From the IMG/VR virus record IMGVR_UViG_3300014057_000711: DNA of 64,000 nucleotides. One strand, 5' to 3'. A program made the position numbers and the translations under genes. Shown in pieces: positions 1-64,000 of the stretch. This stretch comes from an uncultured virus (IMG/VR IMGVR_UViG_3300014057_000711) (Duplodnaviria > Heunggongvirae > Uroviricota > Caudoviricetes). Position 1 is the first letter of the stretch. Each line of letters opens with the position of its first letter. Under the pieces are notes generated by a model. The model ran no database searches. It saw only the letters and a program-made list of their open reading frames with translations, and was not told the origin of the DNA.

Positions 1-222
1 ATGACTTTCAAGGAACACTACAAAAGGGCTAAAGCAATGCCGTCACCATGCCAAATGTTCATCAAGGACATTGCACGGCTGACAAACAGATCGGAAATCT
101 GTGTCAAGAAATGGCTGGGAGGCAACTACAACCCTTCAAAGGACACACAGCAGATAATAGCTGAGTACCTGAAGGAACCGGCAGAAAACCTGTTCCCACA
201 AAAGAAAGGAGGGAGTCTATGA
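1..222 (+). CDS. Small XRE/Cro-like HTH protein
   Basis: 73 aa with HTH-like 'IARLTNRSEICVKKWLGGNYNPS' and 'AENLFP' tail; first gene of early operon. Confidence 0.6.
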   Translation: MTFKEHYKRAKAMPSPCQMFIKDIARLTNRSEICVKKWLGGNYNPSKDTQQIIAEYLKEPAENLFPQKKGGSL

Positions 223-416
223 CAATAACAGAACCGAGAGTAGCGGAGACCGGCAGATACTCGCTAATTGAAGCGAGCCAGGCTCTGGGAGTGCACCCAT
301 CTACGCTGATACGGTGGGTGAAAGAGGGAAAAATAAACTACGGAATAAGACGCTCGAACTCAAGGAAATTCTACCTTGGGAAAGAGTTGATACGATTCTG
401 GAGAGCTCAACTGTGA
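219..416 (+). CDS. Excisionase-like (MerR-type HTH) DNA-binding protein
   Basis: 'YSLIEASQALGVHPSTLIRWVKEGKI' HTH pattern; ATGA overlap with previous gene. Confidence 0.7.
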   Translation: MTITEPRVAETGRYSLIEASQALGVHPSTLIRWVKEGKINYGIRRSNSRKFYLGKELIRFWRAQL

Positions 417-420
417 TGCT

Positions 421-1212
421 ATGGAAGGCTGGATAGCACTATACCGCAACATAAAGCAGCACTGGGTGTGGCAAGACGCAAAGATACTGCAACGGTGGCT
501 GGACCTGCTCACAGATGCCTCATACGAGGAATGTGAGGTGCTTTTCCATGGGACCAGAGTAAAACTTAACAGAGGGCAACTGGTGACAAGTAAAAGGCAA
601 CTGCTGCACCAGTGGCAGACGAACGGAAAAAAGGTGAAAGACCTGCTGGAAGAATTCATAAAAGAGGAGATGATAATGATGGAAAAAATCGGCAATTATA
701 CCATCATAACAATACTGAATTATGATAAATTTCAGAAGGAAAATTCACCGAAAAACAAGAAGAAATCACCACCTAAAAAGCCCCCTGAAAAGACGGAAAA
801 CGCTGAGGACGGGTTGCACAAAAGGCAACACTTTCGGTCACACCCACACATTATTAATAGTAACAATATAAACAATAATATTTCTCTCTCTCATAATAAT
901 GGCGACAGAAATTTTTTCGAGACTTTCAAAAATGACTCCCAAGCGAAAGAGTTTGTGCGAAACACCCTGGGCATGGACGAAGAAGAACTGATGAAATGGC
1001 TCTCGGAATTCGACAGGCAGATTAGCTACGAAGGGAAAAAGCATAACGACTACAATGACTACAAGGCTCACTTCCCGGCTTGGGTGAAAAAACAACAGCA
1101 ATACATAAAACAGAAGAACAATGCAGCTAAACAACAGGAGGATAGATACGACCCACGTAGGGGAACTGATGTCGATGGTAAGAAAGCTTCAGATTACGGG
1201 AGAACGTTTTAG
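421..1212 (+). CDS. Phage replication initiator / replisome organiser-like protein
   Basis: N-terminal 'GWIALYR..HWVW...LNRGQLVTS...W' pattern, low-complexity linker, directly upstream of DnaC-like ATPase. Confidence 0.65.
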   Translation: MEGWIALYRNIKQHWVWQDAKILQRWLDLLTDASYEECEVLFHGTRVKLNRGQLVTSKRQLLHQWQTNGKKVKDLLEEFIKEEMIMMEKIGNYTIITILNYDKFQKENSPKNKKKSPPKKPPEKTENAEDGLHKRQHFRSHPHIINSNNINNNISLSHNNGDRNFFETFKNDSQAKEFVRNTLGMDEEELMKWLSEFDRQISYEGKKHNDYNDYKAHFPAWVKKQQQYIKQKNNAAKQQEDRYDPRRGTDVDGKKASDYGRTF

Positions 1213-1822
1213 GTTTAAAATGTCACCGCAGGAGACGTTTGACAGACTGGCATACTACTACGCATACGAAGTGAAACTGCGAAACCGCGAGATGCGTTTC
1301 GACAAACAGACTATAAACAACCTGGTGGCAATGGCGACTTACATGACGGACCCGAAATCGAAAATCGGGATAATGCTCTGCGGGACTTGCGGCAACGGAA
1401 AGACGACTTTGCTGCTGGCACTGAGAGACCTGATAAATGAACGGTTCCACAGTGGGGACTTCAATCACCTCAGAAACTATTCATGCAATGACCCGTACTT
1501 TGAGATATACCTGCGATTCAAAGACGTCAGGGACATACTGGAGATATACAAGGACAGAATGAGATATGCCGAGCTTCGATCGGAACGCCTGCTGGCCATA
1601 GATGACCTGGGGAAGGAACCGACGGAAGTGCTGGAGTACGGAAACGTGACGAACCCGGTGATAGACCTGCTGGAACATCGATACCTGGCGCAACTCTTCA
1701 CAGCGGTAACGACGAACCTGGACGCGAAACAGATAAGACAGAAATACGGGGGACGCATAGCGGACCGCTTTAACGAGATGATGGAGGTCATCGTCTTTCA
1801 AGACGTGAGCTACAGGAAGTAA
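1121..1822 (+). CDS. DnaC/IstB-like AAA+ ATPase (helicase loader)
   Basis: Walker A GTCGNGKT, Walker B LAIDDLG, TTNL and 'YGGRIADRFNEM' motifs. Confidence 0.85.
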   Translation: MQLNNRRIDTTHVGELMSMVRKLQITGERFRFKMSPQETFDRLAYYYAYEVKLRNREMRFDKQTINNLVAMATYMTDPKSKIGIMLCGTCGNGKTTLLLALRDLINERFHSGDFNHLRNYSCNDPYFEIYLRFKDVRDILEIYKDRMRYAELRSERLLAIDDLGKEPTEVLEYGNVTNPVIDLLEHRYLAQLFTAVTTNLDAKQIRQKYGGRIADRFNEMMEVIVFQDVSYRK

Positions 1823-1855
1823 TTTTGTAAAAAAGAACGATATTTCATACTGACT

Positions 1856-2344
1856 ATGGACGTGATACTGCTTTATCTGAGACTCCAGCCATGGCTGAAA
1901 CAGTGGCTGGTGAATGAGCAAGGAGAGGAACCGGTGAAGTTCTTGCGCAACTCCACCGAGAATGACATTCTGCAGATATACCTGAAGGCAATGCCGAAAG
2001 ATGCTGCCCCTGACAAACCGGACAAGGACACAGTGGCGATAGTGCTGCCACAGTTCAAGAAAAAGGACACAAGGGTTTACAACTACCTGGACCGACATGG
2101 GAAGGCGCTACTGCGCAACTGCATCCGCTCACGGATGATCCTGGCGATGTGGAACGACCTGAGCCAATTCGGGAACATAGGCAAACAGAAACAGGATCTG
2201 ATATGGGCGTGGATGGAGACGAACGGCATAGAGCTGAACGAGACGAACTTCTGCGCACTGCAGAAGATATACCAGCGACGGCGCAACGCCTACCTGAAGA
2301 AAAAATATCGGGAAAATCTTCCCGACTTCAAGAAGAAAAAATGA
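1856..2344 (+). CDS. Hypothetical phage protein, basic C-terminus (possible regulator)
   Basis: 162-aa ORF with phage-like codon usage in the early operon. Confidence 0.6.
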   Translation: MDVILLYLRLQPWLKQWLVNEQGEEPVKFLRNSTENDILQIYLKAMPKDAAPDKPDKDTVAIVLPQFKKKDTRVYNYLDRHGKALLRNCIRSRMILAMWNDLSQFGNIGKQKQDLIWAWMETNGIELNETNFCALQKIYQRRRNAYLKKKYRENLPDFKKKK

Positions 2345-2444
2345 GGCGGTGTACTGCCCTGTCCTACCCTGTCCTCCAGGGTCCGCAATTCTGCGCTGAA
2401 ATGAAGCATTTGCAACACATCAAACTCTAAACAAACCGAATAAC

Positions 2445-2864
2445 ATGATCAGACAATCGCTGCCGGGGATAATATTCCTGGGATATGTGCAGAAAGACCG
2501 ACTGCAACGACAAATAATGCAGAAATCACTGGCGGGGCTGCCAGTGGGAATATTCACGGACATAACGCCGATAAACTTCATCGGCACCCCGCAGTGTGAA
2601 AGCCAAAATGATTATGACAACAACGGGAGGATTGAACAGACGACTCTCACATTTGTGACGTGCGACAGCATACCGACACATGAACACCTGGCTTTCGTGA
2701 TAACGGACGCTAACAGGCAGTCGTACATAATAGGACAAAGGGAACGCCCATACCCGATAATAAAAATAAAAAAGAACACAGGGACTCCAGGGGGCGACAC
2801 GAACGCAAAAACCGTGGAGGTGACTCTATATGCGCACCGCTCGCTGGTCCCATGTAAACGATAA
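2445..2864 (+). CDS. Hypothetical phage protein
   Basis: 139-aa ORF with AT-rich start context. Confidence 0.6.
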   Translation: MIRQSLPGIIFLGYVQKDRLQRQIMQKSLAGLPVGIFTDITPINFIGTPQCESQNDYDNNGRIEQTTLTFVTCDSIPTHEHLAFVITDANRQSYIIGQRERPYPIIKIKKNTGTPGGDTNAKTVEVTLYAHRSLVPCKR

Positions 2865-2891
2865 TGTACTAACTTTTAATCAAAGAGAATT

Positions 2892-3464
2892 ATGGTTGAA
2901 ATTACAGACTGGGACTGGAAAGACCCACAGAAAGAAATGCCGAAAGGGTGGTCGAACGAGATTCCACAAGATGACAAACTAAAGGATTCGGGCATCGAAA
3001 TGAAGAACAGCCCCGTACTGGTGAGTGATAAAGTGGCGCTGATAGTCGAGGAATTTGAATTCAGATTTCTGATGATAGCACGCTATAACACGGCCATGGG
3101 ATGGGTGTTCGCAGATGGCAACATACCACTATCTGAGGCGTACAGGGATTATAAGGTTCTGCAATGGTCATACCTGCCTAAGCCTAAGCAGGAATGGGAA
3201 GAGAAATGTGAGGAGGACCTGGAAAAGAGAAAATATGAGGTGGAAGAATCATGTGGGACTGTACGCATCAAAGATAACGTGTCAAAAATGTTCCTCAGAT
3301 TCAAACGTGGCAAGGTGCTTGGGCCTAAAGACTCGTTCCTCGGTATTCCTCGTGACTTGCTCCTGATCAGCATCTTTACGAATATCTTCATCAATTCGGG
3401 AGATAAACTGCTGAAATTCGCGAAAAAGCACTATCCCTATGAGTTCTCGAATATTAATATATAA
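2892..3464 (+). CDS. Hypothetical protein, DUF551-like N-terminal domain
   Basis: 'WDWKDPQKEMP...VLQWSYLPKP' pattern. Confidence 0.55.
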   Translation: MVEITDWDWKDPQKEMPKGWSNEIPQDDKLKDSGIEMKNSPVLVSDKVALIVEEFEFRFLMIARYNTAMGWVFADGNIPLSEAYRDYKVLQWSYLPKPKQEWEEKCEEDLEKRKYEVEESCGTVRIKDNVSKMFLRFKRGKVLGPKDSFLGIPRDLLLISIFTNIFINSGDKLLKFAKKHYPYEFSNINI

Positions 3465-3592
3465 CGAAATCACAGTTGGCTTAATGACTAATTGGTATTG
3501 AAAGAATGTTTGGAGACGCTTTTTATTTATAGCTTGATGATTTATTGATTTATTGTTTTATTTCTTGAATTGTATTCATAAATATTCCTTTG

Positions 3593-3632
3593 CAGGGAGA
3601 CTGGCGCGGGAGGCGTAGGTCTCTCTTTTTTT
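3593..3632 (+). terminator. Intrinsic terminator ending the early operon
   Basis: agggagac..cgc-GGGA-ggcg..gtctctct stem followed by a T run. Confidence 0.6.
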
Positions 3633-3636
3633 AATC

Positions 3637-4008
3637 CTGCTCCTTGTCAGCACTCTCTCTCGGTCTCCACTGATTGACAGAAAAGATGGGTTCATAGCCC
3701 GAAGGATTGAAGTTAAACATCGGCTTGCCAACACCGCTTGCCTTTACGCTGCAAAGGTAATGCGCCACCCTCACACGCAAGGCCTGGCTCACGTTGCTGG
3801 CGAGAAATCTCCACACCTGACCGGGTAGTATTTCTCTTGCAAGCCTTGCTCGATGTGTGGGCTGGCGCTCTTTGCAGGCAGTGTAAAGGCGAAGCGATAA
3901 GTGATGGCAAGATCAATGATATTTAACTTTTAAATAATTACTGCTATGAACGAATTATCTCTTTTTAATGATTCAATCAGTGGTGCCCAGAGCACTGACA
4001 AGGAGCAG
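3637..4008. promoter_or_regulatory. Long fold-back module 1 with minus-strand promoter (TACCTTTG, 3752-3759) upstream of ardA
   Basis: Perfect inverted segments ctgctccttgtcag/ctgacaaggagcag, ccactgattga/tcaatcagtgg, gttcatagc/gctatgaac, cctttac/gtaaagg, gcaaggc/gccttgc. Confidence 0.75.
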
Positions 4009-4585
4009 AGCGTATGATGTTGTTGAGGTTTGTGACGCTGAGCTGGACTTGGCGGACTTTAAGTATGACTTCCACACGGGAAATCCGGCTGTCTATGTTT
4101 CTTCTTACAACCGCTATAACTGTGGCAACTTGGACGGCATGTGGGTGGACCTTACCCTGTGTGGCGACTATGACGAGTTTATGCAGGTATGCCGGCAAGT
4201 GGTATGGGATGAGCAGGACCCGGAATTTATGTTCCAAGACATGGAGAACTGGCCGGAGGCGTGGTACGATGAGGGCAGCCTCAGTGAGGACACCTTCGAG
4301 CGCATCCAAGAGTTTGCAGCTCTGGACGAAGATGAGCAGGAAGCCTTCGAGGCTTTCATGGACATCCGCTGCGACTCGGAGGTTTCCTTCGAGGAGTTCC
4401 GCGAGGCTTACTGCGGCAAGTGGGACAGTGAGGAGGAGTTCACCGAGCAGCTGGTGGATGACCTGGGGCTCTTAGACGAGATACCAGAGCACCTGCGGCG
4501 CTTCTTCGACATGGAGGCTTACTCTGAGGAACTTTTCCGTTATGACTATGACTTTACAGATGGCTATGTGTTCCGTGTGATGTAG
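3968..4585 (+). CDS. ardA: ArdA-family antirestriction protein (DNA mimic); start uncertain
   Basis: 'VYVSSYNRYNCGNLDGMWVDL', 'DPEFMFQD', 'FREAYCGKWDSEEEF', 'FFDMEAYSEELF...GYVFR'; very acidic. Confidence 0.9.
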   Translation: MIQSVVPRALTRSRAYDVVEVCDAELDLADFKYDFHTGNPAVYVSSYNRYNCGNLDGMWVDLTLCGDYDEFMQVCRQVVWDEQDPEFMFQDMENWPEAWYDEGSLSEDTFERIQEFAALDEDEQEAFEAFMDIRCDSEVSFEEFREAYCGKWDSEEEFTEQLVDDLGLLDEIPEHLRRFFDMEAYSEELFRYDYDFTDGYVFRVM

Positions 4586-4606
4586 GCTACATCGACCTGC
4601 CGATGG

Positions 4607-4642
4607 CGGAGCCACCACCCAAAAGGTGGCTCCGACTTTTTT
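4607..4642 (+). terminator. Intrinsic terminator after ardA
   Basis: cggagccacc/ggtggctccg stem followed by a T run. Confidence 0.75.
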
Positions 4643-4709
4643 GCCATAATCGTAAGTGAGTAGAACAAATGCCGCCATTGTGCATTATGAATTATGCATT
4701 GAAAAAAGC

Positions 4710-4745
4710 TGTCTTTTAACCGGGTGGTAATCATTATTAATTTTG
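4710..4745 (+). promoter_or_regulatory. Putative late promoter TGTCTTTT-N20-TAATTTTG
   Basis: One of six identically spaced motifs before structural genes. Confidence 0.7.
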
Positions 4746-4765
4746 CGGTAAACAAGCCGAAACCT

Positions 4766-5896
4766 ATGAAAAACACAGATTATCACCTTCACCTGAAAGG
4801 GTACGTGGGCGGTTATGACTTTGACAGCAACTACGTGGACTACGTGCTGGCTCAAAACAAAGACAAACCGGTGAACGTGCTCATAGACAGCCTGGGCGGG
4901 TCACTGGCCAAGGCTCTATCCATCGCATCAGCTTTCAAAGCTCACGGCAACGTGAGCGTGCACTTCGTGGGGATGAACGCCAGCGCGGCAACAATAGCAT
5001 CGCTGGGAGCGAAGCATATCTCCATGGACTCCTCAGCGATGTACCTGGTGCATAAATGCAGCACGGAGTTTTTTGAGTGGGGAAACCTGAACGCGGACCA
5101 GCTGGAAGCGGTGCGCTCGCAATGTGACGCCGCCATCCGTGACCTGAACAAACTGGACAACAACATCGCCACAATGTACGCCGGCAAGTGCAGCAAGCCG
5201 CAAGGGGATCTGCTGGACTTGATGCGCCAAGGGGGATGGCTCTCAGCAACAGAGGCAAAGCAATGGGGATTCGTGGATGAAGTCACGGACTTTAACGAGC
5301 CGAAACCGGTCCTGACGGACGCGGTGGCATCGGCGATGGCGGCGGCAGGGATTCCAGTGCCTGACATCTTTGTGGAAACAAAGGAACCCCTGTTCTCACG
5401 GTTCATGGCGGCGCTGCTGTCGGTGTTCGGAGTGCAGCGTGAGAACACTATTGCCAGGCATGGCGGGGAGACCGCTGTCAAGGCAGTGGCTCAGGCTCAG
5501 ACTTCTGAAGCTGAAAGCGACAATTCATGTGACAACACCAAATGTGCCATACGCAATAATGAAGCAAATGTAGTTAGTAAACAACCTGAAATCGAAAGAC
5601 CTATGAATCACACCCTCACACTCCTGGGCAAGGTCCTCGGCATCGAGGACTTTGCCGTGGGTGAGGAAGGCATGACGCTGACGCTGGAGCAGATGAAGAC
5701 CATAGAAAAGGCCATCGCACAGCGTGACAGCGACAACGCCGAACTCACCGAGCAGGTGGACGCCCTCAAAGCGGCACCGGCAGAGAAATCACAGGCTGTG
5801 GTGGACAGCTCGCAGCAGCAGACCCCAGCCTCCCCATTCGAGGAGTTCGCCGGCATGGTGAACTCAGCGAACGAGATGTTCAACCTGGTGCCTTGA
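4766..5896 (+). CDS. ClpP-like head maturation protease with C-terminal scaffold-like extension
   Basis: 'IDSLGGS', 'GMNASAATIAS', 'YLVH', 'WLSATEAKQWGFVDEV'; precedes capsid gene. Confidence 0.85.
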   Translation: MKNTDYHLHLKGYVGGYDFDSNYVDYVLAQNKDKPVNVLIDSLGGSLAKALSIASAFKAHGNVSVHFVGMNASAATIASLGAKHISMDSSAMYLVHKCSTEFFEWGNLNADQLEAVRSQCDAAIRDLNKLDNNIATMYAGKCSKPQGDLLDLMRQGGWLSATEAKQWGFVDEVTDFNEPKPVLTDAVASAMAAAGIPVPDIFVETKEPLFSRFMAALLSVFGVQRENTIARHGGETAVKAVAQAQTSEAESDNSCDNTKCAIRNNEANVVSKQPEIERPMNHTLTLLGKVLGIEDFAVGEEGMTLTLEQMKTIEKAIAQRDSDNAELTEQVDALKAAPAEKSQAVVDSSQQQTPASPFEEFAGMVNSANEMFNLVP

Positions 5897-5968
5897 TGCC
5901 CCAAGTTGACATTGCACCAAAGAATCTTGTATTAACACCAAAACCTTTTATCTAATCGACAAATCATT

Positions 5969-6934
5969 ATGGCAGGACAAGTTATATCTATACCTACCTC
6001 TGCACTGCAGGACGCAGCGGTGAAGTACCGCAAGCAACTCCTCTACATGCCTATCATCGGGTGCCAGGACACCCTGCAGCACATGACGCCTCGCCCGGGC
6101 ATCCGCTACAAGGAGAATGTGGGCGCCATAAGCGGTGACGCTCAGTTCGGACCTTACAAGCCAAGCCGCTCGATGGACTTCAACCTGACAGTGGAATACC
6201 GCACGCTGGAGACGTTCATGGGCTCGGTGGTGGCGAAGTTCGAGCCTAACTCGGCAGCATCGACCATCCTGGGCTACATGGCGGCCACCAAAGGTGACGG
6301 GCAGATGCGCGCACCATCGGCGCTGCACGTGCTGACGCTGATAGCAAAGGGGCTCTCGTCGCACCTGAATGACGCGATCTGGAATGGCGTGCGCAACGCC
6401 AGCGGTGACACCACGAAAGACCTGTTTGATGGGTTCGACACCATCACCCAGAAGGAGATCGACAATGACAAGATCAGTGTCGAGAACAAGAACTACATGA
6501 AACTCACAGAGGAGATCACCACGGCGAACGCTCTGGACATCGCCAAGGAGATTCTGTACTCTCTTGACCCACGTCTGCGCGCCCTTGACCTTAACCTCTA
6601 CTGCTCGCAGGACTTCGCGGACAAATACAACGAGGCGATGCTGCTCACGCACGCAGGAATCAACTACTACACGCAGTTCGGACAGAACACGGTGGAGGGA
6701 AGCAACGGCAAGCTGCACATCGTGCCTCTGTACAACAAGGCTGACAGCAAGTTCTTCCACGTGACTCCAAAGAGCAACATGCTGGTGGGATTCGACCAGA
6801 TGGGAGACGTGGAGAGCGTGATGGTCAAGGAATACGAGCCTTTCATCCTCTCATATATCGCCACCATGTTCTTCGGGGTGCAGTTCGAGTCTATCGACTA
6901 CCGACGCATGAAGGTGATCGAGCTGGCAGCGTGA
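5969..6934 (+). CDS. Probable major capsid protein
   Basis: 321 aa directly after the protease, 'LNDAIWNG...FDGF' HK97-like pattern, strongly biased codons. Confidence 0.7.
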   Translation: MAGQVISIPTSALQDAAVKYRKQLLYMPIIGCQDTLQHMTPRPGIRYKENVGAISGDAQFGPYKPSRSMDFNLTVEYRTLETFMGSVVAKFEPNSAASTILGYMAATKGDGQMRAPSALHVLTLIAKGLSSHLNDAIWNGVRNASGDTTKDLFDGFDTITQKEIDNDKISVENKNYMKLTEEITTANALDIAKEILYSLDPRLRALDLNLYCSQDFADKYNEAMLLTHAGINYYTQFGQNTVEGSNGKLHIVPLYNKADSKFFHVTPKSNMLVGFDQMGDVESVMVKEYEPFILSYIATMFFGVQFESIDYRRMKVIELAA

Positions 6935-6979
6935 TTCTCTCTATTATCTATTCTCTAATCACTAATCTACTATTAGACT

Positions 6980-7615
6980 ATGGCTAAATCATGTACTCCT
7001 ATACAGAAGTCGCTGGCATGGTGCCAGGGCACGCCAGAGCTCCCAGGCATCAAACGACGACTGTACTACATAAGCAAGGACCAGATTGTGCAATGGCCGA
7101 CGCTGACGCGCGACGCGAACGGGCGACTGACTTCGGCGGCATACTCTGGAAACTTCGAGCTGGTGGCTGACGCCACATGGAAGTTCATTGACATCCTGCC
7201 GGACAAGTCGCAACTCACAAGTGAGGCGCAGGGGGAATACCCATCGATGACTCAGTTGAACAAGCTGACGGCTGTTCACCCTGGCGTGGGGGTGGAGGCC
7301 TCGGCACTGGCGGCTTACGTGAACAACTGTGACTGCGTATATCTCGTGGAGACAGTGCGCGGCAAATACCGTGTGGTGGGAAGCGAGAAATGGCAGGTGA
7401 AATCGACAGTGGCGCAAGACCTGGGACAAGGGGCTACAGGAACGACAAGCACAACTCTAAGCGTGGAGGCGACGGACGAATGTCCGGCTCCTTTCTACGA
7501 AGGGCGCATCGAGACGGAAGACGGCACGATCTATGCCGGTGGCACGTCGTCGGGCTCCACAAGCGGTGAAAGCCACCTGGACCCCACTGAACCAACTGAC
7601 CTGTCAGGTCACTAA
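6980..7615 (+). CDS. Probable major tail (tube) protein
   Basis: 211 aa, 'LPGIKRRLYY', 'GKYRVVGS', T/G-rich; position after capsid. Confidence 0.55.
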   Translation: MAKSCTPIQKSLAWCQGTPELPGIKRRLYYISKDQIVQWPTLTRDANGRLTSAAYSGNFELVADATWKFIDILPDKSQLTSEAQGEYPSMTQLNKLTAVHPGVGVEASALAAYVNNCDCVYLVETVRGKYRVVGSEKWQVKSTVAQDLGQGATGTTSTTLSVEATDECPAPFYEGRIETEDGTIYAGGTSSGSTSGESHLDPTEPTDLSGH

Positions 7616-7633
7616 GAATAATGCTCCTCCTGA

Positions 7634-8281
7634 ATGGGTTCCGCTCTTGACATAGGCGAATTGTTGAGTGACATCACGTTCCCGACTGTCGGGAGCGGAA
7701 CTGTTTCTGTGCCGGAGGCACCATCAGGCAGGGCGGCACAGAAGGATCTGTTTGCTGTTCAGAAACGCAAGTCATGGGACAAAACCCATGAGGCGAGGTG
7801 TGACTTTACCTACAAACTGGCACTGACGCGTCGCTCGGATGTGGACTTCGTATCGATATGGAAGAAGTCAATCTATGGGCGCACGCTGACGGACATAAAG
7901 GGTGACCCTGCCATGGTGGAGTTCTTTGCATCGAACATGGCACCAGTAATCAGCGAGACTTTAGGCTACCACCTCGCCAGTGGCTCGTGGGCAATGTGCA
8001 CCTCGCCGAAGCGACGCCACAAGGTGAAGAATTTCGCCACATTGATTAGTGAGCGCATCGCCGCCGCGCTGGGAATACCGTTCTACGAGGACGTGGCGCT
8101 GTGTCACACAAAGCAGCGAGTGAACGCCACGTTTGAACTGAACGTCCTGCCGCGTGAGGCGAACATAATAGTGTTTGACGACTTCGTGACGACTGGGCAG
8201 ACGATGGCGGCAATGAAACGACTGCTTGTCTCCGCCCGCAAGAACTGCGTGTTTTACTCAGCAATCAACAATAAACTTTGA
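7634..8281 (+). CDS. Type I phosphoribosyltransferase-fold (ComF-like) protein
   Basis: PRPP-binding loop 'IIVFDDFVTTGQT'. Confidence 0.8.
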   Translation: MGSALDIGELLSDITFPTVGSGTVSVPEAPSGRAAQKDLFAVQKRKSWDKTHEARCDFTYKLALTRRSDVDFVSIWKKSIYGRTLTDIKGDPAMVEFFASNMAPVISETLGYHLASGSWAMCTSPKRRHKVKNFATLISERIAAALGIPFYEDVALCHTKQRVNATFELNVLPREANIIVFDDFVTTGQTMAAMKRLLVSARKNCVFYSAINNKL

Positions 8282-8336
8282 TAACTCACTACTGAAAACT
8301 CATAACTGAGAACTCATTACTCACAACTGAAAAAAC

Positions 8337-9056
8337 ATGGATAACAATTTCACAAAACAAGTTCAAGAGTGGCTGAATGCTCCTGCATCACAACGAGACT
8401 ACAACGCAGGGGCGATGATGCTGCTGAAACTCACTGGCAACAAAATTATGCATCACAATCTGATGTTGCGCCCATGTGAGAAGAATATGCTATTTATCGA
8501 GTATCAACTGAAGAAACGCCTGGACTTCCGGCTGCGGCAAATGACGCACGAGCAGGTGGAGGAAATGCAGCTGCAGGTGGAAACCATCGCAAAGAAGGTT
8601 CTGACACCAAACAGTGGCGAGAAATTCAAAGCAGGCAAGCGTGATGACCATGACTCTTTGCCTGACGAGATACAGGCTCTATACGTGGAGAACCTCTCAA
8701 TCGTGCAGAAGATGCGAGAGCTACATCTGAAACTCCGCACGCTCTCTTTGGAGAACGCCACTTGCCCTGACAGTGAGCGATATCCTTTCCTCAAGGAACT
8801 GATCACTCTTGACAAGAAACTGCACTCTAACTGGGAGGTCTATGACCACTACACAGGTGCTGACGGTGAAAAGGTGCTTACTGAAGACCTGCGTGAGCAG
8901 AGCCGTCAGGCGGTGCGGATGATTAACCTGAACAAAGGCAAGTATGCCAAGAAGCCCACAAAGGAACTCAAATCTAAGATCCTCACATGGTACGGCCAGG
9001 TTATCAACCCCACCGACAAACTCACCGCAGACCTGAAATCTCTTGGGATTCTCTAA
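8337..9056 (+). CDS. Hypothetical phage protein (helical)
   Basis: 239-aa ORF within the operon. Confidence 0.65.
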   Translation: MDNNFTKQVQEWLNAPASQRDYNAGAMMLLKLTGNKIMHHNLMLRPCEKNMLFIEYQLKKRLDFRLRQMTHEQVEEMQLQVETIAKKVLTPNSGEKFKAGKRDDHDSLPDEIQALYVENLSIVQKMRELHLKLRTLSLENATCPDSERYPFLKELITLDKKLHSNWEVYDHYTGADGEKVLTEDLREQSRQAVRMINLNKGKYAKKPTKELKSKILTWYGQVINPTDKLTADLKSLGIL

Positions 9057-9146
9057 TAGCCAGTGAGCAGAACTAACGCAACTCATTACTTACTACTGAC
9101 AACTCAAACATTGTGCATTATGCATTATGAATTATGCATTTAGGAA

Positions 9147-9668
9147 GTGAGACGTGATGCCAACATATCAGACTATTTGCGCCCTTTGCGTGAGAACCCA
9201 TACCAGGCATATCTCTCGAACGCCCTGCAAGTGGCTGACATCCTGGACTGGGTGCTGAAGCAACTCGGCAGATGTGAGGTGTGGCAGACTTCGTTCTCTA
9301 TCAGCGAGGAGTTTATCCGTCGTCTATACTTCATAGAGAAGTCGGGACTGGTGACGAAATTCAACCTGGTGCTGGATCACAAGGCCACGAATAAAACACT
9401 GAAACTCTGGGCGTTCATAACGCAGGTGATTGATACTACTTACCTCGCTGACAACCATAGCAAGGTGCTGCTCATACGCAGTGAGCAAGGCGAGACAGTG
9501 AGTATCATCACATCGCAAAACCTCACTCGTGGCAACCGCTGCGAGTCGGCCGTGGTGACAACCGATGCGCAGATATTCAACACGCTTTTTGCGCAAATTG
9601 ATGACTTGATCAAGAACCACTCGGTGCCACTAAATGACCTCTTTGCTCAACGGCTGGATAACTCATAA
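9147..9668 (+). CDS. Phospholipase D-like (single HxK) nuclease-fold protein
   Basis: 'NHSKVLLI...IITSQNLT...E' HxK/SxN signature; GTG start. Confidence 0.7.
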   Translation: MRRDANISDYLRPLRENPYQAYLSNALQVADILDWVLKQLGRCEVWQTSFSISEEFIRRLYFIEKSGLVTKFNLVLDHKATNKTLKLWAFITQVIDTTYLADNHSKVLLIRSEQGETVSIITSQNLTRGNRCESAVVTTDAQIFNTLFAQIDDLIKNHSVPLNDLFAQRLDNS

Positions 9669-9779
9669 CTGAAAACTAAAAGATAATTGTCTCGAATTGT
9701 CAGTAATTGTCTGATAAAACCATTCGAAGTGAGAAGAACTAACGAAAACTGATAACTGACGACTGATAACTGATAACTC

Positions 9780-10055
9780 ATGGAATATACAGAAAATGAA
9801 CTTGAACAGGTTGAGAAGTTTGCCTCAATCTACCTGAAAATATCTGACATGGCAGTGATTCTCGGCATTCCGGCAGAGTCGCTGCGCTCGGACATCGCTG
9901 ACCACTCGACAGCGGTGAGTATGCGTTACCGCAGAGGGAAAGCGGCTTCCAAAGTGAAACTCCTGGCACAGGAGATGCAGCTGGCGCAGGTGGGGTCGCC
10001 ACTGGCTATCGAGAACACGCACCGAAATCTGCTCGACATGGAGGACGATGAATAG
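9780..10055 (+). CDS. Small HTH-like phage protein (terminase-associated?)
   Basis: 'KISDMAVILGIPAESLR'; located upstream of terminase genes. Confidence 0.55.
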   Translation: MEYTENELEQVEKFASIYLKISDMAVILGIPAESLRSDIADHSTAVSMRYRRGKAASKVKLLAQEMQLAQVGSPLAIENTHRNLLDMEDDE

Positions 10056-10070
10056 TTCCGTCGGAACTAT

Positions 10071-10155
10071 CGCCAAAGTTTGCGCTTGAGAGTCGCTGGA
10101 GAGCAGGACGAAGGTCTGCCGTCAGCTGTGTAAGCTAACAAGCAAACCTTTGGCA
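10071..10155 (+). repeat. Structured ~85-nt element, copy 1
   Basis: Homologous to 12673-12755; nested stems gccaaag/ctttggc, gcttg/caagc, gcag/ctgc. Confidence 0.7.
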
Positions 10156-10238
10156 GTAGGTTTAAATGATCCCATAATCGAAGATGAGGAGAGCAAACGC
10201 AACTGAAAACTAATAACTGAATACTGATAACTAAAAAA

Positions 10239-10895
10239 ATGCCACAGCTAAGCACATTAGAGGTTTGTAGGCAGGATTTGTTTACAGCCAAGGCGGAACT
10301 CGAATTGCGTTACACCGCTAACGTGGTGGCGCGCATCATGCGCATACGTGAGGAATATAACTGGTTCCTGGCTAACCCTGACGCTAAAGACCGGCAGTTT
10401 GTGGAGAATGCCATGGCACGCCACGGCATAGAGAAGTCGGCAGCATACGACGACCTGAAGGTGGTGAAAGCTCTGCTGCCACATCTTGCATCTGCATCTC
10501 GGGACTTCCACCGCTACCGCTATAACGAGATGATCCTGGAGACGTTCCAGATGGCGAAGAAACGCAAGGACACGAAGACGATGGAGAAGGCTGCTTCGTC
10601 TTACGCAAAGTTCAACCGCGTGGACCTGGAGGATGAACAGGTGGTGCCCTACGATATGATCGTAGTGCAACCCTTCACAGCCACTGATGACCCGACGGTG
10701 CTTGGAATTAAACCCATCCCGAACATCCGGGAGAAAATACGCACGCTGCTGAACAAATACCGCTCTGAAAATATCGACATCGAAGATATAGAGTTTGAGG
10801 AGGCTGACCTGGAAGAAACAGACCTATTCGCCATTCCACAAGACAAATCCCCATCTAATTTAGAGAGGGACACAGAGGAAGTCAAATCGCAGTGA
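10239..10895 (+). CDS. Probable terminase small subunit
   Basis: 218-aa helical protein directly upstream of TerL; acidic tail; assignment positional. Confidence 0.5.
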   Translation: MPQLSTLEVCRQDLFTAKAELELRYTANVVARIMRIREEYNWFLANPDAKDRQFVENAMARHGIEKSAAYDDLKVVKALLPHLASASRDFHRYRYNEMILETFQMAKKRKDTKTMEKAASSYAKFNRVDLEDEQVVPYDMIVVQPFTATDDPTVLGIKPIPNIREKIRTLLNKYRSENIDIEDIEFEEADLEETDLFAIPQDKSPSNLERDTEEVKSQ

Positions 10896-11030
10896 GGAGA
10901 GCAAACGAAACAAAAAAAATTGTCTCGAATTGTTAGCAATTGTATGAAGAAAAAAATCGAAGCTGAGTGGAGCAATTGTCCTTAATAAAACAAGAACAAA
11001 ACTATTTGTCCGTAATTGTCTGAAAACCCT

Positions 11031-12650
11031 ATGAAGAAGATTTACTTTAACACACCGCAACGCCTGACGCAACTCATCGGTGCCAATACGACCGTGATTG
11101 TGGCGGGACGACGCACAGGAAAGACGGACTCGATAGCCTCGCCTTTCGTGCTGCGTAACATGCAACGGATGCCTGGCTCTACGGGCGGCATCGTGGTGCC
11201 GACATATAAGCATGGCCTGACGAACACGATTCCTGGGTTGCTGGCAGCATGGAAACGATGGGGCTACATCAATGGCATTCACTATGTGATTGGCAGAAAA
11301 CCACCGAAGTCGTTTGGCAAGCCCATAATAGAACCTGCGGAATATGAACACGTGATTTCTTTCTATAATGGCTCATGTGCTATCCTGATTTCGCAGGACA
11401 GGCCTGGCTCCAGTAACTCGCTGACGCTCTCGTGGCTGCTGATTGACGAGGCGAAGTTCATTGACTATGAACGTCTGAAGGACGAGACGCTGCCGGCAAA
11501 TGGCGGCATCAAGTCGTACTTCGGCTCGCATTCGTATAACCATAGCGTGATGATCCTCTCGGATATGCCTCAGACACAACGTGGCTCGTGGTTCCTGCAC
11601 TATAAGGATAAGATGGACCCGGAACTGATTGAAGCCATCGAGGGGACAGTATATGAGATATGGAAGGTGAAGCAACGAGTGCGCAACCTCAAGGAGAAAG
11701 GGTTTGAGGTGCCGAACTACCTTCGGAAATATATCCGTAGATTGGACCGCAACCTGAACCGGATGCGGTCTGTGGCAGTGTATTACAAGGAATACTCGTC
11801 AATCGAGAACCTGCAGCTGCTGGGGGAAAGCTACATAAAACAAATGAAACGCGACCTTACGCCGAAGACGTTCCAAACGTCGATTCTTTGCCAGCGTATA
11901 GGCATAGCGAAGGATGGCTTCTACTCGAGTATGCGGGAAGGACATAAATACAACGCCAGTGACTTTGACTACCTCGATAGCCTGGGATATGAGTTCGACC
12001 CTCTTCAGGTGGACAGCCGAGCTGATAAGGACGTGAACCGTCTCGCACCGATATGCATAGGGATGGACTACAACGCGAACATTAACTGGATTGTCGCAGG
12101 GCAACCGGACGGCCGTAGGCTTAATGTGATAAAGTCGTTCTACACTAAGTTTGAACGGAAAATTCCGGCACTGATAGATGACTTCTGCCGTTACTATATG
12201 CACCACGAGAATAAAACGGTGGTATATTACTATGACAGCACCGCATTGGGCGGCAACTATGCCGTGAATGAGCAGGACTTCCACTGGGTGGTGTGCCATG
12301 AGTTTGAACGACACGGATGGCAGGTAGAAGATATAAACCTGGGAAATCCGATGCGGCATGATGAGAAATACTTACTCATCAACCAGGGGTTTGCCGGCAA
12401 ACAAAGGCTGATGCCGTTCTTCAACCGACAAAATAATGATGACCTGATCCTGGCAATTCAAACAGCCGGGGTGACACGAGGACGCAACGGTTTCCGTAAG
12501 GATAAGGGGGGCGAAAAACTCGCAGAAACGGAGGAAGACCTCCTCCAGCATCGTACCGACGGCACAGATGCCTTCGATACCCTCTACATCGGTTGTGAGA
12601 AAATGCCATATAGGGACTCTTATGGCATAACCTCCGTAGGAGTTCTCTGA
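11031..12650 (+). CDS. terL: Terminase large subunit
   Basis: Walker A 'AGRRTGKT', Walker B 'LLIDEAK', RNase H-like 'IGMDYN' and C-terminal 'DGTDAFD'. Confidence 0.85.
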   Translation: MKKIYFNTPQRLTQLIGANTTVIVAGRRTGKTDSIASPFVLRNMQRMPGSTGGIVVPTYKHGLTNTIPGLLAAWKRWGYINGIHYVIGRKPPKSFGKPIIEPAEYEHVISFYNGSCAILISQDRPGSSNSLTLSWLLIDEAKFIDYERLKDETLPANGGIKSYFGSHSYNHSVMILSDMPQTQRGSWFLHYKDKMDPELIEAIEGTVYEIWKVKQRVRNLKEKGFEVPNYLRKYIRRLDRNLNRMRSVAVYYKEYSSIENLQLLGESYIKQMKRDLTPKTFQTSILCQRIGIAKDGFYSSMREGHKYNASDFDYLDSLGYEFDPLQVDSRADKDVNRLAPICIGMDYNANINWIVAGQPDGRRLNVIKSFYTKFERKIPALIDDFCRYYMHHENKTVVYYYDSTALGGNYAVNEQDFHWVVCHEFERHGWQVEDINLGNPMRHDEKYLLINQGFAGKQRLMPFFNRQNNDDLILAIQTAGVTRGRNGFRKDKGGEKLAETEEDLLQHRTDGTDAFDTLYIGCEKMPYRDSYGITSVGVL

Positions 12651-12672
12651 TTATGCTGAAATGCGAAGCATT

Positions 12673-12755
12673 CGCTAAAGTATGCGCTTGTAAGTCGCTG
12701 GCCGCAGGGCGAAGTTCTGCGCTCAGCGGTGCAAGCTATCAAGCAGACTTTGGCA
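12673..12755 (+). repeat. Structured ~85-nt element, copy 2
   Basis: Homologous to 10071-10155; stems preserved despite substitutions. Confidence 0.7.
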
Positions 12756-13143
12756 AAAATTCCCTTATCATGATGGTTACAACACATCAGGATCGGGAAT
12801 TTTGTAGCTGTTGGATGTGACCAATCGTGCAAGCCGAAACCAGCGGCAAAACTCGTTTTGACATTGGTGAGGCGCAGCCGATTGACGGATAACAATTCTT
12901 TGTTATCAGAAAATGCCTTACAGGGACACTATTGGCTTCAACTCCAGCGGCGTCCTCTAAAATATTTACTGAGGAAAACTAAAGCAGACATTGTGCATTG
13001 TGAATTATGAATTATGCATTGATAAAAGAGCAGAACCAACGCCCTTATGCCACTTATGTTCTTATGTCTAAAGAACCCATAATCGCCAGTGAGAAGAACC
13101 AACGCAACAATTAATCGTCTTTATCGTCTGACAAAAAACACAA

Positions 13144-13175
13144 CAAAGGCGATACCTTGCAGCACCGCCTTTGTC
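13144..13175. terminator. Terminator between convergent terL region and surface-protein gene
   Basis: caaaggcg/cgcctttg stem flanked by A/T runs. Confidence 0.6.
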
Positions 13176-13193
13176 AAATTTATAAAGAATAGA

Positions 13194-16100
13194 TTACTTG
13201 CGTAACATCTTGCTGGTTGTACGAGAACCGTCAGTGTACTCAGTAACGACAATGTTTACGCCACTGAAGGGCTTGTCGCTTACCATACCGGCAACGTTCA
13301 CGTACTTAACGCTCTTAACTTCGCCGTTAACACTTACAGTGTTGATAGCGGTGGTAATATCGTGGCCACTGCCTTCGGTAACATCGAGGTCAACTGGATA
13401 TACAGTGAAACCAGCGTATGGAGTGGTTATGTTCTTAGGCCCATAACTATCTTTGTCCGAACGTTGTACGATGGCTTGGAACTTGTAAATATGCTCATCT
13501 TGCAATGAATTTCTTAAGTCACCAAGTACATTGTAACCCCATCCTACATAGAATGCACCGTCGAAACCGCTAATACTCGGAACTGTGAAGCATAGATTGA
13601 AAGCATCCCATTGTGCATAAGTAACCTCACATACCTCCTGAATCTTAGGATTCATAAAGAAGTAGTTCTGGGAATTCGCTCCAGTAATAGCACCGTCACG
13701 CTCGTCGCCCCAAATATTCAGGTTGTCGGGCAAGAAGTTGGTAGTGCAATATACGTTTGGAATATAATCGGGCTGTACATTGCCGCCTTCGTCTGCTGGA
13801 GTTACAAGTTCAAGTGCTTCATTGTCCATTCTCAATGCATAGTTCACTTCATCAAAATAAGTACCCTTAATAGTACCGGCCTTGATGTAGTGATTTTGAG
13901 CGTTTCTCAACATCTCGTCAATACCATTGGTAGAGGTTGGAGTTGTGAAGTGGAGGGCAATCCAGTTGCTCTGATCCCAATCACGCTTGTTCTGAGCTTT
14001 TGTGTCATTGTAGAGGTAGTCAACCTGACCTTCTTTAATGTAAGTTGGGAAGATAGAGGCATTACCCTCATCTTTACACCAAAGGACGCCCTTAGTAAGG
14101 TCTGCATATACAGCTACCAGTCTGTCCTTAATGACATACTTGTTACTTCCATCAGTTGTCACACCATTCTGGCAAAGCTCAGCAAGTGTTACCTCTGTGT
14201 ACTCTGGAGTGGCAAAGTAGTCGATATTTACATCATCAAGGAAGAAACGCTTGTAAGCTGGCGTAGCAAAGGTGATGTTCATCAGATTTGAAGTAGCCTT
14301 AACATATACTGTGTATTCACCCCATTCGCGATAAGCGATATCCAAAGAACTGAGTGGAGTGGTGCAAGCTTCATCGGCAAACAATGTTGCTCCAGTAGCA
14401 GAGAAGTTGATAGCAACATTATTGTCCCAAGAACCAGCCTTGAAGGTCATCTTATAAATGGTACCGTTGGTTACAATGATGTCAGGTGTGGTTGCAGCAC
14501 CCTCTTCATTTCTATCACCTACTCGGAGGCATGCACTTGCACCGAATCCTTGGAACTCAGCACCATCTTGTCTAGTGTAGATCCATCCTTCATGGTCTGC
14601 AATAGCAGCTGTTGTTGTTGAAATTCCAGACCATTGGTTGTCATTGCCACCTTGGCCTTCAGTGCCATTCCATGTCTCAACGAATGGAATCTCGCAAGGT
14701 GCAGCAGGAACTTTGTAAGTTACCTTGACAGTTACATCGAATGGAGGCATACCGAAACTGTAAACACCATTGTTTTCTGTTACAGGAACAGCGGTCTCTA
14801 CATTGTTGGCATTGATGAACGAAGCAGAAACCTTAGTTACAGTGTAACCTTCTTCTGGTGTAACAGAGAAACTAACGTCTTGACCTGTGTGGGCAGTCTC
14901 AGGAAGACCTGTTACTGTACCCATCTCAGAGTCGTTGTCAAGGGTAATGGTATAGGTGTTTGCAGTGAAACTAGCAACTACGTTGGCTACAGCCTGTGGC
15001 ATAGTGAACGAATAAACGCCCTCTACAGGCTCAATAGCGGTGCCATTAAGGGTGACACCGTTAAGGGTATAACCGTTATTGGTGTTGATAGTCAGAGTGA
15101 CGGTCTCTCCAGGATAAGCGGTCTCCTTGTCGGCAGAGATAGTACCACCAGTCTTGCCTTCAATGTCGGTAACAGTGCTGCAGTTAACAGCGAAGGCTCT
15201 TGTGATGACAACCTTGTTCTTGGCACTGTTGACGCTGATAGTATATTCTGCTGTCTCATCGAGACCAATCTTGAAGTTGCCACTATTGCCTAGGTCAATC
15301 TCGTTTCCGAGGTTCTCAGCATTTACAGTCTTAGTAGTACCAAACCAAGTGCCCCACTCGTCAACGAAACCGAACTCGTTGTCCTTAGCAAGCTCTTTGT
15401 TGATGGTCCAACCGGCCTCGGTGGCTGTCAAAGCAGTCTTCGATGCGAAATTGTCATAAGAACCCTTGATGAACATCTGGGCTTCTCTTGTTGCGTCAAA
15501 TGTCAAAGTACCATTATTGTCATAGATAGTGAAGTTGGTAGATGCACCGGCAGCGATGGTATATGCATCAGCACCATCCATTGGGATATTGGTGTGCCAA
15601 TCGGCATTGATGCCATAGTCTGGACCATTATTGGCTGCGCCATATTCAGCAAGAACGTCCTCACCTTGCATCTTGACAATCTTGAAGCGCACATTGTCGG
15701 GAAGCATGACATTGTTCAAGCTGTAAGTTCCATCACCATTATCTGTGAACTTATATGCAGCATCGCCCTGAACCCATGCAGTTCCGTTCATCTTGAATGT
15801 TCCATAGAGGTAGTATGCTGGCTCATCAGAAACATGCTCTACAAACTCAACTGGAGTGAACTGAGGATTGTTGTGAACATTTACAATACCACGGATGTCG
15901 TAGGTCTTGCCATCATTTGCTTCGGGAAGAATGATATTCTCATCAGTATTATAGGTGTTGTAACCGGGAACGGTATTTTCTCCATCACTAATAGTGAAGT
16001 TACGATTGTTTACCTCAGTGATTGTTACACCACGTAGCCAGCCGTAAGTGGCTTGCTTGGCTTCTTTGACATCAGCAAGGGTAAGCTCAACTGGAGTGAC

Positions 16101-17795
16101 TTCCTGTGTGCCGTCGATAGAAGCAGTGGTTACATTGGTAACTTCAATAAGTTTGTTATAAACAGACTTCTTGCCTTTCCAACCGCCCTTGATTACATCA
16201 CCAGTCTTAGGTGCTGGCTCAGCAGTAGAAAGGTTTGAGTTGTAAAGCAAAGAGTAACCGGTAGCATCTTTTACCCATACATACTGACTGTTTGTGCTGT
16301 TAAAGTAGGTAACAACAACATCACCTGTGAATTTGAACTCACCAGTTCCTTCGTAAGCGAGCATCTCAGCAATATTGGCAACGCTTGGGTTCTTAACGAA
16401 CTCCTTGGTAGCAACCTGAGAAGCAGTCTCACCAACATAGGCGATAGCCTTTACTGTAGCACTTGCATCGAGTGTGAAAGCAGCTGTGTACGGTGTTGAA
16501 GTGTTGTCAGGTTCGGTACCGTCAATAGTGTAATAAACTGTTGAACCTTCTGTCTCACAATTGATGGTTACGGTAGTAGTCTCATCAAATGGAGTCTCAC
16601 CACTGATAACTGGTTTAGCAACACTGGGCTGAGGAGTTGTGCCGTCATTTTTCTTATAGAACCCAACAACTGTGTTTGCAATATTGCCACCCATAGATGT
16701 GTAGCAACGCCAGTCAGAATTAATATAAACTCCTAGGTAACGATTTTGTGTTGTCCCAGTACAAGTCAGATAATCAACGCCACTGCCATTACCGGTCATG
16801 ACAAAGTTTTTAGCATCTCCTGTACCAACACGTACTCCATTGTTACTATTTATACAATATAAATAAGTTGTACCCCCTGGAACTGTGAAATTGAAAGTTC
16901 CTTCAGTATTAGTTACTTCCCACTTCAATGCATCAGTTACATTGGCAGTTACTTTCGTCTTGTCTGTATTAAGTGTTACAGATATTGCCGAAGGTGCAGA
17001 ACCTGTGCCATTATCATTTGACATTGCTCTAGAACTAGACTTATCAACAATCAGCACAATATCACCTGTCTCTAAATCAGAAGGATCAGTGAGAACCCAT
17101 TCGGTATCCCCTGTTGGGGTTTCAATAGTATATGTAGCCAAACTTACAGTGCTATTATAGTGTCCTTCTGCTGCAGCCATAGCCTTTAGAGTGCAGCTTG
17201 AACTGATATTCACTGTTCCGCCATTACTGATGCTTGAGCTACTAGTGGTAGGATCTTCACCATCGGTAGTGTAGTAAATAGTTGCGCCACTGGTAGCACT
17301 AGTAATGGTAACTGTCTGAGCTGAATTGTAAGTTCCTCCAACGGGAGAAAAAGTAGGAGCTTCAGCTGTTGGTAATTCAACGCCACCAGCTCCTTCTGTT
17401 AATTTAACGCTGTTTACATAGAATGTACCTTTTTTTGTTCCACTTCCAGCATGGTTTGTGAAAATAATCTCAACTGCACCAGTAGTTGATGTTCCCTCAA
17501 AAACTGCATCTGCAGTTGTGTTTCCGCCAACATCTTTTGTGCCCCAAGATTCACCTCCAACTTTCACTTCAATGGTAACAACATTAGATATGTTTTTGTT
17601 GTAACTCCAGTTGATGGTAACAGCCTTGATGGGATAGGCCTGCTGAGCAATCTCAATTGAGGGAATAGACGCATTGTTATTCAACAGCGTCGATTGAGAT
17701 TTACCCATGTCGTGTAAATCACCCTCTGCAGCCCACGAAACTCCGAAGAATAGCGTGAGCAATGTCAAAAATGTTAGTAATTTTTTCATACGCAT
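13194..17795 (-). CDS. Large secreted/surface protein: two chitobiase/beta-hexosaminidase C-terminal (Fn3-associated) domains, B-repeat-like domains, Bacteroidales sorting-type C-terminal tail
   Basis: Signal peptide; 'APTFSP.GG.Y...ATIYYTTDGEDPT' and 'STVYYTIDGTEP'; C-terminal 'SVKYVNVAGMVSDKPFSGVNIVVTEYTDGSRTTSKMLRK'. Confidence 0.85.
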   Translation of the reverse strand: MRMKKLLTFLTLLTLFFGVSWAAEGDLHDMGKSQSTLLNNNASIPSIEIAQQAYPIKAVTINWSYNKNISNVVTIEVKVGGESWGTKDVGGNTTADAVFEGTSTTGAVEIIFTNHAGSGTKKGTFYVNSVKLTEGAGGVELPTAEAPTFSPVGGTYNSAQTVTITSATSGATIYYTTDGEDPTTSSSSISNGGTVNISSSCTLKAMAAAEGHYNSTVSLATYTIETPTGDTEWVLTDPSDLETGDIVLIVDKSSSRAMSNDNGTGSAPSAISVTLNTDKTKVTANVTDALKWEVTNTEGTFNFTVPGGTTYLYCINSNNGVRVGTGDAKNFVMTGNGSGVDYLTCTGTTQNRYLGVYINSDWRCYTSMGGNIANTVVGFYKKNDGTTPQPSVAKPVISGETPFDETTTVTINCETEGSTVYYTIDGTEPDNTSTPYTAAFTLDASATVKAIAYVGETASQVATKEFVKNPSVANIAEMLAYEGTGEFKFTGDVVVTYFNSTNSQYVWVKDATGYSLLYNSNLSTAEPAPKTGDVIKGGWKGKKSVYNKLIEVTNVTTASIDGTQEVTPVELTLADVKEAKQATYGWLRGVTITEVNNRNFTISDGENTVPGYNTYNTDENIILPEANDGKTYDIRGIVNVHNNPQFTPVEFVEHVSDEPAYYLYGTFKMNGTAWVQGDAAYKFTDNGDGTYSLNNVMLPDNVRFKIVKMQGEDVLAEYGAANNGPDYGINADWHTNIPMDGADAYTIAAGASTNFTIYDNNGTLTFDATREAQMFIKGSYDNFASKTALTATEAGWTINKELAKDNEFGFVDEWGTWFGTTKTVNAENLGNEIDLGNSGNFKIGLDETAEYTISVNSAKNKVVITRAFAVNCSTVTDIEGKTGGTISADKETAYPGETVTLTINTNNGYTLNGVTLNGTAIEPVEGVYSFTMPQAVANVVASFTANTYTITLDNDSEMGTVTGLPETAHTGQDVSFSVTPEEGYTVTKVSASFINANNVETAVPVTENNGVYSFGMPPFDVTVKVTYKVPAAPCEIPFVETWNGTEGQGGNDNQWSGISTTTAAIADHEGWIYTRQDGAEFQGFGASACLRVGDRNEEGAATTPDIIVTNGTIYKMTFKAGSWDNNVAINFSATGATLFADEACTTPLSSLDIAYREWGEYTVYVKATSNLMNITFATPAYKRFFLDDVNIDYFATPEYTEVTLAELCQNGVTTDGSNKYVIKDRLVAVYADLTKGVLWCKDEGNASIFPTYIKEGQVDYLYNDTKAQNKRDWDQSNWIALHFTTPTSTNGIDEMLRNAQNHYIKAGTIKGTYFDEVNYALRMDNEALELVTPADEGGNVQPDYIPNVYCTTNFLPDNLNIWGDERDGAITGANSQNYFFMNPKIQEVCEVTYAQWDAFNLCFTVPSISGFDGAFYVGWGYNVLGDLRNSLQDEHIYKFQAIVQRSDKDSYGPKNITTPYAGFTVYPVDLDVTEGSGHDITTAINTVSVNGEVKSVKYVNVAGMVSDKPFSGVNIVVTEYTDGSRTTSKMLRK

Positions 17796-17867
17796 GAATT
17801 TTTAAAAAAATGAAACATTTAATTAATATTTAGTAATCTCTTATATATCTTAGTAGTAGCTATATAA

Positions 17868-17960
17868 CGAAAAAAGCCCTTGCATACAATTTCTTGTATA
17901 CAGGACCTTACCGCTGTGTAACCTTTGAATGCATCGCCTTCAAAATTTTGTGCAAAGTTA
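17868..17960 (-). promoter_or_regulatory. Promoter (TAACTTTG) plus leader with terminator-like hairpin upstream of the surface-protein gene
   Basis: caaagtta at 17953-17960; gtataca/tgtatgc stem and T run on the minus strand before the ATG. Confidence 0.45.
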
Positions 17961-18214
17961 TAAACTTTTTCGCTATTTTATAAAAATAAATATATCTTTT
18001 TTTTGAAAAAAGTTTTTCACAACCCTAACACCCTAACTTCCAAAACAATACACTCTTAACAAATTTACGAAATCTTAACACAAATAGCAGTAAGAAACAT
18101 CAATCGTTTGCATACAATCGACTGTGTGTAGAGCCATTGTCCGTAATTTGTCCGTAATTGTCTGGGAAAACAAAAAAACTGGCAACTCATAACTGAGAAC
18201 TGAAAACTTCTTCG

Positions 18215-18306
18215 TACCTTTGCAACGCTATTCAGCTCAACGCATGGGCTGTTTAGTAGTTAGTAAAGTCCTACGAGCATGTGAATGTCCGTAGGACTGT
18301 TGCTTT
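18215..18306 (+). ncRNA. Candidate small RNA cassette A
   Basis: TACCTTTG -7 box, cagctca/tgggctg hairpin, agtcctacg..GTGA..cgtaggact terminator-like hairpin, no ORF. Confidence 0.5.
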
Positions 18307-18589
18307 ATCGTCACTTATCGCCTGACTCCCCAATCACTAGCGAGGAGAACAAACGCAAATCATAACTCAAAAAAATTGTCTTGAATTGTTAGTAATTGTC
18401 TGACAACTAAAACCCAATCGAAGTGAGGAGAGCAAACGCAAAGATTGTGCATTGTGAAATATGAATTAAGCATTGACAAAAGAGTAGAGCAATTGTCCTT
18501 AATAGAACAAGAACAAAGATAATTGTATGTAATTGTCTTAAAAAACAAATAAACTGGCAACTCATAACTGAGAACTGAAAACTTATTCG

Positions 18590-18694
18590 TACATTTGCAG
18601 CACTACGTTAAAAATTTAGTAATTTTGACGTTAGTAAAATATATAAAAAAAAGTTCTGGAACTGCTGATGCGTGAGCACCGGCAGTTCTTATCT
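18590..18694 (+). ncRNA. Candidate small RNA cassette B
   Basis: TACATTTG -7 box, acgttaaaa/ttttgacgt hairpin, gaactgctg.tgc-GTGA-gca.cggcagttc hairpin, no ORF. Confidence 0.5.
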
Positions 18695-18824
18695 TAGAAA
18701 TCTTTAATATTAGTGGGCTTATGAGTGGCACACTTAGTACGTTACTTTGTAAATTTTTTGTGATCCCTGCCGAATACGACGATGTATGGTAGCAGGTATT
18801 TTCACTATAAAATTTAACAAACTA

Positions 18825-19538
18825 ATGAGAACAATTATTTTGTCTCCAATCGAGGCGCTGGGTATCTGCGCCTCAACCAAACTTACTCTGACTTTGGAAG
18901 ATCAGAGCTTCGAGAACCAAGAACATGTTTATGTCTATGCCGGCAAAAAACTGGAAAAAGAGGAACCCACACTGGAAATGGTCCAGGAGATGAGAAACAA
19001 TTGGTTGTTCGGCAACTTCCCCAATTACATGCATAGCAACGCGCTGATAGGCTTTGCAACGATCAGGGCATTCAGCAAGGATGCGCAGAGCGGACTACGA
19101 ACCTTTAAAGTGGACAGCGCGAGCCTCTTTGAAGACCCGATTCCGATGAGCCGTGAGGAGGCGGCAACGCTGCACTCAAAGTCACTGGCGGAAGATACTC
19201 CATCGTTTATGGTGCGTCCTGCACATCCTTTTTTAATAGGCAAAAGACTTATTGTGCCACTGTGTCATGATGCATTCAAAGAAACGCTCTACGGACAGCC
19301 CCTGCTCATTGACATGACGCAGCGAATGTGGAACTTGCTTAGTGATAAGCAGGGCAAGCTTTCGGGCTTTAACAGGGTCAATTTGACGTGTAACAACAAA
19401 ATGCGCTCTTTCCAGCGCAATGACCAGTGCCGCATCATTTACTTCAAGGATGAACAGGGCAACATACGACTGTATAGGAGCGGCGACGCCGAAGGACAAA
19501 TGGTGGCGCGGCAGTTCCTCCAGCTGGTGTGCAAGTGA
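18825..19538 (+). CDS. Divergent ASCH/PUA-like domain protein
   Basis: N-terminus 'MRTIILSPIEALGICASTK...VYVYAG...NALIGFATI...LFEDPIPM' follows the ASCH layout. Confidence 0.45.
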   Translation: MRTIILSPIEALGICASTKLTLTLEDQSFENQEHVYVYAGKKLEKEEPTLEMVQEMRNNWLFGNFPNYMHSNALIGFATIRAFSKDAQSGLRTFKVDSASLFEDPIPMSREEAATLHSKSLAEDTPSFMVRPAHPFLIGKRLIVPLCHDAFKETLYGQPLLIDMTQRMWNLLSDKQGKLSGFNRVNLTCNNKMRSFQRNDQCRIIYFKDEQGNIRLYRSGDAEGQMVARQFLQLVCK

Positions 19539-19588
19539 CCCTCGCACAAGATTTTCTGTAATCTTTTTGCCACTAACAGATTTTTCCG

Positions 19589-19800
19589 TAATTTTGCGAG
19601 GTCAAAGAGTTGACCTTTACATACGTTCTAAAAGAACTCATTATGCTTTCCATCCAGTGAAAATGTAGGACCCTTTCAAATGAATCAAGGACAGCATAGT
19701 GGTTCACGTTATAGCGTGAGCCTCTGTTTGTGTCTTGATTCGCGGTGATCCTACAGCCGCCACTGGATAACAATTCAGCAGGCTCACGTGCTATTTTCCA
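19589..19800 (+). ncRNA. Candidate structured RNA (long rod) with its own promoter
   Basis: TTTG-N19-TAATTTTG promoter; nested stems atccagtg/cactggat, tgtagga/tcctaca, gaatcaag/cttgattc, gttcacg/cgtgagc. Confidence 0.55.
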
Positions 19801-19877
19801 ATTTTTCCAATATATTTTTTCATATATCCCCACAAAATAACTATATTTGCACATCACTAACCATAAAACCAACTAAT

Positions 19878-21500
19878 ATGAGAAATGTACTACTGATAAT
19901 ATCTTTGCTTGTTTCACTGAATTCTTTTGGTTATGAGGATATCGTGAAAGAACAATGGAAACCAATTATGAAAAGACAAGTTACAAATAATTTTCATGAT
20001 TTCTGCACAATTCTTAAATATTTCCAAGGAGAAACAATTCAATTTAAATTTAGAAACTTATACTACAATGATCTGCAATGCTTTCTAAACCTTAAGCCAG
20101 ACACGGTTTGGATTAAAAAGCCCAAGAAGAACCCCAAAATTAATAAAGATTATACCCTTATACCTTACTATCATGGAAAAGGTGAATATAATGAGAAAGC
20201 TTTTATTGATAAGGATAAAAGATATACTCCAAGAGAAATAATCGCTAACACTACCTTCCATGTTGATTCCGTTAGTGAGGTATGGAAACAGCCTTGTTAT
20301 ATCTATCTTACCAATCTTCAAAACAATGAGAAACTCATTTGGGCCTTTTCTAATAAATGGGGTTCAAGCATGACTTTTGAATCTCAGAGCATTGGTGAAA
20401 AAATTGTTGCACCACAAACTCCAATTTACATGAAAACAGGTAACTCTTATTTTTCAAAACCACAGAGCTATGAAATATTAAAAGTGGAAAAAGCTGTTCT
20501 TGAATGTGAGTTCTCAGATTTATCATATTCACCTACTCTTGAAATTTTATTGAAAGATGATAGCGGCTCCAGCTTTTCATACAAATATGATAGCTTTGAC
20601 TACAGCTACAGCAACTCTCCGAAATACATATCTCAAACAGATTATAATATATTGCTTGAAGAAAACAAAGATTTTGAACTCGATCCCACAACGGATTTCA
20701 ATGTAGCCAAATATACATTCCCTTTCAACTTCGTGCAAATTTGGGGTGAGACAATCACATCTGGATATGTGTACCAAAAGATTTCTGGGAAAAACTCCTA
20801 TTCTGACATAAAAGATTATTTGGGAAGCGAGAACACTGTAAGAATCGCTGATAAACGGACTATTCGGGGAAAAGATTACTATGTTGCCACCTGCTACGGT
20901 AAATGTTTTTTCATCCCAACAGAAAACCTGTCGATTAAGGCAGAAGAACAAGCGAAACTTGACTCTCTTATGAACTGCTCACAAGAAGTAAAAGACAAGT
21001 TCTTTGAGCTGACAAAAGGTTTTGAACTTTATCAATATGTACAAGACACAAAAGTGTTGCTTAAAGAGTTTGACACTTTCAAGAAATATGGATTGTCAAT
21101 AGTCAATTGGAAAGTATATGACGAAAGTGAATACACAGATGGCACTGGTATTAGATTTACTTTCTACAACCCGACAAATAGTATGATAAAGTATATAACA
21201 ATTACATTCACTGGTTATAATGCGGTTGATGATCCAGTAGGCAGAGCTGTAACAAAAAAATGTATAGGCCCTATAAACCCTGATGCCTCTGCTTCTTACG
21301 AGTTTGAATATACTTGGTTCACTGACATCGTGGAATATGCTAAAATACGCTCGATAAAGGTGGACTACAAAAACGGAACAAGCAAAACAATCACCAACAT
21401 AAACGCAATAGAATGGTCAGATGATTTATATGACTATTTTCAGAATCCTCCTTTGAAGGACTTGACAACCTTAAAAACCAAAGGCGAACCAACCGAATAA
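19878..21500 (+). CDS. Secreted hypothetical protein with C-terminal Ig-like domain
   Basis: Signal peptide MRNVLLII..; 'FYNPTNSMIKYITITFTGYNAVDDPV...GPI'; own TATATTTG promoter near 19842. Confidence 0.7.
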   Translation: MRNVLLIISLLVSLNSFGYEDIVKEQWKPIMKRQVTNNFHDFCTILKYFQGETIQFKFRNLYYNDLQCFLNLKPDTVWIKKPKKNPKINKDYTLIPYYHGKGEYNEKAFIDKDKRYTPREIIANTTFHVDSVSEVWKQPCYIYLTNLQNNEKLIWAFSNKWGSSMTFESQSIGEKIVAPQTPIYMKTGNSYFSKPQSYEILKVEKAVLECEFSDLSYSPTLEILLKDDSGSSFSYKYDSFDYSYSNSPKYISQTDYNILLEENKDFELDPTTDFNVAKYTFPFNFVQIWGETITSGYVYQKISGKNSYSDIKDYLGSENTVRIADKRTIRGKDYYVATCYGKCFFIPTENLSIKAEEQAKLDSLMNCSQEVKDKFFELTKGFELYQYVQDTKVLLKEFDTFKKYGLSIVNWKVYDESEYTDGTGIRFTFYNPTNSMIKYITITFTGYNAVDDPVGRAVTKKCIGPINPDASASYEFEYTWFTDIVEYAKIRSIKVDYKNGTSKTITNINAIEWSDDLYDYFQNPPLKDLTTLKTKGEPTE

Positions 21501-21508
21501 TAGATATC

Positions 21509-21766
21509 ATGACCTACGACTGGGACTATAACATATCAACTGTGAAGGATGCGGACGAGTTCGCACGGTTCCTTGTTGAGGAGCTGAAGGTGGAATACAA
21601 CCCGGGGGATGACTTCAGCAAATATACCGATGCTGATGGCGATCCGCTCTTTGACGAGTTCGATGCTGACCTCTACAACCATATCTCGATGGACTGCTTC
21701 AATGTCTGCGACAAGGAAGATATCGACTTCATGGATCTCATCTACGCCCATGAAGAAAGTTTGTGA
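21509..21766 (+). CDS. Small acidic hypothetical protein
   Basis: 85 aa, D/E-rich; its 3' half is duplicated at 25252-25380. Confidence 0.65.
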   Translation: MTYDWDYNISTVKDADEFARFLVEELKVEYNPGDDFSKYTDADGDPLFDEFDADLYNHISMDCFNVCDKEDIDFMDLIYAHEESL

Positions 21767-21778
21767 CCCAAATAAACC
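21650..21778 (+). repeat. 129-bp direct repeat, copy 1
   Basis: Matches 25252-25380 with three substitutions counted by eye. Confidence 0.9.
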
Positions 21779-21892
21779 AATAAAACCATTATCCGTAATA
21801 AATCCCCAAAAAAAATTGTCAGGAATTGTCTGTAATTTGTCTGAGAAAACAAAAAAACTGACTACTGATAACTAAAAACTCAAAACTTATAC

Positions 21893-21975
21893 TATCTTTG
21901 CAACGACAATCGGTCAAGCTCCGAGCGTTTAAAAGAACTCTATTGCCCCGTCTTACTCCAAGGCGGGGCTTTTTT
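21893..21975 (+). ncRNA. Candidate small RNA cassette C
   Basis: TATCTTTG -7 box behind the same heptamer-repeat leader as A and B; ends in gccccgtctt/aaggcggggc plus T run. Confidence 0.45.
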
Positions 21976-22065
21976 GTGTCCCACCGAAACTTTTTCCCAC
22001 CCTAAACCATATTCTGGCACGCTTTTTGCTTTCTTGTTTTTCATAACCATCAAAACCTTCACTTT

Positions 22066-22503
22066 ATGAAATTCATTGAAAACTTAATCGTTGCAATTTT
22101 AGGAATCGTTATGTTTGTTGCTTTTATGAGCGCACTGACAAACCCTTCAAGCAGTTCTTCAAATAGCTCTCATAGCTACTATGATGGGAGAAGTCACACT
22201 GGCAGAAGCACATGGGCAAGAGAAAACACGCCTCCGCCTGTACAACTCCAACAAGAGTCTAATAATGTTCCCAACTATTCTACTCCTGCACCAGCTCCAG
22301 TTTATACAACCACCAGTAGTTCCTATGGAAGCGGAAACAGCCATTATGCGGAACTCTGGTCTGAATGCGAAGACATGGAAGCTTTGCTCGAAGATAATGA
22401 TATAGACCACGAATGTATGTCTTATCCCATGGACTATTACGAACTAAGAGACCTGAGAGACGAATACCAAAATCTTCTCGATGAGTACGAAATTGACTAT
22501 TAA
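22066..22503 (+). CDS. Membrane-anchored hypothetical protein
   Basis: N-terminal TM helix, S/P-rich linker, acidic C-terminus. Confidence 0.65.
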   Translation: MKFIENLIVAILGIVMFVAFMSALTNPSSSSSNSSHSYYDGRSHTGRSTWARENTPPPVQLQQESNNVPNYSTPAPAPVYTTTSSSYGSGNSHYAELWSECEDMEALLEDNDIDHECMSYPMDYYELRDLRDEYQNLLDEYEIDY

Positions 22504-22517
22504 ACAGTTGAATTAGT

Positions 22518-22757
22518 ATGATACTTCTAAGTACAATTAATATATTATTTAGTATTGCGTTAGTTATAATTTTGTTCATTATAGGGTTATGGGTATATAG
22601 TAAACTGGAAGAAAAAGATGAAGGAGCTTCTTGTTCTTGTATAGTTGTAATATTGATGGTGATTATAACTATTGGTTCTGCAATCGGAATGATGAAATCC
22701 TGTACTGAAAATGATCACGGACCATCAGTTGACTATTATGATGCACCCAGGAAATAA
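22518..22757 (+). CDS. Small two-TM membrane protein
   Basis: Two hydrophobic segments. Confidence 0.55.
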   Translation: MILLSTINILFSIALVIILFIIGLWVYSKLEEKDEGASCSCIVVILMVIITIGSAIGMMKSCTENDHGPSVDYYDAPRK

Positions 22758-22844
22758 TAATTAAAAATCTTAAACTCACCGAATCCGCCCTCTCGCAGGG
22801 CGGTTCTGTCTTGATAAGATGATAAATAGGACTATCTATAATGA

Positions 22845-24386
22845 TTACAATTCAAGGTGGCAAATATATTGTTTTATCCTGCTATTTAAACTCAAAATAT
22901 CATTTCTTTCATAATCGGATAATAACTTCTGAACATCATCCGAAGGGATAGAACTTAATCTTGGAATTTTCAATTTCCTTAAATGCTGACTCTGCCATCT
23001 CGGAAAACCACCATTCATCTTGTTTGTAACAGCAGAGAGCTGGTTGCGTACAAAATCGGACATGAGGAACGCTGCGAGAATGCGAAGTTGTATCAAAGTA
23101 CTTCCTATAATGTAGTAAATATTGTGCAATGGATAGTAATTGCCCTCATCCACGAATACATAAGTGTTTCCCGACATGTCAGGAAGCAATATTTTTGGTT
23201 TTGATAGCAATTCAGGACTGATGCGATCTATAGTTTTATACCATCTTGAAGGGAATTTTTTGGCGATGTGACGAGAGGTTAGTCTCTCTCTGTGCTCTTC
23301 CAAATAAGCATTTGCACGAGGGTATTTATCCAAATTTACCAACGTACCGTCTGCATTATATGGATTTAGTAAATATTCCCCTTGCCATTGGAACTTATTA
23401 CCGCGCAAATCGCGAGCGTTGATGGCAGGCAAAATCAAGTCTTCCTCTACTTTCTCAGGCAGCTCGGATGAGACAAAAACGGAGTCTGCGCCTGTTGCCA
23501 CGCCAATGCCGATTTTAAAGCCCTGCTGCTCAATTGTATGGAATCTAGAATCGGTCGAGACTTTATTAAAAGCCTCAGCCCAATCATCACCTTGTGGCAT
23601 ACACTTTTCTTCTGTAACATAACTGTTCAATTCTTCCACTTTCGTATATTCGGCGTATCGGAATGTGAATGCCGGAAGTTCAGAAGATATAATTGTAATG
23701 GCAGGATAGGCAAGAACTTCTTCTTGGAAGGCATCGGCCTGTTCAAGATTGAGGATTGTACGCAGTTGATAATATCGGGCAACCATTCGGCGTAGTTTCT
23801 TTCCATACTCGTTTTTTAGCCATCGATTGGAGCAGATAAAACAATGCAAACCGCCAGAAGAAAGTGCTTCGAGCGACTTTTCAAAAAATGGTACGTATAA
23901 ATCACAGCGATAATGGAACGTAGGAAAAGTCCGTTTGCAATATTCCTGCATCTCCGTTGGGATGTTTTCGTAGCGGATATAAGGCGGATTGCCGACAACA
24001 ATGTCGGTTTCTTCAATCTCTGCTTTTAGAAAATCGGCTGTCTGAATGTTATCGTTACAAAGATTGAATCCTAATTCTTTGATGCGTTGTCTACAACGAG
24101 CAATTTTCTCTACATCAATGTCGTAAGCCTTGACATTCCTTTGGAATGCTTCGCTTGCATCGAAACCAAACTTCACAGCTGATGACATAAGTCTGCGTGC
24201 AATCTCAACAACGAACTCGCCATCACCGCACGAAGGTTCAAGGATGCGCACATGAGCTAGATTGCGGTCGGCAGTATAACCCACGCTGTCAAGCATGAAA
24301 CTGACTACAATAGGCAATGTGAAAACATCGCCATGCTGTCCGCCGTTCTGGCGTTTGCCATAGAGGAAACCATTATTTGAACTCAT
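22845..24386 (-). CDS. Type II N6-adenine DNA methyltransferase (M.TaqI/M.PaeR7I-like)
   Basis: 'ILEPSCGDGEF' SAM-binding motif then 'VGNPPY'; C-terminal TaqI-like TRD. Confidence 0.9.
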   Translation of the reverse strand: MSSNNGFLYGKRQNGGQHGDVFTLPIVVSFMLDSVGYTADRNLAHVRILEPSCGDGEFVVEIARRLMSSAVKFGFDASEAFQRNVKAYDIDVEKIARCRQRIKELGFNLCNDNIQTADFLKAEIEETDIVVGNPPYIRYENIPTEMQEYCKRTFPTFHYRCDLYVPFFEKSLEALSSGGLHCFICSNRWLKNEYGKKLRRMVARYYQLRTILNLEQADAFQEEVLAYPAITIISSELPAFTFRYAEYTKVEELNSYVTEEKCMPQGDDWAEAFNKVSTDSRFHTIEQQGFKIGIGVATGADSVFVSSELPEKVEEDLILPAINARDLRGNKFQWQGEYLLNPYNADGTLVNLDKYPRANAYLEEHRERLTSRHIAKKFPSRWYKTIDRISPELLSKPKILLPDMSGNTYVFVDEGNYYPLHNIYYIIGSTLIQLRILAAFLMSDFVRNQLSAVTNKMNGGFPRWQSQHLRKLKIPRLSSIPSDDVQKLLSDYERNDILSLNSRIKQYICHLEL

Positions 24387-25089
24387 TCTTCACACCATTT
24401 AGATAGTTTGCAAGCGAAGCAATATACCGTTGAATAGAGATGTCATCGGCTAAGTTTCCGTATGTATTTTCGTCACTTGTCCATACAAGAGCTGTCGATG
24501 TGTAATGACGTTCAAGAATAAGTTTTTGACAAAGAATGCGATAGCGGTCGAGATAGCTTGCAGTCTCAAATTCTGGACGAACAGAAAAATAAGGTTCATA
24601 ATTCCGAACTATGCGTTCCGACGCTTTGTCTCGTCCAACAAGCATCAGCCACCCTACCCATGGAGCTTGCTGACCAGGAAACTGTCCCTCACGAAAAGCC
24701 GTCCATAAATCGACTGCAGACCCTATAGCTTCTTCTGTGCGATTATTAAAATTATTTCCATAGCTACCAACCTGAGATTTCAGTTCAATCGCTGCAATCA
24801 ACTTGCCTGAGGGAGCAATAATAAGCATATCCCAATCCTTTGAAGAGCGGAAAAAGCCTGGTAAATAATTTTTGTCTGTAATAATATAGTTATCAGGAAT
24901 CCCTGCATCAATAGCCACTTCTTTCAAAAGTTCAATAAAACCATCCATTTGTTTGCCACCGACAACAGCTCCACGATTTGAAGAGTCACCAGTATCAGAC
25001 AATTGACGAGACTTAGTTCTCCAAAAGAATCTTACAGCCTTGGATACCAAACTTGTATAATCTTTATTATTTATCATAATTTTATCCAT
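24373..25089 (-). CDS. XhoI/PaeR7I-family type II restriction endonuclease
   Basis: 'RGAVVGGKQMDGF', 'KDWDMLI', 'ELKSQVGSYGNNFNNRTEEAIG'; overlaps the MTase start. Confidence 0.85.
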   Translation of the reverse strand: MDKIMINNKDYTSLVSKAVRFFWRTKSRQLSDTGDSSNRGAVVGGKQMDGFIELLKEVAIDAGIPDNYIITDKNYLPGFFRSSKDWDMLIIAPSGKLIAAIELKSQVGSYGNNFNNRTEEAIGSAVDLWTAFREGQFPGQQAPWVGWLMLVGRDKASERIVRNYEPYFSVRPEFETASYLDRYRILCQKLILERHYTSTALVWTSDENTYGNLADDISIQRYIASLANYLNGVKNEFK

Positions 25090-25251
25090 GCACCATGAGT
25101 TATATGAGAGTAATTTTTGCAACAAAGTTACTTAATTTTTTCTAGAGTAGAGCAGTAATGACAGATATTAACATGAAATTGCGTCCTTTTTCATAGAAAT
25201 AGCTCAAAATGAAACAACAATTTAAATATTAAATCGAAAACGTTGCCATTG

Positions 25252-25380
25252 TTTGACGAGTTCGACGCTGACCTCTACAACCATATCTCGATGGACTGCT
25301 TCTATGTCTGCGACAAGGAAGACATCGACTTCATGGATCTCATCTACGCCCATGAAGAAAGTTTGTGACCCAAATAAACC
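25252..25380 (+). repeat. 129-bp direct repeat, copy 2 (3' fragment of the 21509 gene)
   Basis: Near-identical to 21650-21778; lacks the 5' part of the gene. Confidence 0.9.
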
Positions 25381-25570
25381 GAGATATTAAACTGTTTTGA
25401 ATGCTCCCACCGGCCCACCAGTCGGTGGGATTTTTATAGCTTTTGTGCCCAACTAAAAACTTTTTCCCAGCCTAAACTATATTTTTAATTATAAAATGTG
25501 TATATTTGCAAATTAGATTCACGTCATGGATTGTTTGATGATTTTATACAAGGAAAAATGTAAAAATAAT

Positions 25571-27286
25571 ATGGAAATCTACAACTTCAAAAGCCAACTG
25601 AACTTTGAGTTCTTAGATGACGAAGAACTTATGGAGAATCTCAAAAAGATGTATACTTTAGACGGATTTACTCCACAAATTACTTTTGAGGGAGATCTTA
25701 TACGGATTAATATAGACGAGAAGGTTTTTAATAAGGTAAAAAAAGACATGGATAAGGCCATAGACCTTTGTAATCGTCATGAGTTCAGTAAAACGGAACC
25801 ACTACTGAAGGATATTACAAAACGTTGTCCACTTCATGCCGACGCATTTCGTATGCTTGATCAAGTACGCATGGATTGTGGTGACCATGAAGATGCTTTT
25901 AATACAAATATCGAGGCTCTAAAGATTAACCCAACAAATCTATGGGCACTACTTCTTATGGGAAACATCTGCGTGAAACAGAAGAAAATCGCTCTTGCAG
26001 ATGAATACTATAACAAGGTGCTAGAATATCATCCGGATGACATGCTGGCGATAAACAACCTGGCAGGCAACTATCTCCAAAGAGAAGATTACCAGAAGGC
26101 TGAAGAAATGTTTCGGAAGATAATCGACAAAGACAACTCATATCTGAACAGCTACTATGGACTTGCCATGTCACTATATAAGCAGTTAAAGCTGCGCGAA
26201 GCGTTCGAAGTCTGTGTGGAAGGAATGAAGCGTGGCATTGACCGCCCACAAGACCCTTATATAAGGGAAGAACTCCAGAAACTTGTCATGACGCTGGCAA
26301 GAAACTTGACAAATGATTTCGACTACTCTATAGAGATTGGGAAACAGCTGAAAAAGCTTGAAGAAATGGGCTCAAAAAAAATTGTGGTGGACCATAACGC
26401 CACAAAACTACCAGTGAGCGCAAGACTGGAATACTCCGTTGCACACAAACGTGATTATGAGAAGGTGCTGGTGAAACCGAATAAAAAATATCATGACCAC
26501 CTGATGATGCACGAGTTGATGCACCTGCAGATGTATCTCATGGCGAAAAGTAGCGGACGCAACAAACTAGCAGTAAGCGGGCAGAGTGAACTTGAAGCGT
26601 TTAAGAAATGGATAGGCTCGGAACTGAGACCTTTGAACGAGAAATTGTCTGAAAAAGATGTTAAGCAGGTGGTAGACCAATTACATAATGGTCTGATGAC
26701 ACAGGCACTGAATTCACCTCTCGACCTCTATGTGGAGGCGATGATATATCGCGACTACCCGGAAATGCGACCGTTGCAGATGCTGAGCCTTGTGGACATG
26801 AACATCGAAAACATAGATTCGGTGAAGAAAGCCGCTAAGAGCATAATTCCCAAAAAGGTTACGAAAGTGAACCGAATCATGAATCTTGTGAACGCCATCC
26901 AACTGATGGAACTCTACGGTTTCAACCTCGGACCTCACTTCGGAGCCCCTCCCGCAGAGATGAAGGTAGCCAAAGACCTATACGATGAATGGGCAGCATA
27001 TTATGAGGACTCTGCATCGAAGCCAGGTGACGAATATGATCTTCTTGAATACTTCACGCAGCACTTGGAAATTGAGGAATTCTTCACTATGGTAAACGAG
27101 ATGCACTTTAATGACATCGCCCTGCCAAACAAAGAGAATCTGCCGAAGGAGTCGACGGACCCAGAAACGTCAGAGGAACAACTAAGATCTTTCCCAGAGC
27201 AACATAAGGACGGAGCAGACCCCATTGAGACAATGATGATGTCGATGTATATGCTCGGAGCCATGAAGGACTTATGTAAAGATTGA
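25571..27286 (+). CDS. TPR protein with HExxH motif, possibly C-terminally truncated
   Basis: Several TPR repeats, 'MMHELMHL'; ends a few codons into an abrupt AT-rich shift. Confidence 0.75.
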   Translation: MEIYNFKSQLNFEFLDDEELMENLKKMYTLDGFTPQITFEGDLIRINIDEKVFNKVKKDMDKAIDLCNRHEFSKTEPLLKDITKRCPLHADAFRMLDQVRMDCGDHEDAFNTNIEALKINPTNLWALLLMGNICVKQKKIALADEYYNKVLEYHPDDMLAINNLAGNYLQREDYQKAEEMFRKIIDKDNSYLNSYYGLAMSLYKQLKLREAFEVCVEGMKRGIDRPQDPYIREELQKLVMTLARNLTNDFDYSIEIGKQLKKLEEMGSKKIVVDHNATKLPVSARLEYSVAHKRDYEKVLVKPNKKYHDHLMMHELMHLQMYLMAKSSGRNKLAVSGQSELEAFKKWIGSELRPLNEKLSEKDVKQVVDQLHNGLMTQALNSPLDLYVEAMIYRDYPEMRPLQMLSLVDMNIENIDSVKKAAKSIIPKKVTKVNRIMNLVNAIQLMELYGFNLGPHFGAPPAEMKVAKDLYDEWAAYYEDSASKPGDEYDLLEYFTQHLEIEEFFTMVNEMHFNDIALPNKENLPKESTDPETSEEQLRSFPEQHKDGADPIETMMMSMYMLGAMKDLCKD

Positions 27287-27328
27287 CATTCATGAAACGT
27301 ATTATATAACTTAAATTTTTCTTCAATT

Positions 27329-28324
27329 ATGAGCAATCCATTTACTGAGATGGGATTTACTGATCCTACTTTAGAAATGATGCGCCAAAGCATTTCTAAA
27401 CTTGGTCATAACGACCAAGCACAATACTTCGGCACAATGATGGTGGCATCTCTTGCGTCAAGAGTCATTGGGATGATGGGGCAGAATAATAATACAACGA
27501 AAGAAATATTACATCGAGATGATCTTAAGACAATTAAGGATGAGTATTCTAAAAATAATTTTGAATTTCAAATTTCAGATATTATAGCCACACATAAGCA
27601 AATGCTCAAAAATGAAATAGAATTCGCGAAAATTCAGTTTTCAAATATGAAAGCCATGGATTCTTATAAAATATTTTTGAGTACTTGGTGCGCAAAATTT
27701 AAATTAACTCCAGATGTTTTCTTTAACATGCTTGAGAATAAAAATAATTATAATAATGGTTTAAAACCAATTATCTTAATTCCAAGAACTGAATTTATTG
27801 ATTCTATATCGGGTAACTACACTAAATTCTGTGAAATATTTGCTGAGAAATTTCAACATTCTATGACACAAGTTGACTTTTCTTGCCGTACTATATGGAA
27901 ATACAATTCACAAAACATATGTTCAAGCCCAAAATGTGACTCCTTTATCTTGCATTTTATTCTACAAGGTTTACCTACAATTATTGTTTATCCAGTTCTC
28001 AAGAAAGATAAATTGATTTTCTACCTAGCAACTTGGCCGAGTACAATAAGTCAAAACTTTTTCTACAAAAAAGTATATGAGGTCACTAACAATGAAAGCA
28101 TCGATGCTAATAATGTTGCTGATATTATTGCTGTAATAACTGCTTATACTGCTGATTGCTATTCATCCTTCTACGCAAATGATCCTGCGTTATCGCTTCA
28201 TCAACTTAAATCTTGCAATATCGCAGAAAATGCTGAAAAATTATTAAATGACTATCATGACAAATTTTCAGATGCCCATAAATTATTTAGCAATTTAGGT
28301 GTCATCTCCAATCCTTTAAATTAA
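27329..28324 (+). CDS. Hypothetical protein (AT-rich island)
   Basis: 331-aa ORF. Confidence 0.65.
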   Translation: MSNPFTEMGFTDPTLEMMRQSISKLGHNDQAQYFGTMMVASLASRVIGMMGQNNNTTKEILHRDDLKTIKDEYSKNNFEFQISDIIATHKQMLKNEIEFAKIQFSNMKAMDSYKIFLSTWCAKFKLTPDVFFNMLENKNNYNNGLKPIILIPRTEFIDSISGNYTKFCEIFAEKFQHSMTQVDFSCRTIWKYNSQNICSSPKCDSFILHFILQGLPTIIVYPVLKKDKLIFYLATWPSTISQNFFYKKVYEVTNNESIDANNVADIIAVITAYTADCYSSFYANDPALSLHQLKSCNIAENAEKLLNDYHDKFSDAHKLFSNLGVISNPLN

Positions 28325-28330
28325 AAAATT

Positions 28331-30846
28331 ATGTCTATTACAATAACTACAGGATTAGCTATAGCTCAAGTTGTCTTAACTATATATGATAACTATAATA
28401 ATGCTAAACATAGAAAAGAATATCGAGAGTTAGAAAAAGAAGTATTGAAAGGTGAACTTTCATCTTCTCTTGATTCGTATAAAAAACTATGTCAATTGAA
28501 AAAGGAGCTGCAACAAGAACTTTTTGATGAACGTATAAATAATTCACGAAAGTTATTGTTTGAGAATTTTAAAGCTACTGCCAACCACGAATCTGAAAGG
28601 TCGAAAGAATATCCTCTTAGAATACCTTCTTTTGCTCTTGTTGACAATATTATTCTTAAAGAAACCCCCAACCTCTTAAAAGATTTTAATTCTTCAAATG
28701 ATAAAGATTCTAGTAACTCAAACTATTTAAATTCAATGGGTTTTATTAAACCATTGAAAGTTATCGTTACGCCTATTATAAATAAAGAGGACTTTAATAC
28801 CATACGTTTCAACAAATCAAATACGCCTATTGAAACTCATTTGTTGAATCTCATGCAAGAATTAAATGAAAGCCTTGATGATTTCTTTTGTGACTTTTAC
28901 AATTGTTATAATAATCATCAAGTTATTCTTTTTTCAGATATATGGACAAATATAAGTATTAAGCCTATAGATACAGAATTTGTGCAACTTCAATCTTTTC
29001 TTCATAACGAACCTACAGTTATCGTTAATCCTATATTTGATGCCGATTCAAATACAATATCTTTCAAAATATATTATTGGGGAATAACTAACGATAAAGC
29101 AGTTCAGGAACTTGTTATTAATGATATATGCACCTTCAGCGTTAATCTTGAAGATTCTATAATTAAATGTGTAGAAGAATGGTCTCCTCTCATTAAAGAT
29201 GCCATTTGCTTTATATGCGACTCTTATATGTGGTATCAATACCAAGCAGTACCTTACTACCCTTCCATTCTGAAAGAAGAGAATAGGCTTAATCCAGAGT
29301 TAATTGACTTTTATAAGAATTTGCTTTTGAACTCAATAAACAATTGTGTCATTTCACCACTGGTTGACATTGAGATAGCTCTAAAATATGCCCAAACAAT
29401 TGATACTCTTTTTGCAGAAAACAAATGTATGTTTTCTCTTTTGGATTTAAACAATAATTTATGTAATTCAGATTACGTAAGCAATAATAATTCTCTTGTA
29501 GAGTCAAGTATGGGAGCTGGCATTTTCTTATATGGCCTTTTCAAATTCATTGATAGCCTTATTAAATCAGAAGAGAATAAAGATCAAGTAGGAAAGAATA
29601 ATAATGATGTAGAAAAGAATAATAATGATGTAGAAAAGAATAATAGTGAAAATTTGGATAGATTCAACAAAATCATTTCTTTAGTTAATAAAACGGCTGT
29701 CATTTCTCCACAATATAATTTAATTATCTATAATTTTTTTAATAATTCTAATTATTATAACTTGCGAAAAGAGGATTATCATAATTTATATCTTAAANNN
29801 NNNNNNNAATTTATTCTGTCCCTGAAGAAAATCTTTTGGTAAAGTAATTTGTGAACTATCTATACCTTCTTTTTTATTATCTTTGCCTGAATTTAATTCA
29901 CCATTTGGATTATCATAATTTATATCTTAAATGCGTTGAATCTTTAATTCAAGTCAACGCTAATAGTTTTTTTCAAGATTATCGAGAAAAATATCAAATG
30001 ATTTATCATCAAGATATTTATAAAAATATTGCATCTTACTTTTCTGTTTTTTTTCATGAAAATCTAGATTATTTTGTGTCTCTTTTTGCCAACACAAAAG
30101 ATTTTGTTGAAGAATTAAACAAAATGGAAAATAAATCTGATCAACGCAAGTTAAAATCAAGAAAAATTGAAGAAATTTGTAAAAAGATCAAATCTAAAAT
30201 AATTATCTTTTTTGAAAAAGATAATTTTAATAAGATAGTTCTTAAGGGAAGAAGGATTTTTTTTAGAAATACAATCAAAAATCGCTTTCCTCATCCATTT
30301 GAAGATAACACCATTATTGAACCTAATGAGTTTACTGCTTTTATTCCCAATCTTAAAACAGGAGTTTCCTTGAGTCAATCAGAATATATAGAAGAAATAA
30401 CGAAGATAGATAAATTCTATGATACTCTTTTTTCATATATATCTGAAAGTGAATTAGATAATATAACTGAACATATTGTAAACAAGTTGCTTGCTAACTT
30501 TAAGAGTTCTAATTTTAAAGATATAGAATATATATTTGATGATTTTGATGAAAAGACCAATTCAATAATTAAGTTTTTTTGTCAAGCTATTATTGATATA
30601 TTTGTTATCCAAATAGATAAATCAATCTTTACTCCAGTAACATACGTACATAACACCAATATGATTGACAGTGAAAAACAATCTGTTTATGATTTATTTG
30701 AAGGATTATTTAGTATTTTAATAACTTCACCTAGTGTATCTGCTTTGTATGTAAAGTATTCATCACGAGATGATTTTACTAAAGATTATAATCGCTCTAC
30801 CCATTTAGAAGAAAATGATTTACACTATATTTACAATAAATCTTAA
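28331..30846 (+). CDS. Hypothetical protein, probably one gene split by a scaffold gap
   Basis: ORFs 28331-29842 and 29851-30846 share DYHNLYLK, encoded by a 25-nt duplicate on both sides of the N gap. Confidence 0.5.
29588..29649 (+). repeat. 21-bp tandem repeat x3 (V-G/E-K-N-N-N-D)
   Basis: gtag(g/a)aaagaataataatgat units. Confidence 0.85.
29798..29807. other. Assembly gap (10 N)
   Basis: Literal N run. Confidence 0.98.
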
Positions 30847-30857
30847 TATTCTTAATT

Positions 30858-32039
30858 ATGGACTCGCACTTTGATTTTGACCATTTCCACCCATCTTTCT
30901 TAGGTGATGACGGGTGGAGCACTTTTGGTGTTTTTGGAGATTTTTTTCATGTTCATATGGATGATTTCCTAGCTCGTGCACAAGAATGTAATCTCCCACA
31001 AGAGATAGTACACAACGCATTGGAATCGGCTTGCGACTTTGTAGGTATTCCATCAATGACTTTTGAGGATGCACCAATTATGGCTGTAGATACTGGCAAC
31101 CCAACATCATTCCTTGATGATAAACTTTTGTTTTCACGTGAACAAATGATAAATCAAGGAATTAATGACGAACAGTCTCTCTCTCTCATTTGCACTCATG
31201 AAGTCGCTCATCGTGTGCTTCAATACTTGCATGATACAAATCAACTATCACAATGGCAAACAGAATTGGCTTGTGATGTTTTTATGGGTGTTCGCTCTAT
31301 TGTAGAAGATATTGACATTGAACCTGTCAGGAATTCTCTTCGTGACACTTATGACAGTGCAACTCATCCCGGTTTTGAACTTCGCAACGAATACATTGAA
31401 GTTGGGCGCACTATAGGTAAAGATTTTGCAGCTCAAGACATTCCCGTCACCTATGAAAATGTTCTTCTTAGCCTTAAAGATTACCTGGGCCGTGATGCTG
31501 AACGCATCCTCCAAATGGAGCAACATTACAAGAATCTAGAATCGTATGACATGAACCAAATACAATCTCTGAACGCTTTTACAAAAGAGGACGTAGACTT
31601 TTATGCTCACCAAGCACGTATTACTTCAGGGTCAGAACAAGCAAGATGGCTTGAAAGATACAACTGGGCAGTTAACCATCTCAGTGGATATACTACTGTC
31701 CCAGAATCTTTTACTAATAATCCAGACAAATGGATTGGCCATCATTCAATCAATGCTTATACAAAAGAGGATGTAGATTTTTATGCACATCAAGTAAGAA
31801 TTTCAAGTGGCTCTGAACAAGGACGTTGGCTTGAAAGATATAATTGGGCTCTCAAACATCTAGATAGCTATACAAGAGTGTCAGAGGGACTAATCAATCA
31901 TCCTGAAGAATGGGAAAAACACTCTCACCATATACCTACTCCTGGTGAAGAAGGAATGCCAAGATTGGATAACGAACCAAACTATGATGAATTGTTGCGT
32001 AAGACAAGAAACCCATCCAATGGTAATGTTTATTATTAA
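30858..32039 (+). CDS. Zincin-like metallopeptidase-domain protein with duplicated C-terminal module
   Basis: 'ICTHEVAH', 'ELACDVFMG', 'THPG...R'; 'NA(F/Y)TKEDVDFYAHQ.RI.SGSEQ.RWLERYNWA..HL..YT' occurs twice. Confidence 0.65.
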   Translation: MDSHFDFDHFHPSFLGDDGWSTFGVFGDFFHVHMDDFLARAQECNLPQEIVHNALESACDFVGIPSMTFEDAPIMAVDTGNPTSFLDDKLLFSREQMINQGINDEQSLSLICTHEVAHRVLQYLHDTNQLSQWQTELACDVFMGVRSIVEDIDIEPVRNSLRDTYDSATHPGFELRNEYIEVGRTIGKDFAAQDIPVTYENVLLSLKDYLGRDAERILQMEQHYKNLESYDMNQIQSLNAFTKEDVDFYAHQARITSGSEQARWLERYNWAVNHLSGYTTVPESFTNNPDKWIGHHSINAYTKEDVDFYAHQVRISSGSEQGRWLERYNWALKHLDSYTRVSEGLINHPEEWEKHSHHIPTPGEEGMPRLDNEPNYDELLRKTRNPSNGNVYY

Positions 32040-32471
32040 TACAGATTAAAAGATTGAATTACTTATAAGGAAAGCAACTATTGTTTTCTAAAAGCCTCAA
32101 ACTGAGGCTTTTTTAATGGTTTTGATGTTGGTTATAACCTTCAGTATTATCGGTTTCATTATTATCGCAACGAGAGTGAACTGCTCCTCATGCTTTATTC
32201 AATAATTATTATCCACAAAAAAATTTCAATGATAAATCAAGTAATCCATATCATATGGTTCTCCAATAGGTGAAATAAACAGCCATCAATAATGAATGTA
32301 ATAATCTACAATATATGGCATGGCAGTTAAAACAGATAATGTGGCTTATAAGAACAAGCTCGTTTCAATATATATAGGAATAATTTCAACTATATATATA
32401 ACATTTATAGTAAAAATGTTGTAAATTTGTCATCTAATTAAAAATAAGGAAATGATTAGCTTCAATGAATA

Positions 32472-32705
32472 ATGACCTATTTCAAAAACATACAAAATAA
32501 AATATTGGTAACGCTTGACGATGACGACCGAAGGACGGTTCTGAACAACGGCATGACTTTCACTGCCCCAGAGTGGTATCGTCCCGCATTTGAGCCTATC
32601 GAGCAGATCACCGAGGACGAATACCACTACATCGCTGCCTCTGGCGACTGGCAGCAACCCACACCAACACGCAACGACGCGTCAATGTACAACGACTGGG
32701 ACTAA
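32472..32705 (+). CDS. Small hypothetical protein
   Basis: 77 aa, phage-like codon usage, TAAATTTG box upstream. Confidence 0.55.
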   Translation: MTYFKNIQNKILVTLDDDDRRTVLNNGMTFTAPEWYRPAFEPIEQITEDEYHYIAASGDWQQPTPTRNDASMYNDWD

Positions 32706-32733
32706 TATTATTCATTAACTTCAGCTCTAACGC

Positions 32734-35541
32734 ATGTCAATCTTTAGTTGGATATTTGGTAATAAAAGCAAGAATGAAACGCCACAGAATAACTCTGCCG
32801 AGCATTCTGCTATGATGGCTTTTAAGAGTGATTTGGACTCACTCTTAAAAGCTGACAGGTTTATTGCCAGACGTGATTATTTCCCACTATTAGAGCCCTA
32901 CAAAGAACTGTTTGAACAGTTCCAAACATTGAAAAAGTCGAATGCTTTGGCTTATTTCTGTGACAATAATGGTATTGAGCTTGCCACTGTAGAGGATTTC
33001 TTGAAATCTTATGAGGATATTTGCGCTAAAAATGATTCTCAAATCATTAAAGCACATAATGATGACTTTATTAATAATCATCTGAAATCTGATAAGGAAT
33101 ACCTTGACCATATCCTGGAGAAAGTTGATCCTGTAATATGCCTGGATGATGAGCAACGGGAAGTGGTCCTCTCAGATGAGGATTACACATTGGTAATAGC
33201 CGGAGCTGGAGCCGGCAAGACAACAACAGTGGCTGCCAAAGTTAAATACCTGGTGGACTATAAGCATATATACCCGAAACAGATTCTTGTGATTTCATAC
33301 ACAAATAAGGCTGTAGGGGAACTCCGTCAAAAAATAAATAAAGCACTGAAGATTGATTGCCCAATAACAACTTTCCATAAGACAGGATATGCCATTCTTA
33401 GAAGGCAGGAGGAAGAAAGGAAACTCATCGTCGACGCTGGGTTTATGTTCAACGTTATATCTAACTATCTGAAAGGGAACATACTTGAAGTGCCGGAACT
33501 GGTGGATAAACTGATTCTTTTCTTCGGAAGCTACTTTGATGCGCCATACGAAGGTGATGACCTTAATGATTTCTTTAACTATATCGCTAAAGCGGACTTC
33601 TCTACCCTGCGAGGCAACATGAACGAATATACTGAGGAAATCATTAATAAGCGCACAGGGAAACGCATCACAATAGCGCGTGAGTATCTACGCTCTACAC
33701 AAGAGGTGGTGATAGCAAACTTCCTTTATCTGAATAGCATCGACTATGTTTATGAGAAACCATATCCATACAACATACTGCACTCTCATAAACCATATAC
33801 ACCTGATTTCACTATAACGCAAGGGGAAAAGGTGGCATATATAGAACATTTTGGAATTACAGAGGATGGCAGAAATAGCCGATACTCTGCAGAGCAACTG
33901 CAGCGATACAAGAAAGCGGTTAATGACAAGGTGCGACTGCACCAAAAGCATAAGACTGATCTGATTTACACTTTCTCGGCATATAAGGACGGCCGTAGCC
34001 TACTTGAGCATCTGAACGAGGAACTGCAGAAACATGGGTTTGACCTTGTGGAACGCCCAGCAAAGAACGTTTTTGAGAAAATCGTAAATACAGAAGAAAA
34101 TAAGTATATCGCTAACTTGGTAAAACTGATATGCACGTTTATTCAGAACTTCAAAACAAATGGTCTATCTATAGATGATTTCTATAGGTTCAAACATAAG
34201 ACTAAAAACGTGCGAACTCGCCTGTTCCTGGATATATGTGAACAGTGCTACCACGAATACAGCAAGCGACTGAAGGAACGCAACGCGATTGACTTTGAGG
34301 ACATGATAAATGACTCCTCAAAGATTATCCGTGAACAGGAGGTTAAAGGTGAGAAACTTGACTTTAAATATATTATAGTTGATGAATACCAGGACATTTC
34401 TCGGCAACGCTTTAACTTAACAAAGGAACTAAGCAAACTGTGTGATGCGAAAATTGTTGCTGTAGGTGATGACTGGCAATCGATTTATGCTTATGCTGGT
34501 TCAGATATTACCCTATTCACGAACTTTAAAGAAACGTTTGGTTATGGCCTGAAACTGAGTATAACAAAAACATATCGCAACGCTCAGGAGGTAATAGACA
34601 TCGCCGGTGGATTTATCCAAAAGAACTTGGCACAAATAAAGAAAGCTCTAATCTCACCGAAACATATTGTGGATCCGGTTATCATTGAGACATACTCGGA
34701 AGATGTGGACAGAAAACAATATGAGGGGAAAGGTGGTAAATATTTCTTGATAGGTCAGACCGTAGAGAAAATTATCGAACATATCCTTAATGAAAACCCA
34801 CAATCGTCAATTCTTCTGCTGGGCAGATATGGATTTGACGCTTATAACCTGGCACGGTCTAGCGATTTTTCCTACGACGAGAAAACAGGCAGCGTTTTCT
34901 CCAAGAAATTCGCAAATAAACAGATTGAGTTTATGACAGTACATCGGGCAAAAGGACTAGGATTCGATAATGTGATTATAATAAATGCCAGAAACGAGGT
35001 CTATGGATTCCCATCAAAGGTGCAGGAAGACCCAGTGCTGAAGTTTGTAGTCAAAGATGACCACTCTATTGAATATGCGGAGGAACGACGCCTGTTCTAT
35101 GTCGCCCTGACGAGAACAAAGAACCGTGTCTATATCGTTACTCCTAAAGAACATCCTTCGGAGTTTGTAACGGAACTCCTGGCTGACTATCCGAAAATAT
35201 CTGTGCACGGTGAATTGATGAAGGAGAACAGCAAAGATATAAAGGAGAATAAACGCTGCCCAATATGTGGATATCCTCTGCAACTGCGATACAAGAAAGC
35301 ATATGGCCTACGACTATGGATATGCTCTAACGAGCCGGAAATATGCGACTTTATGACTAATGACCTTGGCGGTGGCATCCTTCCTATCATGAAATGTGAG
35401 AAATGTAGGGATGGCTACCTGATAGTGAAGAAAGGCAAGGGTAAAGCGCAACCGTTCCTCGGATGCACAAACTATAAATCAGATAAATCAGGATGTGATA
35501 ATTTTATGACTCTTGATTTCTATTTGAAACACTATAAATAA
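32734..35541 (+). CDS. UvrD/helicase IV-like SF1 helicase with inserted nuclease-like segment and C-terminal C4 zinc ribbons
   Basis: 'AGAGAGKT', 'IVDEYQD', 'VGDDWQSIY', 'TVHRAKGL', 'EERRLFYVALTR'; 'CPICG', 'CEKC..FLGCTNY'. Confidence 0.9.
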   Translation: MSIFSWIFGNKSKNETPQNNSAEHSAMMAFKSDLDSLLKADRFIARRDYFPLLEPYKELFEQFQTLKKSNALAYFCDNNGIELATVEDFLKSYEDICAKNDSQIIKAHNDDFINNHLKSDKEYLDHILEKVDPVICLDDEQREVVLSDEDYTLVIAGAGAGKTTTVAAKVKYLVDYKHIYPKQILVISYTNKAVGELRQKINKALKIDCPITTFHKTGYAILRRQEEERKLIVDAGFMFNVISNYLKGNILEVPELVDKLILFFGSYFDAPYEGDDLNDFFNYIAKADFSTLRGNMNEYTEEIINKRTGKRITIAREYLRSTQEVVIANFLYLNSIDYVYEKPYPYNILHSHKPYTPDFTITQGEKVAYIEHFGITEDGRNSRYSAEQLQRYKKAVNDKVRLHQKHKTDLIYTFSAYKDGRSLLEHLNEELQKHGFDLVERPAKNVFEKIVNTEENKYIANLVKLICTFIQNFKTNGLSIDDFYRFKHKTKNVRTRLFLDICEQCYHEYSKRLKERNAIDFEDMINDSSKIIREQEVKGEKLDFKYIIVDEYQDISRQRFNLTKELSKLCDAKIVAVGDDWQSIYAYAGSDITLFTNFKETFGYGLKLSITKTYRNAQEVIDIAGGFIQKNLAQIKKALISPKHIVDPVIIETYSEDVDRKQYEGKGGKYFLIGQTVEKIIEHILNENPQSSILLLGRYGFDAYNLARSSDFSYDEKTGSVFSKKFANKQIEFMTVHRAKGLGFDNVIIINARNEVYGFPSKVQEDPVLKFVVKDDHSIEYAEERRLFYVALTRTKNRVYIVTPKEHPSEFVTELLADYPKISVHGELMKENSKDIKENKRCPICGYPLQLRYKKAYGLRLWICSNEPEICDFMTNDLGGGILPIMKCEKCRDGYLIVKKGKGKAQPFLGCTNYKSDKSGCDNFMTLDFYLKHYK

Positions 35542-35564
35542 GATCTCATTCATCGCTTATCATT

Positions 35565-36650
35565 ATGAAGAAATACTTATTAATATCGCTAATAGCTTTG
35601 CTGGCAACCTTAACTGCCAATGCGCAGTTTCCAACCTATAGCTCATATGACAACGAATTTTCAGCCGTATATGAGGTAGAGGACATGGAATCGTATGAGA
35701 TAAAAGACTATAACAGCTGGACTAAAAAAGATCTCCCTCATGAATCTTCTATGATGTTCATCAACTCATATCGAGCACAGTTAAATCTCATAAACGCACC
35801 AGCAACAATAATAGATTTTCAGCTTTATAATGGAAATGACAACCCAGGCGCATTAATGCTCATTATCGAACTGATAAACTCTACACCTAAAACCATTAAA
35901 GAAATCACTCTGGAATTTGAATTTAAGAATGACGGCACTCCAGTATATGATATAAAATCAGGGGAAAAATATCTGGTGCTTAAGTTTGCCAATCTGAAAG
36001 GTCGCACAAAATCTGAAATGTACAACGATGTAGCAGATAAAATTTTTAATTGCTACCATATGCTTAAATCCGATGATGCCATTAATAAAAAGCTTTTCTA
36101 CAACAAAAAAGCTAACATGGCAAGGCTCCATAGTGCAAGAGTAAAATATACGGATGGATCATCATCAACAAATATCGCAATTTTCGATAATGGGTATAGC
36201 GGCAAAGAACACTTGCTCAATGATGGCCCTTTGAGTCCTATAGTAAAATATCTGAATCATATTAATAAAGATGAAGCACAGGATGTTTCCAAAGAGGCTA
36301 AACCAGATGAAATAAAGGATAACAATGAAGTTTTCCATTCAGCAGCGCACATGCCATCATACCCAGGCGGTGATGCTGCGCTCATGAAATATATTAACGA
36401 CCACATGATATTCCCAGAACAAGCAAAAAACAATGGCATTCAAGGTAAGGTTATTGTTCAATTCGTTGTTAAAAAAGATGGCAGTGTCGGGGAAGCAATG
36501 GTATCAAGAGGTGTTGATAAAGAACTTGACCAAGAAGCAATAAGGCTTGTCAAGTCACTACCCGCATTTTCTCCAGGACGTAACGCCGTAGGCGAACCCG
36601 TCAATGTGTGGTACACATTACCTATAACTTTTAAACTACCTGGACTATAA
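35565..36650 (+). CDS. Secreted protein with C-terminal TonB domain
   Basis: 'MPSYPGG..ALMKYI...GIQGKVIVQFVVKKDGSV...LDQEAIRLV...YTLPITF'. Confidence 0.85.
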   Translation: MKKYLLISLIALLATLTANAQFPTYSSYDNEFSAVYEVEDMESYEIKDYNSWTKKDLPHESSMMFINSYRAQLNLINAPATIIDFQLYNGNDNPGALMLIIELINSTPKTIKEITLEFEFKNDGTPVYDIKSGEKYLVLKFANLKGRTKSEMYNDVADKIFNCYHMLKSDDAINKKLFYNKKANMARLHSARVKYTDGSSSTNIAIFDNGYSGKEHLLNDGPLSPIVKYLNHINKDEAQDVSKEAKPDEIKDNNEVFHSAAHMPSYPGGDAALMKYINDHMIFPEQAKNNGIQGKVIVQFVVKKDGSVGEAMVSRGVDKELDQEAIRLVKSLPAFSPGRNAVGEPVNVWYTLPITFKLPGL

Positions 36651-36713
36651 TTAAAATTTCAAACAACCCCATCGCTTAAAACTCAAAGCATTGGCTTGCT
36701 TAAACACTATAAT

Positions 36714-37226
36714 ATGAGCAATAATGACGAATACATAGAATATCCGCTGGAGTACCAGGGACACCCTAGCCACTATGTGGAATACTTCATTACCATCAAG
36801 AGCAATGACAGACTCCTGAGACTTAATATCGACAGCGGAGCGGGGACGAATATGATAAGCAACCCCTCACTGCGTGGGTGCTGCTATCATTCCACAAATG
36901 AACGCGTGAAAGCGTCAACGCTGTTAGGCACCGTGGAAACAAGAATCGTTATGCTGTCATTCGTCATGGGAGATAAGGACTTCGCCACAACCAGCGAAGA
37001 CGAGAGATTTACCCTGCCGTTCTCGGTGCTCAACAAGAAGGATAACATGCTCTTCTCTGACGATGAATATGACGGGTTCCTGGGAGCGACTTTCCTGCAG
37101 CAATGTGAAGTGAATTTCCGAGAGGGATATATCAGAATATATAAGGACGAAACCAGCGGTACGGTTTTTCAAGCGCTGGAAGAAAAAGCAATAGAGGAGG
37201 ATATATTCTATGGACTTACCGACTAG
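36714..37226 (+). CDS. Retropepsin-like aspartyl protease domain protein
   Basis: 'LNIDSGA' and 'DGFLGATFL'. Confidence 0.7.
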   Translation: MSNNDEYIEYPLEYQGHPSHYVEYFITIKSNDRLLRLNIDSGAGTNMISNPSLRGCCYHSTNERVKASTLLGTVETRIVMLSFVMGDKDFATTSEDERFTLPFSVLNKKDNMLFSDDEYDGFLGATFLQQCEVNFREGYIRIYKDETSGTVFQALEEKAIEEDIFYGLTD

Positions 37227-37572
37227 AGGAACACTTATAGACCTGGTTAAAGGGCTGTGCCTGATCGAGGACAAAATCCGTGGTGAGCGTGGTATGCCTA
37301 GCTTCCTCCAGGACCCGAAAGTTTCCAACGTTGAGGCGTTGAAGATACCGATGTTCTACGTCTGGCACAAACTGGACTATGGCCACACCTATACCCTATC
37401 GCCACGTGGCGCTAACGCATACTGGCTGGCGAGCTTTAAAACCGACCCGGGAGCATATATCGCAGAGTGCATCCGACTGCTCCAACATAACGAAATACCA
37501 TACGTGGATATGGAGCTCCGCAACTCGCTCATAAACTTCTACTCTGAACTCTCAGAAGCATATAACCTATAA
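37210..37572 (+). CDS. Hypothetical protein
   Basis: 120-aa ORF overlapping the previous stop. Confidence 0.55.
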   Translation: MDLPTRGTLIDLVKGLCLIEDKIRGERGMPSFLQDPKVSNVEALKIPMFYVWHKLDYGHTYTLSPRGANAYWLASFKTDPGAYIAECIRLLQHNEIPYVDMELRNSLINFYSELSEAYNL

Positions 37573-37630
37573 ACTCAAAAATAATTCTACAATTTTAATA
37601 TTGACAACTCATAACTAAATTCATTACAAT

Positions 37631-38332
37631 ATGAAGCAAACAAAATTCAAAACTATTTTTAAGTGCTACTTAACAGTTTTCGCACTGTTTACGACTTTTG
37701 TTATAAATGTAAAAGCTGAAGAAATTAAAGGCATATTTGCAAATGATTGTATAGATGGTTTATTGTATAATTATGATATATATTATGACGCAAACGCTGT
37801 GACTTGTTGTGGGGCATGTTACATCCCTGGAACAAATAAGATAGATCGTTCTTTAGAGTCTGTTGTTATTCCATCAACAGTAACTGTGAGATTTATTATT
37901 GGATATGATGATATAGCAGATACAATAATTTACAAGGATCATAAATTACCTGTTAAAAGAATTGCTGATCACGCTTTTATGAATTACACAAACTTAAAAC
38001 GAGTAATTATTTCAGGAAACGTTACAGAAATTGGCTCATCAGCATTTGCAAATTGTACCAACCTTCAAGAAGTCGAGATTCCAGGGTCTGTCGAGATAAT
38101 TGGTGGTTCCGCTTTCTATAACTGTACTAATCTAAAACATATAACAAATTGGGCAAATCCACCACAATGTATAAATGAATTTACTTTCGGAAACGTAAAA
38201 AGAGAATCTGTTACAATATTTTATACCGAAATTGGCTATGCTGAATGGACAGAACGTGGTTGGAATGGCTTTCATTTTCTTCCTGTTGACGACAAATATA
38301 AAAAAGATAATTCAAATACTGGATTTCATTGA
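37631..38332 (+). CDS. BspA-type leucine-rich repeat secreted protein
   Basis: 'VTEIGSSAFANCTNLQEVEIPGSVEIIGGSAFYNCTNL'. Confidence 0.85.
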   Translation: MKQTKFKTIFKCYLTVFALFTTFVINVKAEEIKGIFANDCIDGLLYNYDIYYDANAVTCCGACYIPGTNKIDRSLESVVIPSTVTVRFIIGYDDIADTIIYKDHKLPVKRIADHAFMNYTNLKRVIISGNVTEIGSSAFANCTNLQEVEIPGSVEIIGGSAFYNCTNLKHITNWANPPQCINEFTFGNVKRESVTIFYTEIGYAEWTERGWNGFHFLPVDDKYKKDNSNTGFH

Positions 38333-38405
38333 TATTTCCGTAACTTCATTATTGGATTTCATCTATTAGAATACTCAACTTTTAAAAGGCAATACAAAAT
38401 TCTCT

Positions 38406-38921
38406 ATGGGAAAAAAGTCAAGATTAACAAAACTATATAATGCACTCGCAACCATGCGTCGTGAAAGCCTGCAAACATCCTTTGAACTTGCTGAACTAAT
38501 CAACAAGATTAATGGTGATATATATGCTGCCAATCCTGAAAAGAAACCGGAGAAGATTGACTTCAATGACCCTGGCAACGACGATTTGCCATTATCAACT
38601 CGTCTTAAATGGGCGTTGATCGCATTGCATAGAGCGCAACGTGAGTTAGAAGATTACAAGACGATAGAAACTGAGAACCAACAACTCAAAACGGAGTTAG
38701 CTGAAATACAACAGCGATACGATAAACTCAAGCTTCGATATGATGAGAAATCTATCCAAGCTACCAAAATACAAAGCGAGGAAGGACAATCTCAATTAAA
38801 AAACCTTATTAATAAAAACCTAAACTTGCAGAAAGAACTAAACAAACAATATGAAATCGTCAAAAAACTGACTAATATGCTCGATGAGCAAAACAAAAAC
38901 TCAAAACACCCACTCGCTTAA
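38406..38921 (+). CDS. Coiled-coil hypothetical protein
   Basis: Heptad-rich C-terminal half. Confidence 0.6.
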   Translation: MGKKSRLTKLYNALATMRRESLQTSFELAELINKINGDIYAANPEKKPEKIDFNDPGNDDLPLSTRLKWALIALHRAQRELEDYKTIETENQQLKTELAEIQQRYDKLKLRYDEKSIQATKIQSEEGQSQLKNLINKNLNLQKELNKQYEIVKKLTNMLDEQNKNSKHPLA

Positions 38922-39075
38922 AACTCGATATTGCAACATCAAAACTGTAACAGTTATTCCGTTTTTCGACACAAAATGCCCCGCAACGCGCTCTAACTTT
39001 GCGTTACGGGGCAACATGAATATGAAATAAAAAACTTTTTCTTTTAAAGTCCTGTTAAATCACTAAATTATTTGT

Positions 39076-39486
39076 TTATTTCAACAACGATTTTAAATAT
39101 AAGAACTTCTCTCTATTTTCTCTTGTTTTATTATAATCTTTAGTAGAGAAAGAAACAGCTGAGCCTCTTCCATCATTTAGATTGACGCCAAAATTAGTAT
39201 AATCTTCTTTTGCTCTAATATAAGCTAGTTGTAATGATAGTCCAGAACCTTTGACAAACTCAAGCCAAGACTCAGTTCCTATAACGTAATTTTTCTGAAC
39301 TTTAGCATCATAGAATTCTAGAACAACGTCGCTTCCATTTCTGAATGTCAGATAAGATTTGCCAGATGATTCTATTTGAACCAAAACATTATTACCGTTG
39401 TCAAAGTAATAAACTTCTTCATAAGCGTATTGTGCTGAAGCTAAAAATGGTAGAGCAAAAAATAATAAAAAAAGGATTTTCTTCAT
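39076..39486 (-). CDS. Small secreted hypothetical protein
   Basis: Signal peptide MKKILFLLFFALPFLASA. Confidence 0.7.
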   Translation of the reverse strand: MKKILFLLFFALPFLASAQYAYEEVYYFDNGNNVLVQIESSGKSYLTFRNGSDVVLEFYDAKVQKNYVIGTESWLEFVKGSGLSLQLAYIRAKEDYTNFGVNLNDGRGSAVSFSTKDYNKTRENREKFLYLKSLLK

Positions 39487-39534
39487 AGTTTTTTTGTTTA
39501 TGGGGTTAGTAAAATAAGTGATTTTTTATAAAAT

Positions 39535-39863
39535 TTATTTCGTGTGTGTTGCGCAATGCTTTGAGCCTGGCAATGCCATCAATTTGCAACGAGTGCCTTT
39601 CTTTTTGGGGCAGTGCAACGATTGGCATTGGACGTAGCATTCTTGTTTTTGCCACCCTAACTGACCAGCTTGATTTTATTCACGTAATTAGGGTCATTTT
39701 TCTTCTTCACCTCGATATTGTAATGCTGGGTGCAATAACCTTCTTGCTTGGCAACCCGTGTGCAACGTGTGCCCTTCTGTGTTGTGGCTTTGCATTTAAC
39801 TGCTCCACTCGCTCCAAGCGAAACGCAAAATACCAATAATAAAAGTGAAAGTAATTTCTTCAT
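39535..39863 (-). pseudogene. Degraded paralog of the 40395-40724 CCCH-repeat secreted protein
   Basis: GAG->TAG after 'KIKLVS' and a 1-nt frameshift before 'KGTRCKLMALPG'; remainder aligns through to 'CATHTK*'. Confidence 0.8.
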
Positions 39864-39919
39864 AATATATAGTATTAAATATTTCAACCGCAAAATTAAT
39901 CTCCCCAATATTTCCTTAC

Positions 39920-40375
39920 CTATCTAATGAGATGGAACTCCCATATTTCGCCATCGCCAAAGTATCCATTTTGAAGAAATATTTTTCCATTAGCGTGTGA
40001 TAAAAAACGTCCTCTCTCTCCTCCATGAGCTTGTAATAATTCTCGGTGCATATCTTTCGGTCCATGCAAACTCCAACTCTCACCATCTCCTATATCGCCT
40101 TTCTGCAAAAAAATATTCCCATTGGCATGCGACAAATAATAGCCTTTTTCACCTCCATCACATTCAAGTGAAATGATTTTTAAATCTCCGAATTCCTTAA
40201 TATGAATGATAAAACTTTCCCCTAATCCTCTATAACCATTCATTAATTGGAGTTTGCCATTTGCATGAGAGAGGACTTTTCCGGATTCTCCTCCACAGCA
40301 AACAAAATATGCTTTCAGTTGCGCATGAGCACTAAAAGAAAATAAAAGAAATAATATTATAAGTATCTTTTTCAT
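39920..40375 (-). CDS. Secreted three-repeat (beta-trefoil/fascin-like) protein
   Basis: Three copies of 'GGE.G..LSHANG...L..G..G.GE.W/F' after a signal peptide. Confidence 0.65.
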   Translation of the reverse strand: MKKILIILFLLFSFSAHAQLKAYFVCCGGESGKVLSHANGKLQLMNGYRGLGESFIIHIKEFGDLKIISLECDGGEKGYYLSHANGNIFLQKGDIGDGESWSLHGPKDMHRELLQAHGGERGRFLSHANGKIFLQNGYFGDGEIWEFHLIR

Positions 40376-40394
40376 ATAAACTATTGAATAAAAG

Positions 40395-40724
40395 TTATTT
40401 AGTATGTGTTGCGCAACGGTTTGTGCCAGGCAGAGCCATTAGTTTGCAACGAGTTCCTTTCTTGGTTGTTGCTGTGCATCGATCGGTATCGGAAGTAGCC
40501 TTCTTGGGTTTGCCACCCTCGCTGACCTGCTTGATTTTATTCACGTAATTCGGGTCATTTTTCTTCTTAACCTCGATTTTGTAATGCTGGGTGCAGTAAC
40601 CGGCAGTAACGGCAGTGCGGGAACAACGTGTACCCTTCAACGTGTAAGCTTTGCACTTAGACTGTGCACTGGCACCAAGTGCCACGCACATCACAAGCAA
40701 TAATAATGATATTAATTTTTTCAT
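40395..40724 (-). CDS. Secreted basic protein with two C-x9-C-xn-C-x2-H modules (DUF5763-like)
   Basis: 'CKAYTLKGTRC..CTQH' and 'CTATTKKGTRC..CATH'. Confidence 0.7.
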   Translation of the reverse strand: MKKLISLLLLVMCVALGASAQSKCKAYTLKGTRCSRTAVTAGYCTQHYKIEVKKKNDPNYVNKIKQVSEGGKPKKATSDTDRCTATTKKGTRCKLMALPGTNRCATHTK

Positions 40725-40790
40725 AATTCGTAAGTTTTTGATTGCATCTGCAAATATAACTAAAATAAAAATTTCAAACAAATACTTCGC

Positions 40791-41597
40791 TTAAAGATTC
40801 TCAATGTCGTTGTACATATCAAGAAACGCACGGCCGACCATATAATCACGTCTTTGCTGAATCTTCTGCTTCATCTTCGCTATCTCCATCTTCTTGTAAC
40901 GGATCTCTTGCTGGTATTCCTTAATGTAATTCTCGTAACGCTCTATCGCATTTTTACTTTCTACTATCTCTTTGCTTAATTCCCGAATGGTGCTGAAAAT
41001 AATCTTGTTATCTTCGGGATTCATGGCTTTCTTGACAAGAACCTTGCGGCGAAACGTGTCATAATACTTGTCATAATCGTAAGTTTTCATGTTGGAGATA
41101 GTAGCTCGACGCTTTGCTTCTTCTACAGCCTTGGCACTTTTTAGTCCGTATTTCTTGATTAGCAAATACTCATCTTTAAACATCAACCCCTCACCATACA
41201 TAATCCAGTCCAAATCGAAGATGTCGTCAAAGGTCTCGTTGAAATCCTGAAGGAAAAGCTCATTGAAGAATTGTGTGTTGCCCTCGAAGATGCGGCGAAA
41301 CCTCCAACCGGAGATGTCCATACGCACCGCCACATCGTTACGTCGCCTGAAACTGTACCTTTTCATGATAAAGTCGAAGGCAACGTTGAAACGGTCAAGG
41401 GCATCATAGACAAGTTTCTGGGTCAAGACTTTTTCGTAGTATTCTTTAACATCAGACATGGGAGCCAAATGGTTCCTGATAGCATTCATCTTGTATGGTC
41501 GCAACCCAAGACGTCTCTGCACTGTCGTGACGCCAAGGTGCAATCTCTCTGCCAGCAGCTCTAACTCAAATAGTAAAACATCAGTCAATGATTCCAT
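40791..41597 (-). CDS. HTH repressor-like protein with coiled-coil tail
   Basis: 'NDVAVRMDISGWRFRRIFEG...FDLDWIMYGEGLMF' resembles CI-like N-terminal domains. Confidence 0.55.
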   Translation of the reverse strand: MESLTDVLLFELELLAERLHLGVTTVQRRLGLRPYKMNAIRNHLAPMSDVKEYYEKVLTQKLVYDALDRFNVAFDFIMKRYSFRRRNDVAVRMDISGWRFRRIFEGNTQFFNELFLQDFNETFDDIFDLDWIMYGEGLMFKDEYLLIKKYGLKSAKAVEEAKRRATISNMKTYDYDKYYDTFRRKVLVKKAMNPEDNKIIFSTIRELSKEIVESKNAIERYENYIKEYQQEIRYKKMEIAKMKQKIQQRRDYMVGRAFLDMYNDIENL

Positions 41598-41614
41598 AAC
41601 AAAACCTTTTTAAT

Positions 41615-41938
41615 TTAATATTTCGTGCTTTGAATAAACAGTCTTAGAATGCGCTCAATTCGCTTTTTCTGTATGGCAACCATCAACAATGAGACGAAAC
41701 TGAATACAAACGAGAGCAGACACGCAAAATAGACGATGTACCAAACAACAGGTGTGGGCGAGTTTTTTCGGTAACCGAATCTCTCCAGCTCTTTCTGCTT
41801 CTGCATCATCTGGATGAACAAGGCGAGACTGGCTACCCATATTCCTATGGCAACCAACAAAAGCCAGTTGAAAATACCGTCATACTGGTACTTTAACGAC
41901 AAGTCTATTAGTAACGCCAATGATGAGATAATACACAT
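41615..41938 (-). CDS. Small membrane protein
   Basis: Three hydrophobic segments; TAAATTTG box upstream. Confidence 0.55.
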   Translation of the reverse strand: MCIISSLALLIDLSLKYQYDGIFNWLLLVAIGIWVASLALFIQMMQKQKELERFGYRKNSPTPVVWYIVYFACLLSFVFSFVSLLMVAIQKKRIERILRLFIQSTKY

Positions 41939-42149
41939 GATGCTCCTTAAAAGATGATAGAGAATTGATTACAACCGCAAATTTAATGGTTTATCGGCAC
42001 TTTTGCAAGGAACGATTGAAAATAGTAGCGCCTGATGGAGAAATAATCCTCAAAGAAACTCGCCCCTGGTGGCGAGTTCTTTGTTTCTATTAGGTATGGT
42101 GCAGGCACCATTCTTTTGTTTGATGCTCCTCACGCTACTTTGCGTGCCT

Positions 42150-42503
42150 GAAGAATGAGATGGATGTTGCCATAATGGATTTTTCATGGCGTGATTTTTG
42201 GCTACTGCTGTCGCTGCTGTATAACTATTTTCCGGTACAAAGTTAGTGCAAGCCGCTCCGCTCGCAAGGCCCAGGTCAGGTTGACTCGAAATTTTTCTTC
42301 ATTTTTTTCTTTCACCGCTGCGCTGATAAAAAAATGTTGCACCCCGAGGGGAAGAAAATTTTCGGTCAAGCCTTGCGGGTCGCTTTCCTTGACTCACTTA
42401 TTATGCACCGAAAAAAGATTATACGCGACATACGTAGACAAAAATTATTCACTTCATAAAAAATTCATCCATCATGACAACATCTGTTAACATATCATTC
42501 TTC
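42150..42503. promoter_or_regulatory. Long fold-back module 2 with minus-strand promoter (TAACTTTG, 42238-42245)
   Basis: gaagaatga/tcattcttc, gatgttgccat/atgacaacatc, tgtcgc/gcgaca, cgcaaggc/gccttgcg, aatttttcttc/gaagaaaatt. Confidence 0.7.
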
Positions 42504-42716
42504 TTCTCGGCAAGCAAAGCCGCTGACGGAGCAGAGAAAAAAGATTGCCGCTCTACCGCATCCAATAATTATTCTGCCGATTTGGTGGACCTTGACAATG
42601 AGGTTTACACCTTTGAGGTTGAGGCAAGCACCGATAGCGAGGCAAGCGAGCAGGCTGAAAGGATAGCTTTTGAGATGGGCATCCAAGTGAGTTATATCAA
42701 CATCTATAAGGCTTGA
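42474..42716 (+). CDS. Small hypothetical protein
   Basis: 80 aa; start codon lies inside the 3' arm of module 2. Confidence 0.65.
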   Translation: MTTSVNISFFFSASKAADGAEKKDCRSTASNNYSADLVDLDNEVYTFEVEASTDSEASEQAERIAFEMGIQVSYINIYKA

Positions 42717-42767
42717 AATACTAACTAACAATTAATCATAATTATTCACATTCTAAATTTTACTACT

Positions 42768-43148
42768 ATGGCTAACTTAATTTTGGCATCTAAGAGAACA
42801 TTCAAGAGCGGTGAGTTTTGGCACGTTTACCGCAGTGAGAACGGCAACAAGAGTGAGGAGTTTTTCTTCAGCGCAAACAACCCTGTAAAGGCATTACGCT
42901 ATGCGTTCATTTTGCGCTCACGTCATGGCGCCATCATTCCAAAGGGAGTTTATGGCAAACTCATGGCTGACGTGAAAGCGAGCAAGGCACAAGCCGAGCA
43001 GGAGCCAAGCACCGCACAAGCCGAGGCAAGCGAGAACACCGCACACGAGCAAGCCACCGAGAGCAAGCCCAAGCGCACCACTCGCAAGGCTGGCACCAAG
43101 CGCACCAACAAGAAAGCGAACACCACCGCAAACACCGAGAGCAAGTAA
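42768..43148 (+). CDS. Small protein with K/T/A-rich basic tail
   Basis: 126 aa, good start context. Confidence 0.65.
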   Translation: MANLILASKRTFKSGEFWHVYRSENGNKSEEFFFSANNPVKALRYAFILRSRHGAIIPKGVYGKLMADVKASKAQAEQEPSTAQAEASENTAHEQATESKPKRTTRKAGTKRTNKKANTTANTESK

Positions 43149-43207
43149 CAAGATTGTTTAACATGGTGGGCGAGCCATCGCCCACCACCTAAAACCCTTT
43201 AACTATT

Positions 43208-43504
43208 ATGATACACGTTAATGATTTCAAATGAAAAGACGCAAGCGAGCAGCTGCCTTTGTGCGACCTTGAGCACATTGGCATCAGAGACAGCGCACCC
43301 GTGATTATTGTCTATATTGAGAACGGCTTCCGGTTTACCGGTGTGGCACGTTACCACCTTGACAAGGGATGGACTACCGCCGACGGCATCCCGATGGCAA
43401 AACTGTGTGACGCACCGCACAAGGTGGTGCAGTGGGCACCCATCCCCATGGCACGCCAAGAGTGGGAAGAGAGATTGATGAGCGAGAACGCACTCGCAGA
43501 GTGA
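43208..43504 (+). pseudogene. DUF551-like gene with an in-frame TGA at codon 9
   Basis: ATG 43208 reads MIHVNDFK*KDASEQLPLCD..VVQWAPIP; the stop falls where the related 2892 protein has W (WKD). Confidence 0.55.
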
Positions 43505-43756
43505 TTAACCCGATGGTGGGCGCACAACTGGCGCCCACCTTTCAAAGACACCCGAAACTATGAAAGGTAGAAGAAAAAACGAGGAGACCTGCTATTACTG
43601 CAAATTTGCTTATGCTTGCGGATGGCACTTGTGGCACTGCACCAAGCACGATGAGCCAGTGAGTGAGCAAGGCACCTGCCCCGACTGGGAGGAGGAATAA
43701 AACAAATGTTTAACTTGGTGGGGAGCAATCCCCACCACAAAGAAACCGACAAAATT

Positions 43757-44011
43757 ATGACTGACAAGATTTTTAACCTGCTGGACCAAATTAACCGAGA
43801 AGGCATCGACAACGGAACATGGGGAGTGGCCGAAGGCATTGACGACACACGGAGCTATTTCGGCACCATAGAGACCGAGAACCTAAGAGGCTACAAGCTG
43901 ATTTACATCTACATGGGAGCCGAGGACTATTATTGTTTTGTAAAGCCGCAAACGGCAGACCTGAGAATGAAAGTCGCTGACGATAACGAGCTGCTGATCT
44001 GGTTCGCTTAA
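43757..44011 (+). CDS. Small hypothetical protein
   Basis: 84 aa, following a tggtgggga/tccccacca hairpin. Confidence 0.6.
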   Translation: MTDKIFNLLDQINREGIDNGTWGVAEGIDDTRSYFGTIETENLRGYKLIYIYMGAEDYYCFVKPQTADLRMKVADDNELLIWFA

Positions 44012-44169
44012 CGCAGATGGCGAGCGCACCGCCCAAACAAAGGCGATGCGCTCGCTTGGATCTTTTCACCCAGGGAGACCCGAAAAAATTTTTTCTTCGC
44101 TTCGCTTAGACGATAAGGAATGAACCAGTGGTTTTATGGAGACCGCCCCATGGGCGGCTCGTTTTTTTA

Positions 44170-44205
44170 TGTCTTTTGGTGAAATAAGTATGGACTGTAT
44201 TTTTG
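44170..44205 (+). promoter_or_regulatory. Putative late promoter TGTCTTTT-N20-TATTTTTG
   Basis: Conserved motif and spacing; directly after a terminator (44139-44168). Confidence 0.7.
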
Positions 44206-44262
44206 CCGCATAGAAACCTCGCTCACGCTCGGTTCTATGCTTTTATGGTAAAATGAAATGAT

Positions 44263-45363
44263 ATGGCAATCAATCTCTCAACTCAAATACCGCAGCTCTT
44301 GTTCTCCTCGGCAATCCCCGACCTCGCCATCAACACCGACGGCGATGGCGAGGTGGAGATTGCTCTCACATCGGCTGGCAACACAGTGTTCACCGCAAGC
44401 CATTATCCATATAACCGGCAGATCAAGGTCTATGACCTGCGCTCGGTGGTGGAATACTATATGCGCTCGCAAGGCTCCTCGCTGATGGACTTCGCCATCA
44501 CGGTCGATGACGGAAGCGGTGCCAGACAACTATGCTCGTTCAAGGTGATATACCTTGAGCACCGCTTTGATGGGGATATCACCGTGTTCCTGCGTAACAA
44601 CTTCCTCACGAACACGTCGTCAAAGATGACTTCACAGAAGGCACTTGAAAAACTAACGGTCTATCTAGAGGCAGGACAGAGTGAGCGTGTGCGATATGAG
44701 ATCGTGACGCAGCGTGAGGATGAACCGGCGCAGCTCACGGTGGCTACCGAGGACATAGGAGGCTACACAGACGCAAGGCTCGTGGACATATCACTCTCTT
44801 GTGAGGTGATACGTGAGATGGGGAGCATCGACCCGGCAGCAAGGCTGCTGGCATTCAGCGTGCACGTGGGCGCGCGGGCGTTCACCTACTATGTCTCACC
44901 ATGTGAGCCGCAGCTGAGGATGTTCTTCCGCAACGCCTTCAACGTGTGGGAGTGCTGCGAGCTGTTTGCTGTCACCACACAGATAGCGGAGTCGGAACGC
45001 TCGATAGCGGTGACGAACCGCATCTCCACGTTCTACAACCAGCGCAACGAGAAGAAGTATGAGGTGGAGTCGGCAGGTCTGACCTACGAGCAGGCTCAAT
45101 GGATTGAGCAGCTGTTCTACTCGCACGACGTGCGCATGGGTGAGTTGGACGATGAGCTGGAACCCTGGGATGTTGAGCTGGCAGACCTGCCGAGGGTGCT
45201 CATCACAGACTTCACCTGTGAGATCTCCGACAAGGACGGTGAACTCAACACGGTGAAGTTCACTTACCAGTTCGCTGACCGCAGAACTTGGCTGCAGACG
45301 GACTACCTCACGGTAGATCACGACAGAGTGTTCACCGAACAATATGACCCGACATTCAACTGA
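44263..45363 (+). CDS. Phage structural (tail/baseplate-like) protein
   Basis: 366 aa, 'FFRNAFNVWE', under a late promoter; function inferred from context. Confidence 0.55.
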   Translation: MAINLSTQIPQLLFSSAIPDLAINTDGDGEVEIALTSAGNTVFTASHYPYNRQIKVYDLRSVVEYYMRSQGSSLMDFAITVDDGSGARQLCSFKVIYLEHRFDGDITVFLRNNFLTNTSSKMTSQKALEKLTVYLEAGQSERVRYEIVTQREDEPAQLTVATEDIGGYTDARLVDISLSCEVIREMGSIDPAARLLAFSVHVGARAFTYYVSPCEPQLRMFFRNAFNVWECCELFAVTTQIAESERSIAVTNRISTFYNQRNEKKYEVESAGLTYEQAQWIEQLFYSHDVRMGELDDELEPWDVELADLPRVLITDFTCEISDKDGELNTVKFTYQFADRRTWLQTDYLTVDHDRVFTEQYDPTFN

Positions 45364-45393
45364 TTACTCACAACTCATAACTCAAAACGAACT

Positions 45394-45627
45394 ATGGCTA
45401 ACTCAATACACATATCAACGCTTCGCAAGATGCTCAAGGCTGGTGACCCAGTGGACCTGAAACTGTGGACTAAATCGGGAGAGATCCAGGAGTGGAAAAA
45501 TTGTATACCGCTGCGCTACAATTTCTACAAAGGCACGCAGCAGTTCAAGCTGCTCAACTCTGGGCAAATCAGACAAGCGCGCCTGGCGTGCGTGTTCAGC
45601 GTGAATAATTTGGAGGTGTTTTTATAG
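45394..45627 (+). CDS. Small phage protein
   Basis: 77 aa, 'VDLKLWTKSGEI...NSGQIR'. Confidence 0.65.
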   Translation: MANSIHISTLRKMLKAGDPVDLKLWTKSGEIQEWKNCIPLRYNFYKGTQQFKLLNSGQIRQARLACVFSVNNLEVFL

Positions 45628-45696
45628 CTTCTAAATGCCGATTTTTGGTAATAATTCAATATCTTTGCAGATAGTTATTAACCAAAATACATTGTT

Positions 45697-46638
45697 ATGA
45701 AAAAAATTCTTTCACTATTGATTTTTTTAGTTTTATTTTCAGCTCATTTGTCATACGGTAAAGACTTATTGCTTTTAGGGGCTCTAATGGAAAATGACCA
45801 AATGAAGGAAGGGGTTTATATAGATATTGAGTTGACAAATAAACAACCCGATCCGGAGTCATATACTTTGACAGGAGAAAATTTTTTAATAGTAAAAATA
45901 TTGAATTTCACAAAGGATAAATTATTATATTATAATGTGTTCTTTAATAAATCATCTTTTTCATTAAAGAATGATCCTTTGGGTGAAATAATTGAACTTT
46001 ATCAAGGAATATATGTTAATAATGAGATAGCGATATTACGCGCAAAAGCAGGACACTATATTGTTATAACAAGTGTAAATGAAAAAAACCAAACCTTTGT
46101 TTTTTCTAAAAATAGTGCAGCTGCAGAAGAATTTATGCCATTTTTGAAAGATGCCATTATAAAAAGTGGAATAAAAGATTTTTGGGAAATCGAAGATGAA
46201 CAAATAACAGAGTCAACAAAGATTGAACCATATCAATCAAACTCAAAAAATAAGATGATTTATAACGGAATCATAGTTGCTGAGGATAATGAAATATATG
46301 AAGGAGGCTTTGTTCCAGTTTTTATTGAACTTGAGAAAAAAAAGCAATCAAATACAGGAACTGACAATATTATTGTGAAAATAAAAGATAGGGGAACATC
46401 AGAATTATATTATCATGGCGAGTTTAATAAAGATTCAAAATTAGTTGTAAAAAAAGATTATCTTTTAATAAAGGGAAATTCTGGTAGTTCTTCATTGGAA
46501 GTAAAAAATAATGAAGATTGGGACTTTGTAATTGAAACAAGTTTGATGACAGGTAAAATATTAAAAAAATATATTATTGCTATAGAAGATGCTACTCAAG
46601 AAGATTTTAGTTCGATAATATCATTTTTTAAACAATAA
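45697..46638 (+). CDS. AT-rich secreted moron protein with internal domain duplication
   Basis: Signal peptide, own TATCTTTG box near 45660, two similar 'IEL..K......IVKI......LYY' segments. Confidence 0.65.
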   Translation: MKKILSLLIFLVLFSAHLSYGKDLLLLGALMENDQMKEGVYIDIELTNKQPDPESYTLTGENFLIVKILNFTKDKLLYYNVFFNKSSFSLKNDPLGEIIELYQGIYVNNEIAILRAKAGHYIVITSVNEKNQTFVFSKNSAAAEEFMPFLKDAIIKSGIKDFWEIEDEQITESTKIEPYQSNSKNKMIYNGIIVAEDNEIYEGGFVPVFIELEKKKQSNTGTDNIIVKIKDRGTSELYYHGEFNKDSKLVVKKDYLLIKGNSGSSSLEVKNNEDWDFVIETSLMTGKILKKYIIAIEDATQEDFSSIISFFKQ

Positions 46639-46665
46639 AACACACCAAATAGGAATTTTCACTAG

Positions 46666-46701
46666 TGTCTTTTAGACTATAATACAGACTCCATAATTTT
46701 G
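46666..46701 (+). promoter_or_regulatory. Putative late promoter TGTCTTTT-N20-TAATTTTG
   Basis: Conserved motif and spacing. Confidence 0.7.
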
Positions 46702-46722
46702 CGGAAACAAAATCGCAGAATT

Positions 46723-48102
46723 ATGGAGTTAAATTTTAATAGTGTAGAGACAATACCCAACCTCAAAGCCTCTGCGGCATTCCAGGTTGACAGCGGAAAG
46801 GTGTTCAAAGAGGATACGGATATCGCTCCTGTGGCAATTGATGAGCGTCTTTCTTACATGCCATGGGGTGGCGATAACGAGATGCCTTTTAACTTGCTTA
46901 ATCTTATCGAGGGGGACGAGACGCTTGCCACCTGCCAGCAGTTCAACGCTGAGGTGTGCTACGGCAGTGGCCTACGATATAACGTGGACGACTGCACAAA
47001 GGCAGTGCGCCAGCAGGTGGAGGACTTCATGCTTGACAATGCCATGGCGCAGTACTGGCTCGGTGTCTGTCACGACTTCAAGCATTTCGCCTTTTGCGTG
47101 ACGGTAATCATCCTCAATGCCGATGGCAGTAAGGTGGTGCGACTCATGCGCAAGGAGGCGTGCTACTGCCGCCTCACTCCTGCCGAGAAGGACGGCACCA
47201 TACGACACGTGCTGTACGCCAACTGGCGGCAAACTGTGGCAAAGCGCGATGAGATAGAGGTGATTGACTTGCTTGATGTGAACTCGCCATGGCGCGACCT
47301 AGCGGTGCGCCTGGGACGTATAGCAGGCGACGACGGCAAGAAGAAGGTGCGCACGAAGTCACGCAAGTTTGCCGTGCTGACTCGTGTGCCGACACCAGAC
47401 AGCACGTATTACCCGATACCGTACTACGCCGCACTTTTCAAAGGTAAGTGGTACAACATCAAGCAACTCATCGGGATGGCGAAGGAGGCGAAACTGAAGA
47501 ACATCGCCCCAATCAAATATCAGATTGAAATCAGTAACAAGTACTGGGAGTCTATCTTCAAGAGCGAGGGCATCACCGACCGACGGGAGCAACAGAAACG
47601 CATCGTCAAGGAGAAGCAGCAGATTCTGGACTTCCTCACTGGCGTTGAGAACGCCGGCAAGGTGTGGTTCTCCACATTCTATGTGGCTCCCACTGGAGAG
47701 GTGCAGCACGAGGTGGTGATCAACAAAATTGACAACGACAAGGAGGGCGGCGACTGGTCCACCGACATCCAGGAGGCGGTGAACATGTTCTGCTTCACGA
47801 TGCGTGTGCACTCGAACCTCGTGGGTTCGGTGCCGGGGAAGTCGCAGACGAACAACAGCGGCTCGGACAAGCGCGAGCTTTACACCATCGCCCACTCCCT
47901 GCAGAAGCCCTACCACGACCTGCTATTTGCAGTGCATCGCCTGGTGATGCGATTCAACGGCTGGAAGGGAGCGTTCCCTGAATGTCCTTTCGTGCAGCTG
48001 ACGCTCCTTAGCGACCATGTGGACGCACAAGAGGTGACAATGGAGAATGACAACGACAAAGACGGCAAGCCGTCTGCCGACGAGGTTTGGCGACACAAAT
48101 AA
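46723..48102 (+). CDS. Probable portal protein
   Basis: ~460 aa, 'YMPWGGDN', 'YYPIPYY', 'FLTGVENAGK', 'SGSDKRE'. Confidence 0.75.
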   Translation: MELNFNSVETIPNLKASAAFQVDSGKVFKEDTDIAPVAIDERLSYMPWGGDNEMPFNLLNLIEGDETLATCQQFNAEVCYGSGLRYNVDDCTKAVRQQVEDFMLDNAMAQYWLGVCHDFKHFAFCVTVIILNADGSKVVRLMRKEACYCRLTPAEKDGTIRHVLYANWRQTVAKRDEIEVIDLLDVNSPWRDLAVRLGRIAGDDGKKKVRTKSRKFAVLTRVPTPDSTYYPIPYYAALFKGKWYNIKQLIGMAKEAKLKNIAPIKYQIEISNKYWESIFKSEGITDRREQQKRIVKEKQQILDFLTGVENAGKVWFSTFYVAPTGEVQHEVVINKIDNDKEGGDWSTDIQEAVNMFCFTMRVHSNLVGSVPGKSQTNNSGSDKRELYTIAHSLQKPYHDLLFAVHRLVMRFNGWKGAFPECPFVQLTLLSDHVDAQEVTMENDNDKDGKPSADEVWRHK

Positions 48103-48232
48103 CCTTGGAAATCATACATCGAACTTATGCTCTTATGTCTAAGAAACATAATCGCAGGTGAGTAGAGCAATTGTCCGTAATAAAACAAGAACAAAGATTA
48201 TTGTTATTAATTGTCTGAGAAAAACAAACTAT

Positions 48233-49087
48233 ATGGCTACACAAATAATCACATCTGATGAGCAGTTGCGCAGATACCTGCCCAACGCTTTTGCCACCGT
48301 GGAAGGTGAGGCACCGTTCTACGAGAAGGTGCTGCCGTGGCTTGAGGCAGCGGAACGCTGGCTTTCCTTGCAGTTCATAGGCGATGAGTTCGCTGGCGCT
48401 CTCATCGCCATGGAGGAGAATGAGCCACTGAAGATGACGGCTTGCAGCGTGGTGGCGCACGAGGCGCTGATGCGTGCCGTGCCATCGCTGGACCTGGTGC
48501 TCACGCCGAACGGGTTCGGCATAGTGAGCAATTCCAACGTGGCACCGGCAAGCCGTGACCGTGTGACAAGGCTTGTCAAGTCGCTGGAGGAGTCGCGTGA
48601 CATCGCCATCTCGCAGATGCTACAGTATCTGTTCCAAAACGAGCAGTGGTGCGACACATCCAAGCGCCGATGGTTCACAGCTACGCTGTTTCCCAACATC
48701 GACCTGGCAGAACTGTGTGGCGTAACGGAACGGCGATGGGCTAACTACCTCTCGCTGCGCTTGAGGGTAGTGGATATCGAACAGCGCATAGCCGAGGAGT
48801 TCATCTCCATCGCACAGATGGATGTGCTGCGCAATGAGGTCATTGGCATCGATTGGTCATTCTCACTGCATGACCGGCTGCACATGCAGGTCATAGAGCA
48901 ACTGCGCTCCATCGAGTTGAGCGCGTTGCAGGGCAACGCTCTCAACATCCAGGCACTGCGTGACATCGCGGACCTTATGCGAAAGAACGAGGAGATTTTC
49001 CCTGAGTTCACCAACAGCGACACGGCGAAACTCTTCACTCCACCGATTTTTGAGAATAAAAAGAAAGCAAATGGATACTGGTTCTAA
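48233..49087 (+). CDS. Probable head-tail connector-like protein
   Basis: 'PSLDLVLTPNGFGIVSNSNVAPAS'; follows portal. Confidence 0.55.
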   Translation: MATQIITSDEQLRRYLPNAFATVEGEAPFYEKVLPWLEAAERWLSLQFIGDEFAGALIAMEENEPLKMTACSVVAHEALMRAVPSLDLVLTPNGFGIVSNSNVAPASRDRVTRLVKSLEESRDIAISQMLQYLFQNEQWCDTSKRRWFTATLFPNIDLAELCGVTERRWANYLSLRLRVVDIEQRIAEEFISIAQMDVLRNEVIGIDWSFSLHDRLHMQVIEQLRSIELSALQGNALNIQALRDIADLMRKNEEIFPEFTNSDTAKLFTPPIFENKKKANGYWF

Positions 49088-49838
49088 GACTATCGACCTC
49101 AAACTTCCCACACGGTGGGAAGAGTTGACTCAAAAGCAACTGCGCTACCTGTTCTCTCTCATAGCGCAAGGGTATTCCATCGATGAGGTCAAGGCGTTCT
49201 GCCTGTTCAGATGGAACAAGATAACTGTCCTTCATCGCTATGGCGACAAGGGATATATGTGCAAGAAGCGCAATCAACGCTTCGTGGTCACCGCTGCGCA
49301 GGTGACAGCAGCCGTCACTGCGCTGGACTGGATAAAGACGCTGCCGGCTACTCCCGTCCGCATCGCACGGATCGGCTGCCGCCAAGCCGTGGCTGCGGAC
49401 TTCCAGGGGGTGCCGTTTGAGACGTTCATAATCTGTGACAACCTCTATCAAGGGTATATATCAACACAAAATGAGCAGCTGCTGGAGGAGATGGCCACAC
49501 ATCTGTACAGAAGCAAATGCTTCTCGCTGATAATCCGTCTGTCTCAAGCAGACAGAATCGGTATCTTCTATTGGTTCGCTTCGCTGAAGGCGATGCTATC
49601 TCGTCAGTTCCATAACTTCCTGCAACCCGTCCCCCAGGACAATGCCAACCTGCTTGACAGCGACAAATCTCAATATGAGATTCTGACTGCCGCAGTCAAT
49701 GCGCAGATAAGGGCATTGACCAAGGGCGACGTGACGAAGGAGAAACAGGTGCTGGCACTCGACACATGGCGAGCACTCACAGAGCTTGACGCCCTAGCTA
49801 AGGAGTATGAAGAACTAAACAAGCGAGTGCCACGCTAA
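49071..49838 (+). CDS. Hypothetical phage protein
   Basis: 'LPTRWEELT..QL', 'QIRALTKGDVTKE'. Confidence 0.65.
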   Translation: MDTGSKTIDLKLPTRWEELTQKQLRYLFSLIAQGYSIDEVKAFCLFRWNKITVLHRYGDKGYMCKKRNQRFVVTAAQVTAAVTALDWIKTLPATPVRIARIGCRQAVAADFQGVPFETFIICDNLYQGYISTQNEQLLEEMATHLYRSKCFSLIIRLSQADRIGIFYWFASLKAMLSRQFHNFLQPVPQDNANLLDSDKSQYEILTAAVNAQIRALTKGDVTKEKQVLALDTWRALTELDALAKEYEELNKRVPR

Positions 49839-49876
49839 AAAAACTGGCAACTGACAACTCATAACTGAAAACTATT

Positions 49877-50374
49877 ATGAATGACTATCCTATTGGTCGC
49901 TGGGACGCGACAGATTATTTCAAGCAGTTGACGGCCACTAACCGCTTGGCAAAAGAGCAAGGTTTCACCTTTTGCTCGGTCAGCGGTCTGGACGGGTTCG
50001 AGGAAGCCCTTGACCACATGCAGCGGTCAAAGGCTTTGGTGTGCGTCTCGGACATCGCCAACGGCTACACCGAGCTTCACAACACTCCCCGCACGCGGCG
50101 AGTGAAGACGGTGTTCCTGGCGATGCGACACCGCATTGACGACATGAAGGCGCGCAACTCCTGCATGGACACCATGCGGGAGGTGTTCCGGCAGTTTATG
50201 AGCAAGCTCATACTGGAGAAGACGAAACTGGAGCAGCACTGCATCTACATAGACCCTCGCATATCGTTCAACGAGATTGACCGGTATTTCTTCTCGGGTT
50301 GCGCCTGCGCCTATTTCCAAATTGCTGTTGATGTATATACCGACCTTCGCATCAATCCTGCAGAGTGGGACTGA
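49877..50374 (+). CDS. Hypothetical phage protein (tail terminator-like by size and position)
   Basis: 165 aa in the neck/tail region. Confidence 0.5.
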   Translation: MNDYPIGRWDATDYFKQLTATNRLAKEQGFTFCSVSGLDGFEEALDHMQRSKALVCVSDIANGYTELHNTPRTRRVKTVFLAMRHRIDDMKARNSCMDTMREVFRQFMSKLILEKTKLEQHCIYIDPRISFNEIDRYFFSGCACAYFQIAVDVYTDLRINPAEWD

Positions 50375-50398
50375 TGACGACTAAAAAACTGAAAACTG

Positions 50399-50845
50399 AT
50401 GGCTGAGAACTTGAACAATCCCACAGAGCAAGAAGCTATACAGGCGAGGCAGAAGTATGTCACCGCCTTCAACCAGACGATGATCAAGATTTGGAAGGAG
50501 AAAATCACCCTGCTGGATGTCATAGACACAGGCAGGTTGCTGCACAGCGTGCCCATCGTGCTGGCGATGCGCAACGATGGACGGTTCCTGGAGGTGACGC
50601 TTACGCAGTCATTCCTCGAATACGGTCTGTGGCAGGACTACGGCACCGGGCGTGAGACGCCTCGGGGCAACCCAGGCGACATCGGGCGAGCAAAAAAACG
50701 CCAACGGCGTAAGTGGTTCAGCACCAAATATTACGCCTCAGTCATGAATATCAAGGAGTTCTATGAGGAGAACCTGGGGTTACAATTCCTTGGGATTATT
50801 TCAAATGCCCTGAACAAGAAGAATTTCGCCCAAAATCACTTGTGA
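50399..50845 (+). CDS. Probable neck/tail-completion protein
   Basis: 'VIDTGRLLHS', 'YG...DYGTG', 'RRKWFS' pattern. Confidence 0.55.
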   Translation: MAENLNNPTEQEAIQARQKYVTAFNQTMIKIWKEKITLLDVIDTGRLLHSVPIVLAMRNDGRFLEVTLTQSFLEYGLWQDYGTGRETPRGNPGDIGRAKKRQRRKWFSTKYYASVMNIKEFYEENLGLQFLGIISNALNKKNFAQNHL

Positions 50846-50862
50846 TAATGTTCGACAAATCG

Positions 50863-50898
50863 TGTCTTTTGACACACTACTATTTCATAATACTTTTG
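50863..50898 (+). promoter_or_regulatory. Putative late promoter TGTCTTTT-N20-TACTTTTG
   Basis: Conserved motif and spacing. Confidence 0.7.
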
Positions 50899-50922
50899 CC
50901 TCAAATCTAAATCCAAACAAGT

Positions 50923-52434
50923 ATGATTGACACAACACAACTAACCCAACTTATCTCCGCATTCCGTGTGGAGACGGAGAAGGAGTCGATCTCGCCGGAG
51001 ACCGTCGGCTCTCTCCTTCAGAACATCACTGACTTGCTCGCCAGTGCCTCAAGCAGCATCGAGCAGCAGATATTCGAGAACTGGAAGGCGATTCTCTCGC
51101 AACTCCACCTGGTGGAGAGTGTGGAGCAGGGAGCGAATAACGTGGAGCACGTGAACATCGCCATGACACTGCGCGACCTCGCCAACGGCGGGCGCACAGG
51201 GGCGAACTTCCAGATTGAGCCTGCCACCGAACAACGGGCAGGGGTGATGACGGCTGCACAGGCGCAGACGCTGGCTGCGCTCAACCTTGCAGTGGACGCA
51301 CTGAAACTCGCAGCCGTGAATCTCGCAAACAAGAACACGGAGCAGGATAACCGGCTTGACATCATCCAGGGACGTAGTGACGTTATCACCGCAATCTCGC
51401 AGGGGAGCGACCACGCCTCGAAGGTCTATCTGACCATACGCAAGGAGAACCTGAAGACTGGCGCCATCTACAACAAGATAAACAACAGGGAGATTGCAGC
51501 GGCCACCAGCGAGAAGGCGGGAGTGATGACGGCTCAACAAGCTAAAGACCTGCAGAAGGCTGTGAACGGCCTTCTGATCCAGGATGAGCTGATTCGTGTA
51601 CTGCACAGCATCGACCTGGTGGTGACATCCATTGAGGACCGCCCCTACAGGAAGGACTGTCTGTACTACGGGGTGGAATACTGCGACCTATATGCCGGTG
51701 AGCGATTCCCTGCGGATGACGATATCATGATTCCCGGTGCCACCATAGAGCACGCTGGAGTGATGACGGCCAGACAGGTGCAACGCCTTGATGACGCTGA
51801 GCGCGACATCTTCAACCTCAGGAAAGCTTTTGGCTCTGTCAATGGTGGCGGCACAGGGCAACTCCTGCCCATAGCGCTGCGCATAGGCAGCGGTGAGGGT
51901 CCACTGCAGGTGCTGGGCGCTCTGCCGCTGATTGACAAAGGGTACTTCCCTTACCTGTTCCGCTTCTCACGCAAGAGAAACCGCATCACCAACCGCAACG
52001 AGCACGATGAGATTATCCGGAAGCACGGCCCAGTCCGCAAGGGATGGAACATGGTGGGAAAGGTGGATGCCATCAGAGTCTCCAATGACGGCACGGTGTC
52101 GATAAGGAAGAACGTGTTCAAGCATCCGATGATAGACACCGAACTTCTCGACGAGTTCCAGACGAATGCAAAGTTCTTCATCAAAGAGGAGACTGACTCC
52201 AAGGGGACACCATACGTGAGCTACGGAAAGACCCAGGTGAAACTCACCCGGGAGGTGAACGGACTGGAGGTGCGCCGCAAGGTGCGGCTGCTATACGGCA
52301 TCGCTTTCGCCGACTACAAGGTGGGACCGCGAGGCGCGCTGGACATGAGCCGCCTGGTGACACCGATCGTGCCGTTCCACGTCTGCAACCTGCTGCTTGA
52401 CGCGGACAGCAGCGTGTGGATATTTGAGCGATAG
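50923..52434 (+). CDS. Tail fibre-like protein
   Basis: Three 'AT...AGVMTA.Q' repeats; N-terminal 'ETEKESISPETVG'. Confidence 0.65.
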   Translation: MIDTTQLTQLISAFRVETEKESISPETVGSLLQNITDLLASASSSIEQQIFENWKAILSQLHLVESVEQGANNVEHVNIAMTLRDLANGGRTGANFQIEPATEQRAGVMTAAQAQTLAALNLAVDALKLAAVNLANKNTEQDNRLDIIQGRSDVITAISQGSDHASKVYLTIRKENLKTGAIYNKINNREIAAATSEKAGVMTAQQAKDLQKAVNGLLIQDELIRVLHSIDLVVTSIEDRPYRKDCLYYGVEYCDLYAGERFPADDDIMIPGATIEHAGVMTARQVQRLDDAERDIFNLRKAFGSVNGGGTGQLLPIALRIGSGEGPLQVLGALPLIDKGYFPYLFRFSRKRNRITNRNEHDEIIRKHGPVRKGWNMVGKVDAIRVSNDGTVSIRKNVFKHPMIDTELLDEFQTNAKFFIKEETDSKGTPYVSYGKTQVKLTREVNGLEVRRKVRLLYGIAFADYKVGPRGALDMSRLVTPIVPFHVCNLLLDADSSVWIFER

Positions 52435-52439
52435 ATACG

Positions 52440-52542
52440 AAAAAAGGTGAGCCTGGGCACACCTTCAAACATGAGAGTGCGCACGGGCGGCACTCATATC
52501 TACACCAAGAGCCACGGCTCCTGCATATCTTCGGCAAAATTA
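52440..52542 (-). ncRNA. Candidate minus-strand small RNA between tail fibre and holin
   Basis: TAATTTTG box, gagtgc/gcactc stem, terminal aggtgtgcc/ggctcacct hairpin plus T run. Confidence 0.45.
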
Positions 52543-52604
52543 GGCATTTTTCACCTTAAATCCAAATAATCCTCATTAAATAATCAACAAAAAATCAACA
52601 TCCT

Positions 52605-53108
52605 ATGAATTTTCTGATTGACACCCTGAAAGGCGCGTCGCTGCACGTGCACGCAGTATGGCTGGCGCTGGCCTACATCGCCGTGATAATCGCCATGGCG
52701 GTTGACTTCGTGGCGGGTCTGAGAAAGGCAAAGCAGGCTGGCATAGCATCGACATCCCGTGGTTATAAAATGACCACGGAGAAGGCAGCGAAATACTTCC
52801 TGCCGATGCTGTGCCTGACGTGCGTAGACCTGATGACCTCGGTCATTCTGCCGGCACCGTTCTTCACGATGCTCATGGCGGGATTCAACATCTTCTGCGA
52901 ATGGAAGTCGGTGCTGGAGAGCACGCATGACAAGCAGGAACTCCGGGACAAGGCGAACACGTTCAACGTGATACTCAAGAACAAGGACGACATAGCCGCA
53001 ATCGTCCTGCAAGCCATGCAGATGATGGAGAAAAAGAATGAGCTGGAGAAAGCTAACCAAAGTATTAACGAACAAACACCACAACAAAATGAAGAAGAAC
53101 TTCCTTAA
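52605..53108 (+). CDS. Phage holin
   Basis: 'AMAVDFVAGLRKAK..G...SRGYK.T..K', 'EWKSVLE'; TM helices; upstream of amidase. Confidence 0.8.
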   Translation: MNFLIDTLKGASLHVHAVWLALAYIAVIIAMAVDFVAGLRKAKQAGIASTSRGYKMTTEKAAKYFLPMLCLTCVDLMTSVILPAPFFTMLMAGFNIFCEWKSVLESTHDKQELRDKANTFNVILKNKDDIAAIVLQAMQMMEKKNELEKANQSINEQTPQQNEEELP

Positions 53109-53703
53109 CATCGTGCCGCAGGAGGTGACCGATGGCAGTGAGCGCACCATCCGATATAAAGGCAATGACGGCAAATACCACAGCATAGCCTCAGGTGACG
53201 CTGGCGACGCTCCCACGCTCAGCGTGGAGCAGGTCACCAGAACGGTACAGATTTCATTGACAAATCCTTCAGCAAGTCCGCAGATAGCAGATTTCATGCT
53301 GAAATACGGCTCGATGAAACTCACGAACTTCAAAATCCTCTCTATGCGATACAACTCGACGTCCATAACCAAACTCTATTTTGAAAATGGTGTGCAGGGG
53401 CCTACTCCATACCGCTACAACCTGACCTCAGCAAAGGTCACTTTCGAGATTAACGCAAGTGTGATGGATGAAATCTCCCGTGAGACGTTCAACACCGGCA
53501 GCGCCGAGGTGATTGACTTCTTCGAGAGGACAGTGATGTCAATCATCGACGACGTGACTCCATACATGATCTATTACTATATGCTGAAGGCGAACTTCAT
53601 AATTCAGATAAGTGAGTTCACAGGCACGGAGATGCACCTTTTCAGCACCGCAAAGGACGGCACAAAGACCGACCTGGGAGTGCTCAATCAAATCCATGAT
53701 TGA
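53089..53703 (+). CDS. Hypothetical phage protein
   Basis: 204-aa ORF overlapping the holin end. Confidence 0.55.
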   Translation: MKKNFLNIVPQEVTDGSERTIRYKGNDGKYHSIASGDAGDAPTLSVEQVTRTVQISLTNPSASPQIADFMLKYGSMKLTNFKILSMRYNSTSITKLYFENGVQGPTPYRYNLTSAKVTFEINASVMDEISRETFNTGSAEVIDFFERTVMSIIDDVTPYMIYYYMLKANFIIQISEFTGTEMHLFSTAKDGTKTDLGVLNQIHD

Positions 53704-53815
53704 TCTCTAAAGGTCACTTTTAGCACCGTGAGAATTTAACACCAGGAACCATCATCTTATTAGATAATTCTTGATAATCAACTTGTTGAAACCAATACTT
53801 TAAATTTAATCTTTA

Positions 53816-54424
53816 ATGTCTAAAAAAGTAGTAATCCTGGGCACAGCCCATGGGAGCAACACTCCAGGGAAGTGTTCTCCCGACAAGAAATTCCGTGAGT
53901 ATAAATTCAGTCGTGAGGTTATCAATGACCTCAAACCAAAGCTTGAGGCTTTGGGGCTGACAGTGTATATCGACATGCCGCAGGACGTGGTGCCTCGTCC
54001 GCCTGTGGCAGAACTCGCACAGCGATGCAGGATTGTGAACAATCTGTGCAGGAAGCACGGCACGGCAAACTGCGTGTATGTGAGCATCCATGTGAACGCT
54101 GCTGGCTCGGGTGGTGTGTGGCGCACCGCACGTGGCTTCGCGGTCTATGTCGCACGTCAATGCTCGGACAACAGCAAGCGCCTTGCCAAAATGCTTTGGG
54201 ACAAGGCGATGGACTTGGGGCTGCGTGGCAACCGGTCGGTGCCATCAGCCCGATACCACCAGGCGAATTTCTACGTCATCAAGAACACGCATTGTCCTGC
54301 GGTTCTCACCGAGAACCTGTTCCAGGACAACCATGAGGATGTGGACTTCTTGATGTCGCCTGAAGGCAAAGCGAAAATCGTGGAACTGCACTATGAGTGC
54401 ATCAAAGCTTACTGTGGACTATGA
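53816..54424 (+). CDS. N-acetylmuramoyl-L-alanine amidase (Amidase_3) endolysin
   Basis: 'ILGTAHG', 'RE', 'VSIHVNA', 'PAVLTENLFQDN'. Confidence 0.9.
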   Translation: MSKKVVILGTAHGSNTPGKCSPDKKFREYKFSREVINDLKPKLEALGLTVYIDMPQDVVPRPPVAELAQRCRIVNNLCRKHGTANCVYVSIHVNAAGSGGVWRTARGFAVYVARQCSDNSKRLAKMLWDKAMDLGLRGNRSVPSARYHQANFYVIKNTHCPAVLTENLFQDNHEDVDFLMSPEGKAKIVELHYECIKAYCGL

Positions 54425-55014
54425 AAAACTCACTAATCACTCATCTCTCATCACTAATCATGCTAATGGCAGCTATGCTGATATTGGCATCAGGCTGCCG
54501 CTCGCAGAAGAAGGTGGTGAAATCAGAGGTCGCTATCGCTGACACGTGCTCGGTGAGCAGCTTATCCACCACGGCCGTAGAGCGGCTGAGGTGGATGGAC
54601 AGCATCTCACTGCACTTCGACAGCCTGGAACTGGAATGGCGCGTGCCTGCAGACCATTTTGCTGAAATCGGCAACATGGCCTACGACACGGCGCAAAACT
54701 CGTTGTATAGGCCGGCGGCCGGATCTGCGGCGAAGGGGGCTGCCCTTTTCCCAGCGCAACCTCGCCAGGGCTCGGTTTTGCTGAGGGCAAGACATGCATC
54801 ACTGGGGAAGGTCGGCAGACTTGAGCGAGGCTCTGCGAGCTGCGCTCAGCAAGCCGACAGTGTGATGCACCACCGCACATCAGCCTCCGACATGAAGACA
54901 GACAACGACACCACAGCAATCGCCAAACCTCCCGACCTGGAATGGCTCACATTTGCAATCATCGCTGGACTCGTGGTGGTGTTTATAATAATCTTCTGGA
55001 TTGAATACGAATAG
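54421..55014 (+). CDS. Lipoprotein with C-terminal TM helix (unimolecular spanin-like)
   Basis: Lipobox 'LASGC', C-terminal hydrophobic helix, directly after endolysin. Confidence 0.55.
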   Translation: MKNSLITHLSSLIMLMAAMLILASGCRSQKKVVKSEVAIADTCSVSSLSTTAVERLRWMDSISLHFDSLELEWRVPADHFAEIGNMAYDTAQNSLYRPAAGSAAKGAALFPAQPRQGSVLLRARHASLGKVGRLERGSASCAQQADSVMHHRTSASDMKTDNDTTAIAKPPDLEWLTFAIIAGLVVVFIIIFWIEYE

Positions 55015-55062
55015 CTGAAGTTAGTATTTTTTTCTCATAAAGTGAATTTTTATGGTTATTGG

Positions 55063-55099
55063 GAAAGGCTGGACCGTGAGGTTCGGTCTTTCTTTTTTG
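55063..55099 (+). terminator. Terminator of the lysis cassette
   Basis: gaaaggctggacc-GTGA-ggttcggtctttc plus T run. Confidence 0.75.
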
Positions 55100-55107
55100 C
55101 CTGGTGC

Positions 55108-55202
55108 AAAAGAAAGACTGCGCCCACGTCTCTCGACGAAAAGCGCAGACAACTAAAAAGGAATGTATTAATTACGATGGTTAAAATTCTAATGCAAATA
55201 TA
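55108..55202 (-). ncRNA. Candidate minus-strand small RNA
   Basis: TATATTTG box, U-rich body, ctgcgc..cgtc-GAGA-gacg..gcgcag hairpin plus T-rich tail. Confidence 0.45.
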
Positions 55203-55430
55203 GTGTGTTTTTATGACATTCGCAAATGTTTTCAGCCAAACATTGGTTTTTATAGGTTTTTGTAGTGTTATTATTTACCTCGGGTACCAGGTGGTTTACT
55301 CATGGTTTACTTTGTTAAAAAAATGGCATCTGATAATCAGCGGTTTACAAAGGTATGGTTTACTCTTGATTACTCATGGGTGCGCAAGTGGTTTAATCTT
55401 GCAGTGTTGAGTCCAGACGCAGACCGCCGC

Positions 55431-55782
55431 CATTGATGTTGACTATAACAAGCTGATGTGGTGCCTCATACCGCCGCTTGACTGACAGAATTGCCGTGTC
55501 ATTGAATTTTGTGAAACATATTTTTACTTAGCAAAGTTAGCGCATCAGACCACCGCACAAGGACAGGCCCTGGCGGGTTTTGCTGAAAAATCTCCACACC
55601 TGCGGGTAGTATTTTTCGGCAAAATCCTTGTGCTCGCAGTGGTCTCTACAGATGCGCACCTTATTGCACGTAAAAATTATGTTTCACTTCACAAAATTCA
55701 TCTATCATGACACAGCAATTCTTCAACATCAGTCAAGCTCCAAGCCAAGGGGCACAAGAGAACATTCATGTCAACATCAATG
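55431..55782. promoter_or_regulatory. Long fold-back module 3 with minus-strand promoter (TAACTTTG, 55532-55539)
   Basis: cattgatgttgac/gtcaacatcaatg, gcttgactga/tcagtcaagc, tgaattttgtgaa/ttcacaaaattca, gcacaagga/tccttgtgc. Confidence 0.75.
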
Positions 55783-55937
55783 ACGGCTCAGCCAATGTAT
55801 GGCTCGGTGATACTCCAATCTGCACTACAAACTGCAAGGATGCACTCGAACTTATAGTGCAGACTCTGGCTGACAAGTTCGACGCAAAGCTTCCTGCCAG
55901 GTCAGAAATGATATACGACACAGTGATGCAATGGTGA
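55707..55937 (+). CDS. Small hypothetical protein
   Basis: 76 aa; start codon lies inside the 3' arm of module 3. Confidence 0.6.
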   Translation: MTQQFFNISQAPSQGAQENIHVNINDGSANVWLGDTPICTTNCKDALELIVQTLADKFDAKLPARSEMIYDTVMQW

Positions 55938-55939
55938 TT

Positions 55940-58550
55940 TCTCATCAGTCCTCCCGTCAAATCGGGAGGACTGATAGCAACCGACAGATGTGAGAAGAAA
56001 GGACAGCTGGACATTACCAATAGAGACCGCCATCTTTTAAACGCACGCTGCCCCTGAAGGGGGAATCGTGGCACGCAGGACTGCCACGGCAGCACTCGCC
56101 GGCATCGGCAGTCGCTGGCATCAGCGAAGGGATGTGCATCCCACAGAGAGAGTGCCGCCCCATTCCATGCCGCAACCCTGCACTGCGTTACGGGTTGCGC
56201 CGTGGGCTGGGTCGCACCGCTCATTCCGCCATCGGCACACACTACGGAGGCTCCCGTGGGGCATCGGCCGGCCTGGACCCATGGCTGAGGCCCTGCGCTT
56301 ATGCAGGCTCCGCTCCCTTGCCGTGGCGACACCCGAGTCGTCTGCGCCGACATCGGGTATCGCCACTCGTCCGCTACGCTTGCACGCTTGTCCTCCCGAT
56401 GCCGCACTGCGCCTCCCAAGCTTGTCGTTATCACTCCATTGCCGCTGGCGGGCGGTGCTGCTGGCACACTCCCTTACGCTTATGCCTACGCGAGCGTTTC
56501 ACTCTGCAGATGCCATGCTCTTAGTGCTGCACAGGCAGTCCACTCGTGCCATATCAGCGGCAGAGTGGTGTTCAGTTCCGTGAACTTCACGTCGTTGTTT
56601 GTCCGGCGATGCTGGCGCATCGTCGGGTGGAGGCAGCCTCATGCCACACCGACACCCGTTCCCTCGGCCCGGGTATCGGTGCCGCAGTCGGCATCACATC
56701 GCAGCTCGCCGTCCCCACCGCTACGCTTCGGGGGTGCGAGCCGCCAATCAGCACGGCACGCAACCTGGCGGTGCGAGCCGATCGCCCACATTCCCACCCC
56801 TCATATTGCTGCGGCAAGCCTTGCAATCCCTCTAAGTGCCATGACGAAGGCACGCAGGACTGCCAACACCTGCCATTGCGCCGCCGGCCTCCGTCGTGGG
56901 TCAGGCTGGCTCCTGGAGAGTGCTGCATGCCATGGCGCAACCCTGCACTTCTCTTCATTTCGCTACGGGTTGCGCTATGGATGACGTACCTTGTTCCCAC
57001 TGCGGGACAAACGCTCCGAATGAGGGCATGGCGCTTGACGGCCCAGCTTCACGCAGATGGCGCTACCTTTCCGCACCGACACCCGAGATTCCTGCGTCGC
57101 CGTCGGGTGTCGGCACGGGTGCGCCACTCGCCGTTTCGCTGTTCCTGCGCCATACACTCATTCCAAGCTTGACAACACAAGTGTATCATTGTCTCGAAGT
57201 GGCGGTACTCTACGCACACTCCATACGCCGCTTGACCCACGAGCGCTGGCGCTCTGCGGTCGGCAGTCTTCATTTGTGGAGGCAGTCCACTCTGTTGCCG
57301 TCGCCATAGCAAAGCGGTGTGCCACTGGCGTAGCACGCATTTGTTCGAGAGAGTGGCGAGCACTCTCAATCGCGATGCCTACGCTCGTGAGCCGTGCCTG
57401 CGGCGGTCGCTGCGCGCGCTTCGCCTGAAGGCCGACGCAGTGGCATGGTCGTCGTTACGATGTGTGATGTTGGGCTGCGCTCAACATCTGTACACACATC
57501 TTCACTCCTGAACGCACCGACACCCCGCGCCTGCAGCAGGTCGCAGGACTACGCCGCGCCCGTCATTACGCTCCGTCGTCAAAAGTGCTCTGGTCGTGCC
57601 TGATGTGGGACGATGCGGACTCGCATCCGGCTCACGCCCGATGCTTGACGGTGGTCAGTCCGCAACGCCCCACGGCACTCGCTCGCACACTTGCCGCCGT
57701 CTCTCACTCCTATGCTTGCTGACGTCCTAGCTGACTTGCCACAGGCTTTCGCTTGCGCTCAGGGGTGTCGGTGCAGTATGCCATTGCATCCAGCCTCCAG
57801 GCTGTCGCCCACTTGCTCTCTTGAGGCACAGGCTCACGCTCTCCAGCATCGTTGGGGCAGCTGCGCATTGTCGCCAGGCTGTCTGTAACATGAATACTAT
57901 CGCCTACACTTGTTACTATTACCTTCATCACTTCAAGCTGGCTTGACATGATTACGGCTGAAAGCGGTGCTGACACGCTCAATCGAAACCTTCTCCTGCG
58001 TCAAAGGTTCGCTTTCGCACGTCAGCGGATTTACCATGCAATCGCCTCATGTGCCATGATGCTTTTACAGCTGCGCATCGCCGCCAGTTCATCGGAACAA
58101 TAATACTATCGCCTTCACTTGTTAATGTCGCCTTCATCACGTCAAGCAGGCTTGACATGATTACGGCTGAAAGCGGGGCTGACACGCTCAATCGAAACCT
58201 TTTCCTGCGTCAAAGGTTCGCTTTCGCACGTCAGCGATTTGACCGCACAATCGCCTTGCTCGGCTTGCCTCGCTTGCATATTCCGATAACGAAAATCGCA
58301 GTCGCACGGAGTCGCTACGCAGGGCATCGGGGGGTCTTCCCAGACAGGGACGGTGGACACCCCCGTACCCCCGTAAAAGGCTGTATAACAGCCTTGTGAC
58401 TTCCGCAAAGGCGGAAAGTCGGAACAAACCGTGAACGCCGTTCGACGCTCACGGATGATTTACGGTCGAAATCTTTGACCGTAAACGAGAAAAACATGCT
58501 TCAGGTAGCATTTAACGTCACTGCGTGACTGGGAACACATTAAGACATGG
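55940..58550. other. GC-rich, hairpin-dense non-coding region with internal duplications
   Basis: Only low-complexity overlapping ORFs in all frames; many stem-loops; two direct duplications. Confidence 0.7.
57893..58256 (+). repeat. Direct repeat of ~135-155 bp, period 209 bp
   Basis: 57893-58027 aligns with 58102-58236 without gaps. Confidence 0.9.
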
Positions 58551-58560
58551 CTCGGCTTAA

Positions 58561-58596
58561 TGTCTTTTAACCGCTATCGCGGTTTGTTTATCTTTG
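58561..58596 (+). promoter_or_regulatory. Putative late promoter TGTCTTTT-N20-TATCTTTG
   Basis: Conserved motif and spacing. Confidence 0.7.
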
Positions 58597-58655
58597 TCTT
58601 CGACAAACTGGGAAACTGATTACTCATAACTGATTACGACAACTTAAAAACACCT

Positions 58656-61600
58656 ATGAGCAACATAAGCACACAAGCAACAGTGAACCTGACCATCAAC
58701 GGTCAGCAACCTATCCAGGTGCTGCAGCAGCTTCGGCAGAACGCGCTGCAGCTGGAGAGTGCCATAGCACGGGCGGCGGCAGCGGGCAACCGCACCGACC
58801 TTCGCAGGCTGCGCCGTGAGCTCTCTGACACCCGAAGACAAATCCGTGAGATTGAGTCATCGACTATGCAGGTGGAGAGCGTGATGCGACGGCTAAACCG
58901 CGCCACCCCGAACGAGCTGAACCGAACCCTTCAGACGCTGAACCGACAGCTCCAATACATGGAGCGTGGCTCGGCGGCATGGGACTCACATGTCGCCAAG
59001 ATTCGCCAGGTGAAAGCGGAGATCTCATCGCTGAACGCGGAGATGCGGGCGCAGGAAGGGTTCTGGAAACGTTTCACACGGACGATGAACGACTGGCAGG
59101 CATCGCTGTTCACCGTGGCGGCAGTGCTCTCGGGCGTGGTGATGGCTGGCCGTCGTGCCGTGACCTCCTATGCCGAGATGGAGGAGCAGATGGCGAACAC
59201 CCGGAAATACACCCAGATGACGAAGGAGGAGGTGGATAAGCTGAATGAGGCGTTCCTTGATATGGACACCCGTACCGGGCGAGACAAACTGAACGAGTTT
59301 GCGCAGGAAGCAGGCCGACTGGGCAAGACTACCATGGAGGATGTCCAAGGCTACGTGGAGGCAGCGGACATCCTGTCGGTGGCTCTGGTGGATCTCGGTG
59401 AGGGTGCCACTCAGACTATCGCCAAGATTTCCAACATCTTCGGTGTGGAACAACTGCTTGGAACCAAGGAGGCGATGCTGTCTGTTGGCTCTACTGTGAA
59501 TGTGCTCTCGCAGAACTGTACCGCGTCTAAGCCGTACCTGGTGGAGTTTGCACAACGTTTGGCTGGTGTGGGCGCACAGGCGCACATGACTATACCACAG
59601 ATTCTTGCCTTCGGTGCTACACTGGATGCCAACGGTCAGAAGGTGGAGATGGCGGCCTCGGCATTGTCACGTACCATCATGAAGCTGTTCCAGTCGCCTA
59701 AGGAGATTGCGGAGTCTGTGGGCCTGGATGTGGAGCAGTTCATCTCGACTCTTAATGAATCGACAAACGAGGGTCTGATGATGTTCCTGGAGCGTCTGCA
59801 CCAGATTGGCGACAAGGACGCGCTGGCGGCTCTCTCTCCACTGTTCAAGGACCTGGGCATGGATGGCATCCGTATGGCGCAGGTGCTGTCTGTGCTCTCA
59901 GGCAAGCTGGAGATGGTACGATGGGAGCAGCAGGAGGCGAACAAGGCTTTCGACGAGGCTACATCTGCCACCCGTGAGTATGATATCTTCAACAACACGG
60001 CGCAGGCTGGCATCGAGAAGGCGAAGAAGCGCATCCATGAGCTGGCAGTGGAACTCGGTGAGAAACTGCTGCCTGTATACCGCCATATAATGACGAGCGG
60101 CAGCGCTATGCTGCGTCTGCTGAACATGGTGGCTGACTTTGTGATTAACCACAAGAATGCAATCATAACGGCTGTTGCTGCATGGGTGTCATACACTCTT
60201 ACGGTGAACGCATCCAACATCGCCTTCAAGGCTCATTACTACTGGCTGGTGCTAACGCAGGGGGCGATGCGGCTTCTCTCTACTGTGACTCTTGCGCTGA
60301 AGATAGCGTTCTTTGCGGTGACTGGGCAGATTGAGCGGGCAAAGGCTGCATATACTGCCTTCCATCTGCTGACAAAGAGCACGCCATGGGGAATAATAAT
60401 AGCGGCCATAACTGCTGTGGGTGTGGCGATATACAACATGGCGACAGCCACCAAGGAGGCGACGAGGTCGGAGAAGGAGCTGCAGCAGATGAACCAGGAG
60501 CTTCAAGAGACAAGGAACAGGTACCAGGAACGTCTTGACGTGGAGAAGCGCCGTATCAATGACCTGGTGGCTGTGGCTCGTGACGACAAGGCATCGATGG
60601 AGCAGCGCAAGAAGGCGATTGACACTCTTAACCGGATAATCCCCAACTACTGTGCCAAGCTGGACTCGGAGACGAAGAAGTACCATGAGAACAAGAAGGC
60701 TCTTGATGACTACCTTCTTTCTCTGGAGCGCAAGATCCGTCTGGAGTCGAACCGCGCCGAGTACGAGAGGCTGATCAAGGAGGATGAGCGTCTGTCCCGT
60801 GAGATTGCCACGGCACAGGACTATGACAAGGCAAGGGTGCAGGGTGCCATCGACACGCACAAAGGAAGCGGAAGCTTCGATATGATTTCGGCTGTGGCTC
60901 ATGCATACGGCGCGAGCACTACGCCTGGTGGCACCGTTACCGCTGTGCCTGACTCTAAGCGGGTGAAGGAGCTGAAGGGGCAGCAGGCTGCCGTGCGTAT
61001 GCAGATAAACAGACTGATTAAATACGCTGGTAAGGAGAACCTGATAAATGCTGGCTCTGCTGATGTGTCTGAACCCGACATTGTTGACCCGTCTTATACT
61101 CCTGGAGGTGGTGGCTCGGGAAGTGGCAGTGGCAGCAGCAAGAGTGGGAGCAGCGGTAGCCACACCAGTACTCGCACTACCAGTGGCAGTGGCACCACGA
61201 AGGCCGAGGACAGGTTTGCGGCAGAGAAGGCCTGGAGGGAGCGGGAGGAGGCACTGACGCGCATCTCCTACGCCACAGGTGTGCTTGACTATGAGGAGTA
61301 CAGCGAGAAGATGAATCAGATAGCTCAGGACTTCTACGAGAAGCAGCTGGCACATACTGACCTGAGCGAGAACGAGAGGCTGAAGATTATGGCTCAATAT
61401 GCCGAGGAGGCCCTGAAGATGGAGGAGCTGAAGTACAAGCACCGCCTGAAGGAGGAGAAGGACGCATACTCTGAGCTGCGGGCAGAGACTATGCAGGACT
61501 ATATTGACGGAAAGCTGTCGAAGAACGCCTACGACATGCAGATGGAGAACCTGGAGTATGCGCACCTGCGGGCTCTTGTCGACATAGCGGATGAGGGCTC

Positions 61601-62798
61601 TGACGAGAGAGCCGAGGCTGAGGAGAACCTGCGCAAGAAGCTCATAGAGGGGATGGAGCGCCGGCAGAGGGAGTACGAGGAGAAGGTTAGGGAGCACCAG
61701 CTGAAGCTCAAGGAGATGAAGGACGAGTACTTCGGCAACAATGCCGTGGAGGACAAGGCGCAGTTTGACGAGGCGATGGCGCTGCTGGATGAGCAGTACA
61801 AGAAGGAGCTTGACATGGTGGGTGACAACGCCAAGGAGAAGCTGCGCATCGAGGAGGCATACGAGAAGGCGAAGCTGGCCCTAAAGAAGAAGTACAACCA
61901 GCTCACGGAGACTGACACCAAGAACTTCATGCAGAAGTTCAACGAGGATGCCATGGAGTGGCTGGAGTCTGATGTGGGAAAGGCTGTCATCAAGTCTATA
62001 GAGGCTGTGACATCGGCGTTCTCGTCGATGTTCTCGCAGCTGCGCTCGCTGATGGAGGCTGAGATGGAGCTGGAGGTGGCGGCTGTGGAGAAGAAGTATG
62101 ACCGCGAGATTGAGGCTGCACAGGGGAATGCCTACCAGACGAAGCTGCTTGAGAAGAAGAAGCAGCAGGAGGTGAAGAAGATAAAAGACGAGGCGAACCG
62201 GAAGATGTATGCCATGGAGGTGATGCAGGCGCTGGCACAGACTGCCACTTCGGCAATAAATGCCTACTCATCGGCTGCGGCGATTCCTCTTGTGGGCTAC
62301 ATCATAGCTCCTATAGCGGCAGCGGCTGCACTGGCGGCTGGAATGATCCAGGTGGCTGCCATCAGGAAACAGGCGCAGAAGTCAGCGACTGAGGGGTATT
62401 CGGAGGGTGGTTTCACACGACCTGGACGTGTTGATGAGGTGGCTGGCGTGGTCCATGCCGGGGAATGGGTGGCTTCGCAGAAGTTGCTCGCCTCGCCTGT
62501 GGCGCGTCCGCTGATCAACGCTTTGGACTATGCGCAGCGCACTAATACTATAGGCTCGCTCCGTGGCAGTGATGTGTCACGCTCTATAACGGCACCAGCA
62601 GCTATCGCCAATATGCAACCGCAGGTGATAATAAAAGAGAATGCGGAACTGCGAGAGGCAATTAAGAGGCTGAACGCTCGATTGGATGAGCCGTTTGTTA
62701 CCGTGAACACCGTGACTGGCGATATGGGTATCAAGCAGGCGCAAGATGATTACCAAAGGCTGATGAATAATAAGTCCCCCAAGAATAAACGCAAGTAA
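58656..62798 (+). CDS. Phage tail tape measure protein
   Basis: 1380 aa, TP901-like core, coiled coils, 'TPWGIIIAAI', 'GYSEGGFT..G...EVAGVVHAGEWV'. Confidence 0.9.
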   Translation: MSNISTQATVNLTINGQQPIQVLQQLRQNALQLESAIARAAAAGNRTDLRRLRRELSDTRRQIREIESSTMQVESVMRRLNRATPNELNRTLQTLNRQLQYMERGSAAWDSHVAKIRQVKAEISSLNAEMRAQEGFWKRFTRTMNDWQASLFTVAAVLSGVVMAGRRAVTSYAEMEEQMANTRKYTQMTKEEVDKLNEAFLDMDTRTGRDKLNEFAQEAGRLGKTTMEDVQGYVEAADILSVALVDLGEGATQTIAKISNIFGVEQLLGTKEAMLSVGSTVNVLSQNCTASKPYLVEFAQRLAGVGAQAHMTIPQILAFGATLDANGQKVEMAASALSRTIMKLFQSPKEIAESVGLDVEQFISTLNESTNEGLMMFLERLHQIGDKDALAALSPLFKDLGMDGIRMAQVLSVLSGKLEMVRWEQQEANKAFDEATSATREYDIFNNTAQAGIEKAKKRIHELAVELGEKLLPVYRHIMTSGSAMLRLLNMVADFVINHKNAIITAVAAWVSYTLTVNASNIAFKAHYYWLVLTQGAMRLLSTVTLALKIAFFAVTGQIERAKAAYTAFHLLTKSTPWGIIIAAITAVGVAIYNMATATKEATRSEKELQQMNQELQETRNRYQERLDVEKRRINDLVAVARDDKASMEQRKKAIDTLNRIIPNYCAKLDSETKKYHENKKALDDYLLSLERKIRLESNRAEYERLIKEDERLSREIATAQDYDKARVQGAIDTHKGSGSFDMISAVAHAYGASTTPGGTVTAVPDSKRVKELKGQQAAVRMQINRLIKYAGKENLINAGSADVSEPDIVDPSYTPGGGGSGSGSGSSKSGSSGSHTSTRTTSGSGTTKAEDRFAAEKAWREREEALTRISYATGVLDYEEYSEKMNQIAQDFYEKQLAHTDLSENERLKIMAQYAEEALKMEELKYKHRLKEEKDAYSELRAETMQDYIDGKLSKNAYDMQMENLEYAHLRALVDIADEGSDERAEAEENLRKKLIEGMERRQREYEEKVREHQLKLKEMKDEYFGNNAVEDKAQFDEAMALLDEQYKKELDMVGDNAKEKLRIEEAYEKAKLALKKKYNQLTETDTKNFMQKFNEDAMEWLESDVGKAVIKSIEAVTSAFSSMFSQLRSLMEAEMELEVAAVEKKYDREIEAAQGNAYQTKLLEKKKQQEVKKIKDEANRKMYAMEVMQALAQTATSAINAYSSAAAIPLVGYIIAPIAAAAALAAGMIQVAAIRKQAQKSATEGYSEGGFTRPGRVDEVAGVVHAGEWVASQKLLASPVARPLINALDYAQRTNTIGSLRGSDVSRSITAPAAIANMQPQVIIKENAELREAIKRLNARLDEPFVTVNTVTGDMGIKQAQDDYQRLMNNKSPKNKRK

Positions 62799-62895
62799 TC
62801 CTATCAAATGTTATAATAGTTAAAAATCTATACTTGATATAACATCAATGCTTTTTATTCGTTTACTAAACTGTAATAATTATAACAATAAAGAT

Positions 62896-63408
62896 ATGAG
62901 AAAAATCGCATTTTTGCTGCTTATGGCAATCACAGTGACCCTTGCTGGTTGTGGTGGTGATGACCCGATTAGCGAGGAAGAATTCAGAACAAATGAACTG
63001 AGAAGTCAATACAACGAGAAAGTCTTAGGCTCTTGGTATCAAGAGAGGCAAAATGATGCCAACAAACTTTTTGAACAACTGAATTTCTCTGCCGACGGCA
63101 AACTGACTGGTTATGTCAAATGGCTGCGCAGAACCAAAGTAACTGTTGGGGGCGAAGAAGTATGGACTGATTGGGCTACCGAAGAAGACGGAGAGTTAAA
63201 TGGAACATGGAGTTTAGTTTGGGAAAAGGGTCTATCATGGATAGATCTTAATGCGACACTTTCCGGTCGTGAGTTCCTTTGGTATGGCAGCAAATTTCCA
63301 TTCCATGAAGCCACAGAAGAATATCTTGACTTTGAATCTCCATTTTGGCGCTTAAACAACAATTACTATACGATATACGAGAGAGGAGAATCTTCGCCAT
63401 CGTTCTAA
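62896..63408 (+). CDS. Lipocalin-like lipoprotein (moron)
   Basis: Lipobox 'LAGC', 'VLGSW', 'GTWSL'; lower GC than neighbours. Confidence 0.7.
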   Translation: MRKIAFLLLMAITVTLAGCGGDDPISEEEFRTNELRSQYNEKVLGSWYQERQNDANKLFEQLNFSADGKLTGYVKWLRRTKVTVGGEEVWTDWATEEDGELNGTWSLVWEKGLSWIDLNATLSGREFLWYGSKFPFHEATEEYLDFESPFWRLNNNYYTIYERGESSPSF

Positions 63409-63417
63409 TAGTGCTAT

Positions 63418-63453
63418 CGTCTTTTAAGGAATCAAGCGGTTGGTTTACCTTTG
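63418..63453 (+). promoter_or_regulatory. Putative late promoter CGTCTTTT-N20-TACCTTTG
   Basis: Conserved motif and spacing. Confidence 0.65.
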
Positions 63454-63529
63454 TGTAGATCAACCGCTTTTATTGTGCGCGATAGTGGTCTATACACTAT
63501 AAACAATACTCTATAAACCACGAAGTATC

Positions 63530-64000
63530 ATGGCTATATCACTTATCATTAACGGAAAGGAGGCTGCTCTGAAGAAGGGGGCCTCGATTGAGTATGTCTC
63601 GGAGAACCGTATCTTCACGGATGCTGATGACTACTCCATGGAGATAGAGCTGCCTCTTGCGGGATGTCAGCAGAACATCGATATCTTTGGGATGCTGACC
63701 CGGAAGGACATCGATGCTGATACGATATTCTTTGACGCTGTGCTGCAGGACACGAACTTCTACAAGCGTGGGGCTGTAGTGATCACCGGCATCACGCAGG
63801 AGACGGTGAAGGTGCAGTTCCTGGAGAAGCGCTCGTACCAGAACTTCTTTCCTCGCTTTGACGAGAAGTATATCAATGAGCTTGACCTCGGGGAGTGGCC
63901 GAGCATGGCACCAGCGAGTGTGACGCCTCAGCAGATGTGGTCACGATGGCAGGACTACACGGCGCTGCCCTGGGTGAACAACTCGTCGGGGGTGCTGCAG
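63530..64000 (+). CDS. Phage tail protein, runs off the window end
   Basis: Hand translation MAISLIINGKEAALKKGASIEYVSENRIFTDADDYSMEIELPL...; frame appears open to the end. Confidence 0.7.
   Translation, partial: MAISLIINGKEAALKKGASIEYVSENRIFTDADDYSMEIELPLAGCQQNIDIFGMLTRKDIDADTIFFDAVLQDTNFYKRGAVVITGITQETVKVQFLEKRSYQNFFPRFDEKYINELDLGEWPSMAPASVTPQQMWSRWQDYTALPWVNNSSGVLQ

What the first reader, a model, noticed from the sequence alone, without database searches (positions are those of the whole stretch)
3637..55782. Three 'backward-promoter' fold-back modules: candidate ssDNA-activated (Frpo-like) or invertible expression system inside a tailed phage
Seen: 3637-4008, 42150-42503 and 55431-55782 are each imperfect inverted repeats of ~350+ nt whose 3' arm includes the start codon and first codons of the downstream ORF. 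In all three the 5' arm carries, on the MINUS strand, CTTG-N18/19/18-TAnnTTTG (TACCTTTG, TAACTTTG, TAACTTTG). The matching gene-facing copy in the 3' arm is degenerate at the -7 box (gctctttg, ttattatg, cttattg). Modules 1 and 3 also share the apex AAATCTCCACACCTG(AC)CGGGTAGTATTT. Known: TAnnTTTG is the Bacteroidota primary-sigma -7 box, and Frpo/ssi-type promoters work only when single-stranded DNA folds, driving early anti-defence genes such as ardA in plasmid leading regions. Inference: if the minus strand folds, the perfect box becomes the non-template strand of a mismatched, pre-opened duplex that points INTO the gene, whereas in dsDNA it fires away from it. That would imply an ssDNA stage (conjugative mobilisation, strand displacement or cruciform extrusion) for a dsDNA-phage-like genome. 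The modules could also be relics acquired from an ICE.
Basis: partly seen in the sequence, partly recalled or inferred. Interest (0 to 1): 0.9.

Follow-up and report, generated by a model that had tools for sequence, protein, structure and literature searches.

The report
Fold-back promoters built for single-stranded DNA
Three 350-base hairpin-forming DNA modules in front of an anti-restriction gene and two small genes of a gut-bacterial phage belong to a widespread, undescribed family that looks like the Bacteroidales version of the promoters that conjugative plasmids use while their DNA is still single-stranded.

Summary
The window has exactly three long fold-backs (3637-4008, 42150-42503, 55431-55782; z 11-12, next best 4.5). 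Each carries CTTG-N18/19-TAnnTTTG on the minus strand of its 5' arm; these are the only three matches in 64 kb.

Module 1 drives ArdA. The modules belong to a family with a conserved apex, found in 32 of 201 genomes of the bacterial family and in 57 IMG/VR contigs. No Rfam family matches, and my literature searches found no paper on it.

- **Structure:** the arms diverge but stay complementary (37 of 94 pairs compensatory in one subfamily).
- **Promoter asymmetry:** the perfect -7 box sits on the reversed arm in 45 of 57 viral-contig copies, and never on the gene-facing arm.
- **Strand:** the gene's template strand folds better in 40 of 48 modules.
- **Context:** homologues head PcfK/PcfJ, ArdA, ArdC-like and similar operons in conjugative and integrative elements. 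They also lie beside tape-measure, terminase and head-protease genes in phage contigs.

Best reading (about 0.55): these are Frpo-like promoters that work on single-stranded DNA, moving as self-contained cassettes. An invertible switch is not supported. Whether a phage ever exposes the needed single strand is untested. That is the surprising open point.

The parts
3637..4008 (-). Module 1: imperfect fold-back. The minus strand (template of ArdA) is the strand proposed to fold.
   Evidence: -98.2 kcal/mol, z -12.4; z 12.2
3752..3781 (-). Module 1 reversed promoter CTTG-N18-TACCTTTG in the 5' arm. It fires away from ArdA in duplex DNA and into ArdA in the folded minus strand.
   Evidence: In the MFE, CTTG and CTTTG are paired and T3759-A3758-C3757 are unpaired.
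3805..3836 (.). Module 1 apex with the conserved family motif (AAATCTCCACACCTGACCGGGTAGTATTT)
   Evidence: Motif conserved in 32 of 201 family genomes and 57 IMG/VR loci.
3867..3874 (+). Module 1 gene-facing pseudo-box GCTCTTTG (TA replaced by GC)
   Evidence: pairs with the reversed box
3968..4585 (+). ArdA anti-restriction gene. In G001 and run X1, 31 extra nt at 4014 put ATG 3947 in frame instead.
   Evidence: Pfam PF07275 E 2.8e-29; phrog_2059
3608..3625 (+). Terminator-like hairpin plus T-run just upstream of module 1
4607..4634 (+). Terminator-like hairpin after ArdA; closes the cassette
42150..42503 (-). Module 2: fold-back with a divergent, larger apex (inner arms 42287-42300 / 42351-42364)
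   Evidence: -80.8 kcal/mol, z -10.2; z 11.1
42238..42268 (-). Module 2 reversed promoter CTTG-N19-TAACTTTG
42474..42716 (+). 80-aa ORF driven by module 2; function unknown. A homologue follows a module next to a terminase gene in L068.
   Evidence: no family; Atlas neighbours mostly viral, scores under 0.9
55431..55782 (-). Module 3: fold-back
   Evidence: -99.4 kcal/mol, z -13.9; z 11.1
55532..55561 (-). Module 3 reversed promoter CTTG-N18-TAACTTTG
55588..55614 (.). Module 3 apex with the conserved family motif
55707..55937 (+). 76-aa ORF driven by module 3; function unknown. Followed by a perfect 13-bp hairpin at 55944-55975.
   Evidence: The same module and ORF occur in integrative-element-like islands of G001:C2 and G182:C28.

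Best explanation
Each module is a self-contained promoter cassette of the Frpo/ssi type, adapted to Bacteroidales RNA polymerase.

When the gene's template strand (the minus strand here) is single-stranded, its ~350 nt fold into a long imperfect hairpin. The arm far from the gene supplies a canonical -33/-7 promoter as the non-template strand. The arm continuous with the gene supplies the template. The -33 element and the TTTG of the -7 box are base-paired, while the 'TA' part is mismatched, so the site is partly pre-opened. RNA polymerase starts in the stem about 60-90 nt before the start codon and runs outward into the gene.

In ordinary duplex DNA the same box points away from the gene, and the gene-facing copy is not a canonical promoter. 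The gene should therefore be silent or weak.

The family serves genes needed at the moment of entry (ArdA, ArdC-like, PcfK/PcfJ and others). It is at home in Bacteroidales conjugative and integrative elements, and phages carry the same cassettes.

**Shown:** structure, covariation, promoter asymmetry, strand bias, gene associations, phage and conjugative-element contexts.

**Inferred:** recognition by RNA polymerase on ssDNA, the start site, silence in dsDNA, and any single-stranded stage for the phage.
For: **Structure.**
- ssDNA folds of -81 to -99 kcal/mol, z -10 to -14.
- These exceed the -75 kcal/mol per 300 nt cut-off used to mine ssDNA promoters in pESBL (passages of PMC12672017).

**Promoter.**
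- The only three CTTG-N18/19-TAnnTTTG matches in the window are the three reversed arms.
- TAnnTTTG is the box this genome uses: 82 matches against 45.6 expected, facing the gene 25-65 nt before many start codons.

**Family-wide asymmetry.**
- A perfect box is on the reversed arm in 45 of 57 IMG/VR copies and on the gene-facing arm in 0 of 57. 11 of the remaining 12 reversed arms show a one-mismatch box (TACCTTCG or TATCTTCG); the twelfth (L117) is cut by its contig end.
- Among 45 distinct modules with arms at least 70% alike, the counts are 29 against 1. That one is not at the homologous place.

**Covariation.** 37 of 94 pairs have compensatory double changes in 8 phage-type modules.

**Strand.**
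- G.T-type mismatches number 328 on the minus strand against 231 on the plus strand.
- The minus strand is more stable in 40 of 48 modules, mean 3.6 kcal/mol.
- The three F-plasmid fold-backs show the same sign.
- The apex loop reads C-GNA-G (GCA, GTA, GAA) on the minus strand. That this is an unusually stable DNA triloop is recalled.

**Pre-opening.** In all three modules 1-3 nt of 'TAn' are unpaired, while the -33 element and TTTG are paired.

**Genes served.**
- Of 19 ArdA relatives with enough upstream sequence, 15 have the apex module and 3 have a module-2-type fold-back.
- PcfK lies downstream in 8 of 15 genome loci fetched, with TraQ, Toprim or coupling-protein genes nearby.
- ArdC-like, DUF1281-like and ComF-like genes follow modules elsewhere; these labels are my reading of the sequences.

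**Cassette form.** Terminator-like hairpins bracket module plus gene, and there is no gene-facing canonical box inside.
Against: - No transcription or ssDNA data exist. The only RNA-library evidence was contigs, which cannot show starts or strands.
- The window shows no relaxase, T4SS or rolling-circle initiator. The ssDNA source for this phage-like element is therefore unknown.
- The three modules are spread over 52 kb rather than clustered as in a leading region.
- The wobble bias in phage-type modules rests largely on one subfamily (67 against 21). The other phage-type modules give 56 against 53 (my tally of the rows).
- About 7 ICE-type modules have the apex but no sigma-A-type box on either arm.
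- A-rich mRNA leaders could produce part of the strand asymmetry.
- The reversed box is a perfectly good duplex promoter, so a function in dsDNA cannot be excluded.
- The function of the conserved apex is unexplained.
Confidence: 0.55

Rival explanations
1. The modules work in duplex DNA. The reversed box is an ordinary promoter firing leftward (an antisense or small RNA). The palindrome acts as a supercoil-sensitive or cruciform switch, or as an insulator. The gene is read from the weak gene-facing arm, perhaps helped by negative supercoils generated behind the divergent polymerase.
For: - The reversed box with its -33 element is canonical for duplex DNA.
- The apex is flanked by A/T tracts and a short stable stem, which would favour local extrusion.
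- The cassettes sit in dsDNA phages with no visible ssDNA source.
- Gene-facing arms keep CCTTG and CTTT remnants.
Against: - Leftward transcripts would run into terminators or the 3' ends of co-oriented genes, and have no conserved product.
- Module 2's leftward operon has its own box at 41978.
- Covariation extends about 100 nt beyond the would-be start sites on both arms, which a divergent-promoter model does not need.
- By my rough estimate, not a tool result, full extrusion of arms with 13-30% mismatch is energetically costly.
- The strand bias is not expected for a duplex element.
Confidence: 0.15
2. The fold-back acts in the sense RNA. Read-through transcripts fold into a long hairpin that hides the start codon or is cut by RNase III, controlling translation or processing of the downstream gene.
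For: - The start codon and first codons lie inside the 3' arm in all three modules.
- The plus strand also folds strongly, for example -90.5 against -99.4 kcal/mol for module 3.
Against: - Terminator-like hairpins stand just upstream of the modules.
- Wobble and energy bias favour the minus strand: 328 against 231, and 40 of 48 modules.
- An RNA model does not explain a canonical promoter kept on the antisense arm in 45 of 57 copies and never on the sense arm.
- No Rfam family matches.
Confidence: 0.1
3. The modules are single-strand initiation or origin signals (ssi/sso type). RNA polymerase or a primase makes a primer on the folded strand for complementary-strand synthesis, and gene expression is secondary.
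For: - Frpo is reported to do both jobs (passages of PMC12672017).
- Long orientation-specific hairpins with a conserved loop motif recall ssoA of rolling-circle plasmids (recalled).
- ICE neighbours encode Toprim or primase proteins.
- The conserved apex would suit a protein recognition site.
Against: - There are several copies per element, each placed exactly in front of a gene with its start codon in the arm.
- 18 of 19 ArdA genes have one.
- This placement is what a promoter needs, not an origin.
Confidence: 0.1
4. The modules are invertible promoter switches: recombination between the outer repeats flips the segment so that the perfect box faces the gene.
For: - Outer repeats of 18-20 nt are 90-94% complementary.
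- Bacteroidales are known for invertible promoters (recalled).
- Tyrosine recombinases target the apex region in some loci.
Against: - All 15 ArdA loci with the apex have it in one orientation.
- 0 of 57 IMG/VR copies have the box on the gene-facing arm.
- No joints were seen in four metagenome runs, though contigs drop rare variants.
- Complementarity runs through the whole segment, which an inverton does not need.
- No recombinase gene is in the window.
Confidence: 0.03

Closest known systems
Frpo / ssi single-stranded-DNA promoters of IncF and IncI1 plasmid leading regions (F, ColIb-P9, pESBL)
   Same: - A long imperfect stem-loop of about 300-380 nt directly upstream of entry genes, including ardA, klcA and ssb.
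- Promoter boxes are reconstituted in the stem.
- There are several per element, one per operon.
- The F plasmid itself has fold-backs centred 195-208 nt before a klcA-like gene, ssb and an ORF. Their template strand is the more stable fold.
- They are reported active on ssDNA and not dsDNA (passages of PMC11541004 and PMC12672017).
   Different: - No sequence similarity (best blastn E 0.23).
- Bacteroidota -33/-7 boxes instead of -35/-10.
- A 26-nt conserved apex motif.
- The start codon lies inside the arm.
- Found in phage-like genomes and integrative islands as well as conjugative elements.
- In this window there is no oriT, relaxase or T4SS.
- Activity is untested.
ssDNA promoter of the Gram-positive conjugative plasmid pLS20 family
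   Same: It shows that the principle exists outside Proteobacteria (search listing only, PMC8708921).
   Different: A different phylum and sigma factor. I did not read the paper beyond the listing.
Phage N4 early promoters (hairpins extruded from supercoiled dsDNA and read by the virion RNA polymerase)
   Same: A precedent, recalled, for a dsDNA phage using a DNA hairpin as a promoter for early genes.
   Different: N4 hairpins are 5-7 bp stems read by a phage polymerase. Here the arms are about 170 nt with host-type boxes, and no phage RNA polymerase gene was found.
Single-strand origins (sso) of rolling-circle plasmids and ICEBs1
   Same: Orientation-specific folded ssDNA recognised by host RNA polymerase. 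A conserved loop motif in an otherwise variable hairpin (recalled; PMC4595007 seen in listing only).
   Different: An sso makes a short primer and is not placed in front of a gene. Here the promoter points out of the hairpin into an ORF.

Membership tests
Frpo/ssi-type ssDNA promoters | Large stem-loop (about 300 nt, strongly negative ssDNA folding energy) immediately upstream of an operon | tested here: met
   -81 to -99 kcal/mol, z -10 to -14. The mining cut-off in PMC12672017 was below -75 kcal/mol per 300 nt.
Frpo/ssi-type ssDNA promoters | Host-type promoter boxes reconstituted in the stem so that transcription from the folded template strand runs into the gene (backward in duplex DNA) | tested here: met
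   for the window. 45 of 57 and 29 of 45 relatives have the box on the reversed arm, against 0 and 1 on the gene-facing arm.
Frpo/ssi-type ssDNA promoters | Lies in the leading region of a conjugative element with genes templated by the transferred strand | tested here: inconclusive
   The window has no relaxase, T4SS or oriT-linked gene and has phage hallmark genes. Relatives sit next to TraQ, Toprim and coupling-protein genes. The transferred strand of those elements was not determined.
Frpo/ssi-type ssDNA promoters | Drives establishment or anti-defence genes | tested here: met
   ArdA in the window. 18 of 19 ArdA relatives have a fold-back. PcfK/PcfJ, ArdC-like and others elsewhere.
Frpo/ssi-type ssDNA promoters | Sequence homology to known Frpo/ssi elements | tested here: not met
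   blastn of the three modules against 18 kb of the F leading region gives only 10-35 nt chance matches, best E 0.23. The modules are therefore analogous, not homologous.
Frpo/ssi-type ssDNA promoters | Active on ssDNA, inactive on dsDNA; start site mapped in the stem | not testable with these tools
   Only contigs of RNA libraries were available.
Bacteroidales invertible promoters | Both orientations present among genomes or reads; short flanking repeats; recombinase nearby | tested here: not met
   One orientation in 15 of 15 ArdA loci and 57 of 57 IMG/VR copies by box position. No joints. No recombinase in the window.
Rfam structured RNA families | Match to any of 4227 covariance models | tested here: not met
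   No hit at gathering score in the window. Only noise at E up to 10 on modules 1 and 3 and on seven ICE-type loci.

The most novel reading that the evidence does not exclude
Tailed phages of rumen and gut Bacteroidales really use promoters that work only on folded single-stranded DNA. Their genomes or prophages would then pass through a single-stranded entry stage. Candidates are conjugative or Hfr-type transfer of the prophage followed by zygotic induction, or end resection or strand displacement after injection. The conserved apex would double as a recombination and integration hot spot that shuffles anti-defence cassettes among phages, integrative elements and conjugative elements.
Probability: 0.25. 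Interest if true: 0.9.

Novelty: new variant of a known kind. Interest (0 to 1): 0.72.

Why it matters
Single-stranded-DNA promoters are documented for proteobacterial plasmids (F, ColIb-P9, pESBL) and the Gram-positive pLS20. My searches found nothing for Bacteroidota, and Rfam has no model.

A recognisable signature now exists: a conserved apex, a reversed TAnnTTTG box and about 170-nt arms. It would let one mark entry-phase genes and find new anti-defence genes in the very abundant mobile elements of gut and rumen Bacteroidales. It would also give early-expression cassettes for conjugative vectors in these hard-to-engineer bacteria.

The same cassettes sit inside tailed-phage genomes. This raises a testable question: do these phages see a single-stranded stage, or can the modules also fire from duplex DNA?

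Tried and rejected
- **Rfam.** No family matched. No tRNA was found.
- **GenBank phage collection.** No similar phage for the window's 1-13 kb or 42-64 kb, or for modules of L065 and L100. The only hit was one 68-nt apex match in an unannotated 6-kb record.
- **FopS sRNAs of Bacteroides.** I recalled these as linked to conjugative transposons. The paper's passages describe PUL regulators, not this element, so I dropped the idea.
- **Sequencing runs.** 20 runs hold part of module 1 and ArdA, all as contigs from animal gut metagenomes. Laying 2 RNA and 2 DNA runs gave no joints and no usable starts or strands. RNA-library contigs cover parts of both arms but may be DNA. This is no evidence either way.
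- **Sigma-70 boxes in the F fold-backs.** My simple scan was inconclusive (best 7 of 12), so the 'backward' geometry of Frpo itself rests on reasoning and the literature.
- **Apex as oriT nick site.** Rejected: there are several copies per element, each before a gene, and the loop base varies.
- **Atlas look-ups of the 76-aa and 80-aa ORFs.** Only unnamed clusters, scores under 0.9.
- **Phylum-wide apex scan.** 1 of 401 genomes matched, and that was G001 itself. Only 7 of the others were from the same order outside the family, so the range beyond the family is not settled.
- **PHROG scan coverage.** Only 150 of the 217 ORFs from 21 representative IMG/VR loci were scanned.

Full report

Yes. 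Nested inverted-repeat pairs run from the outer ends (3637-3656/3989-4008; 42150-42162/42491-42503; 55426-55443/55770-55787) to the centre of each region. The minus strands, folded as DNA, give -98.2, -80.8 and -99.4 kcal/mol. Shuffles give means of -39 to -49, so z is -12.4, -10.2 and -13.9.

A scan of all centres in the window for arm complementarity finds these three and nothing else: z 12.2, 11.1 and 11.1, with the next best at 4.5.

The pattern CTTG-N18/19-TAnnTTTG has exactly three matches in 64 kb. All are on the minus strand in the 5' arms. 0.44 are expected, and 0 of 100 shuffles reach 3.

TAnnTTTG is the box this genome uses. There are 82 matches against 45.6 expected, and many face a gene 25-65 nt before its ATG. 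The three reversed boxes stand out against that internal control.

Modules 1 and 3 share the apex and module 2 has another. The start codons lie in the 3' arms.

**2. What surrounds the modules?**

- **Genes served.** Module 1 drives ArdA (Pfam E 2.8e-29; phrog_2059). Modules 2 and 3 drive 80-aa and 76-aa ORFs with no family.
- **Cassette form.** Each module plus gene is bracketed by terminator-like hairpins. None has a gene-facing canonical box. They are autonomous cassettes.
- **Phage-like window.** It has DnaD- and DnaC-like loaders, a head maturation protease directly after ArdA, a weak large-terminase match, an endolysin and a 1380-aa tape measure. It also holds an XhoI-like restriction-modification pair, a helicase IV/UvrD-like helicase, and TonB- and BspA-like proteins.
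- **No conjugation genes.** No relaxase, T4SS gene or integrase was found among the 67 ORFs scanned with Pfam or the 58 scanned with NCBIfam.
- **Host.** The own assembly is not held. The nearest genome, G001, has window 1-30.1 kb at 100% identity up to a contig end. Record titles of ArdA relatives name uncultured rumen and gut Bacteroidales.

**3. A family, not three oddities**

The apex (AATCTCCA-S-M-CCT-N-CGG-S-T-W-GTATTT) is conserved while the arms diverge. It is found in:

- 32 of 201 genomes of the bacterial family, in 15 of 35 genera;
- 57 IMG/VR contigs;
- 1 of 401 genomes sampled across the phylum, and that one is G001 itself. Few of the other 400 were close relatives.

Rfam has no matching model. 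My literature searches found single-stranded-DNA promoters only for F, ColIb-P9, pESBL and pLS20, and nothing for Bacteroidota.

**4. Evidence on structure and strand**

- **Arm similarity.** Of 51 distinct modules (under 95% alike), 45 have arms 70-92% alike over about 90-150 aligned positions.
- **Covariation.** An alignment of 8 phage-type modules gives a 94-pair consensus hairpin. 37 of those pairs show compensatory double changes.
- **Wobble bias.** Mismatch types favour the minus strand: G.T-type 328 against 231. This count includes four truncated copies that lean the other way.
- **Folding energy.** The minus strand is the more stable DNA fold in 40 of 48 modules, by 3.6 kcal/mol on average.
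- **Comparison with F.** The three fold-backs of the F plasmid leading region were found with the same scan. They lie 195-208 nt before a klcA-like gene, ssb and an ORF, and they show the same sign.

Caveats apply. Relatives are not independent. Among phage-type modules the wobble bias comes mostly from one subfamily (67 against 21, the rest 56 against 53, my tally rows). A-rich mRNA leaders may contribute to the asymmetry.

**5. The promoter asymmetry**

- **IMG/VR copies.** A perfect TAnnTTTG lies 36-51 nt from the apex on the reversed arm in 45 of 57 copies, and on the gene-facing arm in 0 of 57. Of the 12 reversed arms without it, 11 carry a one-mismatch box (TACCTTCG or TATCTTCG) and one (L117) is cut by its contig end.
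- **Distinct modules.** Among the 45 well-paired modules the counts are 29 against 1, and that one is not at the homologous place.
- **Spacing.** The gene-facing arm also tends to have a shorter spacer, so the reversed arm carries bulged bases.
- **Local pairing.** In the minimum-energy folds of the three window modules, the -33 CTTG and the TTTG of the -7 box are paired. 1-3 nt of the 'TAn' part are unpaired. This gives a duplex-like site that is partly pre-opened where melting would begin.
- **Exception.** About 7 ICE-type modules upstream of PcfK/PcfJ have the apex but no such box on either arm. This is unexplained.

**6. Where relatives live**

- **Conjugative and integrative elements.** In 8 of 15 genome loci fetched, PcfK (usually with PcfJ and DUF3873) follows the module. 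TraQ, Toprim and a coupling-protein gene are nearby. The module-3-like copy of G001 and G182 lies in an island with excisionase-like, DUF3987 and primase genes.
- **ArdA loci.** Of 23 ArdA relatives, 19 had enough upstream sequence. Of those, 15 have the apex module, 3 have a module-2-type fold-back with the reversed TAACTTTG, and 1 has none.
- **Other downstream genes.** These include ArdC-like, DUF1281-like, ComF-like and RadC-like proteins. The first three labels are my reading of the sequences.
- **Phage contexts.** Of 15 representative IMG/VR loci scanned (150 of 217 ORFs), 9 have tape-measure, terminase, head-protease, tail or endolysin genes within 6 kb. One (L067) has the same layout as window module 1: module, anti-defence gene, head protease. 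The phage setting is therefore recurrent and not an assembly accident.

**7. How it most likely works**

The design is that of Frpo/ssi promoters. On the folded template strand, the distal arm is the non-template strand of a near-canonical promoter and the proximal arm is the template, so RNA polymerase runs out of the stem into the gene. In duplex DNA the box points backward.

This follows from strand polarity. It is consistent with reports that such promoters are active on ssDNA and not dsDNA (passages). My attempt to see the same box geometry in F itself was inconclusive.

For conjugative and integrative elements the single strand is supplied by transfer. For the phage it is not known. The possibilities I consider are:

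- transfer of the prophage as part of conjugatively mobilised DNA, followed by zygotic induction;
- resection or strand displacement after injection;
- a duplex mode of action (local extrusion helped by the divergent promoter);
- cassettes that are only passengers.

Against the passenger idea, the reversed box and the complementarity are intact in at least eight distinct phage-type lineages. This argues for continuing selection or frequent re-acquisition.

**8. Alternatives**

- **Invertible switch.** Disfavoured: only one orientation is seen throughout, and no joints were found.
- **Sense-RNA leader hairpin.** It fits the buried start codons. It does not fit the strand bias, the upstream terminators or the conserved antisense promoter.
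- **Priming signal (ssi/sso).** Compatible with the Frpo analogy. It does not explain the strict placement before genes.

**9. Verdict**

The Frpo-like reading is the best supported (about 0.55), and it now rests on a family of dozens of diverged copies.

By sequence the modules are not members of the Frpo/ssi family. They are a Bacteroidales analogue with its own conserved apex, so I class them as a new variant of a known kind.

The open and most interesting point is their recurrent presence inside tailed-phage genomes.

Noticed in passing
L077, L079, L091, L093, L097, L103, L108, L115, L117 (IMG/VR loci), about 11 nt 3' of the apex: The gene-facing arm is replaced by unrelated DNA right after the apex. 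In the three junction types examined, tyrosine integrase and HTH_17 excisionase-like genes lie 2.4-4.5 kb beyond the break. The conserved apex therefore looks like an integration hot spot for integrative elements.
   Followed up: partly
window 4014: G001 and metagenome run X1 carry 31 extra nt here, which put ATG 3947 in frame with ArdA. The window has the deletion, so ArdA must start at ATG 3968 in another frame, and a 22-codon ORF from 3947 ends at 4014.
   Followed up: partly
window 22845-25089 (-): An XhoI-like restriction endonuclease with an Eco57I/TaqI-type N6 methyltransferase: a restriction-modification pair carried inside the phage-like region.
   Followed up: no
window 32734-35541 (+): A 935-aa helicase IV / PcrA / UvrD-like helicase. 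Host UvrD is reported to act in ss-to-ds conversion after conjugation (passages of PMC12672017). Any link is speculation.
   Followed up: no
L047, L049, L050, L055, L023, L029, L033: ICE-type modules upstream of PcfK/PcfJ keep the apex and the hairpin but have no TAnnTTTG-type box on either arm. One related operon (L054) encodes an ECF-type sigma factor, so another sigma may read them.
   Followed up: no
L024 (G032:C86), modules at about 1524 and 2236 on the reverse strand: Two modules lie 712 nt apart, the second in front of an ArdA-like ORF. This is an array of one module per gene, as in plasmid anti-defence islands.
   Followed up: no
L061, L062, L065, L085, L087, L100, L109, L112 and window 7634-8281: ComF/phosphoribosyltransferase-like proteins of 164-222 aa, often followed by a RadC-like 'DNA repair protein' (phrog_10276), are the commonest cargo behind phage-type modules. 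The window's 215-aa ORF has a faint GntX/ComF match.
   Followed up: no
L080:8380 and L096:3356: Further long fold-backs with a reversed TAnnTTTG box but without the canonical apex, like module 2. The family is therefore wider than the apex-defined set.
   Followed up: no
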